From an uncultured Hormoscilla sp. (GTDB lineage: Bacteria > Cyanobacteriota > Cyanobacteriia > Cyanobacteriales > Desertifilaceae), in assembly GCA_963921275.4 (NCBI GenBank), contig OZ001293.3, positions 2,016,001-2,080,000 of the forward strand: a stretch of 64,000 bases of DNA. Reading direction: 5' to 3'. Within the stretch, counting starts at the first letter, position 1; the number at the start of each line of letters is the position of its first letter. The notes beneath the pieces were generated by a model. It had not been told where the DNA came from. It saw nothing but the letters and a program-made list of their open reading frames with translations, and did no database searches. Both the position numbers and the translations under genes were made by a program. This document shows, in pieces, positions 1-64,000 of this stretch.

Positions 1-444
1 TTTCTGCTGCAGTTGCTCCCGTTCTTGCTGCAATTGCGATACTTCCGTCGTTTTTCGATCTGACAGCTGCTGCAATTGCGATATTGCCGTTGACAGAGAT
101 TTTACCTGCTCGTCATCTGTTGAGGCAAAACCCAAACTGGATCTTAATTCTGCTGGCGTCCAATTGAGAGTAGAAGCCAACCGATTCACTTCGGAAAAGG
201 TCAGCTTTTCCAGAGAACCGCGACGGGCCTCCAACAGGCGTGGGGTACTTAACCCTGTTTTTTTCCGCAACTCCTTCCAGTTAGCAATACCTAACTCATT
301 AAGGCGATCGCGTAGCAATGAGTCATGAGGGAGTTCCACCCTCTCTTCAGCATCTGTGTCAGCACCGGAAATTTTTGCGATCAGCAAAACGCTTGCCAAC
401 AACAGCAACCAACCAAACCCGAATAGATTGGGCGAATGGACCAT
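1..444 (-). CDS. 5' part of a membrane-anchored HTH/coiled-coil protein (cyanobacterial XRE-GrpE-like type); runs off the window
   Basis: Not in ORF track. Open frame MVHSPNLFGFGWLLLLASVLL...LRDRLNELGIANWKELRKKTGLS...LASTLNWTPAEL...QLQQEREQLQQK, with an AGGAGG RBS upstream of the ATG at 444. Confidence 0.65.
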   Translation of the reverse strand, partial: MVHSPNLFGFGWLLLLASVLLIAKISGADTDAEERVELPHDSLLRDRLNELGIANWKELRKKTGLSTPRLLEARRGSLEKLTFSEVNRLASTLNWTPAELRSSLGFASTDDEQVKSLSTAISQLQQLSDRKTTEVSQLQQEREQLQQK

Positions 445-649
445 AATCTACCTCCTGACAATAATGATTGCTTTTCTTCCGTTGTTAAGATTTGTGAACC
501 TTTCTAGTAGTCTTGCAACAGTAGGCCAGACCGCCATTTTGGTCATTTCAGCTGTGGTCTCCGTACAGAGCACTCTTTTTATATTCAGTCATAACCGATT
601 TTTCGTCAATCACTATTGCTGCTGGCCCCTGATGGCGTCCCCCGGGGGA

Positions 650-850
650 CGCCGCCGGTTCCTATAGATACTCAAACAAGTTGCTGTCTGGATCTTGCCC
701 GATCTAGGAGGCTGTGCTATCCCGGTGTACGCGCAGGTCTGACTTATTTTCACGCCCTCACCCTGTAGCTGCTGATAGCAAGCTTCCATTTCAGCCCGAT
801 CGCGTAACGCGATGCCAAAGTGCGGTCCTGTCTGGCCGTAACTCGGGCTT
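650..850 (-). pseudogene. VOC/glyoxalase family fragment
   Basis: GPHFGIALRDRAEMEACYQQLQGEGVKIS resembles a VOC C-terminal half; no N-terminus, frameshifted. Confidence 0.45.
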
Positions 851-961
851 AACAGCGCTTTCATGTAATAGCATTTTGATTTAATGATGATACAGTTAGT
901 AGACACCTCTTGTATGCTAGTTGCCGATCCCCCCCAAACCCCCCCGTGGCAATTCTGTCCC

Positions 962-1229
962 TTACTCACATATTTCTTAACATTTAGGGGAGTGGGGGAG
1001 TGGGGAGTGGGGGAGAGTCAATTGGTCATGTATATAATTGTCTAAACAATTATATACATGACCAGCATTGATAGTGAAACCCTGATTGCTTCAAGGTAAG
1101 CTATTCTCAATAAATCGAGGTAATTTATCAAGAAATCGAGGGGCAAAAAAGTCAACAAGAAAGGGTCATCTAAACATCGAAACCCTTGCACCATAAGGCT
1201 TTCAAGATTGTTTGGGATTATGTGAGTAA
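962..1229. mobile_element. Probable MITE
   Basis: Terminal inverted repeat TTACTCACATA/TATGTGAGTAA; internal palindrome 1024-1063; non-coding. Confidence 0.45.
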
Positions 1230-1321
1230 TAGTAAGGTGGCAATTGGGGGGGCAATCAGGCGCCCCCCTTATTAAGTAGGTGGACCGACTTATTTACACA
1301 TTACACAGATTACATAATATA

Positions 1322-2333
1322 ACTCAAGTTGCGACCTATAAAAATTGGATACAAAAAGCTATGATAAAGAGAATTATTTTCAACTCTAATCCCTTAGATG
1401 TAACAGCATGAATTGACTTGGGAAACAAATTGGTGATTCGACTAAAACAGGTTTCAACTTGTTTTCTTGTTACTTTTTGTATATATTCAAAACAAGAAGA
1501 TTCTTTTCTTTTTGAGTTCTTTTTTCGCAAAGGTTTTAACATTATACTTGACGACTCTTTTAGTAAATCCTCTAATTGATAATCATTATAAGCTTTATCT
1601 CCATAAACTATTGAATTTGATGGTAAGTCAAAGCCAAAAGATTGCAAAACTTTAACATCATTATAACTACCAGGATCTAGATAAAATTCTATTGGCTTTC
1701 CATTTTTGTTTACCAACATATGAACTCTTAATCCATAAAAATAACGTTTTTTACTGGCAATATACCCTCGATATTCTTCCTTGTTATAAATTTGGCATCT
1801 ATCAATCCTAATATTATCACATACTGGCACCGGGAAACTATCAAGAATATATTCTTGACCCGGATTGAGCTCTTTAAATGTTTGAGCTATAACTTGGAAG
1901 AAAAACATCCAAATTGGTTCCTCAATATTGTGTAATCGACGATTGAACCTACTTTTACTTAACAGATTTTTTATATACTTGTGTTGGACCATAAATTGAC
2001 AAGAGCGATCGTGGTGTCCTCCGAAAAAATATGCAGCAACTAATCCGACTGTCATCACTTCGGCATTGTTCATTTTTACTTGTGGATCTTCTTTTATATT
2101 TAACGCTTTTAGTAGCTCGTCACAAAGAACAAAAATTGTTGTAATCATATCTTCCATCATCTACATCCCCCAGCAATTAACTATTATTTTAGTACATTAT
2201 AACCTATAAACAGCCAACCCGCCGTCTAGCACAAAAAAAATATAATTTTGTATCAAAAGCTACGAAATATCCCAAATATCTGTAAAGTCTAAGTGGGTAA
2301 TTCATATTTTTTTTAATAGGTCGCAACTTAGGT
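1322..2333 (-). mobile_element. IS982-family element, apparently intact
   Basis: IRs ACTCAAGTTGCGACCTAT / ATAGGTCGCAACTTAGGT; 7-bp target duplication TAATATA at 1315-1321 and 2334-2340; AT-rich. Confidence 0.9.
1336..2160 (-). CDS. IS982-family transposase
   Basis: 274 aa; DSFPVPVC, YFYGLRVH, GDKAY and RKQVET motifs. Confidence 0.9.
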   Translation of the reverse strand: MMEDMITTIFVLCDELLKALNIKEDPQVKMNNAEVMTVGLVAAYFFGGHHDRSCQFMVQHKYIKNLLSKSRFNRRLHNIEEPIWMFFFQVIAQTFKELNPGQEYILDSFPVPVCDNIRIDRCQIYNKEEYRGYIASKKRYFYGLRVHMLVNKNGKPIEFYLDPGSYNDVKVLQSFGFDLPSNSIVYGDKAYNDYQLEDLLKESSSIMLKPLRKKNSKRKESSCFEYIQKVTRKQVETCFSRITNLFPKSIHAVTSKGLELKIILFIIAFCIQFL

Positions 2334-2629
2334 TAATATAGCCAGAGCAAGTAGATCGCCAGAAACTATGCAGATCGTTGAGCACAGGTCACAGGTCACC
2401 GGGCCCAGTCTAGCAGGGGCGGAGCAATGGCGATCGCCAGAGTACCAAGGGCGAGGGCGAGCAGCAGTTACAAAATTTCTCTGCCTAAGGCAAATTTGGC
2501 GAAATGCCGATATAATTGGATGTATCAGTCTGTATAGGGAGATCGTAGGGTAATTACTACGGAAATTCCTAGCTACCATATCTGTGTAAACATTCTCGGG
2601 AAAACCTCCCAATACCTCATGGGATAGAT

Positions 2630-3225
2630 GTGGAAGATGCTTCTACTTCCGGTCTTAACGATACTGCCGAAACAGCCCAAAATTTGGGCCTTCTCAATGG
2701 CCCACCCTTCACGGTTTTTGGGCACATTGACGAGAACAATGCCGATGATATCGATATTTTTGAGTTTGTGCTCGGTGGTGATTCTTCCCAAACTGTCTTC
2801 TTTGACATTGACTTTGCTAACGATATTTTGACTCCAGACACCAATGATAATGATAGCTTGAATGCTATCGTAAGCGTTTTCGACTCTGATGGAGCGCTGA
2901 TTGGCAGTGATGATGATGTTGGTTTTACCCCAGATCCGGTTCGAGTCCAAATGGAAATTACGATCCGTTTCTAGAATTAGACCTGCTTCCAGATACATAC
3001 TTTGTCGCCGTAACTTCACACTCTAACTACAGCGGCGACAGGATTGACGACTTTGATGTAGATGGTCGGTCATCCGGTCAATACTGTTTACAAATCAGGA
3101 CTGGAGAAGGTTTCGACGCTCCGCCAAACGATTGTACTCAGGCCCAAGACGTTCCCGAACCTGCTGCCCTTCTCGGTCTGCTAGCCGTGGGCACCCTCGG
3201 TCTGACCTGGAAGCGTCGTCAGTAA
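2630..3225 (+). pseudogene. PEP-CTERM surface protein, frameshifted and 5'-truncated
   Basis: Acidic PPC-like segment 2630-2974; in another frame 3151-3225 reads VPEPAALLGLLAVGTLGLTWKRRQ*. Confidence 0.75.
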
Positions 3226-3595
3226 TATGCCCAGATCTTCCCCCCTCGCCCAGCAGCAGCTGTGCTATACTCCGAACGGTCAGGAACTGCGCTTTTTCAT
3301 GCAGTCAATATGTCACCAACAATGCCTGAAAGCGCAAGTCGAGCCCTTTCAGAGTATAGGTTGTACCCTAAGGAATGAGGATTTAATAATTTGTCAAAAT
3401 TACGTAGCGTATAGGTAGGGAACGGGGAACGGAGGGGGCTCCAGGGGCGATCGCGGTAAGGTTGATCCTGTTGCATTTTAATACTGTCAGATCCTTCCGA
3501 TTTGGCGGGGGGCGATCTGGACCCTCAGGGGATCTAGCAGAGCCTTTTTTCCGTGATGCCTGATTTTTAGTGCTCCCTCAACGCTCTCTAGCGCC

Positions 3596-4272
3596 CTACA
3601 TCGGTTGTGGCTTGGCTGTATAGTTCCATTGTGGGAGAATATTGTCAAAGACAATTTGCATATTTTCCTTAAAACTTGAGCCAACTTTCACTCCTGTTTG
3701 ATAAAGCTTATCAATTACGGTTGTAAATACCTTTAATCCTGTCTTTGTTGTCCTTGTGGCTATCAAATTTTTGACCGTTTCCACCTTGTCGAATATTACC
3801 CCCTCACATGTCCGACATAGGGAAACAACCGATGTTCAATGGGATTATACTTAGAGGTATAGGGGGGATAATGAGCCATCCGAATTTCTATGCCTAGCTT
3901 GTTGCTAAGCTTTTGCAGATTTTCCTTAAACAGGTAAGAGCGGGAGCTGTTACTACCACCGCCATCACATAACAATAAAATTGAGCTTGCCAATGGATAC
4001 AGTATAGAGCCGTAAGTGAGCCACCAATAGCTAATTGAGTCACTTCACAAGTGTCATGAGATGTCCCAATCTGTATCAAGCCCTTCTTGTAGTTGAGATC
4101 GTATAAACCATGGGGAATTATCTTGCCTTGAGCCAGAGATGGCCAGTCATGGTCGTAAACATTGATTCTCTCTTGGGTTAAGCAGAGCCCATCACGATAT
4201 AGTTGAGCTATAAACTCTTTTTTTTGTGTCCATACTTATTACCGGATTTCCAGCATTTTGATAGCTCTCCAC
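3596..4272 (-). pseudogene. ISAzo13-family transposase, C-terminal part with several frameshifts
   Basis: GNPVISMDTKK, ILLLCDGGGSN, HYPPYTSKYNPIEHRLF and LPQWNY pieces in different frames. Confidence 0.85.
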
Positions 4273-4566
4273 ATAGGTTTTTGCGAGATTATACACCACC
4301 CGCTTCCCAAAGGCATCCACATTCAACACCTGCATCTCCACAAGCACCGTTGACTCGTCATCTAGCACCGCCTTTACATCCAGGTAGCTATCCTTTAATT
4401 CTACCAAGCTGCCGGCATTGTAGGGGTCGATTATCTCTAAATCTTTAATCTTTGGGTTACCTCCATAGATCAGAGCATTCAGAAAGCTGACCAGGATATC
4501 TTTGCTCTCGGATGAGCCAAATATTTTCTTAAAGGCAAAATCAGTTTTCGGACTGATAAATCTCAT
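4273..4566 (-). pseudogene. Truncated duplicate of the Rpn nuclease fused to the ISAzo13 remnant
   Basis: First ~98 codons are almost identical to those of 4781-5710; the frame then switches to transposase sequence after VYNLAKTY. Confidence 0.85.
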
Positions 4567-4780
4567 GGCTTCTTCTCCTGTTTATAGTTGCTGGTCCCGG
4601 CGCTGACAATAGCATTATATCCGATCGCCTAGAGCATCTAGTATCAGCTATAAACCGGGTTTCTCCTCTCGTTCCCAGGTAGAACCTGGGAACTTTATTC
4701 TGAGGATCTCGCCTCTTATTTGATCTAGGCATCCGTGTAAAGTCAAGTCGGGAAGATGTTTAATAAAATAGTATTACATT

Positions 4781-5710
4781 TTACTGGATTACATGCGATC
4801 GCAACCAACTGGACAAGTCATCGGGGCTAGTCAAATCAAAAATCTCCAAGGACAACATCTCTAACTCTGACAGGGACAATTTTTCGATTTCACCTCGCAG
4901 AGCAGTCGGAATTTCTCCAAACCGGTGCTCCAGCATACGCAATAACATCCCTATTCCTTCCTCAAGTCGTCCTTCTTCGCGTCCTTCTTCCCGTCCTTCC
5001 CGCCTTGCTTTGATGATTTCACCCCGTCGATCTTCAATAAACACCTCCCGTTTGTGTAGTTCTTCCAACTCTTTTACAGTCATGTTCGCTTTGTTGGCTA
5101 TTTGAAAAGCCTTCTCGATCTCCGGCACTTCCCCTAACACTGTCGGCACCGCTTCTAAGCTGGGAGCTGATTTTATGAAATAAATCCATTTTTCTGTCAA
5201 GCTCGACAACTCTGGCAGCTCTTTTTTGAATTTTGGCAGTTCCACAAACACCATTCTTAGTTCTCGGTCTCGATAGTCAAACATCAGCTCCTCTTCTTTG
5301 AACCTGAAGCTGTTTATTACCCTCTCGGTTTCTGAGAACATCTTGAAATCTGTAATGATTAAGGCAATTACTGGCTTCAGGGACGAGTATCCTGACCCTG
5401 AACTCAACTGATTACTATAGGTTTTTGCGAGATTATACACCACCCGCTTCCCAAAGGCATCCACATTCAACACCTGCATCTCCACAAGCACCGTTGACTC
5501 GTCATCTAGCACCGCCTTTACATCCAGGTAGCTATCCTTTAATTCTACCAAGCTGCCGGCATTGTAGGGGTCGATTATCTCTAAATCTTTAATCTTTGAG
5601 TTACCTCCATAGATCAGAGCATTCAGAAAGCTGACCAGGATATCTTTGCTCTCGGATGAGCCAAATATTTTCTTAAAGGCAAAATCAGTTTTCGGACTGA
5701 TAAATCTCAT
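4781..5710 (-). CDS. Rpn-family (PD-(D/E)XK) nuclease/putative transposase with DUF4351-like tail
   Basis: PKTDFAFKKIFG, LDVKA, VEMQV, FVELPKF, EGREEG repeats and LEHRFG tail. Confidence 0.9.
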   Translation of the reverse strand: MRFISPKTDFAFKKIFGSSESKDILVSFLNALIYGGNSKIKDLEIIDPYNAGSLVELKDSYLDVKAVLDDESTVLVEMQVLNVDAFGKRVVYNLAKTYSNQLSSGSGYSSLKPVIALIITDFKMFSETERVINSFRFKEEELMFDYRDRELRMVFVELPKFKKELPELSSLTEKWIYFIKSAPSLEAVPTVLGEVPEIEKAFQIANKANMTVKELEELHKREVFIEDRRGEIIKARREGREEGREEGRLEEGIGMLLRMLEHRFGEIPTALRGEIEKLSLSELEMLSLEIFDLTSPDDLSSWLRSHVIQ

Positions 5711-5925
5711 GGCTTCTTCTCCTGTTTATAGTTGCGGGTCTCCGGGGGCTTATCAAGCATTATAGGCTGAACTGGCTGGCATTGCTGATTGGCGCAGACC
5801 CTTTTTCCAGGAGCCCGCTAATGCGGGCTACCCTGTTCAGTAGCCGCACCCCTCGTTCCCACGGCTCTGCCTGAGAACGGGTGACGGCTTACTCCCGGTT
5901 CTCAGAGATTATCAGGAAAACCGAA

Positions 5926-6788
5926 TCAGCTTTTCGATCTCTCATCCATGTGTTGTACATCGCCCATAACGAAAACTAGCCATCTTTCTTTAGCAAGGCA
6001 GGTGAACAAAGCCGACTCCTCAAGCAGGTAAGTTGTCACCAGGTGCTTTTGCCTGAGATCGGACACTTGCTCAGCTTCTACCTGTTAGCCTCGATTGAGA
6101 TATGTCTGGGCAAAGGAGTTTACCATCCTTTGAAAAGATTCATTTTTTCTATAAAGAGCCTGAAATTCCTCGTAATATATCTTCAAGTCCTATCGCTTCT
6201 CGATTTCTGAAGTCAATCTGAACTCGAACCAACAGCTTCCCGAGTATTGCTCGAACAGGAGACGGCGATTGTTGATGAACTCTTTTCCAGTCCTAAGTGC
6301 CAAAGGCAAAGCTTCATCTTCTTTAAGTCCATGTTTAATCTCGATTGTCAGTTTGTATATACTATCTCCCACTAGCACTACGCAAGCCTTGAAGTTTTCA
6401 CTAATCCATTTGATGCTAGCTTCAAGTCGCTTACTCTCGAGGAAGTTATTGCTTCCTAGGCTGATTATGAAAACACAGTTTTTATACTCAAACAGGGAGT
6501 TCCGCAGGCGATCGGTAAATACTTTTGCTAAAGTTGCCTTGTACCCATAATTTTGGCTATTTTCGGCAGTAGCTTTTGTCAAATTTAAGTCGCGTCTCTT
6601 AATATTTATCGCCTTGCTGATTTGAGATTCAAGCTGCTGCAAGCGTTCTAGCGAAAGCTGATTCCACTCGAAATTTTCAAGAATATTTTCTGCTTGACTA
6701 CTCATTCTGCTAGATATTTTTGGAGGCAAGAGGTTGGGACCTTGACCACTGATGCTGGCTGTTTGAGGATTTTGATATATTTACTCAT
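5926..6788 (-). pseudogene. tRNA-dependent cyclodipeptide synthase (CDPS), inactivated
   Basis: ISLGSNNF and VLVGDSIY in the ORF; read-through of TAG (6190) and TAA (~6085) continues in frame to TYLLEESALF...WLVFV; N-terminal frameshift after the ATG at 6788. Confidence 0.75.
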
Positions 6789-6833
6789 AAGGCAACTATA
6801 TCAAAATCGTCCCTTAAAAGCTGTCAACCAGAA

Positions 6834-7318
6834 TTAAACTTCCGTTTCAAATAAGGCAAGCCGCAGTCGCTCCGTTGCTTCTTCCATTTCCGTCACGGAC
6901 TCAATGCTAACAAGCACGCTGCGTTCAATTCCTAAAAGCTCCGCCGCTTTCGCCACCGCTGCTTTTTCTTTTTCATGGTAGATCCCATCAGCTCGACTCA
7001 TCTTGATGGCTTGGTACAACATGGAGCGGCGAAAATTAAGCGGAAAATCGTACTTTATTTCACTCAATAGCTCTTCAATGTTAGCATTTTCCAATCGAAT
7101 TTGCGGAGGGTTTAAATGTACTCTTCCGATTCTACCATCAAAAGTCCTTGTTCGTCAATATACCACTGGAATTCTGCTTCTGCAAGTTCGCCATCCGCAT
7201 CGGCGATCGCCATTAATGCGTCGCCGTATTTCACCGCCACCTCAAAATCAACTGGAGACGTGAGGTTATATTTTATCTTAGCATATTTGGTCGGCTGGAG
7301 ACTTTTTCCGCTGCTCAT
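6834..7318 (-). pseudogene. TerB-like protein, split into two ORFs by a nonsense codon at 7112-7114
   Basis: ALMAIADADGELAEAE and AIKMSRADGIYHEKEKAAVAKAAELLGI motifs (two TerB half-repeats). Confidence 0.75.
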
Positions 7319-7496
7319 ATTTTACTCCTTTTCTTGTTGGTAAAGATTCTGTTTAATTTTATTATACCAACTTGAGATTCATTTGTCAACCCCGAGATTT
7401 ATTCTCACTTACTATTATGTCCTTTGGTAGAGGCGCAGGGGCGCTCGGCACCTGTCGCGATCTCGGAACCACTAACCCCCACTAAATTAATTAAAC

Positions 7497-7735
7497 TTAC
7501 CTCTTCATCATGGCCCGCCTGAGTCGATCTGTTGCATCTTCCATTTCCATGAGAGCCTCAATGCTATTTACCACGCTACCTTCAATCCCTAAAATTTTGG
7601 CTGCTAGCGCCACAGCGGCCTTTTCCTTGTCATGGTATGCTCCATCTGAGGGACTCATCTCGATCGCTTGGTACAACAAACAGTGACTACAATTTAAAGG
7701 GAAATAATTCTTAATTTCACCTAATAGCTCCGATC
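7497..7735 (-). pseudogene. Second TerB-like protein, C-terminal half only
   Basis: LLYQAIEMSPSDGAYHDKEKAAVALAAKILGI is paralogous to 6834-7094; N-terminus replaced by unrelated sequence. Confidence 0.7.
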
Positions 7736-8102
7736 GGGGCACAGAGTCCATCATATCACCCATCCGATCGGGGCACGGCATCCATAACATAACGATGCCC
7801 CTACCTTCCCTGGCCTTACATTCCATCCTATCATGCATTCCTACAGGACATCATATCACTCATCGCATCGGGGCACAAATCCATAACAGGGAGACCACAG
7901 CGAGACTGTCTAATCGCACATGCATAGGAGATGCAGGCCGATGGTATATTACATTTGCAAGTCCCCGTCGGGCTAACAGATACGCTCGTTAGATGTCAAG
8001 GTTACGGTGCAACCTGTAAAAGGGGAAAGGGATAGTCCTTCAGGACGGGATGGTCTCCTGGTTTTTTTGAAGAGACTTGTGGTTGTTGTCAAGATGACAC
8101 TT

Positions 8103-8146
8103 CGATGTCTCTGGAGTAGTGCGAGTAGCGCTCTCCAGAGACATCG
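8103..8146 (+). repeat. 44-nt hairpin micro-element (family A)
   Basis: CGATGTCTCTGGAG-TAGTGCGAGTAGCGCT-CTCCAGAGACATCG; perfect 14-bp arms. Confidence 0.85.
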
Positions 8147-8455
8147 AAGATCATTGATTCAGAAGGAGAGTTCGAGGACCGCGAAGCCTTACTATGTGGA
8201 AGGCTTGCAAATTGAATATTGGCAAGCTGATTGAAGAGATGTCTTTACAGAAGGGAATTATTCGGGCCAGTCACTTTTGCTGCTGCCATATTTACCAGTA
8301 GCCCAGAAACCCTGTTTTAAGGGATAACCTTTGTTTCGCCCATTCAACGGGGTCCATTCTGGCGGTCGGACGATACTGCTGCGCAGTCGCTGCGCGATCG
8401 AGACTCTGCACCAGAACAGGTTATTCGGGGGGAGAGCGCCGCGATCGCACCGGTG

Positions 8456-8606
8456 CTAGAGCGGCGGTCCATTGATAATACGCCGACATTTTCAAATATC
8501 TGTGCATCAACGGGAAATCAACATCTTCTCGTCTGGCCCTCTCCCCGGACCTCGAGAGGGCCCTCACACTTTACCCAAAATCTGTTCTACAGCGACCAGG
8601 CTCTAA
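8456..8606 (+). mobile_element. ~150-bp MITE, homologous to 51504-51650
   Basis: Starts CTAGAGCGGCGGTCCA; internal ATCTGTG.ATCAA and TTTACCCAAAAT blocks are shared with the 51.5-kb copy. Confidence 0.7.
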
Positions 8607-8674
8607 TTCTGTTCTAGTCGAATTGGCACATATGGCATCTATCGGAAGCTAATACACTAGAATAGCAGAAGTTT

Positions 8675-8763
8675 CGATGTCTCCGGAGAGCTTTCGGTGT
8701 CCCCCGGAAGCGCTATTCGCACTACCCGGTGGACACCGAACTCGCACTACTCCGGAGACATCG
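8675..8763 (-). repeat. Nested pair of family A hairpin elements
   Basis: Inner 44-nt copy 8695-8738 lies in the loop of an outer CGATGTCTCCGGAG...CTCCGGAGACATCG copy. Confidence 0.8.
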
Positions 8764-8925
8764 AAGCAAGATTTCGGGTGAGTTGCGCCGGGGTGAAGGC
8801 TAGCACCGGAGCCCCGGAAAGTTCGGGGCCTCATCAACTATGTGGTGGGGCGAATTTACCAGAAGATAAAATTGAGATGAGATAAAATAGTCAAAGCACC
8901 CGATCACAGAAGAGGTCTATCCATT

Positions 8926-9756
8926 ATGACTCAAGCAGTCGTTTCCGAGGTGACCATCAATGCACCTCAAGAAAAAGAATCACCACCAAGTGAGCGGATG
9001 TTCACTTTTGCAGAATATCTCGAATATGAAGGAGAACCGGACGTTCTCTATGAATTATGCAGGGGGAAACTCATACCCATGTCAGCAGCAACGCACCTAC
9101 ATACCAACATTTGCAAATTTCTGCTTTACAAGTTACAGCGCTACTTTGTGGACCAGAACTTAGATTTAGTTGCTAACTCTTTAGCGACCGGTGTCCGCAC
9201 GGAAGAAAATTCATCCCGAATTCCCGATGTGGTAGTCTGTAGCCAAACGGTTTGGGAACAAGCGATCGATCGTCCCGGCGCTGGGGTCTTAGATTTCGCC
9301 GAAAAGCCGATTCTGGTAGTAGAAGTTGTCAGCAGCAATGCCCGGGATGATTATGTGACGAAACGCTATGAATACGAAATCGCGGAAATTCCCGAATATT
9401 GGATAGTAGACCCGCAAAAGAAACGAGTGCGGGTGCTTGCTAATCCCAGCAAGGTAGAAGGATATAGCTTTGTCGATTTCACCGAAGAGCAATCGATTGT
9501 TTCCAGTCAGTTCGAGCAGCTAGTTTTATCGGTGAAAGAACTGCTCGCTCCTCCGCTGGTGGAGCTATTAATGAAAGCAGAACAGGCCAAAATGAAAACC
9601 ATGGCACAAGAGATCCTTTCCGAACGCCAACGGGCTGAAACCGAACGCCAACGTGCTGAAACCGAACACCAACGTGCTGAAACCGAACGCCAACGGGCTG
9701 AAAGATTAACCCAGCGGTTACTAGAAATGGGAGTAAACCCGTCCGAAATTAATTAA
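8926..9756 (+). CDS. Uma2-family putative endonuclease
   Basis: RIPDVVV, LVVEVVS, EYWIVDP; C-terminal ERQRAET heptads. Confidence 0.9.
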   Translation: MTQAVVSEVTINAPQEKESPPSERMFTFAEYLEYEGEPDVLYELCRGKLIPMSAATHLHTNICKFLLYKLQRYFVDQNLDLVANSLATGVRTEENSSRIPDVVVCSQTVWEQAIDRPGAGVLDFAEKPILVVEVVSSNARDDYVTKRYEYEIAEIPEYWIVDPQKKRVRVLANPSKVEGYSFVDFTEEQSIVSSQFEQLVLSVKELLAPPLVELLMKAEQAKMKTMAQEILSERQRAETERQRAETEHQRAETERQRAERLTQRLLEMGVNPSEIN

Positions 9757-9999
9757 ACTTAACCGTTCGATTGGGCGATCGCCATTGCAGGAGGAGATCG
9801 CCCGTTTGACAATTGGTAATAAGGAAAAAGCAGAACTGGAAGAATCATGCAGACGATCCCAGGCTATTCGGGGAGCGATCGCCGCGATCGCACCGGTCAG
9901 GGCCCCATAAACTATGTGGTGGGGCGAATTTACCAAAAGATAAAATTGAGATGAGATAAAATAGTCAAAGCACCCGATCGCAGAAGAGGTCTATCCATT

Positions 10000-10782
10000 A
10001 TGACTCAAGCAGTCGTTTCCGAGGTGACCGCCAAGGCACCTCAAGAAAAAGAATCACCACCAAGTGAGCGGATGTTCACTTTTGCAGAATATCTCGAATA
10101 TGAAGGAGAACCGGACGTTCTCTATGAATTATGCAGGGGAAAACTCATACCCATGTCAGCAGCAACGCACCTACATACAAAGATTTGCAAGTTTCTGGTT
10201 TATAAATTACAGCGCTACTTTGTTGACCAGAATTTAGATTTAGTTGCTAACTCTTTAGCGACCGGTGTCCGCACAGAAGAAAATTCATCGAGAATTCCCG
10301 ATGTGGTAGTCTGTAGCCAAACGGTTTGGGAACAAGTTGAGCATCGTTCCGGTGCTGGGGTTTTAGATTTCGCCGAAAAGCCGATGTTAGTGGTAGAAGT
10401 TGTCAGCAGCAATGCCCGAGATGATTATGTGACAAAACGCTATGAATACGAAATCGCGGAAATTCCCGAATATTGGATAGTAGACCCGCAAAAGAAACGA
10501 GTGCGGGTGCTTGCTAATCCCAGCAAGGTAGAAGGATATAGCTTTGTCGATTTCACAGAAGAGCAATCAATTGTTTCCGGTCAGTTCGGACAGCTAGTTT
10601 TATCGGTGAAAGAACTGCTCGCTCCTCCGCTGGTGGAGCTATTAATGAAAGCAGAACAGGCCAAAATGAAAACCCTGGAACAAGAGATCCTTTCCGAACG
10701 CCAACGGGCTGAAGCCGAACGCCAACGGGCTGAAAATTTAGCCCAGCGGTTACTAGAAATGGGAGTCAAGGAAATCAATTAA
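10000..10782 (+). CDS. Uma2-family putative endonuclease (tandem paralogue)
   Basis: Near-identical to 8926-9756, including ~90 bp upstream; fewer heptads. Confidence 0.9.
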   Translation: MTQAVVSEVTAKAPQEKESPPSERMFTFAEYLEYEGEPDVLYELCRGKLIPMSAATHLHTKICKFLVYKLQRYFVDQNLDLVANSLATGVRTEENSSRIPDVVVCSQTVWEQVEHRSGAGVLDFAEKPMLVVEVVSSNARDDYVTKRYEYEIAEIPEYWIVDPQKKRVRVLANPSKVEGYSFVDFTEEQSIVSGQFGQLVLSVKELLAPPLVELLMKAEQAKMKTLEQEILSERQRAEAERQRAENLAQRLLEMGVKEIN

Positions 10783-10788
10783 ACTTAA

Positions 10789-10916
10789 CTCTGTCTCCTG
10801 GGATCTCGATGTCTTCGGAGAGCGCCTTAAGCACTACTCCCGATGTGCTCTGCGCGCGAGCACTACGCAGAGCACCGATACGGAGACATCGTAGGAGCAC
10901 TACCCAGGAGACAGGG
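10789..10916 (-). repeat. Triple-nested family A hairpin insertion
   Basis: 128 nt absent from the paralogous site after the first Uma2 gene (AAACTTAA|CCGTTCGATTGGG at ~9755-9775). Confidence 0.85.
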
Positions 10917-11208
10917 CCGTTCGATTGGGCGATCGCCATTCTTTTGCGGGTAGCGATCGCCCATTTGATAAGCCAAGATTAACAATTCCGTTTGCTTCGC
11001 CCTGGCGACGTATCGCCGCGTTCTGGGGATGCACCAGAGGAGGCAGAGCCTCCCGAAAACGTTTCCGGCCCGATCCCGCAGCGTGGCGCAGCCATGTCAG
11101 GGAACGAGAGAAGCGTTGGGTTTCGTGAGATAACCCAACCTACAATATAGCCCGCGCAGGCGGGCGAAAGTTTGTCTAGCCCCACCCTGAAGGGTGAGGG
11201 CTCAGAGG

Positions 11209-14200
11209 CTACAATTGCAGCAATCTTTGTAGAGGAATCTCGACAACATCAGGACAGTTCTTGAGTTCGTAACCCAACTCGTAAATGACTTTCTCTATTA
11301 TATAAGCATCCAGCAACACTTGCAATTCTTGCTCAGTTTTCGGCAAGAATCTGGTATCTTTGGCTGTTTCTAAATAGGCCTTCAAGAACGCAACGCTTAC
11401 CCAACCAGACCAAAACTGCGTCCACTGCTCCATCTGGGATAGGTTTTCGGTGAGTAGCGGTCCTGTTTGGACTTCACGGCGTAGGGCGTGCGCTGCGGCA
11501 TGATGGAATGATTGCAGCATACTGGCCACATCTCGTAGGGGCGATCGCTTCATCCGTCGTTCGCTTAAGGGGCGGCTTGGTTCTCCCTCAAAGTCAATAA
11601 TGATAAAGTCCTTACCCGTATACAGCACTTGCGCTAAATGATAGTCCCCGTGGCAGCGAGTACGCTGAGCCGTAATCTTCAAATTCAAAATTGACCCCAA
11701 ACGAGTCAGCAGCATCTCCTGATGGTTGAGCACCGCATGGGCTAAAGGTTCAACCTCTGGTTTCAGCCGTCCCAGTTTTTTTCTTAAGGAAAGTAATACT
11801 TGTCCTACCAGGTTGCGGGTGTACTGATAGATCGAACGCTGGTAAAAAGAGCTGAAGGGTTCCGGAGCAAAGGCCGAATTTTCCGAGTCTGAGCTTAAGG
11901 TTAGATGCAACTCGGCGGTCTGCTTGCCTAATATTTCTGCCGAATTGATGTAAAAGCCGATGGTTTCATAGGCCAAATCTGGCAGTTCCATCCCCATAGA
12001 CTCTGTCAAGGAAGAGGGCGGCAAAATTACCTCGCTCAACTCTTCCCGCTTGACGGCTATATTCTCGAAATAGTCTCGCAGGTTGTCCAGGGTGTAATGC
12101 CAAGCATTCCTGTTATTGGCGATATACTTTTGCATTATCCCCACAGTGGAGGGCTGACCATTATTTTGGGGATGATACTCCAGATAACCCGCAATGGGTG
12201 CAAAGTGTTCCAGGCTTTTTTTCTCCGTCAGGAAGCGACCAATTTCCAAGTCCGGGTTCATCCCTGCTTCCAGCTTGCGGAAAAGCTTGAGAATCAGCCG
12301 ATCGCCGTAAACTATGGAAGTATTGCTCTGTTCTCCTGGCAGTAGCGCCGGTTCCAGGTTATGAGCTGCTTCCGTCAGCATCGCCAATACTGGAGTGCTA
12401 TTGGCACTCAGGGTTCCGGCTTTACCTTGGTAACGACCCTGGGTGCTTATTGCTTTCAAGGTAAAGCTTAAAAATTCTTTGTCTCCTACCGCATCGTAGA
12501 TTTGCCCGGATTCTTCCGTGCTTTGAATGTACAGATGGGCGACAATGTAAATGTTATCCTTGCTGATGAGGCTATTTTCCTCGTAACTTAAAGGCATCAG
12601 ATAAGTTTGCGGGTCTCCTTCGGTATACTCCAACCGCAGCATCGCTAAAACTGTTTTTGTCCGGGCGTCACCCAAAGGAATAGTCTCGATAATTGCAGCC
12701 GATCGCACAATTCGTCCTTTCGCATCAAACCAACGACAGCTATACAGATAATTGGAAAGACTCGACTCCAAAGCTGTCTTGATTTGCGGTACGGCAAAAA
12801 CATCCTGCCAGTTACTGCTTACCGTCAGCTGCGGTTGCGATCTTTGGGGTTGCAGCATTTGAGCAACCGTATGCTGCTGTTGCAGCATAAACCAATAAAA
12901 AGAGTGGGGACCGATGCTGAAAAAGTAAGGCGCATCCTCGATTTTCGGGAACTGACTGCGCCCGAAAATTTCCACTGGCACCATACCTGCAAAAGCAGAT
13001 AAGTCTAACTCCACTGTTTGCACGAAACGAGACAAGTTGGCGACTACCAGGATATGTTCTCCGTTGTAGGTGCGGGTGAAAGCCAACACCTTACGGTTAT
13101 CTGGGTGCAGTAGTTCAAAAGCGCCCCGCCCAAATGCCTGAAAGCGTTGCCTGGTGGCAATTAGCCGTTTTGTCCACCACAACAGGGAGTTCGTATTTCC
13201 CTGTTGCGCTTCCACGTTAATGGCTTCGTAATGATATTCTGGATCGACAATCACCGGGGCATAGAGTTTTTGCGGGTTCGCCCGACTAAAGCCAGCGTTG
13301 CGATCGCCACTCCACTGCATGGGGGTGCGCACGCCGTGGCGATCGCCTAGATAAATATTGTCCCCCATGCCTATTTCGTCCCCGTAGTAGATTACCGGCG
13401 TTCCCGGCAGAGACAGCAATAAACTGCTTAACAATTCCACTTGGCGACGATCGTTCCCCAACAGAGTAGACAAGCGGCGGCGAATGCCTAAATTTAGACG
13501 CGCTTGGGTATCTTGAGCATAAACCCGATACATATAGTCTCTGTCTTCATCGCTAACCATTTCCAACGTCAACTCGTCGTGGTTACGCAGAAACAGCGCC
13601 CACTGACAATTATCGGGAATGAGGGGAGTTTGATCGAGGATGTCGGCGATCGGGAAACTATCTTCCATGCGCAATGACATAAACAACCGGGGCATCAGGG
13701 GAAAGTGAAAATTCATGTGACATTCATCCCCATTGCCATAATAATTTGCGGCATCTTCCGGCCACTGATTTGCCTCTGCTAGTAGCATCCGGTTGGGGTA
13801 TTTTGCATCTATATATGCTCGCAACTGTTTCAGAAAAGCATGGGTTTCTGGTAAGTTCTCGCAGTTAGTGCCTTCTTTCACGCACAGATAAGGCACTGCA
13901 TCCAGTCGCATCCCGTCCACGCCCTTACTAAACCAAAAATCTGCTACATCAAACACCGCCTCCCACACGGCTGGGTTCTCGTAGTTCAAATCTGGCTGAT
14001 GGGAATAAAAACGGTGCCAGTAATATGCTTTTGCCACCGGATCCCAAGCCCAGTTAGAATTCTCGAAATCTTGGAAAATTATTCGCACCTCTGGATATTT
14101 TTCCGGGGTATCGCTCCAAACATAAAAATCACGTTCTTTGCTCCCTTTCGGCGCTTTCCTCGCTCGTTTAAACCAGGAATGTTGGTCGGAAGTATGGTTA

Positions 14201-14529
14201 ACTACCAACTCAAGAATTACTCTAATTCCCCGTTCGTGCGCCCCATCCAAAAACTCTTGAAAATCATCCAAGTACCCGTAGATATGGTTAACATTTTTGT
14301 AGTCCCCAATGTCGTAACCATCATCTCGCAGAGGCGAGGGAAAAAAAGGTAATATCCAAATTGCCGTTATCCCCAAGTCTTTCACGTAGTCTAGCTTTTC
14401 AGTGAGTCCCTGAAAATCCCCAATCCCGTCGCAGTTACTGTCTGCAAAGGCCCGTACAGGCACTTCATAAATGATAGCATCCTTAAACCACAACGGATCG
14501 TTCTTCAAATGTTCTTGAGAATCTGGCAT
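11209..14529 (-). CDS. treS: Trehalose synthase (maltose alpha-D-glucosyltransferase) fused to maltokinase
   Basis: GH13 motifs RLDAVPYL, LLAEANQW and FLRNHDELTLE; kinase half with EQSNTS, HGDYHLAQVL and DFEGEP. Confidence 0.95.
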   Translation of the reverse strand: MPDSQEHLKNDPLWFKDAIIYEVPVRAFADSNCDGIGDFQGLTEKLDYVKDLGITAIWILPFFPSPLRDDGYDIGDYKNVNHIYGYLDDFQEFLDGAHERGIRVILELVVNHTSDQHSWFKRARKAPKGSKERDFYVWSDTPEKYPEVRIIFQDFENSNWAWDPVAKAYYWHRFYSHQPDLNYENPAVWEAVFDVADFWFSKGVDGMRLDAVPYLCVKEGTNCENLPETHAFLKQLRAYIDAKYPNRMLLAEANQWPEDAANYYGNGDECHMNFHFPLMPRLFMSLRMEDSFPIADILDQTPLIPDNCQWALFLRNHDELTLEMVSDEDRDYMYRVYAQDTQARLNLGIRRRLSTLLGNDRRQVELLSSLLLSLPGTPVIYYGDEIGMGDNIYLGDRHGVRTPMQWSGDRNAGFSRANPQKLYAPVIVDPEYHYEAINVEAQQGNTNSLLWWTKRLIATRQRFQAFGRGAFELLHPDNRKVLAFTRTYNGEHILVVANLSRFVQTVELDLSAFAGMVPVEIFGRSQFPKIEDAPYFFSIGPHSFYWFMLQQQHTVAQMLQPQRSQPQLTVSSNWQDVFAVPQIKTALESSLSNYLYSCRWFDAKGRIVRSAAIIETIPLGDARTKTVLAMLRLEYTEGDPQTYLMPLSYEENSLISKDNIYIVAHLYIQSTEESGQIYDAVGDKEFLSFTLKAISTQGRYQGKAGTLSANSTPVLAMLTEAAHNLEPALLPGEQSNTSIVYGDRLILKLFRKLEAGMNPDLEIGRFLTEKKSLEHFAPIAGYLEYHPQNNGQPSTVGIMQKYIANNRNAWHYTLDNLRDYFENIAVKREELSEVILPPSSLTESMGMELPDLAYETIGFYINSAEILGKQTAELHLTLSSDSENSAFAPEPFSSFYQRSIYQYTRNLVGQVLLSLRKKLGRLKPEVEPLAHAVLNHQEMLLTRLGSILNLKITAQRTRCHGDYHLAQVLYTGKDFIIIDFEGEPSRPLSERRMKRSPLRDVASMLQSFHHAAAHALRREVQTGPLLTENLSQMEQWTQFWSGWVSVAFLKAYLETAKDTRFLPKTEQELQVLLDAYIIEKVIYELGYELKNCPDVVEIPLQRLLQL

Positions 14530-14620
14530 ACTATGGTAATTCCTTGATAATGGAAAATTTCACCCTACAGTTCCCTATCCGGTCCCGATTTTTCCGGAAC
14601 GGTAGGGAACTGTGCGTAAT

Positions 14621-14953
14621 TCACGCCACGGCAAACCCTGTAAATTGTCGCACATATGGCGTTCTAAAGCCCAAAACAATATCTGTTTTAGGTATGCCTA
14701 ATTCTACTAACTGGTTAGCTAGTCCCTCCTCTGTAAAATCTTGTTGAATCCAGATTTTACCATCGTTAATATTGATATGAATGGGGCATCCATGAATTCT
14801 TTCCTCGCCATTCCATCCCACGTATAATAATAAATAGTTGTCCCGGGTCCGATCGAAAACAACTTGAACGTTCTTGGCGTATTGGGGGTTTTGTTCAGCC
14901 GCATGTTGCTGAATAATTTTTTCGATTAACTCTCGGTAATCTATTCTTTCCAT
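14621..14953 (-). CDS. xisI: XisI family protein
   Basis: GKIWIQQDFTEEGLANQLVELGIPKTDIVLGF...RQFTGFAVA. Confidence 0.9.
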   Translation of the reverse strand: MERIDYRELIEKIIQQHAAEQNPQYAKNVQVVFDRTRDNYLLLYVGWNGEERIHGCPIHININDGKIWIQQDFTEEGLANQLVELGIPKTDIVLGFRTPYVRQFTGFAVA

Positions 14954-15375
14954 AAGGCGATCTCCTGCTTATCCCTTGTAAATACTAACAATTTCATTGG
15001 CAAGCTATCTATTATTTCTTGAACAAATGGATCTGTAAAAAAACTGTAATAAACCTCCTGGGGAATAGCTAAATACAAAATTCGTTCTGGATCGAGTTTT
15101 TCCAAGGCTTTCTTATAGTTATAAAATTGACCAACAGCCATGTGTAACTCGTAGATTGCAGATAAACCTACAAAGCTTTTGACTTCCACGGCTATCAGAG
15201 ATTATCCCTTTACCGTGCCGGAAAAATCGGCAGAGATTAACTTTTCAGCTCCAAAGTCTATCTTTATTTTAACTCGCTCACTGGGGTTGAGAAATAAAGG
15301 GTCGCTAGTTATTGTCTACCCATCTTTTTCTAAAGCAGAACGCACTGTGTTGTTAAATATATCTTTCGCTGACAT
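14941..15375 (-). pseudogene. xisH: XisH family protein with nonsense codons
   Basis: MSAKDIFNNTVRSALEKDG*TITSDP (probably TGG to TAG), a second stop near 15203, then IAVEVKSF...W. Confidence 0.85.
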
Positions 15376-15530
15376 TTTATATATACTAAGGATAAGAACT
15401 ACATTTGCTATGGCGAGCGCCGATTCTTTCTATTTACAGATTAACACAAAATGTGGGTAATGACAAGGCCAGAGTCAGGTAAGGAGAGAACGGGGGGGGT
15501 TGGGTTTCGTGGGTCAACCCAACCTACAAG

Positions 15531-17045
15531 CTATTGAAGACAGCGGATAGCTTCCAAAAGACCCCTCGCCTTATTCAGAGTTTCCTCGTACTCCGTCTCC
15601 GGGTCCGAGTCAGCAACCATACCCGCCCCCGCCTGCACGGAAACTGTTTGGTTGCGAACCACCATCGTCCGAATAGTAATAGCGCTATTCAACTGTCCCT
15701 CAAAATCGTAGAAACCGTAGACTCCCGAATATGGACCTCGCCGACAAGCTTCCAGTTCGTGAATAATCTCCATTGCCCGAATTTTCGGCGCACCGCTCAC
15801 AGTCCCAGCGGGGAAACTTGCCTTCAGTAAATCCCACGCATTCCGATCGGGGCGCAGTTCTCCCACCACATTACTCACTATATGCATCACGTGGGAGTAG
15901 CGCTCGATTACCATCAACTCATTCACCTGCACCGTCCCGCTAGTGCAGACCCGCCCTAAGTCATTCCGCCCTAAATCTACTAACATCACGTGTTCCGCCC
16001 TTTCCTTCGGGTCTTGCAATAACTCCTCTGCTAGGGCCACATCTTCTGCATGGGTTTTGCCTCGGCGTCGCGTTCCCGCGATCGGGCGCAGAGTCGCGAT
16101 CTTATTTCCAGTAGGTGCCTTTTCGGCCTTAACCATCACCTCTGGAGAGGAACCGATTATTTGCCAATCGCCAAAGTTAAAATAAGCCATGTAAGGGGAA
16201 GGATTAATCAGGCGCAGCGATCGATAAAGGGCAAAAGGTTCCCCAGTATAGGCAGTGGTGAGCCGTTGGGAGAGGGCAACTTGAAAAATATCCCCTGCGT
16301 AGATATAATCCTTAGCCTTCTGGACATTAGCACAGAACTTTTCCTTGGGCGTATTGCTAGAGTAACTCAATTCTCTATTTCCGGCAGTACCTGGAGGACT
16401 CCATTGCCAAAACGCATCTTTCCCAGATACAGCATCGGAATGGAGTTTGTTTACCATTGCCTTGACCCGATCGCAGGCTTGCTGATAAACTGCCGACAAG
16501 TTCTGCTCTTGTTCCCGCAGGTCCGCATAAGCAACAGCCCAGATTTTCCGCTTCACCTGGTCGAAAATCAGCAGCTGGTCCATCTGCATCCACAACCCAT
16601 CTGGCAGTTCCTCCTCTTCCGGTGGATACACTGGCATTCTAGGTTCAATCCAGCGGATCAGTTCGTAACCCCAGAACCCGAAGAACCCGCCAATTCCGGG
16701 GGGTAACTGGGGTAATTTTACTGGACGATAGGGTTCCAGACATTGGGCCATGATGGCAAAAGGGTCCCCTGAAAAGCTGTCTCGCGCCCCATCCCGCCAA
16801 GTCCGAGTCGTACTATTGCCCCTTGCTTCTAAGACCCACAGGGGGTCGCAACCTATAAAACTGTAGCGTGCCAGGTGTTCGCCGCCTTCGACAGATTCCA
16901 GCAGAAAATTATATGGATAACCGGCGCATACCTTATACCAAGCAGAAACAGGGGTATCCAGGTCAGCCACCCATTCACGGTAGACCGGGACAAAATTACC
17001 TTGTTGAGCGAGTTCTGTAAACTGGGAGAAATCTGGAAAAATCAT
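15531..17045 (-). CDS. trpE: Anthranilate synthase component I
   Basis: LLESVEGG, NPSPYM, PIAGTR, AEHVMLVDLGRND, PAGTVSGAPK. Confidence 0.93.
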   Translation of the reverse strand: MIFPDFSQFTELAQQGNFVPVYREWVADLDTPVSAWYKVCAGYPYNFLLESVEGGEHLARYSFIGCDPLWVLEARGNSTTRTWRDGARDSFSGDPFAIMAQCLEPYRPVKLPQLPPGIGGFFGFWGYELIRWIEPRMPVYPPEEEELPDGLWMQMDQLLIFDQVKRKIWAVAYADLREQEQNLSAVYQQACDRVKAMVNKLHSDAVSGKDAFWQWSPPGTAGNRELSYSSNTPKEKFCANVQKAKDYIYAGDIFQVALSQRLTTAYTGEPFALYRSLRLINPSPYMAYFNFGDWQIIGSSPEVMVKAEKAPTGNKIATLRPIAGTRRRGKTHAEDVALAEELLQDPKERAEHVMLVDLGRNDLGRVCTSGTVQVNELMVIERYSHVMHIVSNVVGELRPDRNAWDLLKASFPAGTVSGAPKIRAMEIIHELEACRRGPYSGVYGFYDFEGQLNSAITIRTMVVRNQTVSVQAGAGMVADSDPETEYEETLNKARGLLEAIRCLQ

Positions 17046-17135
17046 CTGGGTTATGGGGGTTGGACTTACCGACCGCGTGCGAGAGTGATATCGCGTCCGC
17101 TGCTAACAACGATAGCGTAGAAATAGCCTTACAAT

Positions 17136-19781
17136 TTGATTTCCATGCCAACATGCGAGGAGAATTTGCCAATGCTAAAAGCATATCGTCAACATGTGGC
17201 CGATCGGGCAGCAATGGGGATCCCGCCCCTGCCCCTAGATGCCCAGCAGACTGCCGATCTGTGCGAACTGCTGAAATATCCTCAACCTGGGGAAGAAGAA
17301 ACCCTGATGGCCTTATTGCGCGATCGGGTGCCCCCTGGGGTAGATGAGGCCGCCTACGTGAAAGCTGGCTTTCTCACCGCCGTGGCCAAGCGGGAAATTA
17401 CCTGTCCTCTGATCGTGCCCCAGGGGGCGATCGACCTCTTAGGGACAATGGTAGGGGGCTACAACGTGCAATCCTTAGTGGAGTTTCTCAAGTCTAGCAA
17501 CGCCAACCTGGCAGTTGGGGCCGCCACCGCCCTGAGTAAGATGACCTTGGTGTTTGATGCCTTTAACGAAATCTTGGAACTCTCGGAAGTCAACCCCTAC
17601 GCCAAGCAAGTAATTGACGCCTGGGCCAATGGGGCCTGGTTCATCCGCCGTCCCCAGGTGCCAGAAGCTATTCAGGTAACGGTGTTTAAGGTACAGGGAG
17701 AGACCAATACCGACGACCTCTCCCCCGCCACCCATGCTACCACCCGCCCGGACATCCCCTTACATGCCTTGTCCATGTTGGAAGCCCGCATGCCCGGGGC
17801 CCTAGAAACCATCGCTCAGTTGAAAGAAAAAGGACATCCCGTCGCCTATGTCGGAGATGTGGTGGGAACCGGTTCCTCCCGCAAATCTGCCATTAACTCT
17901 TTACTCTGGCATATCGGTAATGATATTCCCGACGTGCCCAACAAGCGGGCTGGAGGCTATATTTTGGGAGGCGCGATCGCCCCCATCTTCTTCAACACCG
18001 CTGAGGACTCTGGGGCCTTGCCCATCGAATGTGATGTCACCCAGATGGAAACGGGCATGGTAATTACAATCCATCCCTACAAAGGGGAAATTACCAACGA
18101 AGCAGGGGAAGTCATCTCCACTTTCACCCTCAAGCCCGAAACTATTTTAGATGAAGTGCGAGCCGGGGGACGCATTCCCTTACTAATTGGCCGCAGTCTC
18201 ACGGACAAAACCCGGGAAGCATTAGGATATGAACCCAGTCCTTTGTTTACTCGTCCCCGGATGCCCGCAGATACTGGCAAAGGTTTTACTTTGGCACAGA
18301 AAATGGTGGGGAAAGCTTGTGGTTTACCAGGAATTCGTCCGGGAACCGCTTGCGAACCCATTATGACCACAGTTGGTTCCCAGGATACCACGGGACCGAT
18401 GACCAGGGACGAATTAAAAGAACTCGCCTGTCTCGGTTTCAGCGCCGACTTAGTCATGCAGAGTTTCTGCCATACAGCAGCATATCCCAAACCCACAGAC
18501 ATTAAAGTCCATAAAAGTTTACCCGATTTCTTCTTTACAAGGGGTGGAGTCGCCTTGCGTCCGGGTGATGGCATTATCCACTCCTGGTTGAACCGCATGT
18601 TGCTACCGGATACCGTCGGCACCGGGGGCGACTCCCACACCCGTTTTCCCCTCGGAATTTCCTTTCCAGCGGGTTCGGGGTTAGTCGCCTTCGCCGCCGC
18701 ATTAGGGGTAATGCCCTTAGACATGCCAGAATCAGTTTTACTGCGGTTCCAGGGAGAATTGCAACCCGGAGTCACCCTGCGGGATATCGTGAATGCCATT
18801 CCATACGTAGCCATCCAGAAGGGGTTGCTAACCGTGGCCAAAGAAAACAAGAAGAACGTCTTTTCTGGACGGATCTTGGAAATGGAAGGTTTGCCCGATT
18901 TGAAAGTGGAACAGGCTTTTGAACTCACCGATGCCACAGCGGAACGTTCTTGTGCCGGATGTGTTGTGAAGTTGGGAACTGAAACTGTTTCGGAATATTT
19001 GCGATCGAACGTAGTCCTATTAAAGAATATGGTAGCGCGGGGCTATCAGGATGGGCGGAACATCATGCGCCGGGTAGCCAAGATGGAACGATGGTTAGTA
19101 AATCCCGAATTAATGTCGGCAGATGGGGATGCCGAGTACGCAGAAGTGATTGAAGTCAATCTTAAGGAGATTAAGGAACCCATTGTCGCCGCCCCCAACG
19201 ATCCAGATAACGTGAAATTAATGTCAGAATGTGCGGGGGACAAAATCCATGAAGTGTTCATCGGTTCTTGCATGACGAACATCGGTCATTATCGGGCCGC
19301 AGCCAAGGTGTTAGAAAATGCCGGACCGGTAAAGGTGCGGCTGTGGATTTGTCCGCCCACGCGCATGGACGAAAAGCAGTTGCGAGAAGAAGGACGGTAC
19401 GGAATTTTTGCCGCCGCCGGGGCGCGAACGGAAATGCCAGGATGTTCCTTATGTATGGGAAATCAGGCGCGAGTAGAAGATGGGGTGACGGTATTTTCCA
19501 CTTCGACCCGTAATTTCAAAAATCGCATGGGTAAAGGTGCGCAAGTGTATCTGGGTTCAGCGGAATTGGCAGTAGTTTGCGCACTCTTAGGACGCATTCC
19601 CACAGTAGAGGAATACATGGAGATTGTCAAGGAGAAGATTGACCCATTTGCCGGTGACTTGTATCGCTATTTGAACTTCGATCGAATTGCCGGATTCGAG
19701 GATGAAGGTCGGGTGATACCATTGGAAGAGATGCCCAAGATTGAGGAGATTTTGGGAATGCCAGTCGCGGCTGGAAAGTAG
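17136..19781 (+). CDS. acnB: Aconitate hydratase 2 (true start probably ATG at 17172)
   Basis: [51 protein letters not shown]. Confidence 0.97.
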
Positions 19782-19801
19782 TATAATAGTAGGGTGGGTA
19801 A

Positions 19802-20613
19802 ATTAGGGGTAACGAGCGGGCAAATCGCTTTCCAACCCTCCCATTCAAAACCGTGCATGCGACTTTCACCGCACCATACTTGTGGGTAGTAGGTCCTTGT
19901 CATAGGTAGGATTACTAGAGATTACTCTCATTGTTCCTTGTCTTATGTGATTTTGCTCCTTCACTGGTTGGTGAGTGGCGCTGCCGGATAACCTTTAGTA
20001 TCACCATTTTCACGTCCGTTTTACCAGTAATTTATTCCTCATCACTTCGCAGTGAAGGGCTGATAACGTTTTAGAGCTACTTTTACCCGAGACTTCCTAC
20101 TATCACCCACCCACGTCTGCTTATCCTAGACATTACTCCAGGCATTTGCTGGGCCATCTCTCTACCCGTGACTTGCGCTATGCGCTGCGCGCACGCTACG
20201 CGGACGCACATCTGACTGGTCCAAGAGGACAGTACAGGAGTAGTTACTTCGTTCCCTGATATCCGGAGCAGCCCTAGGCCTAAAGGCCAGGGCTACATGA
20301 ACGAAGCCCGCCTGCGCGGGCTGGATTTGACGAGGCTTACATGAATTTGCTTGTTCTGACCTTGGACATCTAACAAGCGCGGCGTCACCGACTTAGGCTG
20401 TCAGCTATCCTACATTTAAGTCCTCGGGAGGCACCACGGTGATGTTACTCCGCAGCACCTCACGCGGTTACCCCCGCGCCTGGGGAGAGGGAATTTAATC
20501 CCCATGAATATCAGAGTTCCTAGTTTCCTAGGCTAGCGTTCCCAGTGATTTGAAACAGACGACTTATGAAGTTCACAAGCAAAAGGTTTCATTGGATAAA
20601 AAACGAATCAAAA
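19802..20613 (-). ncRNA. Degenerate ORF-less group II intron (copy 1)
   Basis: Damaged domain V GGTGCGGTGAAAGTCGCATGCACGGTTTTG and a domain VI ending ACCCCTAAT; collinear homology with 52540-53410; EBS1 region replaced by a REP-like repeat. Confidence 0.8.
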
Positions 20614-20717
20614 CTTGCAGCGAATCTGTGGATGCGATTATAAGTCGATTGTAGTTTATTTGAAGTAGCATAATAGTAGGGTGGGCACCGAAAAATCAAA
20701 ATAAGACAAAAGATGAT

Positions 20718-21620
20718 TTGGATATGGTTGAAAAAAGGTACAGCGTGGTAAGTATATTTAGTGGTTGCGGAGGCTTAGATTTAGGATTTAAACAGAAAGG
20801 CTTCGATTTAGTATATGCTTGCGATATTGACCCGAAGGCGGTAGACTGCTATAGCAGAAATATTGAACGATATATCTTTTGCTGGGACGTGCGTAAAGCT
20901 GAATTTCATGCAGATATTGCCGCTATAGGTAGTTGCGATTTGGTGTTAGGGGGCTTTCCGTGCCAAGGATTTTCTAAAGCTGGTCCCAAAAATGTCAAGG
21001 ATCCGCGCAATCTTATCTATAGAGAAATGTATCAGGCGATCGCCAGACTCTGCCCCCACCTCTTTATAGCTGAGAATGTAGACGGCATTTCCCAAAACTT
21101 TGCCGGTGCGTATATCGAACTGATTGTCAAGGAATTTGAACAGATTGGTTATGATGTAGAATATCGCATCCTGGACGCAGCAGCTTTTGGACTTCCTCAA
21201 CACCGCAGACGCATCTTTTTTGTGGGTGTAAGACAGCCATCAAACTATAAATTCCAGTGGCCCGAAGCAACTCATGCAGTCAAAACCCGTAACGGTGAAT
21301 TTAAGATATCCTCGATAAGTATAGAACAGTTACCGCTGTTTCAGTGGGCAAGTAAAAACGGAATATCATTACCAATTCGCACTATTAAGGATGCGATCGC
21401 CGACTTGGTAGAACTAGACGACTGCATTCCAGATCATCAAGTCACTAATGCTTGGTCCCAGAAGTACGAAGTCATTTTTAAGGCGATCGAACCAGGACAA
21501 AAGCTGTGCAATGTCAAACATGCTGCCACATCGGTATATACATGGGAAATTCCCGAATTTTTTGGTCTAGTTACCCAGCGCGAACGGACTATTCTGGAAA
21601 CCATATCCAAGTATCGGCGG
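20718..21620 (+). pseudogene. C5 cytosine DNA methyltransferase, 3'-truncated
   Basis: FSGCGG, GGFPCQGFS, AENV and QHRRRIF motifs; motifs IX/X missing, sequence switches to Ig repeats at ~21621. Confidence 0.85.
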
Positions 21621-23481
21621 CACCAGTTGCTACAGATGACTTCGCCACCGTGGAGTTGGGAACCAGTGAAACAATTGAGGTATTGGCAAATGACGCCGAT
21701 CCTAATGGGGATGATCTGTTAATTACAGGCTTCTCTTCAAATTCACTTCAGGGAGGTGCGATCGCCCGCGATGGTAATCGTCTGCGCTATACTCCAGCAG
21801 ATGGTTTTCGCGGTAATGACAGCTTCCGATACAGTATTGGTGACAGCAATGGCGGAACCTCCAGCGCAATTGTGAATATAACGGTGCCGAATACACCACC
21901 AGTTGCTACAGATGACTTCGCCACCGTGGAGTTGGGAACCAGTGAAACAATTGAGGTATTGGCAAATGACAGGGATCCTAATGGGGATGATCTGTTAATT
22001 ACAGGCTTCTCTTCAAATTCACTTCAGAGAGGTGCGATCGCCCGCGATGGTAATCGTCTGCGCTATACTCCAGCAGATGGTTTTCGCGGTAATGACAGCT
22101 TCCGATACAGTATTGGTGACGGCAATGGCGGAACCTCCAGCGCAATTGTGAATATAACGGTGCCGAATGCACCACCAGTTGCTACAGATGACTTCGCCAC
22201 CGTGGAGTTGGGAACCAGTGAAACAATTGAGGTATTGGCAAATGACAGGGATCCTAATGGGGATGATCTGTTAATTACAGGCTTCTCTTCAAATTCACTT
22301 CAGGGAGGTGCGATCGCCCGCGATGGTAATCGTCTGCGCTATACTCCAGCAGATGGTTTTCGCGGTAATGACAGCTTCCGATACAGTATTGGTGACGGCA
22401 ATGGCGGAACCTCCAGCGCAATTGTGAATATAACGGTGCCGAATGCACCACCAGTTGCTACAGATGACTTCGCCACCGTGGAGTTGGGAACCAGTGAAAC
22501 AATTGAGGTATTGGCAAATGACAGGGATCCTAATGGGGTGATCTGTTAATTACAGGCTTCTCTTCAAATTCACTTCAGGGAGGTGCGATCGCCCGCGATG
22601 GTAATCGTCTGCGCTATACTCCAGCAGGTGGTTTTCGCGGTGATGACAGTTTTGAGTACAGTATTAGTGACGGCAATGGCGGAACCGCCACCGCAACTGT
22701 GAATATAACGGTGTCGAATCAAGCACCAGTTGCTGCAGATGACTTCGCCGCCGTGGAGTTGGGAACCAGTGAAACAATTGAGGTATTGGCAAATGACAGG
22801 GATCCTAATGGGGATGATCTGTTAATTACAGGCTTCTCTTCAAATTCACTTCAGGGAGGTGCGATCGCGCTTACTGATCAGCTAGGTCTGCGCTATACTC
22901 CAGCAGGTGGTTTTGGCGGTACAGACAGTTTTGAGTACAGTATTAGTGACGGCAATGGCGGAACCGCCAGCGCAACTGTGAATATAACGGTGCCGAATCA
23001 ACCACCAGTTGCTGTAAATGACGAGGCCACCGTGAATTTGGGAGAAACTGTCACAATTGAGGTATTGGCAAATGACACCGATCCCAATGGGGATAGTCTG
23101 TCAATTACAGGTTTCAGTGCTCCTCAAGGAAATCTTCTAGGAAGTACGGTCGCCCAAAATGGTAATACTTTGAGCTATAGTATACCAATAGTTTTGCTAA
23201 AAGTTAGTGATCGTTTTACCTACACTATTAGTGACGGCAATGGCGGAACCTCCAGCGCAACTGTGAATATAACTGTGCCGAATCAACCACCAGTCATTAT
23301 TCCACCAGTCATTATTCCAGTCTTGGAAATGGATCCCAGTTTAGCTAGGATAGATGATCATGGCACTGCTGGAGAGCATGATACCATCGGGCTTGCTTTT
23401 CCATCTACATCCGTAGATGTCTTGATGATCCAATCCAATACGGTCTTGGATAAGGATCTGACTTCCCTTCCGCTACCCTAA
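21621..23481 (+). pseudogene. Tandem Ig-like (Big_9/tandem-95) repeat protein, headless and frameshifted
   Basis: Six ~276-bp units starting 21621, 21897, 22173, 22449, 22724 and 23003 (PVATDD...VLAND.DPNGD...YTP...SATVNITV); 1-nt deletion near 22538. Confidence 0.85.
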
Positions 23482-23618
23482 AGGGTAGGACTACAAGAAC
23501 TAAGCCCGCCTGTGCGGACTTAGGGTTAGCGACTATAAGGAGGAGGATCCTGACTTAGTCACAGATCGGATCCGATTGCTTATAATTGAGAAGTATCTTT
23601 CGGTAAAGAGAATAGCAT

Positions 23619-25179
23619 ATGACTTGGGATGTAGACGGCAATGGCAGATTGGACGCACTGACTGACGGAGGGTTGATAGTGCGTTATCTGTTTGGGTTGA
23701 CAGGTGAAGCCCTGACCAGGAACGCGATCGCTCCCAATGCAGCCAGAAGGACAGCAGATCAGATAACAGAATACCTAAGATCCATCCGTGACGAACTGGA
23801 TATAGATGGGAATGGCAATATAGACGCCTTGACTGACGGAATTTTGTATTTGCGGTATCTGTTAGGGTTTACCGGTGAGGATTTGACTTCAGGGGCTGTT
23901 GCTAGAGATGCGACGCGGAGGAACGCTGAGCAGATTGTCGCGTACCTGCTGGGGCCAATAGACCCTCCCTCTCGGGAACTGCATTTGTTTGAAGGTGCTT
24001 TCTTTGATGTTATCTTTAACTATACAGACCATCCCACGATCGATGTAGATGCAGTTCTAGATCGGCTACAAAACACGGATGACCCCAGTATTATTGGCCA
24101 GCAGTTCGTTGCAGTTGCTTTTAATCCGTCAGTCGCAACCGATAGCAGGGAAGTTAGTCAAATTCAGGAACTGCATGCGTTTGGAGATGCTTCCTTTGAT
24201 GTTACCTTTAACCTTTTGAAAGCATCGAATCAACCACCAGTTGCTGCAGATGACTTCGCCGCCGTGGAGTTGGGAACCACTGCCACAATTGACGTATTGG
24301 CAAATGACAGGGATCCTAATGGGGATGATCTGTTAATTACAGGCTTCTCTTCAAATTCACTTCAGGGAGGTGCGATCGCCAGCGATGGTAATGGTCTGCG
24401 CTATACTCCAGCAGATGGTTTTCGCGGTACAATACTCCGGACAGTTTTTAGACCCTATTTCGACTACAACACAAGGGTTGCAGCCAAAAGCGCCTTATTT
24501 TTTTCAATGTCTGCCCCAGGGCTAACTTGCCTAAAATTGCTCTATCGAGCAAAGGCTGACGCTGCGATGCGCGAGGGGTAGTGCGAGTAGCGCGCCCCGA
24601 GTGCATCGCAAGGCTTGCAGCTACGTACAGCCAAAACGGTCCGGACTATTGCGCGGTAATGACAGTTTTCAGTACAGTATTAGTGACGGCAATGGCGGAA
24701 CCTCCAGCGCAACTGTGAATATAACGGTGCTAAATCAGATTATTGGTAATAATCTTCTCACCAGCGAGACTGGAATGCGAGAAACCCTAGAAGGTGGCGC
24801 TGGGAGTGATATCATAATTGGTAACCGTGGTTCGGACATTTTATTGGGAGGCGCAGGTGCTGATGTATTTGTGTACAATAGCTTAGCTGACAGCGGCGCA
24901 GACCCAGATGCACCCCTTGAAGGCGGCGATGATATTCTTGACTTCAATCCAGCAGAGGATACAATCCGGTTCAACTTTGAGGTAGCTCCTGGAAGGCCAG
25001 TCTCTATTGATGACATACAGATTAATACTGAATTCATCAGTTTTGGCGCGGCTATAATTGGTGTTTCGACTCCTAATACTCCACGGGATTTTCTCCCCGA
25101 GCAATTTGTGATTACTTTGGCCAACTTAGATCAAACAACTACTGAGGCAAGAATCCGCAGCAGTATCCAATTCGGCTAG
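23619..25179 (+). pseudogene. Secreted Ca-binding protein (dockerin-like DVDGNG..DALTDG repeats, Ig repeat, RTX tail) interrupted by a MITE
   Basis: Two ORFs join at GFRG|NDSF once 24430-24651 and one target copy are removed; GGAGSD/GGAGAD nonapeptides. Confidence 0.8.
24430..24651. mobile_element. 222-bp MITE containing a nested 44-nt hairpin element (24565-24608)
   Basis: IRs CAATACTCCGGACAGTTTT / AAAACGGTCCGGACTATTG; 7-bp target duplication CGCGGTA. Confidence 0.88.
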
Positions 25180-25428
25180 TTTATAATCGATTAGTAAATC
25201 GCTGGTCTTTTTGAGCAAAAGACAATACCCTGGATGCTTGTAGTCTGGACTTGACCGCCATTGACGATACCGGCATCCAGGGTATTGAGATCCTAGACCT
25301 GAATAGTGGAGGTAATAGCTTAACCCTGGAAGTCAGCAAATTGCCATATCTCTGATATGGCTGCGCTCCCGTAGGGATATAGCTACGCTCCCGTAGAGAT
25401 ACGGAAAGCAGCTTAACAGTACTTAAAT

Positions 25429-26286
25429 ATGCCGACCTTCCTGCCTGTACGTCAAACCCTCTCCTTAACAGATATTCAACTTTCTTACTTGGAGTGGCAC
25501 CAAGGCGATCGACCTTTACTACTTTTACATGGTTTGGCCGACCACGCCCTCGTTTGGTCCAGTTTGGCAGATTACCTGGCCTCAAATTACCGCATAGTTG
25601 CACCGGATATGCGCGGTCATGGGGAAAGTAGTAAGCCTGACTTTGGCTATACTTTTAAAGAGGCGATCGCGGATCTGGAAGCCTTAATGGACCATCTGGG
25701 ATGGTCTGACGCCCATGTTATCGGTCATTCTTGGACGGGAAAATTAGCACCCATCTGGGCGAAGAAAAATCCACAACGCTTGCGCAGCATGATTTTGGTC
25801 GATCCCATTTTCATCTGGAAAATGCCCAGCTTCTTTAAATTAACCTTCCCCATCTTATACAGGGTATTGCCCTTTCTCAAGGGCATGGGACCATTTGCTA
25901 GCTATGCAGAGGCGGAGGCGCAAGCGCGAGAGTTCAAGCAATACAAGGGTTGGAGTTCCATACAGCAGCAAGTATTTCAAGCTAGCATTGAGGAAAAACC
26001 AGATGGTCGTTGGGGTAGCAAATTTGTTATCCCGGCCAGGAATCAGATTTTTGAGGACGTGATGCGCGTACCGGGACTAACGGATCCCATTGACATCCCG
26101 ACACTGTTCGTACAGCCAGAAAAAGGTGTTAATCGCTTGGATTGGCAGCTCAAACCCTATAGTACCTATCTGACAAACCTGCGCATTTGTCAAGTTCCTG
26201 GCAATCATTGGCCCTTTTTGGTTCAACCTGATGCATTTAACCGTACTGTCGAGGATTTCTTGGACGAACAGGCGGGAAAGAGGTAA
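25429..26286 (+). CDS. Alpha/beta-fold hydrolase
   Basis: LLHGLAD, PDMRGHG, GHSWTG nucleophile elbow, GNHW. Confidence 0.9.
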   Translation: MPTFLPVRQTLSLTDIQLSYLEWHQGDRPLLLLHGLADHALVWSSLADYLASNYRIVAPDMRGHGESSKPDFGYTFKEAIADLEALMDHLGWSDAHVIGHSWTGKLAPIWAKKNPQRLRSMILVDPIFIWKMPSFFKLTFPILYRVLPFLKGMGPFASYAEAEAQAREFKQYKGWSSIQQQVFQASIEEKPDGRWGSKFVIPARNQIFEDVMRVPGLTDPIDIPTLFVQPEKGVNRLDWQLKPYSTYLTNLRICQVPGNHWPFLVQPDAFNRTVEDFLDEQAGKR

Positions 26287-26736
26287 GGGTAAGGCCTGCC
26301 CACGAGGGTAATCCCGATCGTCATTGAGGATTGTCACCGTGCTTTCAAGAGCGAAGCTTGGGATTATATTTCTAAGAATATTAGCGGTAGCCCATTTGAA
26401 ATGCTGCACGAATCGATGCAAGCGGCGATCGCCTACCTGAATCGTTGGGGGAATAAACCCAACGAACAATGGTTTGAGGAATATAAAGCAGAACTCGAAC
26501 AGAAATATTGGGGACAATATTCGCGATCGCCAACAAAGCGGTTATAGAATCAGCAGATACTGCCGCGTATTTGCTCCACGTGACAGTTCCTCTCCCGTCT
26601 TATTTTTCGTCGGGTTGAAAATGCCGAAAACCCCTTAGATTCACGTGAGAGAATTCCCTAACTGCGAACTGCGAACTGCGAACTGACGTAGCTCCCCATT
26701 CCCCGCTCCCCTACTCCCAAAGTTTCCCCCTTCCCC

Positions 26737-28710
26737 TTAGATCACTCGATCGTTTCCGCCATCGATGGGTACGCCAGCAGCAGTGGTCTTGGCAAACAGC
26801 GGTCCGCACATTTCCGCTGCTAACTCGGCCACATCTCGGCTAGTTATCTCCACCTTGAGGACATTATTGGTCTTGTATTCCTCTACTGTCAGATTGTAAT
26901 GTTCAGCACGAGCCTTTAATACTTCTTCTGTCCACAGTCCCGTGTCGAATACCGCGTTCGGGTGAATAGAATTAATGCGGATATTGTCGCCGCCCCACTC
27001 CAAAGCTGCTACCCGCACTAATTGATTCAAAGCTGCCTTGGAAGCGGAATAGGCCGCCGCCCCCGGCCCCGGTGCCAAAACATTCTTAGAACCAATGACT
27101 ACCACTCGTCCCCCCTTGGGTGCTAATTTCAGTAACGGGTGACATTCGCGCATCAGCATGAGATTGGCATCTAGGTTGATTGCCATCACCCGTCGCCATT
27201 CTGCCGTTGACAGAGAGTCGATGAGACAACCGCCGGGAAATATCCCCGCATTCAGAATTAACATATCCAGACCGCCGAAAGCACGGACTGCTTGTTCTGC
27301 AGCAGCTGCGATCGCCTGTTCGTCGGTCACGTCACAGGTGATGCCGCAAAAGTCAGGGCGTTTGTGAAGTTCTGCTATGGCAGGATTAATATCTAACCCT
27401 ACCACTGCTGCGCCCCGTTGCAACAAAGCATCTACACAAGCTTTACCAATACCAGAAGCGGCCCCAGTCACCAAGGCCACTTCTCCCGCGAACATGGGTA
27501 GCGTGCCTCCCTTGCGCAGCTTCGCCTGTTCTAATTCCCAATATTCGATATCAAAGATGTCTTTACCTGGCAGGGCTTGATAACCCCCCAAGGCAGTGGC
27601 CCCCTCAATGACATCCATTGTCTGGTGGTAAATATCGGCCACGATCGCCGCCGCCTTAGCATTGCCTCCAATGGCGCACATCCCCAATTGAGAGTCGAGA
27701 ATTACTCGGGGCGCTGGATCGAGCATGGTCTTTTTTTCCTTAGCCGTAGGAGCATACTCGGCGAAGTAGGCTTTGTAGGCTTCCACATAGCCTTGCACAT
27801 CTCTTCTTACTAAGGGCAGGCGCTTGGTGCGGATGACGTGATCGGGAGTGGCCGGTCCTTGCTGGGATATTTCCTCCAAGTCCTGACGCCCCACAAAGGC
27901 CAGGGTACGACGATCGTTATGCATCGTCACGATCGCAGGAAAACCCGCAGCCTCAGAAACCTCACGACGCAAGGATGCCAGAGTCTGACGCACGGGAATA
28001 TCTTCTACCTCAACTTTTGGCTGTGGTTTATTCCAGGCTCCATACCGTGTTAAATATTCTTCAGCTAGACTTACCAGGGAGATCATCCGTTCGTAGGACT
28101 CCCGGGCCGTTGTCCCAAAGGAAAAGATGCCGTGGTTCATCAGCAGCATCCCGCGAGTCCGTTCAGTCGCCTCTGCGGCAAACCTTTCGGCGCAGAAGCG
28201 TGCCAAATCAAAACCGGGCATCACATAGGGGATAATCACCACTGTATCCCCATATATTTCCCGCACCCTTTCCCAACTGTTAGCCGTATTAGTAACGGTA
28301 ACCACCGCATCAGCATGGGTGTGATCCGCGTATTTATAGGGCAGGGTAGCATGGAGGATCGTTTCTACCGAAGGAGATGGGGCGCTAGGGCGAGTCATTT
28401 GGGTTTTCAGTTCCTTGACCATCTCCCGATCGGACAGCGAAGGTAGCTTCGCCAGCTTCAGCAAATGTCCCATCCGCACTGGCGAGAACCCTGCCTCTTC
28501 AATGGTGGCCAGATCCCAACCGCTACCTTTAACATAGAGGATCTCTTCTTCCTCTCCCACCAGATTCTTTTCCTTAATTTTTACCGAAGTGTTGCCACCG
28601 CCGTGCAGTACCAGGGATGGATCTGTACCCAACAGGCGCGAACTGTATACACGTTGGGCCAGATATCCTTTGTACCGTGCCGCTTCTGCCTCATTCCACA
28701 GACTTTTCAT
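26737..28710 (-). CDS. Bifunctional class II aldolase/short-chain dehydrogenase (rhamnulose-1-phosphate aldolase/ADH type)
   Basis: HGGGNTS, PSVET, HTH, NHG; SDR TGAASGIG and YSASK; start taken at MKSLW. Confidence 0.9.
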   Translation of the reverse strand: MKSLWNEAEAARYKGYLAQRVYSSRLLGTDPSLVLHGGGNTSVKIKEKNLVGEEEEILYVKGSGWDLATIEEAGFSPVRMGHLLKLAKLPSLSDREMVKELKTQMTRPSAPSPSVETILHATLPYKYADHTHADAVVTVTNTANSWERVREIYGDTVVIIPYVMPGFDLARFCAERFAAEATERTRGMLLMNHGIFSFGTTARESYERMISLVSLAEEYLTRYGAWNKPQPKVEVEDIPVRQTLASLRREVSEAAGFPAIVTMHNDRRTLAFVGRQDLEEISQQGPATPDHVIRTKRLPLVRRDVQGYVEAYKAYFAEYAPTAKEKKTMLDPAPRVILDSQLGMCAIGGNAKAAAIVADIYHQTMDVIEGATALGGYQALPGKDIFDIEYWELEQAKLRKGGTLPMFAGEVALVTGAASGIGKACVDALLQRGAAVVGLDINPAIAELHKRPDFCGITCDVTDEQAIAAAAEQAVRAFGGLDMLILNAGIFPGGCLIDSLSTAEWRRVMAINLDANLMLMRECHPLLKLAPKGGRVVVIGSKNVLAPGPGAAAYSASKAALNQLVRVAALEWGGDNIRINSIHPNAVFDTGLWTEEVLKARAEHYNLTVEEYKTNNVLKVEITSRDVAELAAEMCGPLFAKTTAAGVPIDGGNDRVI

Positions 28711-28823
28711 ACTATTCTTCTTTGTCAGTTGCGTAGAACTTGTCTCGCCTATTAGGAGGTTGTCAGTCAAGTAGGCGTATCACGCGCAGGTCAAAGCAAC
28801 AAGTTTCCTCGCCACACCCCTGC

Positions 28824-28938
28824 CGATGTCTCCCGAGAGCGCATGGCTGCGCGATATCTTTTGTGTGCCGAGTCCCCACAAGAGCACAACAAAAGATATC
28901 GAACGCTACGCGATAGGAGCACTACTCTGGAGACATCG
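28824..28938. repeat. Composite nest of micro-elements (family A outer, short GC-rich repeat, family B inner 28852-28901)
   Basis: Outer CGATGTCTC...GAGACATCG; inner CGATATCTTTTGT...ACAAAAGATATCG. Confidence 0.75.
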
Positions 28939-28980
28939 CCGACTCCTCATCAGCTTACACCTCAGAGCCAAAGAAACTAG

Positions 28981-29851
28981 GGTGTGTCATCAATCAAATT
29001 GCTTGACAGAAGTAGATGGATACGGTATGGAGTCCTTATCCAGCAATAACAATCAAGAGGGCATGATATGAGACGCTATGGCTTGCGAGACGACCAGTGG
29101 GAACGGATCGAACACCTTTTACCTGGTAAAGAGGGTGACCCAGGCGCTACAGCCAAGAACAATAGATTATTCGTGTTCTGCCGTGTTATATCGATATCGT
29201 GCTGGCATTCCCTGGCGGGATTTACCGGAGTGTTTTGGGGATTTTCGGGTTGTTCATACCCGCCATACCCGTTGGTCTGAAAAGGGAGTTTGGAAGCAGG
29301 TATTCGATGTCTTGGCCTCAGACGCCGATAACGAATACGCCGCGATTGATGCCACCATCCTGCGTGCCCATCAACGAGCGTGCGGGTGCAAAAAAAAACA
29401 CCCTCAGATACGTGCGAAACCCAAGCCATAGGCCGTAGTAAAGGGGGACTATCGACAAAGATTCATGCCACTTGCGATTGCCCAAGGCAATCCCACAGGA
29501 TTTCATCTTACCCCTGGCCAAGCCCACGACGGGAAAGGCGCTGACGTGCTATTGGATAAAATCGGTGAGATTGGCGCGCTGCTTGCAGATAAAGCCTATG
29601 ATGCGGAACAACGTGTGCTCGAGCGCCTGAAAGAGGCGGATTGGATGGCTGTCATTCCTCCAAAAAGTAACCGCACAGAACACAGAGAATACGATGAAGA
29701 AATGTACAAGTGGCGGCATCTAATTGAAAATCTATTCCAAAAACTCAAGCAATACAGGGCTCTGGCGACACGCTACGATAAAACCGCTCGCAATTTCTTG
29801 GGTGCCATCTACCTCGCGGCAGCTGTAATATGGCTTAATTGATGACACGCC
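28981..29851 (+). mobile_element. IS5-family (IS427-like) element; transposase split, with an extra frameshift
   Basis: IRs GGTGTGTCATCAAT / ATTGATGACACGCC flanked by [20 protein letters not shown]9 run at ~29390, ADKAYD, IENLFQKLKQYRALATRYDK. Confidence 0.9.
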
Positions 29852-29933
29852 CTAGTTGCTGCTAAAAGGATGTTGTATCGCGTCTATTGCCCTGGATAAA
29901 GACAAACAAAGCCCGCCTGCGCGGGCTTTGTTT

Positions 29934-29987
29934 CGATATCTTTTGTTGTGCTCTTGTCCCAAGGGACTCGGCACACAAAAGATATCG
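29934..29987. repeat. 54-nt hairpin micro-element (family B)
   Basis: CGATATCTTTTGT-TGTGCTCTTGTCCCAAGGGACTCGGCAC-ACAAAAGATATCG. Confidence 0.75.
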
Positions 29988-30233
29988 ATGTTACATTTAA
30001 GGGATGCTTCTGTTCTACATTCCCAGGGTATTGCCGCGCTTGTACTGTAAATAGGCAGCGACAAACAGTCCAGCGAGGGTGACTGGGATTAGGCCCAGCA
30101 CTATGCCTGAAATTAGCGGTTCAACCATCTTCAGTCTCCCAATTCTTGCAGTTGTGGGCTGTCAGTTGTCAGTTGTCGGTGTCGGTTGTCAGTTGTCGGT
30201 TGTCCACTAACCACTAACCACTAACCACTGATT

Positions 30234-31478
30234 CTACTGCTTTAGCAACAAGTAGTATAGCTCCCCGGTGGAATTCATCAATCCCGCCCGATCGCCCGCT
30301 TCTGCACCGGTGCCCATAAAGATATCAACTCGTCCCGCACCTTTAATAGCGCTGCCAGTATCCTGATCCAGTACGTAGCGGCTGACGGAGCGAAACTCCA
30401 GTTCGCCCCTAGTATTAGCATAGGGGATCTGGGTGTGAATCAGGGCTAATGCCCCTGGTGGCATGAGAGATTTATCCGTAGCAATGGAACGTTCTGCTGT
30501 CACGGGGAAACCTAAACTACCGGTAGCGGGAGTGCCATCGGTTTCCTGAAAGAAGATAAAGCTGCGGTTCCGGGGTAAATAGCGATTCATGGCCTGGGGT
30601 GAAGCGCGGAAATAGGAAATCAGCGCTGGCAGATTAATATCCTCTAGGCGCATGATGCCATCTCTGTATATTTCTCCGCCGACGCTAGTATAAGGCCAAT
30701 CGGTCTTACCCGCATAGCCTACAGTCATCACGCTGCCGTCTGTCAGTTGCAACCGGGCCGAACCTTGCACGTGAACTAAAAAGGCTTCAAAGCGATCGCG
30801 CAACCAGACCAATTCTAATCCCCGCAAGGGACTTTCTTCTCCCAATAGACCATCGGCACCTTCTAACTCCCGCCTGGTAGGATGAGGACGAGACCAATTT
30901 GCAAAGTCCGGAGGCAGTCGGTAGAGGGGATAGGGATATTCGGCCGTTGGCCTGGCGCTGGCAGCATAGATAGGTTCAAAGTATCCAGTAAAGGCAACGG
31001 TGCCTTCACCATCTTCGCCTACGGATTTGTACAGGACGAATTCCCGCTGCACTGCTGCTTGTAGTTCTGTTGGGGTCTGGGATGATAGCAGCAGCACGCG
31101 AAAACGTTCCAAAGAATGCATCACCCGATCGCGCGTTATTCCTGCTACTGGATATTGGCGATAAGCTGCTGCTGAACTTGGGGTCTGTAAATATTCCAGA
31201 CTGCGGTCGATCGCCTCTAAGAGGGCCTCTTTATCAACTAGCTGACTGCCCCACCGGCATCTTCCACGTGCTCTTGTCCTGAAGGACACGGCTGGCGCCG
31301 CGCTGCCGCGAACGGCACGTTCCAGACACCGCCCCCAAATTCGCTCGTCCCAACCCAGCTTGTCACCGGTAACTGACTGGTCTGGACCGATCGGGCGCAA
31401 GGGCACGGTCATGCCGATACCGGGTATCGATAGGGCCATTGATAAAGTCAGACCAAGGCAAGCTAATGTTTTTTTCAT
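30234..31478 (-). CDS. mltA: Membrane-bound lytic murein transglycosylase A, with an in-frame repeat-derived insert
   Basis: FTGYFEP, VQGS, QDTGSAIKGAGRVDIFMG. Confidence 0.92.
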   Translation of the reverse strand: MKKTLACLGLTLSMALSIPGIGMTVPLRPIGPDQSVTGDKLGWDERIWGRCLERAVRGSAAPAVSFRTRARGRCRWGSQLVDKEALLEAIDRSLEYLQTPSSAAAYRQYPVAGITRDRVMHSLERFRVLLLSSQTPTELQAAVQREFVLYKSVGEDGEGTVAFTGYFEPIYAASARPTAEYPYPLYRLPPDFANWSRPHPTRRELEGADGLLGEESPLRGLELVWLRDRFEAFLVHVQGSARLQLTDGSVMTVGYAGKTDWPYTSVGGEIYRDGIMRLEDINLPALISYFRASPQAMNRYLPRNRSFIFFQETDGTPATGSLGFPVTAERSIATDKSLMPPGALALIHTQIPYANTRGELEFRSVSRYVLDQDTGSAIKGAGRVDIFMGTGAEAGDRAGLMNSTGELYYLLLKQ

Positions 31479-31544
31479 CTCACCAGTTATTCTCAGCTAG
31501 AGTTCGACAGCCAGAGTTCGACGCCACAAGTAAACACCAGTTCC

Positions 31545-31805
31545 TTATTCCATTGGCGTGCGGTCAATACTGGAGGTGTACACTGGTTCTACCCGAATTG
31601 CTAGGATGCTGCGAAGACGCACCACCATATACTCACCCTGGGAAATTTTCATCGGTACATTAATGAAGCCACCGTCATCTGCTTTCGACACGACATCGCT
31701 AGCGTACCATTTTTGAAACTCTTTAATCATCAGGAAACGCACTGTCTCCCGGTGACCGCCCTCGATCAATAGGTGTACGGCAAATTCATCAGGGGTTCTT
31801 GGCAT
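31545..31805 (-). CDS. Conserved cyanobacterial hypothetical protein
   Basis: 86-aa ORF co-oriented with its neighbours; protein-like composition. Confidence 0.7.
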   Translation of the reverse strand: MPRTPDEFAVHLLIEGGHRETVRFLMIKEFQKWYASDVVSKADDGGFINVPMKISQGEYMVVRLRSILAIRVEPVYTSSIDRTPME

Positions 31806-31892
31806 AGTCTTCTCTCAAAGCACCGACATCATTATGGGATGCTTGCAGTTGCAAATCATTCTGTGTTCCTACCGAAATGATATTCTACTCGA

Positions 31893-32663
31893 TTAGGAAA
31901 GCAAATTGAACCGCAACAACAGTGTTTCGATCGTCTGGGGCAGCATCTGCTGTAGTTCTTGCCTATTTTTGTATAATAGGCGATTCTGACCGGGCAAGTC
32001 AAAGGGAAACTGTCCGGGCATGTCCTCTCGTTCTTGCTGTACCAGCAATATCTGTTCCCATCGCTTGCTCTTGAGAGCATAACCCATTTCTACACATACA
32101 TTCGGACTGGGTATCAGCTGCTGGCCCCTTTCCCGGGCCACCTGGGCGATCGCGGTCCCATCTGCCACAAACAGCAAACTCTTGCGGATCCGTCCCATCA
32201 GTTTGCTTTTTAATCTAATGGGTGCGTTGCTGGGGCGATGGGATCCTTCCACCGCGATCGTCAGGCGCGATCGTCTATTAATATTGGAGACCACCCGATC
32301 CAGTTCTTCCGAGATGGCTTCACTTGAGGTCGGGTACTCCGTCTGATAGCATAGGAATATTATCGGATCCAAATGGCCCATCACCTCTTGCTTCGCGAAA
32401 TATATCTCGTGACTGGTCAGGTCTATATTGGAGATTGCGTACCCACCACTGCCTTCAATATAAAATTCTACGACATCTCCTTCCAGATAGCGCCCAAACC
32501 ACTCTGAGTTTCTCACTTCTTCGCTATCTTCCAAGAAATCTGCTCGCAGAGCAGATTTTAGCAGACTATTTTTACTCAAGCGGATATCTGGAGGACGCTT
32601 AATCAGCTCTCTTATCGGTTCGTACTCCTGAAGATACCATGCTTTCAGAGCAATTATCGCCAT
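31893..32663 (-). CDS. Conserved cyanobacterial hypothetical protein (C-terminal SPNVCVEMGYA, TIR/NDT-like fold)
   Basis: Start placed at MAIIALKAWY; the longer ORF call runs into the non-coding array. Confidence 0.75.
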   Translation of the reverse strand: MAIIALKAWYLQEYEPIRELIKRPPDIRLSKNSLLKSALRADFLEDSEEVRNSEWFGRYLEGDVVEFYIEGSGGYAISNIDLTSHEIYFAKQEVMGHLDPIIFLCYQTEYPTSSEAISEELDRVVSNINRRSRLTIAVEGSHRPSNAPIRLKSKLMGRIRKSLLFVADGTAIAQVARERGQQLIPSPNVCVEMGYALKSKRWEQILLVQQEREDMPGQFPFDLPGQNRLLYKNRQELQQMLPQTIETLLLRFNLLS

Positions 32664-32690
32664 AATTCTTTTTCGCTGCTTCCCGTATTT

Positions 32691-33030
32691 AAACCACAAC
32701 AGCACCCGGTTCGCCCGACCGAGTGACTTCCTCCCTTGTTTGAGTCTATCTGGAGTTGAACTTATTCTACCATTTCTATCGCCCGTTTGGGCTATTGCGG
32801 TAGTGTTCAAAGCTCCCAACTCTCTATATTGAGGAAGTTTCCGCCTTTTGCTTGGGTGCTGTTGTGGTTTGACGAGACAGATCTAACTTAAACAGCTTTT
32901 TTCCTCTTTTCTCTCAACGTGGACTTGGCTGCTTATCTGCCAGGGAAGCTAATGCTTCATGTTTCCACCTTAAACGCTTCTGGGTTCAGATGCCAACCCC
33001 TTGTAACAATTCTTTACATTTCCCGACCTT
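32691..33030 (-). ncRNA. Structured ncRNA unit 1 (possible PsrR1/SyR1-like)
   Basis: 17-bp perfect inverted repeat 32691-32707/32854-32870 enclosing nested stems; own promoter-like region; strand inferred. Confidence 0.55.
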
Positions 33031-33342
33031 AAACACACAACAGCACCCGGTTCGCCCGACCGATTGACCTCCTCTCTACCGGTGTTTTTAGCTGGAGTTG
33101 CACTGATAACTCAGTTCCCTTGCTCCCACCTCTTTACTATGAGGAAGTTTCCGCCTTTTGCTTGGGTGCTGTTGTGGTTTGACGAGACAGATTTAACTTA
33201 AACAGCTTTTTTTCCTCTTTTCTCTCAACGTGGACTTGGCTGCTTATCTGCCAGGGAAGCTAATGCTTCATGTTTCTACCTTAAACGCTTCTGGGTTCGG
33301 ATGCCAACCCCTTGTAACAATTCTTTACATTTTTCCGATTGT
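33031..33342 (-). ncRNA. Structured ncRNA unit 2
   Basis: Arms 33036-33048/33164-33176; 33140-33331 is nearly identical to 32830-33020, while the loops diverge. Confidence 0.55.
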
Positions 33343-33650
33343 AAAACACAACAGCACCCGGTTTGCCGTGCCGAGTGCTTCCTCTCTAGTGCAATTATCT
33401 CTGGAGATTAACTGACCGACTCACTTTACAGCAGTCAGTTGCAGTTGTCGAGCTGCCCTACTCTACTTGAGGCCATCACTAGGCCCCGCTTGGGTGCTGT
33501 TGGTAGAGACAGATTTTAAGTTAAACAGCCTTTGACATTAACGGTTCTACTGTTACATCTGCCCAGGAAGCTGAAACTGCTTCCTTTTCCCAGTATGGAC
33601 ACTCGATCGCTTGGGGAGCTAGAGATTAAACTAAACTTTACATTTGTTTG
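33343..33650 (-). ncRNA. Structured ncRNA unit 3 (most divergent)
   Basis: Arms 33349-33359/33492-33502; same order of conserved blocks. Confidence 0.5.
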
Positions 33651-33663
33651 ACTGACTTCACGA

Positions 33664-34053
33664 TTAGCAATAGGCTGTTACATCCTCCCCGCATTCATCC
33701 GCCAGATAGCACAGGGCCCGGAAGCGCAGGCCAACCACTTCGTTATAGAGGGGGTTGAGCTTGCACAGGGGCGGAACGTGAAACAGGGTGCGGCCAAAGA
33801 GTTTAATGTCGCGCTCAAAGGGACATTGGGTGGGAATGAACTGGCAGATATAATGGGCCAATTGGGGATTTCTCACTTCTATGCGATCGAGCCATTGCCG
33901 TAGGGGACGCAGCAGATCGAAGGAAGTCTGCTGTTGCCAGTGGGTGGGTGACAGGCTGTATGAAACCTGTTTGCGCAGCCATAACCAACTGGTAAGGGCA
34001 AGATTTTGCATGGTATAATGACAAACACTCATCTTTTTTTTCTTCGTCTCCAT
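33664..34053 (-). CDS. Mo-dependent nitrogenase C-terminal domain (Mo-nitro_C) protein
   Basis: LRPLRQWLD...ICQFIPTQCPFERD...PPLCKLNPLY...LRFRALCYLADECGEDVTAYC. Confidence 0.9.
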   Translation of the reverse strand: METKKKKMSVCHYTMQNLALTSWLWLRKQVSYSLSPTHWQQQTSFDLLRPLRQWLDRIEVRNPQLAHYICQFIPTQCPFERDIKLFGRTLFHVPPLCKLNPLYNEVVGLRFRALCYLADECGEDVTAYC

Positions 34054-34438
34054 TAGGTGCTACTGAGGTAAGACCTGCTATCACATGTAGCAATTTTTTA
34101 CCTTATGCACCCTGAATGTTGGCTGAGTCACACCTCTTTGGTGAACTCATATTTATATTCTGGCTCGGTTAGCTCTGTTTTGAGATGAGAGATCTCACTG
34201 GATTTATGTGCGTGTAGTTCGTTATTATCGTGATGCAATTATGACGTAAGTATGATTTCCCTCACAGTCAAGAGTTCGACCTAAGACTGACTTTACGGCT
34301 TCCCAGGCGCGAAGCTTCGTAGTAAGCACGAAGAGTCTCCGCACGAAACTCAACCGGTGCATCTTATTCTTGGCAGAAGGATGAACGAGAAGCGAGAAAA
34401 TATGATAAAATCGAGCAGAGGTAAGAGAGGAGAAAAAC

Positions 34439-35911
34439 ATGACAGAAAAGAAAAAGGAACTGACAACCAGTTTCGGAATTCCGGTGAGTGACAACCAGAA
34501 TTCTCTGACAGCGGGAAGTCAAGGTCCGATCTTGATGCAAGACTTCCAGCTAATTGAGAAACTGGCTCATTTTAACCGCGAACGCATTCCGGAACGAGTA
34601 GTACATGCGAAGGGTGCGGGGGCCCATGGTTACTTTGAACTAACAGCAGATGTCACCCAATGGACAAAGGCAAAGTTCTTAGATAAGGTGGAAAAACGGA
34701 CGCCAGTGTTCCTGCGTTTCTCGACTGTGGGGGGAGAAAAAGGTTCGGCGGATACGGCCCGGGATCCGCGCTGGTTTGCGGTCAAGTTCTACACGGAGGC
34801 AGGAAATTATGATATCGTCGGGAATAATACGCCGACTTTTTTTATTCGCGACCCGCAGAAGTTCCCGGACTTGATTCACAGTCAAAAACGCAATCCTCAA
34901 ACCAATTGCAAGGATCCTAATGCGGTTTGGGACTTCTTTTCTCTCTCTCCAGAATCACTCCATCAGGTTACCATTTTGTATTCAGACCGGGGTACTCCTA
35001 AGTCCTATCGCCACATGAATGGCTATGGTAGCCATACTTTTAAGTGGATTAATGCTGAGGGGAAGGCGGTTTGGGTTAAGTATCATTTTAAGACTGACCA
35101 GTCCATTGCTAACTTTACTCGGGAAGAAGCAACCCAGATGGCAGGAGTTGATGCTGACTACGCTACGCGAGACCTGTTTGAGGCGATCGCCAATCAGAAC
35201 TACCCCAGTTGGACTGTGAAAGTGCAGATCATGCCTTTAGAAGATGCGGCGACTTACCGCTTCGATCCCTTCGACTTGACGAAGGTCTGGCCCCATAAGG
35301 ACTATCCGATGATTGTGATCGGGAACCTGGTGCTCGATCGCAACCCGGAAAATTACTTTGCGGAAGTAGAACAAGCAGCATTTTCTCCCTCTAACGTAGT
35401 GCCGGGAATCAGCTTTTCTCCAGATAAAATGCTGCAAGGGCGTTTGTTTGCCTATCCGGATGCTCATCGTTACCGTCTGGGTGCAAACTATGCTAACCTG
35501 CCAATCAACTGTCCCCATGCGACTAAGGCGATGAACTATCAGCGGGATGGGGCGATGCGCTTTGATGATAATGGCGGTGCTAGTGTTAACTACGAACCGA
35601 ATAGTTTTGGCGGTCCCACGGAATCACCGGAGTATAAAGAACCCGCTTTTGAGGTTTCGGAGATGGCCGATCGGACCGCATTTGAGCGCAGTGATGACGA
35701 CTTTGTCCAGGCGGGGGAACTTTATCGGATCCTGAGTGCAGAGGAGAAAGCGCGTCTGGTGGATAATATTGTCGATAGCATGAAACCTGTAAAGCGAGAG
35801 ATTCAGTTGCGGCAAATTCCCCATTTCTACAAAGCCGATCCAGATTATGGTACTCGTGTAGCAGAGGGTTTGGGTATTGAGATCAAAGAAGTGCTCAAAT
35901 CAATGAATTGA
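34439..35911 (+). CDS. katA: Monofunctional small-subunit heme catalase
   Basis: [24 protein letters not shown], heme ligand RLFAYPDAH. Confidence 0.93.
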
Positions 35912-36000
35912 TTCGCATCCCTCACCCTAAAGGGTGGGGCTACCCAAACGAAGCCCGCCTGCGCGGGCTTCAAGCCGCACTTTGTCAGGTGCCTAATAAC

Positions 36001-36357
36001 TTATAAATAGGTAACGTTTTTGTTTTTATCAATTTGTATATGTTTTAAACGCTGAAGTTCTGAGACTATTTTTTCCTTCTCTGAATCAGAAATACCGCCT
36101 TGAAACTGGAACATTGAATTTATTGAGTTTAACAGAGAGCGCATCTTACTCGCTTTTAGTTTTTTGAGCCTTTTAATAACATATTGAATTGTTTCCGCAC
36201 TATTTTTGTCAAAATGTTGTTGACTGTTTTCAAGCTGTTTTTGAGGATTTTGATTTTCTTCTTCCTTCCTGGCAAGCTGTATCAACAACTGTGCCAAACG
36301 CAACTTATCCCTATATCCGAGCTGCTCGCATAATTCAGCTATCCGATCGTAAGTCAT
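36001..36357 (-). CDS. Hypothetical protein (AT-rich)
   Basis: 118-aa ORF with a GGAGGAG RBS. Confidence 0.7.
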   Translation of the reverse strand: MTYDRIAELCEQLGYRDKLRLAQLLIQLARKEEENQNPQKQLENSQQHFDKNSAETIQYVIKRLKKLKASKMRSLLNSINSMFQFQGGISDSEKEKIVSELQRLKHIQIDKNKNVTYL

Positions 36358-36966
36358 GACATCTCCTCCATTGTTAACTTACTTAACTACGTTGCGGTGT
36401 CTCCTGGGAGACACCGCCTCAGGCTCGCATCTTCCGTAGGAGCACGTGTATTTTTTTGTAGCTTGTGGGCTGAGAGCCTTGCCTCGTCATAAATTTCAGC
36501 TTGTATGTTGCACCCCCCTGCTATTATACATGAAATTCAGCAGCTTGAGTTGGAAATTTCAGCAAAAATGAGATGCAGTCGTCAATCTTGAGCAAAAAAT
36601 TGTTTCATTCCGCTTCCTTACTCGCGTTGCTGGGCGTGACAGGACATATGTGCCACCGCTGGTTGGGGAGGCGAGAGGACCTCGGTTGTAAAACTGCTCC
36701 ATTGTTCATGGCCTTAGTTCTATCATGAGGGATATCCTGCCTGGTGGACATGAGGCGTGACAGCTACTCAAACCCTGATTTGGAGTCAGCAACAAAATGC
36801 CTCAAACCCTCATGATTGCGTTCTTGAGAACCCCAACTCCGAACTAGGGAACTCCGAACTGGTGAACGGGTGTAGTCAAAACCCGTTGATAAAAATATTG
36901 ATCCCCCAGCCCTCAGATTTTGACCACGGTGAACTCACGTTGGTGGGCGGTGCTGGATGCCATTTT

Positions 36967-37198
36967 AAATATGATTTGCCCCTAAGCAAATATGATTTGC
37001 TTCTGAGCATATATTATTTGTCCCTGAGCCCTGAGCATATATGATTTACCCCTGAACATATATGATTTTTTTCTGAGAATAATATATGATTTGCCTTTGA
37101 GCATATATGATTTGCCTCTGAGCATATATGATTTGCCCCTGAGCAAATATGATTTGTACATTTTAAATCATATTTGCCCCTGAGCAAATATGATTTGC
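36967..37198. repeat. Degenerate 21-22-bp tandem repeat ATATGATTTGCCCCTGAGCA
   Basis: About 10 head-to-tail units with no unique spacers. Confidence 0.85.
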
Positions 37199-37362
37199 GC
37201 CTGCAAATCTATGTAATGATGCGGAGTTTCCCTGGGATCCCCCGACTAGATGCTAGACTTCTCCAGAAGTGCCTCAACTCCTTCAGTACCCTGAAAAAAG
37301 TTCAATTGATGACCGCGAAACAAATGCCGGACGTGATAGCGAGTTGGTGTTGCGGGCAGTAT

Positions 37363-37551
37363 TTACCCTCGGTTAGATAGCAGTGACAGCAAACTTTCAG
37401 GTTTACCGTGATTAACTAACAGATATACTGCTTCCATGAAACTGGTTTTACCAATTTCGTTACTACCAACAATCAAGTTGACTCGCCCTAATCCTGTGAT
37501 GGTAAAATCTTTGAAGCAGCGGTAGTTTTCTATCGTAATATCTCGTAACAT
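37363..37551 (-). pseudogene. AAA/ABC-type ATPase N-terminal fragment
   Basis: IENYRCF...VNLIVGSNEIGKTSFMEA Walker A; stops after 62 aa. Confidence 0.75.
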
Positions 37552-38163
37552 TTCCCCGGTTCTCGTTCTTAGGTTCGTAGTAAGGACTTTAGTCCTTCTG
37601 CGGGTAGGTTGAGCACATTGCCAGTTCGACCCTTACTAGGATGGTCAAACAAATTGGGCAACAAGATATCTAAATAGTAGGACATAATTATTTAAATAAT
37701 TGTCAAATCAATAAGGGTGTGGTCAAAATTCGTTGTTACACGGCTGACGCCGCGCTGCGCGATCGGCCTCGCCGCCCGAACCCTGAAGGGTCCGGCTATA
37801 TGAACAAAGCCCGCCTGCGCGGGCTATATTACACGCATCACCAGATGCACCCATCAACTACTTGTGACCGCACCCAGTCAATAAGGCTAAGGGAGTTCCA
37901 AAAAATAAATTCCCCAATTTTATCGCTGTACCAACTGGTGCATCCAGACTACTGGATAATCTTGGAGGATTATTTACTTGGACTTCCCTATAACCCTTGC
38001 TGTGTGGTAATTTGAAGCTTTCGACTACAAACTACGAACCGCGTAGCGTTGCGAGGTACGAATTATCATGTGCTTAAGCCAGGTTAGGCTGGTAAAACTT
38101 CGATCGTCGAGGGTGAGAAAGCATTGCTCTGGACCGTTGTTCTTGATTTTGGCTGTTTACCCA

Positions 38164-38940
38164 TCAGGTACACAAACATGATAGATAAGTAGGTGAGCAT
38201 TGAGATGCTGGCTTGACAGTTGCCAGGGCTTCCACTAAACTGCGGACAGCAGCAATCATTGCCACTTCGCTATCCAGGCGGTTAACGGCAGAACCGACGC
38301 CGACGCCAGCAGCACCAGCGGCGATCGCCAGGGGTGCGGTAACGCTAGAGATACCGGAAGCACAAAGCACTGGCACTCGGACGGCGCGGGAAATTTCATA
38401 AGCAGCAGCTAAGGTAGGAGCAGCTTTTTCGATCAACCCGAGGGTGCCCGAGTGAGTGGGGGTGCTGCTAGTACCGCCTTCAGTTTGAATGATATCAGCC
38501 CCCGCCTGCACCAAGTCTTCAGCCAGTTGCACCTGTCGATCCAAGGGCAAGATGTGAGGGACCGTAACGGAGAGGGTAATATCAGGAAGGAGCGATCGGG
38601 TTTGGCGAGTCAGCTGCAACACCTCTGGGGCCTCAAACCGCCGTCCTTGAGCATAGAAAGCATCAAAGTTACCAATTTCAATCAAGTCAGCACCAGCGGC
38701 CACCACAGGAGGGAACTTCTCCGGTTCCACAGCGGAGACGCAGACAGGCAAGTTGCCGATCTGACAACACAGGCGCACCAAGTCTGGGTCGGCAGCAATA
38801 TCAACGCAAGTAGCACCGCCCAAGTCAGCCGCCTTGACAGTAGCAGCGACCTTTTGGGGATTAAAATTAGTCAAGCCACTGATAATCTTGAGTACATCGC
38901 CTCGAAGGGCAAAGGCACTCTGGAGTTTGGGATGCATCAT
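38164..38940 (-). CDS. DUF561/Ycf23 family protein
   Basis: LKIISGLTNF, DIAAD, EIGNFD, QTEGG, SGISSVT; start uncertain. Confidence 0.85.
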   Translation of the reverse strand: MMHPKLQSAFALRGDVLKIISGLTNFNPQKVAATVKAADLGGATCVDIAADPDLVRLCCQIGNLPVCVSAVEPEKFPPVVAAGADLIEIGNFDAFYAQGRRFEAPEVLQLTRQTRSLLPDITLSVTVPHILPLDRQVQLAEDLVQAGADIIQTEGGTSSTPTHSGTLGLIEKAAPTLAAAYEISRAVRVPVLCASGISSVTAPLAIAAGAAGVGVGSAVNRLDSEVAMIAAVRSLVEALATVKPASQCSPTYLSCLCT

Positions 38941-39052
38941 GGTTCGTTCAACTGTTTGGTGAAAAACTGCCAGCAATTTAGCTGGCATAGTCCTAAAGTA
39001 GACCTAAAGTAGAATAACTCGAACAGAGTCAGACTTAATTACTAGTTAGCTT

Positions 39053-40866
39053 ATGGAAACAATAGCACGTCAGGATCAGTTACACAATTGGCAACAGAGA
39101 GTACAGCAGGAGTTGCAGTCGCGACTGTCTGCGGATATGCAGGTGTGGTGCAAACTCCAGCAGGAAACCTTGCTAGTTTTGGTGCAACACGGGGCAGAAC
39201 CGGTTGATAGGCAACAAACCTTCTATATCCTACAGCAGGCTCTACTCGCCCAGCCTCTCCCTGCTGTCCGCCAGGTGAGAATGTTCCTGAGAGTGGCTGG
39301 GGAAAAGCAGCCTTATGCCGAGCGAAATTTTACCATTATCTATAAGGTAGAGCCAGGGAGAAAGCAGCAGAACCTTACGGTTATTTTCTTGTCACGTCTA
39401 CAGCAAAGTTACTCATCAAGTCTCGGGACGCCGCGCTGGGGAGTTATATAATTAATCATCTCAAAATCAGTCTGCACAAAGGCTTGAGATTGACAGGCAA
39501 TAATTTGTTAATGCAACAGAAAGTTTTAGCTAAAAAGGATTCGCGATCACGGGGTAGGCAGAAATCACGGCCTACTCAATATAAGTTGCTGTTAGTAGCA
39601 GGGATGGGGATTAGCATTGTATCTTTCCTGGGGGCATTTTATGCTTTAACTCGTCCCTGCGCGATCGTGGGGCGATGCGCGAACATAGAAACAGCCTCGG
39701 AATTAATCTCTTCAGCAGCAGCAACCGCTGAGTCTGAAAAGAATACTGCAGGACTGAAATTAGCCCTAGAAAAATTGGTAACGGCGACCCAGGACTTGGA
39801 AAAGATTCCCCTCTGGTCGGGCCATCACGCTAGAACCCAACAGATGTTAGAGAGTAACCAACTACAGGCGCAGAATTTGGACTTGATGGTCAGGGCGATG
39901 GATAAGGCCATGTCAGCGGCAATTATGAGTCAAGATCTGCCCCATCCTGTGGAAAAATGGCAAGAGATGAAGTTACTCTGGCAGCAGGCGATCGCCCTGC
40001 TATCAATCATAACTCCAGACAGCTACGTGCATGAACTGCGGTCGAAAAAAATTCAGGAATACGGGGCCAACTTGGTGGCGATCGAAAAGCGATTGCAATT
40101 AGAGAAAGAGGCCATTGAACAACTAGAAGCAGCGAAAGAGTTAGCAAGCATTGCTTTAGCGCGTCAGGGAATAGCTCAAACTCTAGAAAATTGGATTCTA
40201 GTGCAAGCAACCTGGTCGGAAGCGGTAAATGGGCTGTCGGCTGTGAACAAAGGGACAATGGCAGTTCTAGAGGCCCAGCAGCTATGGGTAGCATATCAGT
40301 CGGAGTTGGCATCGGCACGCGATCTGCAAACCAGAGAGGAATTTTCTAGTACAACATACCAAGAAGCATTGAGATTAGCGAAAAAAGCCAAAAGCTTCTC
40401 CGAACAGCAGGAATACGGGCAAGCGGTAAGCAACTGGCGTCTAGCCCTCACCTATGCCCAGCAGGTGCCCAAAGACAGCTTTCACTACCCAGTTGCGCAA
40501 CCGCTAATCAGTTTCTACAGTGCTTTCCTAGCAGCAGCGGAAGTCAAATTAAGAGTCGCCCTAGTCTTAAAAACAGCCCGCTCCCATCTATATCGTGCCT
40601 GTTCGGGTATACCAACGATCTGCGAATATAATGTGACTGAAAATTTAATCACAGTGCAGTTGAAACCAGAATATGTCCGCGCGGTGAAAGAGACCTTTAT
40701 CACGGCGAGGAAGAGAGGCGACTACGATACATTAGTAAACATAGACGAACATATGGACAGTTTGCGAGCGGCCCTGCAAGCGATCAGCGATAACGCAGAT
40801 ATTCCCCTAGAACTATACGATCAATACGGTCAATTGAAGGGGTCTTACGTGCCGAATAGATCCTAG
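39053..40866 (+). pseudogene. Cyanobacterial membrane-anchored helical-repeat protein, split into two ORFs (39053-39451, 39484-40866)
   Basis: The second ORF has a TM segment, RPC..G.C and W..A helical repeats but no convincing start; probably a single frameshifted gene. Confidence 0.55.
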
Positions 40867-40973
40867 AACTGCTCCTCAGCCAGAAACCAGGCTTTAAAGT
40901 AATTACCTGGTTTATCAATTCAAAAAAGCGATATAATTGCAGCAGATAGTCAATGAGGAACGCGGTAATATTT

Positions 40974-41374
40974 CGATGTCTTCCGCACGCTCTTGTCCTG
41001 AAGGACATGCGCTGCGCGCACGCTACGCGATCGGCATGCTCCAGACATCGACTCGAGAGCTAATCGATTTAAGAACCAGTATATTAGAGGGGCGTTACAT
41101 GGATGCTTTAGCAATTGTCGATGAGCTAGAGGGAATGAGTAAACAGGCAGTATTGCGCAATATTGAATCATTTTTAATCAGAATGCTGATTCACTTGATT
41201 AAAAACCAAGTAGAAGAGCGATTAACCAATTCTTGGGCAGCTGCAATTAGAGATTCAGTCCGAGAAATTCACAAGCTTAATATCAAAGATAATAAAACAT
41301 CATATTACATAAAGTCAGATGAATTGCAGTCGGCGATCGAGGATGAACTGGAAGGGTCCTGCTCGTCCGCCTAA
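40974..41374 (+). pseudogene. DUF29 family fragment; start codon displaced by a 77-nt family B element (40974-41050), 3' end lost
   Basis: TRELIDLRTSILEGRY...LTNSW matches 60502/61096. Confidence 0.8.
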
Positions 41375-41894
41375 ATCCAAGTCGGGATGGCGAGACAAAT
41401 TAACTATACCGCAAACCTTGCCAGTGCGCTGATTTAGTAATGCCGAACCACTAAACCCAGGTTTCAATTGTCCTTCTTTTAATTTGTACAGAGGTGAATT
41501 GGCTTTGAAACCCTCTCCTTCATACTCTACTGTTGCTGAATCACCGTCGGGATAATCCTTTGGGTAGCCATAGACGTAGAAGCGATCGCCTAATATAGGG
41601 TCTGATGGATCTAAATGAACGCAAGGATGATTAGGAACTTGACCCTCGAATCTCAAAACTGCCCAATCAAGATAAGTTTCTGCTTGAGCATTTCTCAATT
41701 ATTGCTTTGTAGTTCTGATGTTGCCAGAACAAGTCAACAGGCAGGTTCCCAGCCTTTTTTACAGTATGGGCATAGGCAAGGAGCAACCTAGGAGCCACAA
41801 AGAAACCTGTTCCCCGATCGCCTGGTACGCTTAAGCGGAGGGTACATTGCTGCAAGAGTTTGTCTAATGCACTTCCATCTTCTAGATTTAACAA
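41350..41894 (-). pseudogene. Trypsin-like serine protease domain, frameshifted and truncated
   Basis: GTGFFVAP..LLAYAH, DWAVL, PGFSGSALL..TGKVCGIV. Confidence 0.8.
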
Positions 41895-41996
41895 CTGGAT
41901 GCATCTTTTGTAATCTAGCCCGCGCAGGCGGGTCTGGAATGTGTAGCCCTACCCTTTAGGGTTCTGGCGGCGGGGTAGCAGCCTTCCTTTATGGAG

Positions 41997-42295
41997 TTAA
42001 TTGCTCCACTCCAGGGTAATCTCTAGATTACCCTTGCCAGAACCCTTGACAAGCAATGTTGTGAGTTTTCCAGATTCCAAAGTAACTTCTAATCCAAATT
42101 TGATGCTAGCTTTATCAGGTTTGGCTTCCTGCACCACACCTAGCATTTCCTTGGCTACTGCCCTGTATTGTATCTGTGACCTGCTTAAAAGGTCGAGTCC
42201 GGTCTGATACTGGCTGTTCTCCTCTGAGAGTCGCTTCCACACTCATGATCATGCCGTCAGCCAGTTGTAGTGGAATACGTTGTCTGAGGTTCCAT
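41997..42295 (-). pseudogene. Trypco1/CU044_2847-type trypsin-co-occurring protein, frameshifted
   Basis: KPDKASIKFGLEVTLESGKL...GKGNLEITLEW; N-terminal part lies in other frames. Confidence 0.75.
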
Positions 42296-42441
42296 GCGAT
42301 CGCTCCTCGCGTTCTTGTGGTAGATTGTTTCAATGATAAACCTTTTCCTGCTAGTATGAACATCAGGGGCAGAAATCATTCCACAGTCCACCGGTTGACA
42401 GTTGCGATCGCCCATCTACGGACCATGACAGAGCGAACCTC

Positions 42442-43152
42442 CTAATTCAATTCATCGGGGTCTATCCCAAGTTCTTGTAGCCGACTGCGCAACCTTTCAT
42501 ATTTGGCCTCTGCTGCTTCGGCCCGCAGCCTTTCTTGGATCGCTGATTCTGTGGGAGCCGGAACCAACTCCCCCGTTGAAGTCAAAAACCTCAGTTTTTC
42601 TTCTACTATTCCCAAATACAACTCTAGCTGTTCGCTCCACATCCAGCCCCGCTCATTCCGTGCTATTTGCACGTATTCCCTCTCTTGAGAAAGACGAAAT
42701 CCTTGGAACTCCAAGCTATAGGGGTCAAACCAAAAATATTCAGGAGTGGAGAATACATTCTGGTATATTTCTCTCTTGGTAACCCTATCCGTTTCGGCAG
42801 TTGAGTCGGATAGCATTTCTATAATCAAATTTGGATACTTGCCATCTTCTTCCCACACTACCCAACTTGTACGCTCTCTGAACTCCGTGTCCAATACTAC
42901 GAAAAAATCCGGTCCCCGGAACTCCTCGTTCCGGCGATGACTACTACTGTAATATATCGTCAAATTGCCTGCTGCAAAGAAATTGTTCCGTCGCTCTGGC
43001 GGGGCCTCCGGGCGATCGCGCCACCACCACTCCAGGCACAACAGTAACAGGATGATTTGTTTGAGATGGCGATATGTTTCCAAGGGCGGTTCATCACTCA
43101 AAAGTAACTTTTGCCGATATTTTAGTACATCGGGCTTGCTGCTTGCAACCAT
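42442..43152 (-). CDS. Uma2-family putative endonuclease
   Basis: SDEPPLE, GPDFFVV, IIEMLS, EYFWFDP. Confidence 0.9.
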   Translation of the reverse strand: MVASSKPDVLKYRQKLLLSDEPPLETYRHLKQIILLLLCLEWWWRDRPEAPPERRNNFFAAGNLTIYYSSSHRRNEEFRGPDFFVVLDTEFRERTSWVVWEEDGKYPNLIIEMLSDSTAETDRVTKREIYQNVFSTPEYFWFDPYSLEFQGFRLSQEREYVQIARNERGWMWSEQLELYLGIVEEKLRFLTSTGELVPAPTESAIQERLRAEAAEAKYERLRSRLQELGIDPDELN

Positions 43153-43273
43153 AGCTCTATCAACTCCTTACTCCTATCTCTAGTCTAGCAAAAGATTGGC
43201 CCTCCGTAGTCATATTCTCTTCTGGGAGCGCGGACCATTGACCAGGGCATTTCCAACAGGCGGCGATCGCCTC

Positions 43274-44068
43274 CTAATTCAATTCATCAGGGTCTATCCC
43301 AAGTTCTTGTAGCCGACTGCGCAACATTTCTAATTGGGCCTCTGCTGTATCGGCCCGTTGGCATTCTGCATCGGCCCGTTGGCGTTCTGCATCGGCCCGT
43401 TGACGTTCTGCTTCGGCCCGTTGGCGTTCTGCTTCTTTCTGTAGCCTTTCTTGGATCGCTGATTCTGTGGGAGCCGGAACCAACTCCTCCGTTGAAGTCA
43501 AAAACCTCAGTTTTTCTTCTACTATTCCCAAATACAACTCTAGCTGTTCGCTCCACATCCAGCCCCGCTCATTCCGTGCTATTTGCACGTATTCCCTCTC
43601 TTGAGAAAGACGAAATCCTTGGAACTCCAAGCTATAGGGGTCAAACCAAAAATATTCAGGAGTGGAGAATACATTCTGGTATATTTCTCTCTTGGTAACC
43701 CTATCCGTTTCGGCAGTTGAGTCGGATAGCATTTCTATAATCAAATTTGGATACTTGCCATCTTCTTCCCACACTACCCAACTTGTACGCTCTCTGAACT
43801 CCGTGTCCAATACTACGAAAAAATCCGGTCCCCGGAACTCCTCGTTCCGGCGATGACTACTACTGTAATATATCGTCAAATTGCCTGCTGCAAAGAAATT
43901 GTTCCGTCGCTCTGGCGGGGCCTCCGGGCGATCGCGCCACCACCACTCCAGGCACAACAGTAACAGGATGATTTGTTTGAGATGGCGATATGTTTCCAAG
44001 GGCGGTTCATCACTCAAAAGTAACTTTTGCCGATATTTTAGTACATCGGGCTTGCTGCTTGCAACCAT
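43274..44068 (-). CDS. Uma2-family putative endonuclease (tandem copy)
   Basis: Nearly identical to 42442-43152, with extra ERQRA heptads. Confidence 0.9.
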   Translation of the reverse strand: MVASSKPDVLKYRQKLLLSDEPPLETYRHLKQIILLLLCLEWWWRDRPEAPPERRNNFFAAGNLTIYYSSSHRRNEEFRGPDFFVVLDTEFRERTSWVVWEEDGKYPNLIIEMLSDSTAETDRVTKREIYQNVFSTPEYFWFDPYSLEFQGFRLSQEREYVQIARNERGWMWSEQLELYLGIVEEKLRFLTSTEELVPAPTESAIQERLQKEAERQRAEAERQRADAERQRADAECQRADTAEAQLEMLRSRLQELGIDPDELN

Positions 44069-44189
44069 AGCTCTATCAACTCCTTACTCCTATCTCTAGT
44101 CTAGCAAAAGATTGGCCCTCCGTAGTCATATTCTCTCCTGGGAGCGCGGACCATTGACCAGGGCATTTCCAACAGGCGGCGATCGCCTC

Positions 44190-44963
44190 CTAATTCAATT
44201 CATCGGGGTCTATCCCAAGTTCTTGTAGCCGACTGCGCAACATTTTTAATTGGGCCTCTGCTGTATCGGCCCGTTGGCATTCTGCATCGGCCCGTTGGCG
44301 TTCTGCATCGGCCCGTTGGCGTTCTGCTTCTTTCTGTAGCCTTTCTTGGATAGATGATTCTGTCGGACCTGGAACCAACTCCCCCGTTGAAGTCAAAAAC
44401 CTCAGCTTTTCTTCTACTATTCCCAAATACAACTCTAGCTGTTCGCTCCACATCCAGCCCCGCTCATTGCGTGTTATTTCCACGTATTCCCTCTCTTGAG
44501 AAAGGCGTAATCCTTGGAACTCCAAGCTATAGGGGTCAAACCAAAAATATTCCGGCGTAGAGAATACATTTTGGTATATTTCTCTCTTGAGACTCCTATC
44601 CGTTTCCACAGTCGAGTCGGATAGCATTTCTATAATCAAATTTGGATACTTGCCATCTTCTTCCCACACTACCCAACTTGCACGTTCTTTGTACTCCGTG
44701 TCCAATACTACAAAAAAATCTGGTCCCCGAAAGTGCTCGTTCCGGCGCTGGCGACTACTGTAATATATCGTCAAATTTCCGGCGGCATAAAAATTGTTGC
44801 GTCGCTCTGGCGGCGCCTTCGGGCGCGAGCGCCACCACCACTTCAGGCACCACAGTAACAGCATGATTTGATTGAGATGGCGATCTGTTTCCAATGGCGG
44901 TTCATCACTCAACAGTAACTTTTGCCGATATTCTAGCACATCGGGCTTGCTACTTGCAACCAT
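44190..44963 (-). CDS. Uma2-family putative endonuclease (diverged tandem copy)
   Basis: Same motifs; scattered substitutions in the nuclease domain. Confidence 0.9.
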   Translation of the reverse strand: MVASSKPDVLEYRQKLLLSDEPPLETDRHLNQIMLLLWCLKWWWRSRPKAPPERRNNFYAAGNLTIYYSSRQRRNEHFRGPDFFVVLDTEYKERASWVVWEEDGKYPNLIIEMLSDSTVETDRSLKREIYQNVFSTPEYFWFDPYSLEFQGLRLSQEREYVEITRNERGWMWSEQLELYLGIVEEKLRFLTSTGELVPGPTESSIQERLQKEAERQRADAERQRADAECQRADTAEAQLKMLRSRLQELGIDPDELN

Positions 44964-45183
44964 AGTCTTATCTTCTCAAAACTCCTGATTCTATTCTATC
45001 CTATTCATGGCGGCGGTGGTCATATTCTCACCAAAGCTCGCGAGGACTGTGTAGTCCCAGTATATCATGTAACATCATTTATTTCCCTGTATATTGTCAG
45101 ATGTACCATATTTTCACCTGCGTTCAACACAATACTGCTATAGTATAAAATGGAAGTAATAACCGAACACCACCGAATCGAAG

Positions 45184-45456
45184 ATGAAGCTAAAACATAT
45201 AGAACTCGATGAATTCCGAGAGCGGATGACCGACTATTTATACGGCAGGACCCCGCTAGCAGTGGAACGGGATGGCGAAATCTTGGGCTTCTATTACCCG
45301 AAAAACAAGACAAAGGAAAAAGAACTTAAACGCGCTGTCAAACAGTTAGAGCTTGCCGTCGATTTGGCATTGGCTGAAACTGGCATGACCGAAGATGAAT
45401 TAGCCGATCTTTTTGACCTGAGTAAGCCTTTTCCCTATGATAAGCATAATAGTTGA
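45184..45456 (+). CDS. Putative Phd-like antitoxin
   Basis: 90 aa, EFRERMTDYL...PLAVERDGEILG; overlaps the PIN gene start. Confidence 0.7.
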   Translation: MKLKHIELDEFRERMTDYLYGRTPLAVERDGEILGFYYPKNKTKEKELKRAVKQLELAVDLALAETGMTEDELADLFDLSKPFPYDKHNS

Positions 45457-45877
45457 CACCAATATTCTGATAGCAGAACTACTGCGACAGCGGGGACGGG
45501 AGTTAATCCAAAATCCTGACCTCACTATCTATGCAACTGAACGGGTTATGGATGAAACTCAGTATGAGTTGAGACGATGGGTGGCGATAATAGTGAACCA
45601 GGGTAGATAAAGTGAGGCGACAGAGCAGAATGTTCTGGAGTCGGCAAGGCATCTAATTGAAACCAAAATCATGCTGGTTTCGGAAGATACTTATACTCAC
45701 CTGGAAGCAGAAGCTAGAGATAGGATTCCCAGAGATCCTGATGATTGGCCTACTGTAGCAGCAGCTTTGGCACTCCAAGCCGCAATTTGGACGCAAGATT
45801 GCGATTTTCTCGGTTGCGGTTGTTTCACTTGGACTACAGAAACTTTACTGCTTCACTTGAGGCGTCAGCAGTTGTAG
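45437..45877 (+). pseudogene. PIN-domain toxin with an in-frame stop at 45608-45610
   Basis: IIVDTNILI...*...RDPDDWPTVAAAL...IWTQDCDF. Confidence 0.85.
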
Positions 45878-45940
45878 GTTTGCTTGTAAGCTCATAACTA
45901 ACCCAACTAATAAAGTTGGGTTTCGTTACCTCAACCTAAC

Positions 45941-47275
45941 CTACTGTCCCATACAAGTTTCAATCAACTCGGCAACTCCTGCCACTGGCAAAATCGGCGT
46001 CTCCAACCTTGACTCTAATTCCGCAACCGACCTATCATCTAAAAACAGAGTATCCTCATGCTTCAGTATTAAAGATGGCAGCAAAATCCCATCTCCTAAA
46101 TCTCGTCCTTGTAAACCTTGCAGCAAATCTTCACCCGTCAGCAACCCAGTTACCGTCATCTCCTGTCCCCAATATTTACTATTCAGGGCCACCAGATTTA
46201 CCTCTAATCCTGCCACCTGATTTAATTGTTCCACCAGGGGTTGAAATGCCTTTTCTACCGCATTCCCAACCACCCAAGTATACTGGCGCGGCGATCGCAC
46301 AGATGCAAGTAATCGTTCGTCAGCAATTTCCTGAAATTCTTGAATAAACAGGCGAATTGAACCCACACCATTACCAATTTGGGGATAATCTTCATAATGG
46401 GATTCAGGTGGCAATTCCTCTCCAGCAATCAAAAACCACTCATCCGCTAACCAAACGACATTAGACCCCATCTCGTGGCGGAATTCTGCCTGAAGCGCTT
46501 GTACTTGTTCGATCGCTTCCCGTGCCTTTTCCGCTGTTACAGGGATTAATTCATCCTCAGCGGGGCGAAACTTAGTTAATCCCACTGGGACAACTGCTAC
46601 AGATGCTACAGCAGGAATTTCACTGCTGTAGAATGATGCTAAATCTCGCAGAGTTATTTCCAGATGTTGACCGTCATTAATCCCAGGACAAACAACCACT
46701 TGAGCGTGAATTTGTAGCCGTCGTGCTTGAAACCATTCCAACTGTTGTAAAATTAATCCCGCACGATGATTTTTCAGCAAGCGAATTCGCACATCTGGTT
46801 CAGTTGCATGTACGGAAACATAGAGGGGAGATAGTCGCATTTGCTCGATTCTCTCCCATTCTCCCTGGGTAAGATTGGTTAAAGTCAAGTAACTTCCGTA
46901 AAGGAAACTCAGACGGTAATCATCATCTTTCAGGTATAAGCTTTCCCGCTTTCCAGGCGGTTGCTGATCGATAAAGCAAAAAGGACAGCGGTTATTACAT
47001 TGCATCAAGCCATCAAATAAGGCGGTTTCAAATTCCAACCCTAAGTCTTCATCGTAATCTTTCTCAATTTCAATCTGATGACTGTGACCCGCAGCATCTA
47101 ATACTTCTAGTTCCAGGAATTCATCGGCGCACAAAAACTGATAGTCAATCAAGTCCCGAGGCCGATCACCGTTAATAGCAACGATCGCGTCACCAGGTTC
47201 AAAGCCAATTTCCGCCGTGATCGACCCGGGCAGAACTTTAGTAATCCTAGCAGGACGAATAGAAATATTGCTCAT
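45941..47275 (-). CDS. TIGR03279-type PDZ/Fe-S (radical-SAM-like) protein
   Basis: CNNRCPFCFIDQQP, KDDDYRLSFLYG, GVGS. Confidence 0.9.
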   Translation of the reverse strand: MSNISIRPARITKVLPGSITAEIGFEPGDAIVAINGDRPRDLIDYQFLCADEFLELEVLDAAGHSHQIEIEKDYDEDLGLEFETALFDGLMQCNNRCPFCFIDQQPPGKRESLYLKDDDYRLSFLYGSYLTLTNLTQGEWERIEQMRLSPLYVSVHATEPDVRIRLLKNHRAGLILQQLEWFQARRLQIHAQVVVCPGINDGQHLEITLRDLASFYSSEIPAVASVAVVPVGLTKFRPAEDELIPVTAEKAREAIEQVQALQAEFRHEMGSNVVWLADEWFLIAGEELPPESHYEDYPQIGNGVGSIRLFIQEFQEIADERLLASVRSPRQYTWVVGNAVEKAFQPLVEQLNQVAGLEVNLVALNSKYWGQEMTVTGLLTGEDLLQGLQGRDLGDGILLPSLILKHEDTLFLDDRSVAELESRLETPILPVAGVAELIETCMGQ

Positions 47276-47405
47276 TGTTGATTATTCTTCATTGTTCGTA
47301 GTAAGGACTAAAGTCCTTACACTCGGCAAGCACTATTGTCGATTATTGTTCGTTGTTCGTAGTAAGGACTTTAGTCCTTACACTCGGCAAGCACTTTAGT
47401 GCTTA

Positions 47406-48347
47406 CTACAAACCATTTGTTATTTGCCAGATTAGGATCGCTACCCCAAATATTAGCCGATAGCAGATAAAGATTAAGGTACTGCGAGATTGCAGGAAAC
47501 GAATCAACCAGGCGATCGCCAGATAAGAGAAAACCCCCGAGGAAATCAAACCAACAATCAGGGGGATAAACCCAGCGCTACCCATGCCATCTTTCAAGAC
47601 ACCGACAAACTCAACCAACCCAGCTATGGTAATCGCGGGAATGCCCAAGAGAAAGGAAAAACGAGCCGCCGTTGCCCGTTCTAAACCCATAAACAACCCC
47701 GCCGCGATCGTCGAACCAGACCGAGAAACACCAGGGACAAGGGCCATTGCTTGGGCCAATCCCATCCAGATCCCATCTTGCATACCCAGGCGATCGAAAT
47801 CCCGCTTGCGACTGCCAATGCGTTCGGCAACTCCCAGCAAAATAGCCATCACAATTGAAGCGATCGCGATCGCTGGCAGACTCCGCAGAGGGGAATTATC
47901 GTAGTCAGGCACGAATATTTTAATCAGCAACCCGAAAAAGACGATCAGGATTGTGCCCAAACCAATCCCTAAAGCGATCCGAAAATCCTGGGACTGATAA
48001 TCCGACTTACCTATAGCAGACACAACACCCTTGCTCAGTTGACTCAAATCCCCCCAGAAATACCATAGCACAGCCGCAATACTTCCCAACTGAATCACAG
48101 CGGTAAAAGCAACACCCGGATCCCCCCATCCCAGCGCCACTGACACCACTTTCAGGTGTGCCGTACTGCTGATCGGTATAAACTCCGTCATCCCTTGCAC
48201 CATACCTAAAACCGCAGCCTGAAATACATTCATCTGCGACACCTGTGAAGGAATAGCTTGGCCGATCGCTTTTGTGGGCATCGTCAGTATAGCACTGACA
48301 ACTGCTACCCCTGTGAATTTAAGCAATTTATTTTTGGTAATCCTCAT
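47406..48347 (-). CDS. uppP: Undecaprenyl-diphosphate phosphatase
   Basis: QGMTEFIPISSTAH, PGVSRSGST, RFSFLL. Confidence 0.95.
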   Translation of the reverse strand: MRITKNKLLKFTGVAVVSAILTMPTKAIGQAIPSQVSQMNVFQAAVLGMVQGMTEFIPISSTAHLKVVSVALGWGDPGVAFTAVIQLGSIAAVLWYFWGDLSQLSKGVVSAIGKSDYQSQDFRIALGIGLGTILIVFFGLLIKIFVPDYDNSPLRSLPAIAIASIVMAILLGVAERIGSRKRDFDRLGMQDGIWMGLAQAMALVPGVSRSGSTIAAGLFMGLERATAARFSFLLGIPAITIAGLVEFVGVLKDGMGSAGFIPLIVGLISSGVFSYLAIAWLIRFLQSRSTLIFICYRLIFGVAILIWQITNGL

Positions 48348-48391
48348 GGGATCCTGAATAATGTTATTGGTTAGTTGTTATTGGTTAGTTC

Positions 48392-48447
48392 TACAACTTA
48401 CAACCTACAACTTACAACCTACAATCTACAACTTACAATCTACAACT
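48392..48447. repeat. Heptamer short tandem repeat (TACAACT/TACAACC/TACAATC)
   Basis: About 8 units; STRR type. Confidence 0.8.
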
Positions 48448-48685
48448 ATAGAGCGATGTAGTTACTTCTATTAGATAATGTATTTTATATTACAAATTAT
48501 GCTAATTTACTGATAAACAGGGTAACTTTTAGACAACATCAGGGCTATCGCTCCCCCGCCCCCGTGACCATCACCAGTCCCCCATCACCAGTCCCTCATC
48601 CCCCATTACTGGCTTTTGATGGCAATGATTGTAAGAGCTGATATATTAAGAAAGATGAAGTTAAGTAAAGAAAAATTCAAAAACA

Positions 48686-49405
48686 TTGTTTAACCACAGT
48701 TTTTCGTCTTATTTACCACTAGGGGTCAAGTCAGAGCGCAAATTATCTACCCTATTATGGGAGAGAATCGGCAGGACAAGGGCTACCTTCACAGTAGCGG
48801 TGTTTCTGGTTTGCGTGCCAGTATTTTTCCAGGCTCCATTAGTGCGGCAACTGCCTTGGTTAAGCCTAGCAATGACAGCTGGCCTCGTTGGTGGCAGTAT
48901 CCAGCTGCTCGCTCGTCAGTCAACCAGACTATGGGGAGACTTACTGCTAGGATTTAGTTGGAGTTGGCTAGCCGGTTCCATATATTGGGGTTGGCTGCGC
49001 TGGGAACCCTTGTGGCATTTGCCAGTTGAAGCTATAGGTCTGCCAGTGGCCATCTGGTGTCTTTGGCGTCGTTGGGCAATGGTGGGAAACCTATTCTACC
49101 TCGGTTCCCTATTGGGCACGGCGATCACAGATATATATTTCTATATCGTGGATTTGATTCCTCACTGGCGTCAGCTGATGCAGGTGTCCCCAGAACTGGC
49201 AATGCCAGTCTTGCAAAGTGCGATCGCCCAGATCCAGACCCCTTGGGGAATCAGCTGGGCAGTAGTTCTAAGTGTAATTCTCTTAGTTGCCGGGATTTTA
49301 CCTCTGGGCACCCGGCAGCTACACTGGTGGGCATTTAGCGGAGCTGTCTTGAGTACAATATTAGTAGACAGTTTGTTCTGGATAGTCGCCTGCGCGATAG
49401 AGTGA
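48686..49405 (+). CDS. DUF3120 family membrane protein
   Basis: VPVFFQAPLVR, GSIYWGWLRWEP, YLGSLLGTAITD. Confidence 0.85.
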   Translation: MFNHSFSSYLPLGVKSERKLSTLLWERIGRTRATFTVAVFLVCVPVFFQAPLVRQLPWLSLAMTAGLVGGSIQLLARQSTRLWGDLLLGFSWSWLAGSIYWGWLRWEPLWHLPVEAIGLPVAIWCLWRRWAMVGNLFYLGSLLGTAITDIYFYIVDLIPHWRQLMQVSPELAMPVLQSAIAQIQTPWGISWAVVLSVILLVAGILPLGTRQLHWWAFSGAVLSTILVDSLFWIVACAIE

Positions 49406-49514
49406 TTGCTCCATTGTGGAGTTTCTCCGAACACCGCACAGATGCCCACACAGTCCGAAATCTATCTTTCAGGATGCATGAGAGCGGAAATATTCTTCTT
49501 AGGCTAAGCCTGCA

Positions 49515-50492
49515 GTGAGTAAGATCGGCAATCCTCATTTAGTACTTCAGACAGAGTCAGGGAATCGCTATCTCCCTCTGGTTGGTAGTACTTGCTGGAC
49601 CATAGGTCGGACCGATGACAACAATTTTGTCCTGCCAGACCCCTGGATTTCCCGCCACCACGCCATGCTGCAATACACCGAGACAGGCGAATTTTATCTG
49701 ATCGATCTAGGCAGTCGTAACGGCTCCTTTGTCAATGGACGCCGAGTCAGCATTTCGGTAACCTTGCGGAATGGCGATCTCCTCACCTTTGGTCAGACAC
49801 AACTGAATTTCTACAGTCCCTCTGCCCAAAAGGATGATGCCTCCACCAGTAACGACTCCGCAGATTATAACGTCACGGCAACCTTGCATGTCCGTCGCTT
49901 AATCTCAGTGATGGTGGTGGATATCCGCAATTTTACAGGTCTGACTCAGCAAATGGATGACGCTTTGCTCTCCGCTATGATTGGCACCTGGTTCCGCCAT
50001 GCTGGGGAAATAATGCGTACCGAAGGTAGCTGGGTGGATAAATATATTGGCGATGCCATCATGGCGGTCTGGTTTCATGGCACCGAAGGAGTCAGCTTTA
50101 CCGAACTGCTCAAGGTCCTCGGTGCCCTCAACAAATTACACAAGATGACTCGGGATTTGGCGGATGACTTTCCCTTGCCTTTTCCCTTGCGCATTGGATC
50201 GGGCATTAATACAGGTTATGCTATGGTTGGCAATATGGGTAGTGGCGATCGCCCAGATTACACAGCCCTGGGAGATACAGTCAATGCCGCCTTTCGCCTG
50301 GAATCTTGCACCAAAAAAATTAGTCGAGATGTTGCCCTAGGAAAAACTACCTATCAATACCTCTCCAGCCTGGGAGTTTCGCCGAAGCTGTTTGAGCAGT
50401 TTACCGTTAACCTCAAGGGCTACGAGACGCCAACTTTGACCTATGCTTGCTCTTTTGCTGAGTTGGATAGTTTTTTGCAAACCCGGCCCTGA
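49515..50492 (+). CDS. FHA-domain class III adenylate/guanylate cyclase
   Basis: FHA GR..SR.H..S.NG; cyclase DIRNFT, KYIGD, GDTVNAAFRLE. Confidence 0.92.
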   Translation: MSKIGNPHLVLQTESGNRYLPLVGSTCWTIGRTDDNNFVLPDPWISRHHAMLQYTETGEFYLIDLGSRNGSFVNGRRVSISVTLRNGDLLTFGQTQLNFYSPSAQKDDASTSNDSADYNVTATLHVRRLISVMVVDIRNFTGLTQQMDDALLSAMIGTWFRHAGEIMRTEGSWVDKYIGDAIMAVWFHGTEGVSFTELLKVLGALNKLHKMTRDLADDFPLPFPLRIGSGINTGYAMVGNMGSGDRPDYTALGDTVNAAFRLESCTKKISRDVALGKTTYQYLSSLGVSPKLFEQFTVNLKGYETPTLTYACSFAELDSFLQTRP

Positions 50493-50684
50493 CTGGCTGC
50501 GTCTCATGAACTGGTCAACTGACTAACCCACCGTCAGTTGTTCATTGTGTCGCAGACTTTGCTATTTCTCAAGTTTTATTACTGGACTGATATCCTAGAT
50601 AAAAAATTAAATCACACAGATAAAATAAAATAAAATGCTGTAGTCTAGTTAAAACACGCTCAAAAATTAGGTAGGAACGGAAAG

Positions 50685-51107
50685 ATGAAACGATTACTGT
50701 GCTTGTTGCCGGTATTGGTGCTGTTGTTGGCCTGTCTGGGAAATGCTCCTCGGGCGCAGGCGGCTGATTTAACCGATCTGCTTTGGCAGTCATCGCCGGT
50801 AGTGGTGGCTGAAGTCCCAGTACGCAATCAGGCTGACGATAAGCTAGCAGAGATTAAAGATAAAATCGATTTGAACAACACAAATCTGCGAGCATTTATG
50901 AAGTATCGCGGTTTTTACCCGGTGCTGGGTCGCAAAATAATTAAGTACGCCCCCTACCAGCAGGTAGAGGATGTTCTGGATATTCCGGGATTGAGCGATG
51001 GCCAGAAAGAAAGGCTGCAAGCAAACCTGGAAAACTTCACTGTCACCGCTGTTGCCGATGTCTACACCCAAGGGGGCGATCGCTATAACAACGGCGCCTA
51101 CGATTAA
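50685..51107 (+). CDS. psbU: Photosystem II 12-kDa extrinsic protein
   Basis: Signal peptide; KIDLNN, GFYPVL, DRYNNG.Y. Confidence 0.95.
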   Translation: MKRLLCLLPVLVLLLACLGNAPRAQAADLTDLLWQSSPVVVAEVPVRNQADDKLAEIKDKIDLNNTNLRAFMKYRGFYPVLGRKIIKYAPYQQVEDVLDIPGLSDGQKERLQANLENFTVTAVADVYTQGGDRYNNGAYD

Positions 51108-51117
51108 GCCTTTCATT

Positions 51118-51637
51118 TCCTCTCGCTCCCGCTGTAATAGCTGACCATTAACAGCTTGTTTACCACAGCCGCACTTTCTTCACTAGCAAGACTTTTTGTC
51201 CTAGGGGAGCTGGTGTGGCTGTAATTTATGCGGCATACTTTGGCTAGAGCGTCGGTCCATTAATAATACTTGACAAATTAAAACATCTGTGAATCAATGA
51301 AAAATCAACATATTCTCGCCTCCCCCCCATGTCCTCCCTCTCCCTCTCATGATTTTACCCAAAATTTGTTGTACTGGTCCTCTCGCTCCCGCTGTAATAG
51401 CTGACCATTAACAGCTTGTTTACCACAGCCGCACTTTCTTCACTAGCAAGACTTTTTGTCCTAGGGGAGCTGGTGTGGCTGTAATTTATGCGGCATACTT
51501 TGGCTAGAGCGTCGGTCCATTAATAATACTTGACAAATTAAAACATCTGTGAATCAACGAAAAATCAACATATTCTCGCCTCCCCCCCATGTCCTCCCTC
51601 TCCCCCTCATGATTTTACCCAAAATTTGTTGTACTGG
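51118..51637. repeat. 260-bp tandem direct duplication (psbU 3' region plus most of a MITE)
   Basis: 51118-51377 and 51378-51637 are almost identical. Confidence 0.92.
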
Positions 51638-51650
51638 ACCGATGCTCTAG
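51504..51650 (+). mobile_element. ~147-bp MITE
   Basis: IRs CTAGAGCGTCGGTCCA / TGGACCGATGCTCTAG; truncated copy 51244-51377; homologue at 8456. Confidence 0.8.
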
Positions 51651-51802
51651 CCCTGTCAAGGTGACGGGAAACAATGGCCCGCCCAGCCGATCGCGCACGC
51701 AGCCATGTATGGTATTTTTTCTTACCTGCTCAGGAGTAAAAATTTTTCTGTTCTTCATAGCCTTTAGGCCTTGGAATAGCTTGCTCTGCGCTATCTACAA
51801 TT

Positions 51803-54654
51803 GTTGGTGTCTTTAGTTTTTCGCCACCTTTGAGCGGTTGTGTAAGGCATGATCTCGTTGGACGACAAGGAAGAATAACGTCAGACAGCTGTGCTCATTC
51901 GGGAAAGCTCCTATTTCATCAGACTTCCTGGGAAACTTTCCAAGCGTTCGAGTAAGTTAGAGGTTCTCATCCTACAATGTAACTCAGGCGCCAATTGGTA
52001 GAAAGTCAAGGTCAACTCAAGAGCTCTCTGGAACCTTTGCACTGCCTTATATTCCAGAACTTCCCACTTCAGGAAAAACGCTGCCAAGCGCTGTTGTGCT
52101 TCCTGTGAGCGAGGGCGCAGCGTAAAGAGCATAAGCATCATTTTGAAGAGGATAACGACGCTGTTGTTTGGCTTGGGAGTGAGTTAGCTGTTGTCCCATC
52201 TCATCATGTTCGGGGAGTTGTTGATAGCTCAGATCGTCTTGGAGCCGTCCCACAAGGTGGGTGATGCATCGCTGTTGCTTGGCCTTGGGCAGATGTTTGG
52301 TCATGGCAGCAGGCAAACCTAAAGTCCCATCACTCACAACTACTTCAACAATTTCTGCTTGCAGACCCCATGCCATTAAGTTTTATATGAAGTTTTCCCA
52401 GGCCAGGGTGTCAAGACAGTTGGGCAATTTCGTAATGTATAAGTTGGTAGCTGCCATCTGGCCAGACAGCCATCGCCGCCAAAATTACACGCTCTTGAGC
52501 TTGCCCCATCTGGCGGAGATGTCCTGCAGGGTCTACTTTGGATGGGGTCGAGCCGGGAATCGCTTCCCGACCCTCCCTTGAGGAACCGGACTTGCGATTT
52601 TCACCGCATCCGGCTACTGGGTACTAGGCCCTTTTCATAGGTAGACTTAATAGGAATTACTTCCGTTAGCCCTTGCCGCCTGTCTTTTCTTCCCTTTCCT
52701 GGTTTAGCGAGTGGTTGTTCTGATAACCGTTAGTATCACCATTTTCAAGTCAGTTTTACCAGTTATCCATACCTTATCCTCCACTTGCGTTTCGGATTAG
52801 TTCCGTGGCTTTTTAGGATTACTCATTCCAGCAGCTTCCTAGTATCACCGACCCACGTCAGCGCTGGCTACCCAGCATCATCTACATTACTGTAGATGTT
52901 ATCCCAGGAATTACCCCGGGCATTCGCTTCTTGGGCCATCCCTCCCCCCGTGGCTTGCGCTTAACATCTAACTTGTCCTGATGGACAGCACACGAGAGGT
53001 TACTTCGTTCCCTAACAACATTTCGCGATACCTTTAGGTCCACACTATACCCCGGGAGCTATTTGAGTACTATATTAGCCAGAGTCTAAAACTAATACTA
53101 GCTACCATTTCCTTTTTAGGCCAGCGCATATAGTCTTATTTCGCTGGTTCCTTATAACGAGGCTTGCACATGTTTGCCTGCTCTAACCTTGGATATCTTT
53201 CCTAGCGGCGTCACCGGCTTAGGCTGCCAGTTATCCTACATTTGAGTCCTCGCTTAGCACCACGATGATGTCGCTTCGTAGCACCGAGGACCGGTGTCAC
53301 CCCCGTACCTGGGGGGAGGGGAATTTAACCCCCATGCGGTCAGAGTTCCCGGCTAATGAAACCGGGCTAGCGTTCCGTGTTTGACCACGTTAGGCTAGAA
53401 CGAATCGCACAAACTCTTCAAGGGTATATTGGATGTCCACCCAGACCCCATCTACAATCAAGATGGGAGGCGTCTTCTCAATCACCGATTGACGATGTTT
53501 ATCCATTTGCTGTTGAGCTTGTAAAGTAATAGGATTGATGGCACTCACAGATAGGACACTGCCCAGAAGAGGATAAAGTGCCTCTTGCAAGTCCCTGAAG
53601 GATAAACCCATCACATACAGACATAACCCCAAGTGAGCGTTGTTAAGACCGCGTTGATAGCCTTGCAAGATTTGCCATTTACGATCTGCATTACCCCATC
53701 TGAGTTTGGGCGTAGTTTATCAATTCTGCCATACTCGGTGTCAAGTACCCGAGAAAAATAACCTGAACGTCTTGGCTGAGGTCCAATGAAAGCTGCTGCG
53801 CTCAGCTTCCAATTCTTCGGCTTTTTCAATAATCACTTTAGTTATGGCCACAACTTCACCTTTAAGGGTTGCTTCCAGTTCCGCACAAAATTGCTGGTTG
53901 AAAACTTTGGGATTGGATGGGTACTATTTGCTTTTCACCCTCGGCTATTTTCATGGCAAGTTACTGTAAGAATTTAATCTCCGATGGGTATCAACCCATT
54001 CCCGGGACAACTTTGCCCAAGGGAGAGGCTGAAGCCCCTGTGAGCTGGATGCCTTGCATCACTGGCTGTCCCGACTTAAGTTGGTAGCCTCTCCGATATA
54101 CACCTTAATTATACCATTTTTCAAAGTTCTGGTCTCCTGTACCAATGAGTGATAAGTAAAAGTTATATATACGAAATCAAGAGTTTCAGCCTTTTTTACT
54201 CGCCTGTTTTGTAGACCATTACATTTTCTCAATAAACTCAAGAGAGCCCAAAGTTCTGAGAGACTTGACATTGCAAGGATTGCTGGAGGCTGGTGCCTTT
54301 GCAAATACCGTTACTAGATTCTACCTAGTAACCACAGCTTATGTGCGAGCATCACAAATTTATTAAATTGACGCCGCAACTTTTTTCAATCGAGGACATT
54401 TAGGCATTCTGAGAACAACATTTTCACTCCTAGGGCGAGAAACCGTGATTCTTTCGTAGAAAGTTGCACCGAAGCGTTAAATTGATATACTGCTGTGGGA
54501 GAGCCCTCACTGCAGGCTATCGGGCCAAATCGCCAGAACCATTGAACCATAAGGGTTGAGCACCAGAATAGCCATTTTTCGATGTGTAATTTAAATGCGC
54601 GACAGCTTACTCCCATTAACAAAGGTAAGGTGGCGAATAATTTCAGACACCAAC
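51803..54654 (-). mobile_element. IS256-family element, transposase decayed and intron-interrupted
   Basis: IRs GTTGGTGTCTTTAGTTTTTCGCCACCTT / AAGGTGGCGAATAATTTCAGACACCAAC; target duplication TACAATT; RSGYFSRVLDTEYG, LIVDGVW, SDG, QRC, RTSNLLER. Confidence 0.88.
52540..53410 (-). ncRNA. ORF-less group II intron (copy 2), apparently intact, 871 nt
   Basis: 5' GTGCG at 53410; domain V AGCCGGATGCGGTGAAAATCGCAAGTCCGGTT; domain VI hairpin; EBS1 AGACTCT pairs with the exon end AGAGTTT; removal restores EEF-KVD. Confidence 0.9.
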
Positions 54655-55134
54655 TACAATTAATTCATACTTTTTTAAAATTTTTTTAAAATTTCTTCAT
54701 TTTCTCCATTACATTTAACCTGTTCAAGCAAACGGCCAAATATCTCGAAATATTTTTGGCCAATAACTGAAATAATTATTGTAGATTTGCTCACGGTGCA
54801 ATCCTAACATTTGAAATGTCAAACCTTGTCCTAGATAAATCAAGGTTAAGAGTATTTGATCTTCCACTAATAATTTAGGTTTGGCGCCGACTCCTGGTTC
54901 GATTAATCTAATTTTCGTCTTTTCTACATTGTCTTGATACTTTTTATTCATTTTTTTTGCTAAAATGATAAGTTGCATAAAATTTTCATAACTGATACCG
55001 ATTAACTGCTTTGCTTCTTTGTGCTTCTCAATATGTCCATGTATAACTATAGCTCATGTTCCTTAAACCTCACAATTAAATTTTTAAATCTTATTATACC
55101 AGAATTTTCTATTTTGGAAATGTCTAATCTCATG

Positions 55135-56012
55135 GTTCGATCGCGTGATGATATTTGCAGTACGCGGTTCATCTGTGTTTTTCATCGGTAGCAGACCCAG
55201 AGATACCGATCGCCTGGGCCCTTTGAATGCCCGCGAATAGCATAGGCCATGTTGCATACTGCATATTCTGAACCACTGCGATCGAGAGGGAACTTTGGCG
55301 GTATAGTCAACACTTTATACCTCAAACCAGCGCTGGGCGAGGGAAATTGCTTCATTTGAAATCTGTCCGACTCGTCCCACTGGGACAAGGTTTGCCGCAG
55401 GATGGAGTTAATGCCATCACAACCAACCAGAAGGCGAGGCTCAAATCTGAAAACCTTGCCGTTCTCTCCTTGACCAATAATCTGAAGTAACTCCGACTCG
55501 TTATTATCTTTAGCTATCCTGTTAATCTCGACACAGTCTGTGTTGAACAAGACTGTGATACAGTGCTGCCAATTGCATTCTATTTCCTGGTATAGCAACA
55601 GCAGAAATGCTCTGCGCGGTAGCCAGTAGGCAGTTTTCCGGTTTGGATTGGTAATGGGTAACTTTGATGTTTTCCGCTTGCCATTAGACCGAATCACTGT
55701 TAAGTAAAATTCCGTATTGGGCACGCTGAGTTTTGCTAGCTGGTCCGTGAGTCCGATGAAGTCGGTGAATTTTTGACCCCGACCATCAATTTGATAAAGG
55801 AATGACTTATCAGGTTCATAGTAATCAGCCGATGGACGTTTTTCCAAGACGATTATATTTTTCCAACCCCGTTTGGCCAGCATTAAGACAGTGGCGAGTC
55901 CTGCTGGCCCGCCTCCCACGATCGCAGCGTTCACCATCCGATCGAGAATAAAATAAACTCCCTGTGCTGTCAAGGATTTTTCAGTAAGCATCATATTGTT
56001 GGCATTAGTCAT
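55135..56012 (-). pseudogene. FAD-dependent monooxygenase, 3'-truncated next to the IS end
   Basis: IVGGGPAG, LLVGCDGINS; second half with the GD motif is missing. Confidence 0.8.
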
Positions 56013-56100
56013 CAGTTTCTCCTGCTAGAAAGCGGATGAAGGCGATCTTGTTTTATTGGGAGCATCTCATATTTTATCTCCTACCCGGTGCGTTACGGGT

Positions 56101-56187
56101 CGGTATCTCCTGGGTAGTGCGAGTACGATGTCCCTCGGGTAGTGCGATTAGCGCTCTCGGGGGACATCGAGCGACCAGGAGATACCG
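56101..56187 (+). repeat. Nested pair of family A hairpin elements
   Basis: Inner 44-nt copy 56126-56169 lies in the loop of the outer copy. Confidence 0.8.
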
Positions 56188-56256
56188 AAGACCGAAGGGC
56201 GATCGATGAAGCTTGTTACGAGGCCAAAAATGATCGCGCCCGCCCCGTAACGCACC

Positions 56257-56822
56257 CTACGTAACACTTGTTGTTATTCTTGAGTGCTGATTTCTGACCT
56301 TTGCTAATTTACTCTCGATAAAATCGTCTATATCTGAGACAAAAACACCGGATTGAAGTTTAATTTCCAAAGCTTCTGCTACTTCTATCACATCCAGAAA
56401 GCTAGAATTTTGATAGTTGCGGTCTTCATATTCCTTAATTGTATATTCGGAAATTACTGTAAGTTCCGCTAACTCTTTGGGGCTAATTTTAGCGGCTATC
56501 CTAGCTTCGATCAGAATCTGAACGATCGCCTTGTCTATGGTGAGGTCAGATGTTTGTAAAACTAAAGGTTGTTCCCGATCGTGGGCCTTGAGTGCTTCAT
56601 ATTCAGCAATTTCAGACTGTAATGCTTCCATCTGGCTTTGATAAGAATCTTGAAGCAGTTGCCATCCATCGGTGTCCCCCGAGAGCGCTACTCGCACTAC
56701 CCGGGGAACACCGCAGGATCGTTGGTTTTCTTTTCTTCATTTTGACGCAGTGAGGCGATCGCTTTGGAAAACCTTTCCGCCCAATATTTGGTTACACCAT
56801 ACTCATGTTCGTTTTTAATCAT
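56257..56822 (-). pseudogene. XRE-family HTH protein frameshifted by a 44-nt hairpin insertion (56670-56713)
   Basis: MIKNEHEYGVTK...TNDP|DGWQLLQDSY...LIEARIAAKISPKELAE; removing exactly 44 nt restores the frame. Confidence 0.85.
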
Positions 56823-57257
56823 GGTTCCCACCTCGATAAATCTATGGCAATGATGCCTTGTAAATTTTGTTTTCTGTCCCGCTGAAAGAAGTCTATTGAC
56901 TATACCATCATCCACTGGCTGATCTGATGGAAAAACTTCGCCTCTATACTTAGCTTTTTGAGCCGCCCGGTCATAAATTTTTAGCAATGTCATTCTCCCT
57001 CAGAAAGTCAATATCAACATCCTCTCTGTCTCAACAAGCATCAAAGTCTCCTGGATTGGGGTTATTTGTAACAAAGCTACCATTAATGTAGATTGTGCGA
57101 CATCCGGCTGCAAGTAAGCGGTTCCATTACTTGCTCAAGTCCATCGATTAGTCGTTGGCGACAGAAGTTACTGCAAAATCGTTCTTTAAACTCTGACCAG
57201 TCAGCCCAATGTATTCGGAGGAGGTAGGTTGCCGTTTTCATCAAAGGGCGGTATCAT
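56820..57257 (-). pseudogene. DUF6932-like (nucleotidyltransferase-fold) protein with multiple frameshifts
   Basis: MIPPFDENGNLPP, IYINGSFVT, PGDFDAC and AQKAKYRGEVFP pieces. Confidence 0.7.
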
Positions 57258-57616
57258 TATTTATTTTTTTTGAACGCAATCCGATAATAATAAACTAAAA
57301 GTATCTACGAATACGGTCATTTCACGCTCTTGAACTTAACTTTACCTCCATTGTAGCCAGACTCTATGGAAATGCGCGTCCTAGAGCTGAACAGCGGCAT
57401 TTTCTGACGGCAAGTTGCCGCAAATATATTTCATCTGCAGCTAAGTGACTATAGTTGACCAGAAGTTTGGAGAAACTACCTCATGATAGAGATCGCAACC
57501 TGATATAATGAAAGATTAGTCTTGGCAGCACCAGAAAGAGTGGCAACAGCTGCCAGATCGGGTGCCGAGTGGTCAAAAGCAATTGTCGTCTTAGCGTCTA
57601 CCCATTGTATAAGATT

Positions 57617-59787
57617 ATGAGCGATCCGATTCGTTTTCTGATGTGCGCCCCCGACCACTATGATATGGATTACGTGATCAATCCCTGGATGGAGGGGAAC
57701 GTTCACAAATCATCCCGCGATCGGGCCGTGGTACAGTGGCAAAAACTCTACCACATTCTCAAAGACAATGCGATCGTCGATTTAGTCAACCCCGAACAGG
57801 GCTGGCCGGACATGGTGTTCACCGCCAATGCTGGTCTAGTCTTGGGAGAGAACATCGTCCTCAGTCGCTTCCTGCATAAAGAACGACAAGGAGAGGAACC
57901 TTACTTCAAAGCCTGGTTTGAGTCAAAGGGCTACACTGTCTACGAACTACCCCAAGATTTACCCTTTGAAGGTGCCGGTGATGCCCTGTTAGACCGAGAA
58001 AAACGTTGGTTATGGGCGGGTTACGGCTTCCGTTCGGAATTAGACTCTCATCCCTACATCGCCGAGTGGTTGGACATCGAAGTGCTACCCTTGCGCCTAA
58101 TGGATGAACGGTTTTATCACCTGGATACTTGCTTCTGTTCCCTGACGAGAGGCTATTTGCTTTACTATCCTCCCGCTTTTGACGGTTACTCTAATCGCTT
58201 AATCGAAATGCGGGTGCCAGCGGAAAAGCGGATAGCGATCGCCGAAGCGGATGCAGTCAACTTCGCCTGCAACGCGGTGAATATTGACCAAACCGTGGTG
58301 ATGAACAAGGTGAGTGACGACCTCAAACAACGGCTGGCATCGGTAGAGTATAAGGTAATCGAAACGCCCCTGACGGAATTTCTGAAGGCGGGTGGGGCTG
58401 CTAAATGTCTGACCCTGCGGGTTACGGAGCCAGTGCAACCAGATATTCATGCCGCAATTACTGTGGAGAGTCGTACCATTCAGATGTCGGGACATCTGTT
58501 GGATGCGGGCTTGCTCAATCAGGCTTTAGACTTGATTGTCGAAGGTGGCGGTAGCTTCAAGGTGCTCAACTTCAACCTGGGAATAGAACGACAAAGTACC
58601 TCCCAAGCGGATGTGAGAGTCTCTGCTCCGGCCCGTGAGGTGATGGAAGAAATCATGTCCTCCCTGATCGATATAGGGGCTGTGGCTCTGCCCGAAGAGG
58701 TTTGCGATGCCAAGCGGGAACCGGTGACCCAGGCGGGGGTGGCCGCAGATGATTTCTACGTGACGACGATTTATCCCACGGAAGTGCGCATTAATTGTGA
58801 GTGGGTAAGAGTGCAAAATCAGCGCATGGATGGACGATCGCGGTTACCCATACCCCCGAGGGTCCAGTTGCGCAATGCAAGTTACTCCGGGATTTGCAAG
58901 TCGGGGAAATCGCGGTTACCCATACCCCCGAGGGTCCAGTTGCGCAATGCAAGTTACTCCGGGATTTGCAAGTCGGGGAAGAGGTAATTGTCGGCGTAGA
59001 AGGAATTCGCACTGTCCGGGATCCCGAGTCCCGGGAGCAACGAGGTCAGCAGGAATTCAGCTTTATGAGTGGCGGTGTTTCTAGCGAACGCCGGGTGGAA
59101 TTGGTAGTGGAGCAAATTGCCTGGGACTTGCGACATATTCGCGATCGGGGCGGTAAGGTTGTGGTCACTGCTGGACCGGTGGTCATTCATACGGGCGGTA
59201 GCGAACACCTGGCCCGTCTGATTTGCGATGGTTACGCCCTGCTGGGCGGAAATGCGATCGCGGTTCACGACATCGAACAATCCTTGATGGGGACTTCCTT
59301 AGGAGTAGACATGAAGCAGGGAGTTGCCGTCCATAGGGGACATCGCCATCACATCAAGACCATTAATGCGATTCGTCGCTGTGGCAGTATTGCTAAGGCT
59401 GTGGAGCAAGGTGTTCTCAAAAATGGCATCATGTACGAATGCGTGCGCAACAATGTGCCCTTCTCCCTGGCAGGTTCCATTCGGGATGACGGTCCCCTGC
59501 CAGATACCCAGATGGATTTGATTAAAGCACAGCAGGAATATGCCCAGTTGCTCAAAGATGCAGACATGATTCTCATGCTCTCTTCCATGCTGCACTCGAT
59601 CTGGGTCGGGAATATGACTCCTGCGGGAGTGAAGATGGTCTGCGTGGATATTAATCCTGCGGGAGTGACTAAGTTGAGCGATCGGGGTTCGATCGAATCT
59701 GTCGGTGTGGTAACAGACGTGGGGCTATTCTTGAGTCTGTTAGTGCAGCAGTTGGATAAGTTGACCAGTCCTTATCAGGTAGCTTAA
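57617..59787 (+). pseudogene. argZ: Arginine dihydrolase/ornithine cyclodeaminase (ArgZ/AgrE, TIGR00300), frameshifted
   Basis: INPWM, PDMVFTAN, YHLDTCF, GGAAKCLTL; LOR/SDH GHLLD; VSSER, LAGSIRDDGPLP; -1 frameshift near 58835 and a 72-bp duplication. Confidence 0.9.
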
Positions 59788-60009
59788 CTCCCATTGTCAT
59801 CCCCACCCGTTCAGCCCAAGTGTGGTCAAAAGTAGTTGTATTAGTGGGGAACTCTTCACAGCTCACAATGAACGGTTGCCAACGGGCGCAAGACTACACC
59901 CAATGAAGTTCTCCGTTCGGAGTTCTCCGTTCGGAGTTAGAGCAGTTCTAGGGTACTTTTACTTCAACTTGCACCTACTATAATCTAACCAGTGCTCTAC
60001 TGTTGGGGT

Positions 60010-60104
60010 TTCAAACCCCGACCGAGAGGTTTGAAACCCCAACCGAGAGGTTTAAAACCCCAACCGAGAGGTTTAAAACCCCGACCGAGAGGTTTAAAAA
60101 CCTC
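60010..60104. repeat. 21-bp tandem repeat AAACCCC(G/A)ACCGAGAGGTTT
   Basis: Four full units plus a partial one. Confidence 0.9.
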
Positions 60105-60501
60105 AACTCAGAACGCCGAAATCCGAACTCCTTCCCTCACGTAGGGCACCGGTTAGATTGGGTGCGCTCACTTGTAGTTGATAGCCGGGTGCATCTGGTG
60201 ATGCATGTAATATAGCCCGCCTGCGCAGGCTTTGGTTGTAGAGTTAGGTTCGGATAAGCCTTGCCTGGTGGAGCGATCGCCTGCTGCGGGGGTAAGGGAT
60301 CTCAGAAATGGTGGATAGAACACAGCTAATCTTGACTGCAACGAAGCTACTATCTCTGACATATACTTCTTCAGCAAGAGAGTTAGAGGAGATGATGGAT
60401 GCGCAGTTAACTAATTTGCCATCCGGTGAGGACTGGAAGTTTTAAGATTGAGGATAAGAAGGGCGATCGCACTCCGAAATATCCTATAATATAAATATCA
60501 G

Positions 60502-61038
60502 ATGCAGCGAGAGGTAAAAACCATGACACAGGAACTAATCGACCTGAGAACTAGCATATTGGAGGAACGCTATGCAGATGCTTTGGCCATTGTGGACGAA
60601 CTTGAAGGAATGAGTAAACAAGGAATTCTGCGTAACATCGAATCTTTTTTGCGCCCGATGATGATTCACTTAATCAAAAACCAAGTTGAGCAGCGCTTAA
60701 CTAATTCTTGGGCGGCTTCAATTGAAGGTTCGCTCCTCGAAATTAAAAAGCTGAATCTCAAAGATAATAAAACATCTTACTATATCAAGCAGGATGAATG
60801 GAAGGATTTTTGGGAATCGGCAATTTCGGAAGCACTTCGTCCAGTAAGCATAGAAATTATGAATGGAAAACTAAATCGATCTCAACTTGCAGATAGAATA
60901 GATAAAACGCAGTTGATATCAGCGGCGAATCAATTACTTGCTCTGACTTACAATCATTCAGTCAAGGAGTTACCAGATATCATTGACGCGCAGTTAATTC
61001 AGTTGCCAGGAGGTGAAGACTGGGAACGCAAGCTTTGA
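60502..61038 (+). CDS. DUF29 family protein
   Basis: MTQELIDLRTSILE..Y, MIHLIKNQVEQRLTNSW, LPGGEDW. Confidence 0.85.
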   Translation: MQREVKTMTQELIDLRTSILEERYADALAIVDELEGMSKQGILRNIESFLRPMMIHLIKNQVEQRLTNSWAASIEGSLLEIKKLNLKDNKTSYYIKQDEWKDFWESAISEALRPVSIEIMNGKLNRSQLADRIDKTQLISAANQLLALTYNHSVKELPDIIDAQLIQLPGGEDWERKL

Positions 61039-61095
61039 AAATCGAGGATAATTTGGACGTTCGCACCCTTAAATATCCTATAATATAAATATCCG

Positions 61096-61635
61096 ATGCA
61101 GCGAGAGGTAAAAACCATGACACAGGAACTAATCGACCTGAGAACTAGCATCTTAGAAGAACGATATGCCGATGCTTTACTAATTGTGGATGAACTAGAA
61201 GGCATGAGCAAAAAAGCAATTCTGCGGAATATCCAATCCTTTTTAATCAGGATGATGATTCACTTGATTAAAAACCAAGTTGAGCAGCGCTTAACCAATT
61301 CTTGGGTGGCTTCAATAGAAGGTTCTCTCTTTGAGATCCAAGATTTAAATCTCAAAGAGAATCAAACATCATATTACATCAAGCCTGATGAATGGGAGCC
61401 ATTTCTGGAAAAAGCAATTGAATTAGCAATTCGTCCAGCAAGTATGGAGGTGTTGAATGGAAAACTAAGTCGCTCTCAACTCTCAGAGAGAATAGATAGA
61501 ACACAGTTGATATCGGTGGCAAATCAATTACTTGCTCTGAGTTACACCCATTCAGTCAAGGAGTTACCAGATATCATTGACGAGCAGTTAACTCAGTTGC
61601 CAGGAGGTGAAGAATGGGAGTTTGAAAATAGATGA
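61096..61635 (+). CDS. DUF29 family protein (tandem paralogue)
   Basis: Same motifs; duplicated upstream region. Confidence 0.85.
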   Translation: MQREVKTMTQELIDLRTSILEERYADALLIVDELEGMSKKAILRNIQSFLIRMMIHLIKNQVEQRLTNSWVASIEGSLFEIQDLNLKENQTSYYIKPDEWEPFLEKAIELAIRPASMEVLNGKLSRSQLSERIDRTQLISVANQLLALSYTHSVKELPDIIDEQLTQLPGGEEWEFENR

Positions 61636-61701
61636 GGATTTGGGCGATCGCTCCCGCCCCCCGATCGCACCAGATGATAATACAAATAGTGAGGGTTAGC
61701 T

Positions 61702-61905
61702 ATGACTAAAGGATTGATTGATACCTCAACAACAGCGAAAAAGCAGATAACGCTCTTGCGGAATTTACTTCAGCTACCGATAGCGGAACGCAATGCTTTG
61801 TTAGCTCAACAAGTGGCGACGATAACAGAATATTTTCGCCTCGGTTCTGAGGAGATAGAATGGGTGGAGGACTATATAGAAAATGACAACTGGGATGACG
61901 AATAA
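61702..61905 (+). CDS. Putative antitoxin
   Basis: 67 aa, acidic tail, overlaps the MazF-like gene start. Confidence 0.6.
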   Translation: MTKGLIDTSTTAKKQITLLRNLLQLPIAERNALLAQQVATITEYFRLGSEEIEWVEDYIENDNWDDE

Positions 61906-62251
61906 AGAACCATTACGTGGGTAAATTTGGCTGGTACAATTTAATCCAACGATCGGGGATGAGATCCAGAAAAAACGTCCTGCTGTGGTTATCAGTGCTG
62001 ATGGATTGGCGGGACTGAAAATTCGTCTGGTTATCCCGATCTCAGGTTAGAAATCAGCTTTTGTTACTATTCCTTGGATTGTGCAGATTGACCCCACACC
62101 GCAGAACGGTTTAACAAAGGTTTCTGCAGCGAACCCTTTGCAAACCATATCTGTTTTCCTGGAGCATTTTTCCGCACAAATGGGTGCTATTGAAGCAGAA
62201 AAGCTAGAAGCAATTGTGTTAGCATTAGCTCTGGTAGTTCAATCTACCTAA
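61895..62251 (+). pseudogene. PemK/MazF-family toxin with two nonsense codons
   Basis: PLRG*IWLVQFNPTIGDEIQKKRPAVVIS...PISG*...NGLTKVS. Confidence 0.88.
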
Positions 62252-62519
62252 GTGCTCGCTATTTTCCCTATACTACTATTCCTGAAACAGTAGGGTGGGC
62301 ATCACCTTACTCAGGCGATCCTATTGCGCAGCCGCTTCGCGATTGCTCTTTAGGATCGCCCCCCGATCGTACCGATCTGACGATGACGATCGCCCCCTGA
62401 TCGCACCAGATGATAATACGAATAGCAGTTGTAGGTTGGGTTGAGGTTCCTTACCCAACGGTCCAGATGTTGGCGTCGATCTGGTTGGGTTTCCTCTACT
62501 CAGTGCGCGTAGCGCTACG

Positions 62520-62885
62520 TCAACCCAACCTACGAAGATCGTTCATTGAAATGCTCCCTTGCTCAACCTGGGAAGCTTGTTGCTGCTTAATTTCACGGAA
62601 TTTTAGCACGAAAGGCGAGGGATGGCGATCGTACTCGGCTTCAGCTTTCAGACAATATTCTAACCAGTCTTTTACATACTTGCCTACAGTGTCACGATTT
62701 TCCAGATAGTACAAAATGGTAGCATAAACTTGCGCTAGACTGACTGTATAAAATTGCTGGCCGATCGCCTCTGCTGTCTGATTACAATAGATGTATTCGT
62801 AGAGGATATGCTCGATCCCAACCCGCGTACCTTTAACCCGAATATCTTCAGGACTTAGAAAACGAAAATAATCTTCTATCTGCAT
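62520..62885 (-). CDS. DUF433 family protein
   Basis: IRVKGTRVGIEHIL...SLAQVYATILYY. Confidence 0.85.
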   Translation of the reverse strand: MQIEDYFRFLSPEDIRVKGTRVGIEHILYEYIYCNQTAEAIGQQFYTVSLAQVYATILYYLENRDTVGKYVKDWLEYCLKAEAEYDRHPSPFVLKFREIKQQQASQVEQGSISMNDLRRLG

Positions 62886-63001
62886 GGTGTTAATCCTCCT
62901 ACTTTACTGCTTGCTAGTTATATAGGCGATATTTATTCGCCCCCCGATCGCCTCATCTCGTTGACGACAACTCTAATTCTGAATGAGCATAAATTGCATC
63001 A

Positions 63002-63310
63002 TCATTTTCCACCTTCCCGAACAGTAACAGTTAATTCTAATCCGAGATGTTTGAGCCAATCTGCTAAACTATAAATAGCATCGCTGCCGCGTTTTTCCAA
63101 CAATTCATCTAGTTTTTCTTCATGCAGTTTAGCTTGTTCTGGAGACATATACAATTCACCCAAAGCTGACACTACATCTTTAAGTGCTAGCAGCAGCAGT
63201 TCCGGTTCCGGGTCTTCTTCTTGTAAGATTGCCCAGAGATAACCCGCTGCTTCTACAGGTTCTTTGAGTGATTCAATCAGATATTCTTGGTAGCTTCTAC
63301 TTTTTGGCAT
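63002..63310 (-). CDS. Addiction-module antidote-like protein
   Basis: YQEYLIESLKEPVEAAGYL...ALKDV...LGLEL; directly downstream of the RelE gene. Confidence 0.75.
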   Translation of the reverse strand: MPKSRSYQEYLIESLKEPVEAAGYLWAILQEEDPEPELLLLALKDVVSALGELYMSPEQAKLHEEKLDELLEKRGSDAIYSLADWLKHLGLELTVTVREGGK

Positions 63311-63313
63311 TTT

Positions 63314-63640
63314 CTATCTCCTGTAGTCTTCCCAATATTCGATCGCTTTGCGAATGTCTTGCTGTTGAGTGCTTTTATCTCCGCCACAAAGAAGAAGTAC
63401 AATCCTAGTTCCGATTTGGACAAAATAGATTCTGTAGCCAGGACCATAGTCAATTCTGAATTCGCAAACTCCTGCTCCAACGGAACGATAGTCCACTAGA
63501 TTGCCAAGAGCAATTCGCCTCAGCCTTGCCTTTATTATGTTTTTAGCTTTGGAATCTCGAAGGGCATTAAGCCACTCTTCAAAAGGACTTCTTTCATCGA
63601 GGGTCTGGTAGTTTTCGATTTCCAGTGGTTGTGCTGACAT
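63314..63640 (-). CDS. RelE/ParE (HigB-like) toxin
   Basis: PFEEWL, EFRIDYGPGYRIYF, LLCGGDKSTQQQDI. Confidence 0.9.
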   Translation of the reverse strand: MSAQPLEIENYQTLDERSPFEEWLNALRDSKAKNIIKARLRRIALGNLVDYRSVGAGVCEFRIDYGPGYRIYFVQIGTRIVLLLCGGDKSTQQQDIRKAIEYWEDYRR

Positions 63641-63759
63641 GATTTGATTATAGCTGATTATCCGCACCAAGGATAAGCGATCGCATTTTTTGATTAGATC
63701 GCCATGTGCTGCTAAACTATAAATGGTTCACTATAGGCGATCGCTCCTTTTCTTTTAAT

Positions 63760-63999
63760 TTAGCTCAAGTCAATGCCTAGGAAGCGGTCCAAAAGTCGGG
63801 AACGCCAGACATGGCGCAGCACTAAACACCATATCAGTGCGATCGCACCTAAGAACAAATAGTCGATCGGGCTCAGCAGGGACAGCTCGAAAAATTCCCG
63901 CAGGGGCTTCACAGCCAAAATGATCCCATAGATCCCGATCAGGATCGAAGCGACGATCGAATAGCGCCAGTCCCCACTCAGGAGTTCGCCCCCTACCCA
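63760..63999 (-). CDS. C-terminus of a membrane protein, probably a cation-transporting P-type ATPase; starts outside the window
   Basis: Different frame from the ORF track: WVGGELLSGDWRYSIVASILIGIYGIILAVKPLREFFEL...LLDRFLGIDLS*. Confidence 0.65.
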   Translation of the reverse strand, partial: WVGGELLSGDWRYSIVASILIGIYGIILAVKPLREFFELSLLSPIDYLFLGAIALIWCLVLRHVWRSRLLDRFLGIDLS

Positions 64000-64000
64000 T

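Follow-up and report, generated by a model that had tools for sequence, protein, structure and literature searches.

A family of mobile 45-nt hairpin elements in the cyanobacterium Hormoscilla

Introduction

Small dispersed repeats are known from cyanobacteria, namely the SDRs of Nostoc, which are reportedly 21-27 nt long; an RNA route is said to have been proposed for them. They are cited in PMC5861425 and PMC3733652, and the passage of PMC5861425 that bears on them reports that no SDR-like repeats were found outside Nostocaceae. For the enzymes that act on REP-like hairpins, PMC8266576 describes how HUH enzymes tell strands apart via bulges, mismatches and loops, and according to PMC3479197 the G4 of the GTAG motif selects the C 5' of the cut, and resolution of the phosphotyrosine could be achieved by any 3'-OH. 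The spread of SDR- and REP-sized elements has posed a standing question since 2008. Here we analyse a hairpin family found in a 64,000-nt stretch of DNA from an uncultured Hormoscilla sp. (contig OZ001293.3, positions 2,016,001 to 2,080,000), referred to below as the window.

Results

A hairpin family of Hormoscilla. A first, sequence-only reading of the window had proposed a family of hairpins with covarying stems, and this family exists: the genome under study (G000, 96.7% complete) contains 278 clean copies, against a control count of 2, and these comprise 246 distinct cores. All 4 same-genus genomes carry the element and none of 56 others does, the 74 named loci that contain it are all Hormoscilla, and the sequence of its foot has just 0-2 matches per genome across 400 other genomes of the phylum. 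The element is non-coding; 53 of the 278 copies lie within long reading frames, there is no excess of copies downstream of genes (22 vs 28), and a search of Rfam at the gathering thresholds gave no match. The family had not been recognised as described, and it is indeed undescribed in the literature searched, although its kind (SDR/REPIN-like) is already known; SDR1-8 entered this comparison through their description.

The element folds into a 19-bp stem with one bulge, a T·G pair and mostly G-NNN-A loops, and the copy at 8102-8148, folded as DNA, gives z = -8.9. The T·G pair is present at 18:28 in 272 of the 278 copies (with a compensatory A19-T27 in 19) and the G-NNN-A loop in at least 230. 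One folding strand is preferred, the core strand folding better than its complement, and G·T and A·C mismatches are equally common in the outer arms (45 vs 55). Covariation of the arms was borne out: 12 of 19 pairs changed on both sides, which was matched by none of 500 shuffles, in rows picked by an exact core pattern, so that core invariance in those rows follows from the selection. Across the genome, 229 of 248 distinct copies have a Watson-Crick pair at 11:34 (expected 83). We rejected arm-to-arm repair in place as the source of this covariation, because element copies shared between genomes have 20 one-arm changes and only 2 both-arm changes, indicating that pairing is not repaired in place. 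The earlier idea that structure and length, and not sequence, are conserved is not supported in that form, since G17 and T18 are invariant (100%), C1 is present in 96% and the TGTC/GACA foot is conserved at 83-96%. Positions 14-17, inside the stem, are mostly GTAG and always end in G; about 1/6 of the copies have TTTG there, with T at position 16 in 18%.

Copies in the window. Every locus listed in the sequence-only reading holds the element or a derivative of it. The single copy at 8103..8148 (+) consists of C1, a 42-nt fold-back core and a GAA tail, the inserted unit in the modal register being 8104-8148; its sequence is the same in runs X1-X3, and no orthologous empty site was found for it in relatives. 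The loci that had been read as two or three copies side by side are nested insertions, not tandems. Thus, the outer copy of a two-level nest at 8673..8763 (-) contains in its loop an inner copy in the same orientation (8695..8738, -), while at 10789..10916 (-) the outer copy of a three-level nest holds in its loop a middle copy (10807..10891, -), the left arm of which holds an innermost, shortened copy (10841..10877, -). The latter site is empty at the G002, G003 and G004 loci and at an in-window paralogue near 9756. In the third nest, a two-level one at 56101..56187 (+), the inner copy (56126..56169, +) occupies the commonest loop site, after TAGTGCGANTA. SDR1 and SDR4 are likewise said to nest in themselves.

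The feature at 28824..28938 (-) is one copy with an enlarged loop that gained a 22-nt sibling element, itself holding a 49-nt hairpin; its length comes from these 71 nt of other micro-elements, and the orthologous site in G002 and G004 is a plain 44-mer. The single copy at 24565..24608 (+), with a net gain of 44, interrupts a Big_9/cadherin/RTX-repeat gene. Its site is empty in L022 and L085, with a right-flank match of just 35 nt, and the same flanks occur at other genomic positions, from which it follows that the site has spread along with the host repeat. The collapsed copy noticed near 36395 is a 22-nt copy (36395..36416, strand not assigned) that has lost its head, probably through a deletion with short direct repeats of the arms as its endpoints; orthologue pair L040 shows a head deletion of 24 nt. 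A further single copy lies at 56670..56713 (-). The orthologous site was not alignable in relatives for 8103, 8675, 36395, 56101 or 56670. Searching the window with the 16-nt core (up to 3 mismatches) gave 7 matches against 0.20 expected, of which 5 are element copies, the one at 62501 is the same head within a REP and the one at 15889 is without arms. A sibling 24-nt element of another family, at 41008..41029 (-), consists of GTAG, 2 nt, a 5-bp stem and a GCA triloop, and has the head GTGC-N5-GCGC in common with the 45-nt element.

Insertions and their junctions. The sequence-only reading had called the element mobile without target duplication and fixed in length at 44 nt. Comparison with congeners gave 32 filled/empty pairs (one site counted twice, and a few rows being cousins), and the net gain equals the unit in 18. 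The modal net gain is 45 nt, which corresponds to positions 2-46 of the earlier 44-mer register with the end GAA, and gains of 43, 44, 46 and 47 nt were also seen, so the fixed length falls. The absence of a regular target duplication stands as a rule, the exception being net-44 cases with an ambiguous overlap of 1-4 nt at the junctions. These data indicate that the element is almost certainly mobile and non-autonomous. It could be argued that the repeats are immobile, template switching during replication having formed them where they stand and gene conversion having spread them, with the empty sites representing deletions. Partial deletions of element copies are indeed observed, as are block swaps between copies at 2 of 13 shared sites, but the empty sites are clean and scarless in several species and the shared copies mostly change on a single arm, which largely refutes this explanation, and nesting proceeds at fixed positions in older copies; we regard it as barely credible.

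The right junction is mostly exact and the left one often altered. Among 20 simple pairs, differences fall within the 3 nt to the left of the unit in 12 pairs and within the 3 nt to the right in 4 (p = 0.02), a modest polarity given that one row is mis-registered and one was read on the other strand. None of the sibling families shows significant junction polarity on its own. At 108 solo sites the target carries a weak motif, R-A-T-S-W five to nine bases upstream and then K-C^G (A-8 69%, T-7 66%, G+47 67%). The left junction is C^G in 70% and the target C^G in 67%, and the right end is A^. Positions 0:45 pair in 56 of these 108 sites, against 38.7 by shuffle, and no flank-to-flank pairing was found beyond position 0; some left flanks have turned into the reverse complement of the right end. 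No orientation bias was detected with respect to local GC skew, which is weak in this genome (136/278 agree, p = 0.76), whereas the introns and the RAYT-flanking family discussed below do show one. No excision joint was present among those listed from the contigs of four runs, which is uninformative because contigs drop rare variants.

The junction dinucleotide is target-like at the left in some cases, at the right in others and in some at neither. This would suit insertion through a 2-nt core by a serine recombinase of the IS607 type or an IS110 enzyme, the dinucleotides coming from donor or target, and the genome holds five near-identical IS607-like copies and four IS110 pieces. We consider such a route very improbable: the element bears no resemblance to the IS607 ends or the IS110 flanks, net gains of 43-47 nt do not befit an exact recombinase, and a 45-bp double-stranded circle is implausible.

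Candidate enzymes. G000 contains four Y1-HUH loci, none of which adjoins the element, and at 16 Y1-HUH loci from relatives only loose chance matches were found; the expectation of an HUH/RAYT enzyme, recombinase or reverse transcriptase (RT) flanked by the motif was therefore not borne out at these loci. Intact Y1-HUH genes of G000 include those at C1:2007194-2007730 and C1:241795-242139, and G002 and G004 encode a RAYT of roughly 270 aa. The tyrosine recombinase domain PF00589 was not found in G000, G001, G002 or G004, while G003 has 2 matches on one contig and the positive control was found in 14/14. No autonomous element with the two element halves at its borders was found when we looked for one; one element copy is split by an unrelated 2.7-kb insertion. 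The genome also has roughly 90 group II intron RTs (93 RVT_1 matches), 361 intron 3' ends and about 200 intron 5' families. As a curiosity, the left half of the element matches the exon-intron junction of one of these families. We also dropped the notion that loop insertions occur where an intron endonuclease would cut at +9/+10, since the intron 3' exons do not carry the target motif.

Sibling micro-elements. The same genomes show polymorphism in at least 6 unrelated families of micro-elements, 15-60 nt long. The mini-hairpins of sibling elements that follow CGA have a GNA triloop in 292 of 311 cases, across compensatory stems, and its complement in 1. According to PMC13037366, loops of the GNA type have much greater stability in DNA than in RNA (Tm 76.5 vs 39 for GCGAAAGC), so these DNA-type triloops point to single-stranded DNA. 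The earlier suggestion of a trans-acting enzyme that reads folded single-stranded DNA or RNA thus holds as to the need for a trans factor and finds indirect support as to the folded strand, now leaning towards DNA, although the GNA evidence is strongest for the siblings, whose mobilisation route may differ from that of the 45-mer. The sibling 24-mer (GTAG, 2 nt, 5-bp perfect stem) has the layout of a group 3 REP and inserts at the centre of HIP1, which SDR5 is also reported to use. Another polymorphic hairpin family (GTTCCC) adjoins Y1-HUH (RAYT-like) genes in the genus. It did not make a clean polarity control, because 2-7 target bases are lost in 16 of its 19 pairs, which differ on both sides (16 left, 12 right).

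The abundance of these families raises the possibility, on balance doubtful, that a nuclease or recombinase of another kind, or the host's repair machinery on its own, captures stable hairpins of single-stranded DNA at nicks. Both ends would be held together at the break by the hairpin, flap trimming and ligation would produce the variable left junction, and the many hairpin families would be passengers of one pathway. Cousin elements that have the GATGTC/GACATC-GAA foot in common and differ in their heads would fit, as would the composite units of 60-243 nt, whose junctions are equally clean, and the lack of linkage of the element to any known enzyme. However, the defined target motif at the solo sites and the fixed nesting sites argue for a specific protein, and no candidate can be named.

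A role for the group II intron RTs is, in our view, unlikely. They would copy a small hairpin RNA into DNA breaks: an RNA of 46 nt with a C1-G44 pair and the 2-nt 3' overhang that RNase III would leave, priming at whose 3' end would give the exact right junction, and template switching or snap-back with 1-nt microhomology the variable left one. Linear intron retrohoming yields exact 3' and variable 5' junctions, with an extra top-strand T after template switching (PMC3280974), and group II RTs are reported to perform snap-back synthesis and microhomology joining (10.1101/2022.03.14.484287) and to switch templates best on one base pair (10.1101/792986). The number of RVT_1 matches and intron 3' ends, the left flanks now reverse-complementary to the right end, the 0:45 pairing and a head that begins GTGCGA, as intron 5' ends do, all speak for this route. 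Against it, GNA loops fit DNA, the target motif is absent from intron 3' exons, the pairing stops at position 0 and the exon-like match may be chance given so many 5' families. Moreover, the RT-rich genome G028 (138 RT candidates) shows no clear parallel in 400 kb, with a modest hairpin family and a lower hairpin density (24 vs 46 per 160 kb), while in G015 a sibling hairpin family reaches 109 copies alongside 6 RT matches.

A candidate Y1-HUH route. We tentatively favour, short of real confidence, a route in which a Y1-HUH tyrosine transposase of the host (RAYT/TnpA-like) works in trans, excising the element and inserting it again in the form of folded single-stranded DNA. Binding by the enzyme would be at the head (bulged T15, T18·G28 pair, G-NNN-A loop), and positions 14-17 would act as a REP-like guide that selects the C lying 5' of the cleavage point. 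Once free, the element would be a dumbbell whose closing loop is C(GAA)G. Strand transfer would join the element's 3' end to the downstream target, and the 5' end would be joined exactly if the target ends in C and otherwise completed by host repair, because of which, we propose, gains spread over 43-47 nt and changes occur on the left side. Copies would then decay neutrally and exchange patches by ectopic recombination. The filled/empty pairs, the junction polarity, the strand-specific T·G pair and G-NNN-A loops and the better-folding core strand are consistent with this route, as are, with respect to the GTAG rule, the conservation of C1 and G17, the four Y1-HUH loci, the GNA triloops of the siblings, the REP layout and shared head of the sibling 24-mer, the hairpin family that adjoins Y1-HUH genes and the failure to find a tyrosine recombinase in 4/5 genomes. 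Several observations argue against it: the element adjoins no Y1-HUH locus (0/4, and 0/16 in relatives), its GTAG lies inside the stem and is TTTG in about 1/6 of the copies, its cuts read C^G at the left and A^ at the right versus the C^T known for RAYTs, no orientation bias was detected, the polarity is modest and the outer-arm G·T and A·C mismatches are equal.

Discussion

A wider reading, which we think improbable, is that an undescribed, cargo-tolerant Hormoscilla pathway mobilises single-stranded DNA hairpins of 15-250 nt, recognising folded DNA that has sheared G·A loops and joining one end exactly. If true, completion of the second end would fall to repair; together with its nests and the families of 15, 22 and 24 nt, the 45-mer would form an ecosystem of near-minimal selfish DNA dependent on one enzyme of a new type; and the same pathway would account for the Nostoc SDRs. 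Hormoscilla makes the question testable, with its hundreds of copies, many filled/empty pairs, a junction signature and few candidates (the intron RTs and four Y1-HUH loci). A tool for short insertions could be made of an enzyme that places small hairpins with no target duplication. The elements also remodel genes, as the copies within reading frames illustrate.

How does the element compare with known systems? Set against described SDR, REP and MITE families, it resembles Nostoc SDRs and REPINs and departs from both in defining traits. That PF00589 was not found in G000, G001, G002 or G004 sets it apart from integron attC sites as tyrosine recombinase substrates, and the intron 3'-exon consensus differs from its target motif, unlike what resident homing sites of group II introns would give. 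MITEs such as Nezha, as described in PMC3184786, likewise have terminal inverted repeats, are non-autonomous and leave filled and empty sites; they measure 100-400 nt, so that the modal 45-nt unit is smaller than MITEs and longer than Nostoc SDRs, as the sequence-only reading had placed it, and the Hormoscilla element has neither direct repeats nor an autonomous partner that shares its ends. Like non-autonomous IS200/IS605 derivatives, it causes no target duplication, prefers a particular base on the 5' side of where it inserts, and has an extrahelical T and a mismatch in the hairpin. It differs from these in being one hairpin instead of two ends, in its weak target in place of a strict tetranucleotide (only C1 is strong), in its imprecise left junction (altered in 12/20 pairs) and in the absence of a detected strand bias.

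The likeness to REPs and REPINs with their RAYT (TnpA-REP) enzymes, as described in PMC3116915, PMC3479197, PMC6006769 and PMC8266576, is closer: short imperfect hairpins in hundreds of copies, no target duplication, a strand-specific bulge, mismatch and loop, a GTAG-like motif and in-frame insertions in genes. Here, however, the GTAG lies in the stem and is not obligatory, there is neither an inverted doublet nor an adjoining RAYT gene, the cuts are not C^T, and the diversity among the arms is far greater (246 distinct cores/278). SDR1-8 of Nostocaceae (Elhai et al. 2008) are described as likewise tiny, dispersed, structure-covarying and recently mobile, with no known enzyme. The Hormoscilla element shares the dispersal, covariation, recent mobility and self-nesting of SDRs and departs from their 21-27 nt length and confinement to Nostocaceae: it is about twice their size, forms a single long fold-back, occurs outside Nostocaceae, uses a non-HIP1 target and yields evidence that leans to DNA and not RNA.

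Copy number and range of the 45-mer

The 45-mer, a fold-back hairpin whose commonest insertion is 45 nt, is a real, genus-restricted and actively spreading micro-element. It was present at every locus named in the sequence-only reading, and its 16-nt core matched seven times in the window, against 0.20 expected. A search of the source genome (G000, 7.03 Mb) for whole arm-core-arm units returned 278 un-nested copies, compared with 2 in the reversed chromosome. A profile scan picked up 441 left-right pairs, of which 283 had unit length. The exact core pattern occurred in all four same-genus genomes and in none of 56 others, while the foot pattern matched the source genome 91 times forward and 93 times in reverse, and 400 others of the phylum 0-2 times each, near the control level. 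In a collection of named genomes, all the loci (at least 74) among the matches listed were from Hormoscilla.

Several further features were recorded. Four sequencing runs that include part of the stretch carry the label sponge metagenome. Contig C1 of the source genome carries 4,738 HIP1 octamers, which marks it as cyanobacterial; contig C3 may be foreign to this genome, because it has 17.6% GC and no HIP1; and contig C4 consists of a long run of perfect tandem repeats with a unit of roughly 66 nt. Uma2-family putative nucleases, tandem paralogues with heptad-repeat tails, lie at window 8926-10782 and 42442-44963.

A conserved fold with diverse arms

With the 44-mer first described numbered 1-44, positions 1-14 pair with 44-31 and 16-20 with 30-26, leaving T15 bulged and a loop at 21-25. 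The arms are highly diverse (246 distinct cores in 278 copies), yet pairing is kept: of 248 distinct copies, 229 have a Watson-Crick pair at 11:34, where 83 would be expected, and in a 36-row alignment 12 of the 19 pairs had changed on both sides, a number reached by none of 500 shuffles, which bears out the covarying stems proposed earlier. Among the 278 copies, 272 have T·G at pair 18:28, 240 have G-C and 19 have A-T at pair 19:27, and at least 230 have a G-NNN-A loop. G17 and T18 are invariant in detected copies, partly through ascertainment, since detection allowed up to five core mismatches. The core strand was computed to fold better than its complement both as DNA and as RNA, and an Rfam search gave no match on the 45-mer.

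Filled and empty sites

About 2.0 Mb of the congeners G002, G003 and G004, with a small part of G001, was aligned to the source genome at about 95% identity. The 45-mer is mobile: 32 filled/empty pairs were found (one site counted twice, and a few rows being cousin elements), revealing the presence/absence polymorphism sought between relatives, and it is extremely improbable that the repeats are non-mobile. The gain corresponded to positions 2-46 in 18 of the 32 pairs (single copies added 45 nt, composites as much as 243 nt) and was off by -4 to +3 in the remainder. Three relatives have no insertion at the site of window 10789-10916; for the copy at 24565, two loci that match through a short right flank are empty. 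The latter copy also forms one of the frame breaks in a gene (window 21506-25179) that combines 276-nt Big_9/cadherin repeats with RTX repeats and is broken into several frames.

The junctions are asymmetric. Twenty simple pairs were compared, one of them a mis-registered row and another taken from the opposite strand. Within 3 nt of the unit, the left side departed from the empty site in 12 pairs and the right side in 4 (p = 0.02). Some of the altered left flanks were reverse complements of the right end. Of the earlier claim of no target duplication, the absence of a regular duplication held, but net-44 cases show an ambiguous overlap of 1-4 nt. Targets are biased, with A-8 in 69%, T-7 in 66%, C1 in 96% and G+47 in 67% of 108 solo sites. 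The exact C(GAA)G junction occurs in 64 of 164 solo copies; the free form may be a dumbbell closed by C(GAA)G, and positions 14-17 could act as a guide.

At 13 sites common to relatives, 20 arm changes affected one side and 2 affected both, and two block swaps were seen. Movement of the element is therefore likely the step at which stem pairing is enforced; copies subsequently decay and exchange patches. Long frames contain 53 of the 278 copies; 40 of these run antisense and 13 sense, compared with an expectation of 44% (p = 0.005, duplicates included).

The 45-mer also nests. At window 28824-28938, G002 and G004 have a plain 44-mer and the source genome has gained 71 nt, which shows that a nest can grow where it stands. 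The loop and head each offer nested copies only certain fixed entry points, few in number, and most nested copies lie in their host copy's orientation (81 versus 11 in a rough pattern count). Separately, one group II intron sits within a 45-mer copy (C1:949413), and another copy is split at its GTAG motif by an insertion (C1:5277775-5280536) that measures about 2.7 kb and has short inverted ends.

Sibling micro-elements

The same alignments contained further polymorphic micro-elements: 15-mers and 24-mers after CGA, 22/23-mers, a HIP1-centre 24-mer and a GTTCCC hairpin family. The 15-, 22- and 24-nt siblings (window 14587-14599 and 11075-11094 on the plus strand; 15216-15228, 20181-20202 and 41008-41029 on the minus strand) are mobile elements made up of GNA-triloop mini-hairpins inserting after CGA, with dozens of filled/empty pairs. 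Of 311 mini-hairpins after GATTTTT, 292 carry GNA triloops across compensatory stems and one carries the complement. PMC13037366 reports that DNA gives such sheared G·A mini-hairpins much greater stability than RNA does, and this, with the sibling loops, is our main ground for preferring a putative single-stranded DNA intermediate, although for the 45-mer itself the argument is indirect.

The HIP1 24-mer has the GTGC-N5-GCGC head in common with the 45-mer, and resembles group 3 REPs in having GTAG, two bases and a five-pair perfect stem (layout as described in PMC8266576). GTAG-type REP doublets lie at window 20305, 29910, 35952, 37808 and elsewhere, with an array adjoining a RAYT at C1:241795; Rfam labels the doublet at 37803 a CRISPR repeat, likely wrongly. 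In another RT-rich cyanobacterium (G028, loci L161-L174), 400 kb held 9 clear copies of a hairpin family whose arms vary around a fixed 15-nt core.

Candidate routes of movement

We tentatively favour a Y1-HUH route, and the enzyme would then be of this class. The source genome has four Y1-HUH loci, two of them overlooked by Pfam. Three of the four have hairpin families of their own alongside; the 45-mer flanks none of the four, nor any of 16 loci from relatives. An intact REP-associated tyrosine transposase of 177 aa, overlooked by Pfam, lies about 8 kb before the window (locus L255:1191-1724, C1:2007194-2007730, minus strand) with GGCAGAGCC/GTTCCC hairpins on its flanks; hairpins of this family also occur at window 4671-4693 and 5855-5878. 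This polymorphic GTTCCC family flanks Y1-HUH genes, but its junctions are unlike those of the 45-mer, since 2-7 target bases were replaced on insertion in 16 of 19 pairs. The 45-mer showed no orientation bias relative to local GC skew, which counts against strict lagging-strand targeting. Insertion by an unknown nuclease or by host repair seems somewhat less probable than the Y1-HUH route.

The polarity of the 45-mer junctions fits one-ended HUH strand transfer, as treated in PMC3479197, and equally well linear-intron retrohoming and snap-back (PMC3280974, 10.1101/2022.03.14.484287 and 10.1101/792986). The source genome is very heavily loaded with group II introns: 361 of their 3' ends (domain V-VI) and 93 matches to reverse transcriptase were counted, two of the intron families having 144 and 75 copies, and one intron lies in the window (52542-53410, minus strand). 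However, the intron homing sites do not share the 45-mer target motif, and insertion by the intron reverse transcriptase is unlikely. A serine or IS110 recombinase is a far poorer candidate, the IS607 and IS110 ends compared having no likeness to the 45-mer. Tyrosine recombinases (PF00589) were not found in four of the five genus genomes (G000, G001, G002 and G004; control positive in 14/14), which hints at a possible loss of XerC/D-type enzymes.

Comparison with known systems

The kind of element to which the 45-mer belongs is already known. Elhai et al. 2008 are said to have reported the sizes and nesting of SDRs and to have made an RNA proposal. A search of mostly open-access literature found no description of the 45-mer family. 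The 45-mer behaves like an SDR or a REPIN, yet it came out as a member of neither when compared with each: it differs from SDRs in size and lineage (the SDR work being cited in PMC5861425 and PMC3733652), from REPs in having neither RAYT linkage nor C^T cuts (REPs as covered in PMC3116915 and PMC6006769), and from MITEs, as outlined in PMC3184786, in inserting without a regular target duplication.

Follow-up and report, generated by a model that had tools for sequence, protein, structure and literature searches.

Several described RNAs share features with the locus analysed here. Leader-peptide attenuators and infC-type non-AUG sensors show that translating a short frame can change RNA structure, and that a weak start can report initiation stringency. 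6S RNA forms a long rod with a central bubble and is abundant at low growth, and IS110 bridge RNAs and TIGR guide arrays carry bipartite internal loops in repeated units. The closest match is PmgR1 (Ncr0700, DsiR1) of Synechocystis, reportedly the subject of a 2016 study by de Porcellinis. Published accounts present PmgR1 as an sRNA that regulates photomixotrophy (PMC8682795, PMC6693541). A role in glycogen control is likewise attributed to it. Photomixotrophic growth requires the RNA, whose targets and mechanism are stated to be unknown (PMC8682795); the accessible portions of PMC11622646, PMC8136920 and PMC7125299 hold nothing further on its mechanism. Its start site is the strongest in Synechocystis, with over 11 million reads in darkness (PMC4195498, PMC5386190), and the RNA moves opposite to PsrR1 (log2 -4.1 versus +3.7; PMC12850537). 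PsrR1, also called SyR1, is likewise cyanobacterial and light-regulated through RpaB, according to the main text of PMC6525291, and is listed in Rfam as RF02701 in the accessible part of PMC12873609. Unlike PmgR1, it is 131 nt long, high-light-induced and unrelated in sequence, with an HLR1 over its start site.

The window, a 64,000-nt stretch from an uncultured Hormoscilla sp., carries three tandem units on its minus strand. The initial annotation had taken each of these for the gene of a structured RNA behind a promoter-like region of its own, and this was borne out: the units are real, with every named helix and loop strand present. Repeat families recur at 310-342 nt spacing across the three units, and a search with the family profile found these three copies only in the 7.03 Mb genome. 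The RNA is predicted to fold into a near-invariant 5' domain (helices P1-P3) and a long 3' rod (P4-P7), with a Shine-Dalgarno (SD) word in loop L3. The units and their neighbours are as follows, with numbering as in the initial annotation (unit 1 having the lowest coordinates) and 5' ends inferred from the published Ncr0700 start:

31893..32663, minus strand: conserved hypothetical gene of 256 aa that begins 28 nt beyond unit 1; no other gene neighbours the RNA as often
32691..32960, minus strand: unit 1, a PmgR1 copy with a longer inner hairpin (210 bits against the family profile)
32734..32830, minus strand: central bubble and inner hairpin of unit 1, the "variable loop" of the initial annotation (bubble strands 32830-32818 and 32751-32734)
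33031..33271, minus strand: unit 2, a PmgR1 copy with P1, P2, P3, SD loop and P4-P7 (221 bits against the family profile)
33075..33140, minus strand: central bubble and inner hairpin of unit 2 (bubble strands 33140-33128 and 33093-33075)
33343..33585, minus strand: unit 3, a divergent PmgR1 copy with the SD loop lost and P5 weakened (113 bits against the family profile)
33385..33468, minus strand: central bubble and inner hairpin of unit 3 (bubble strands 33468-33459 and 33402-33385)
33664..34032, minus strand: Mo-nitro_C gene (PF06967, E 3.7e-45), a neighbour rather than a conserved partner

Judged by their sequence, the window units are copies of PmgR1/Ncr0700, an RNA abundant in Synechocystis in the dark, arranged in tandem. 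The ncr0700/DsiR1 sequences of two Synechocystis strains, as given in the supplement of PMC6596454, carry all scaffold motifs in the same order by eye, and share with the window units a similar length, the SD loop and the CUG described below. A profile built from the three window units only matched the Synechocystis salina locus L331 (E 2.4e-9), as well as L332 (E 1.1e-9) and L330 (E 9.8e-10), with the other five of eight loci at E of 0.06 or above or without a score; L331 in turn matches the published ncr0700 by eye. The scaffold of about 245-295 nt is present full-length in the PmgR1 order, and we assign the units to PmgR1 on this basis. Compared with Synechocystis PmgR1, the RNA here occurs in three tandem copies with other neighbours and a strong HLR1-like site, whereas the Synechocystis-type site is weak. 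The published ncr0700 of the model strain 6803, as listed in that supplement, stops short of the 3' strand that closes the outer helix; both the 6714 sequence and L331 run through this strand; a transposase gene lies downstream of ncr0700 in 6803 (PMC5386190). The 6803 RNA may be truncated, or only its listing short.

The initial annotation had taken the units for paralogues of PsrR1. That they are paralogues of a known cyanobacterial sRNA stands, but the RNA is PmgR1/Ncr0700, and the published PsrR1 sequence, in the portion available, is unrelated by eye. The Rfam search proposed there gave no match inside the units (window positions 30000-36500, E<=5), and four homologous loci gave none in the RNA at E<=1. 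We therefore rejected PsrR1, for which RF02701 exists; 6S RNA, for which Rfam also has models, was rejected for want of a match as well.

The RNA also occurs in relatives of the host. BLAST found a unit in 36 of 61 related genomes, the host's own counted, and an exact 5' pattern found it in 56 of 301 genomes of the phylum, all in the window's class; these distribution counts are lower bounds, and two inspected matches look false. The same pattern had no match in viral contigs. The first collection pattern gave mostly chance matches, with 5 of its 56 loci cyanobacterial and from a single genus. Tandem arrays are ordinary for the family: among 160 distinct loci, 135 have one unit, 19 two, five three and one four, so that 25 carry at least two units or partial units (partial units counted, and all counts minima because flanks are short). 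At one locus (L129:2030-2531) a second SD, CUG and 3' domain directly follow the first unit without a P1 or promoter, and partial units akin to this fusion occur at L144:2501-2986 and L011:1438-2181.

Within the window array, units 1 and 2 share 95.7% identity over 211 nt. The initial annotation had read their loop differences as diversification of specificity. The bubbles do differ, but so does the whole inner hairpin (9 P7 columns and 9 L7 columns), so that the divergence is that of a 3' block and not a loop-specific change. Across 23 tandem paralogue pairs, the bubble strands show 0.32 and 0.29 differences per site, compared with 0.37 and 0.40 in two other loops and with 0.37 and 0.29 for the bubble strands in 590 cross-locus pairs. 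A same-genus array (L002) contains two identical copies. Overall, the array comprises three PmgR1/Ncr0700 paralogues from tandem duplication that have probably been partly homogenised, a history that the pattern of paralogue divergence fits. Two RNA runs of a single sample yielded contigs inside units 2 and 1 (33045-33212 and 32666-32820, respectively); they carry neither strand nor ends, may derive from library DNA and speak for presence only, with uncovered parts and depths carrying no meaning, and so at most hint at expression of the array in this organism.

We next assessed the fold using homologues, reducing 334 loci to 164 distinct full-length units and then to 126 units at no more than 90% identity (mean 61%). 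The 3' helices of the family covary, as the initial annotation had asked of a genuine RNA. In a sequence-only alignment, one pair in P6 (A-U in 78 units, G-C in 48) and one in P4 beat every value of two tree-aware nulls, and the next four pairs by covariation score, in P4, P7 and an extension of P2, are compensatory too. In a set of 60 diverse sequences, pairing holds in 87.6% of cells, and two-sided changes occur at 34 of 55 pairs compared with 23.7 in shuffles, including 11 of 13 pairs in P4 and 7 of 8 in P5; the structure was derived from the same 60 sequences, which makes the slid control favourable, and the fourth P6 pair is out of register in this count. RNAalifold recovered P1, P2 and P4 only from the 60-sequence alignment. 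The 5' helices vary too little (P1 99%, P2 96%, P3 93% invariant) to gain support from covariation. Beyond a conserved pyrimidine 2x2 loop, P2 is extended by a C-G/U-A pair, and the L3 word is the only well-conserved long unpaired stretch (93%), the other loops holding 0.3-0.7 bits. P4 may be dispensable, since the published 6803 sequence, as listed, ends before its 3' strand.

Each unit is preceded by a promoter-like region with an HLR1-like direct repeat, scored against the HLR1 consensus:

32967..32996, minus strand: promoter-like -35/-10 of unit 1, read from the sequence
33003..33020, no strand assigned: HLR1-like direct repeat of unit 1, 1 mismatch, centred at about -51 from the inferred start
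33278..33307, minus strand: promoter-like -35/-10 of unit 2 (TTGGCA, 18 nt, TAAGGT), read from the sequence
33314..33331, no strand assigned: HLR1-like direct repeat of unit 2, 1 mismatch, centred at about -51 from the inferred start
33627..33644, no strand assigned: HLR1-like direct repeat of unit 3, 3 mismatches

Across the family, PmgR1 homologues share a -10-like consensus in their upstream regions; a sigma-70 and terminator scan, of little informative value here, did not call the promoter-like elements of units 1 and 2. HLR1-like repeats with up to four mismatches to the consensus lie upstream in 85 of 121 cases, compared with 36% in shuffles, and 55 of these repeats are centred 50-53 nt before P1; the match is poor in Synechocystis-type copies. 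HLR1 near -51 is a position associated with activation in low light in the main text of PMC6525291, which does not name ncr0700. Each window unit thus has an RpaB-type site in the low-light-activating position, and may be regulated accordingly; this site is the sole pointer here to expression in the dark or in low light. The PsrR1-type arrangement, with HLR1 overlapping the start site, is absent from the units.

A further shared feature lies in the 5' domain, where an SD word in loop L3 precedes a CUG and an open frame:

32903..32906, minus strand: SD word GAGG in loop L3 of unit 1
32824..32895, minus strand: CUG frame of unit 1, 23 codons long and ending in the 5' bubble strand; putatively translated
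33214..33217, minus strand: SD word GAGG in loop L3 of unit 2
33137..33205, minus strand: CUG frame of unit 2, 22 codons long and ending in the 5' bubble strand; putatively translated
33463..33528, minus strand: CUG frame of unit 3, open for 21 codons, with no SD word

Units 1 and 2 thus keep the site and unit 3 lacks the SD. The L3 variants GAGGT, AGGAG and AGGAGGT are sub-words of the complement of the 16S 3' end of the host's own genome. Across the family, an SD word stands ahead of a CUG in 123 of 126 homologues. CUG occupies the aligned columns in 125 of the 126, never AUG, and its P3 pairing partner CAG is present in 109 only. Two homologues have no aligned CUG (L262, L337); by eye, a UUG and an AUC, respectively, follow the SD there in a frame that the family uses.

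The frame that begins at the CUG is kept open. Among 122 analysable units (three without SD plus CUG and one without an anchor were left out), a stop falls in codons 3-16 of the CUG frame in two, compared with 78 and 54 for the other frames, and parsimony counts 2 stop events over these codons in the CUG frame against 85 and 78. In two homologues, the CUG frame stops after three codons (stop at codon 4). In frames that are not used, early stops mostly come no more than about 11 codons from the start. Between CUG and P2, the linker measures 12 (15 units), 13 (1), 14 (1), 15 (48), 16 (54), 18 (1) or 19 (2) nt and never 17, which shows that two frames are in use and that indels come mostly in threes. 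The two frame classes offer a reciprocal comparison: past P2 the used frame is free of stops for 10 codons in all 64 and all 57 units, whereas the identical frames in units that do not use them stop this early in 18 of 58 and 15 of 65. Stops of the CUG frame are clustered: in 117 of 122 units they lie in core columns 124-147, a stretch that reaches from the helix ahead of P5 into the 5' strand of the bubble.

Because one source pattern (120 loci) had demanded an SD-like word, we repeated the test on units held out and found with the 5' motif alone. Skipping 5 already known, this gave 38 new units, kin of the first set included, of which 32 could be anchored and six could not. All 32 anchored units have the SD, and none has a stop before codon 17 of the CUG frame, compared with 23 and 17 in the other frames; three of the 32 frames exceed 32 codons, so the upper length limit is loose. 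In the published 6803 and 6714 sequences, as given in the supplement, the CUG frames are open by eye for 31 and 30 codons, and the aligned frame of L331 has 31. The encoded peptide itself shows no selection and is not conserved: 31 sister pairs differ by 27 non-synonymous and 8 synonymous codon changes, and substitution rates at the three codon positions are 0.28, 0.31 and 0.31. Overall, these comparisons of aligned sequences show selection for the SD, the CUG and the open frame in this family. In the literature searched, which comprised papers other than the original PmgR1 description, we found no description of such a frame; it is a new mechanistic lead on a known RNA, one whose tandem arrays are common in the family.

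Several observations weigh against translation. Being T-poor, the P4 strand favours open frames to some extent on its own, and its composition explains part of the open frame. Shuffling the linker only leaves 58.2 of 72 frames open (maximum 67) compared with 70 of 72 observed, and among the 36 most diverse units the null maximum of 35 exceeds the 34 observed; a null based on per-position base frequencies expects 11.7 stops in 106 units, where 2 are seen. In units 1 and 2, the predicted fold leaves no base of the CUG unpaired. The main text of a Synechocystis Ribo-seq preprint (10.64898/2025.12.20.695498) names neither PmgR1 nor ncr0700, and its supplements may bear on the question. In the accessible part of PMC12475003, the gradient profile of PmgR1 has its maximum in fractions 8-9, close to RNase P RNA, and not in the last fractions with ribosomal proteins.

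Weighing these data, we consider it likely, from the selection on the frame, that ribosomes initiate at the CUG. Our best reading, to which we give an even chance, is that slow initiation there unzips the RNA and ties the fold or turnover of PmgR1 to translation. In this model, the SD word would be exposed in its loop and the CUG hidden inside helix P3, so that ribosomes would bind the loop and initiate inefficiently. They would translate about 17-31 codons, whose sequence would be irrelevant, crossing P2 on its 3' strand and P4 and P5 on their 5' strands to stop at P5 or the central bubble. The signal would be the act of translation and not the peptide: an unfolded RNA with altered processing, stability or binding. 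That passage through P3, P2, P4 and P5 is the functional event that couples fold or turnover to initiation is, in our estimate, as probable as its opposite. PmgR1 might then act in trans as a sensor of translation initiation, its folded form building up at low translation, for example in darkness, with extra copies mainly raising dosage. We propose more tentatively, and as less likely than not, that PmgR1 is a free-standing, very abundant ribosome-actuated RNA whose conserved SD-CUG frame would serve only to let ribosomes through; their passage would unzip the 3' domain and free a bound factor or trigger cleavage, and so report initiation capacity to carbon metabolism in trans. The literature searched contained no ribosome-actuated regulatory RNA of this kind. 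Leader attenuators and infC act in cis on a fixed gene, whereas the neighbour of PmgR1 varies, its frame has no conserved control codons and the RNA apparently accumulates as a discrete species. PmgR1 resembles 6S RNA in its long rod with a central bubble and its abundance at low growth, but its arm past the bubble is in some cases very short, and it carries an additional 5' domain with SD and CUG.

Very short minigenes are harmful via peptidyl-tRNA drop-off, and the frame might be open only to avoid such harm if PmgR1 were a decoy, an abundant RNA that holds 30S or 70S at a strong SD and weak CUG and damps translation in the dark. The pairing of an SD with CUG and never AUG, the early position of most stops in unused frames, and the strength of the start site with its dark reads in Synechocystis (PMC4195498, PMC5386190) all suit a decoy, which we nonetheless judge unlikely, as it leaves the conserved 3' rod and the clustering of stops unexplained and sits poorly with the peak in fractions 8-9 (PMC12475003, accessible part). 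It is quite unlikely that PmgR1 goes untranslated and binds a protein or ligand, with the SD-like loop and CUG as structural or recognition elements and the open frame a by-product of composition. The 93-99% invariance of P1-P3 would fit sequence-specific recognition, the C-G/U-A extension of P2 agrees with it, and the composition null accounts for part of the frame; against this stand the reciprocal test of used and unused frames, the linker length classes and the retention of CUG where its pairing partner is lost. We find a classical base-pairing sRNA, or a dual-function RNA with an acting peptide, highly improbable. The published description as an sRNA regulator (PMC8682795, PMC6693541) points that way, and RNase E processing could free a seed, but apart from the SD word no long unpaired stretch is well conserved, direct targets are not known, and two unrelated peptide frames with neutral substitution are in use.

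Two further alternatives turn on the neighbouring genes. If the RNA were a cis attenuator or actuaton, CUG-frame translation would block the closing helix and U-tract and let transcription enter the next gene. The 256-aa gene follows co-oriented in 42 loci, often within 22-125 nt (28 nt here), among 115 loci with at least 1 kb downstream, and is probably transcribed by read-through in the window; Ncr0700 is classed as an actuaton in strain 6803 (PMC5386190), and in silico a ribosome at about codon 14 removes P4. However, P4 re-forms in silico with the ribosome at the stop, inner array units have promoters of their own, the RNA is free-standing in strain 6714 (PMC5386190), and in 32 of 111 loci the gene that follows is convergent, which makes a strictly cis role unlikely; we regard the attenuator as very improbable. 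The initial annotation had also suggested guide RNAs with diversified bubbles for the Mo-nitro_C protein. The gene it had placed upstream of the array is indeed Mo-nitro_C, and among 114 loci with at least 1 kb of flank such a gene lies upstream in 8, always co-oriented and in several lineages, with tandem copies in 25 of 160 loci also in favour. The synteny check told otherwise: 106 of the 114 loci have no Mo-nitro_C within the flank examined, and two other Mo-nitro_C paralogues of this genome have no adjoining RNA copy. Moreover, the bubbles are not hypervariable (two copies in L002 being identical), the six window bubble strands have no match in their own genome beyond shuffled controls and the 5' pattern has none in viral contigs, so that the guide reading is largely refuted and we give it almost no credence. 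A programmable guide array was rejected more generally, with no conserved linked effector and no hypervariable segments with targets in the host's own genome. The contrast with IS110 bridge RNA and TIGR arrays is that loops here are not diversified and each unit has a promoter-like region, and no recombinase or nuclease is among the commonest neighbour clusters of the RNA.

A shared ribosome landing site with an unusual start codon suggests, from sequence comparison, that ribosomes read PmgR1, a "non-coding" RNA, and that this reading belongs to its function. With the SD-CUG open frame, three point mutations suffice for a direct test of the mechanism, and the frame predicts a footprint that existing Ribo-seq data could show. 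If the reading as a ribosome-actuated RNA holds, PmgR1 would have the place beside the ribosome that 6S RNA has beside RNA polymerase. More generally, an RNA filed as non-coding may hide a translated frame that searches for AUG starts or conserved peptides would miss.

The 256-aa protein is found in 50 of 61 relatives; with this query it was not found in some RNA-bearing genomes (G019, G021, G031, G057), and searches of Pfam and NCBIfam returned no family. Its structural model has a pLDDT of 83 (the single-sequence fold is poor), with a predicted flavodoxin-like fold at the C-terminus and weak resemblance to nucleotide N-glycosidases (MilB, DNPH1) and bacterial TIR-STING (E about 3e-4); an Atlas lead gives PF10137 at 0.87. 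Downstream of it in the window lie an 86-aa hypothetical gene (31545-31805, minus strand) and mltA (30234-31478, minus strand), whose homologues occur near the RNA in 22 and 11 loci, respectively. Short frames at 29068-29842 (plus strand) are presumably pieces of an IS5-type transposase. On the other side, a catalase gene (34439-35911, plus strand) is divergent from Mo-nitro_C. Beyond it, a GC-rich hairpin at 35950-35969, which matches Rfam CRISPR-DR28 below threshold and has 11 exact copies in the genome, is probably a dispersed REP-like repeat.
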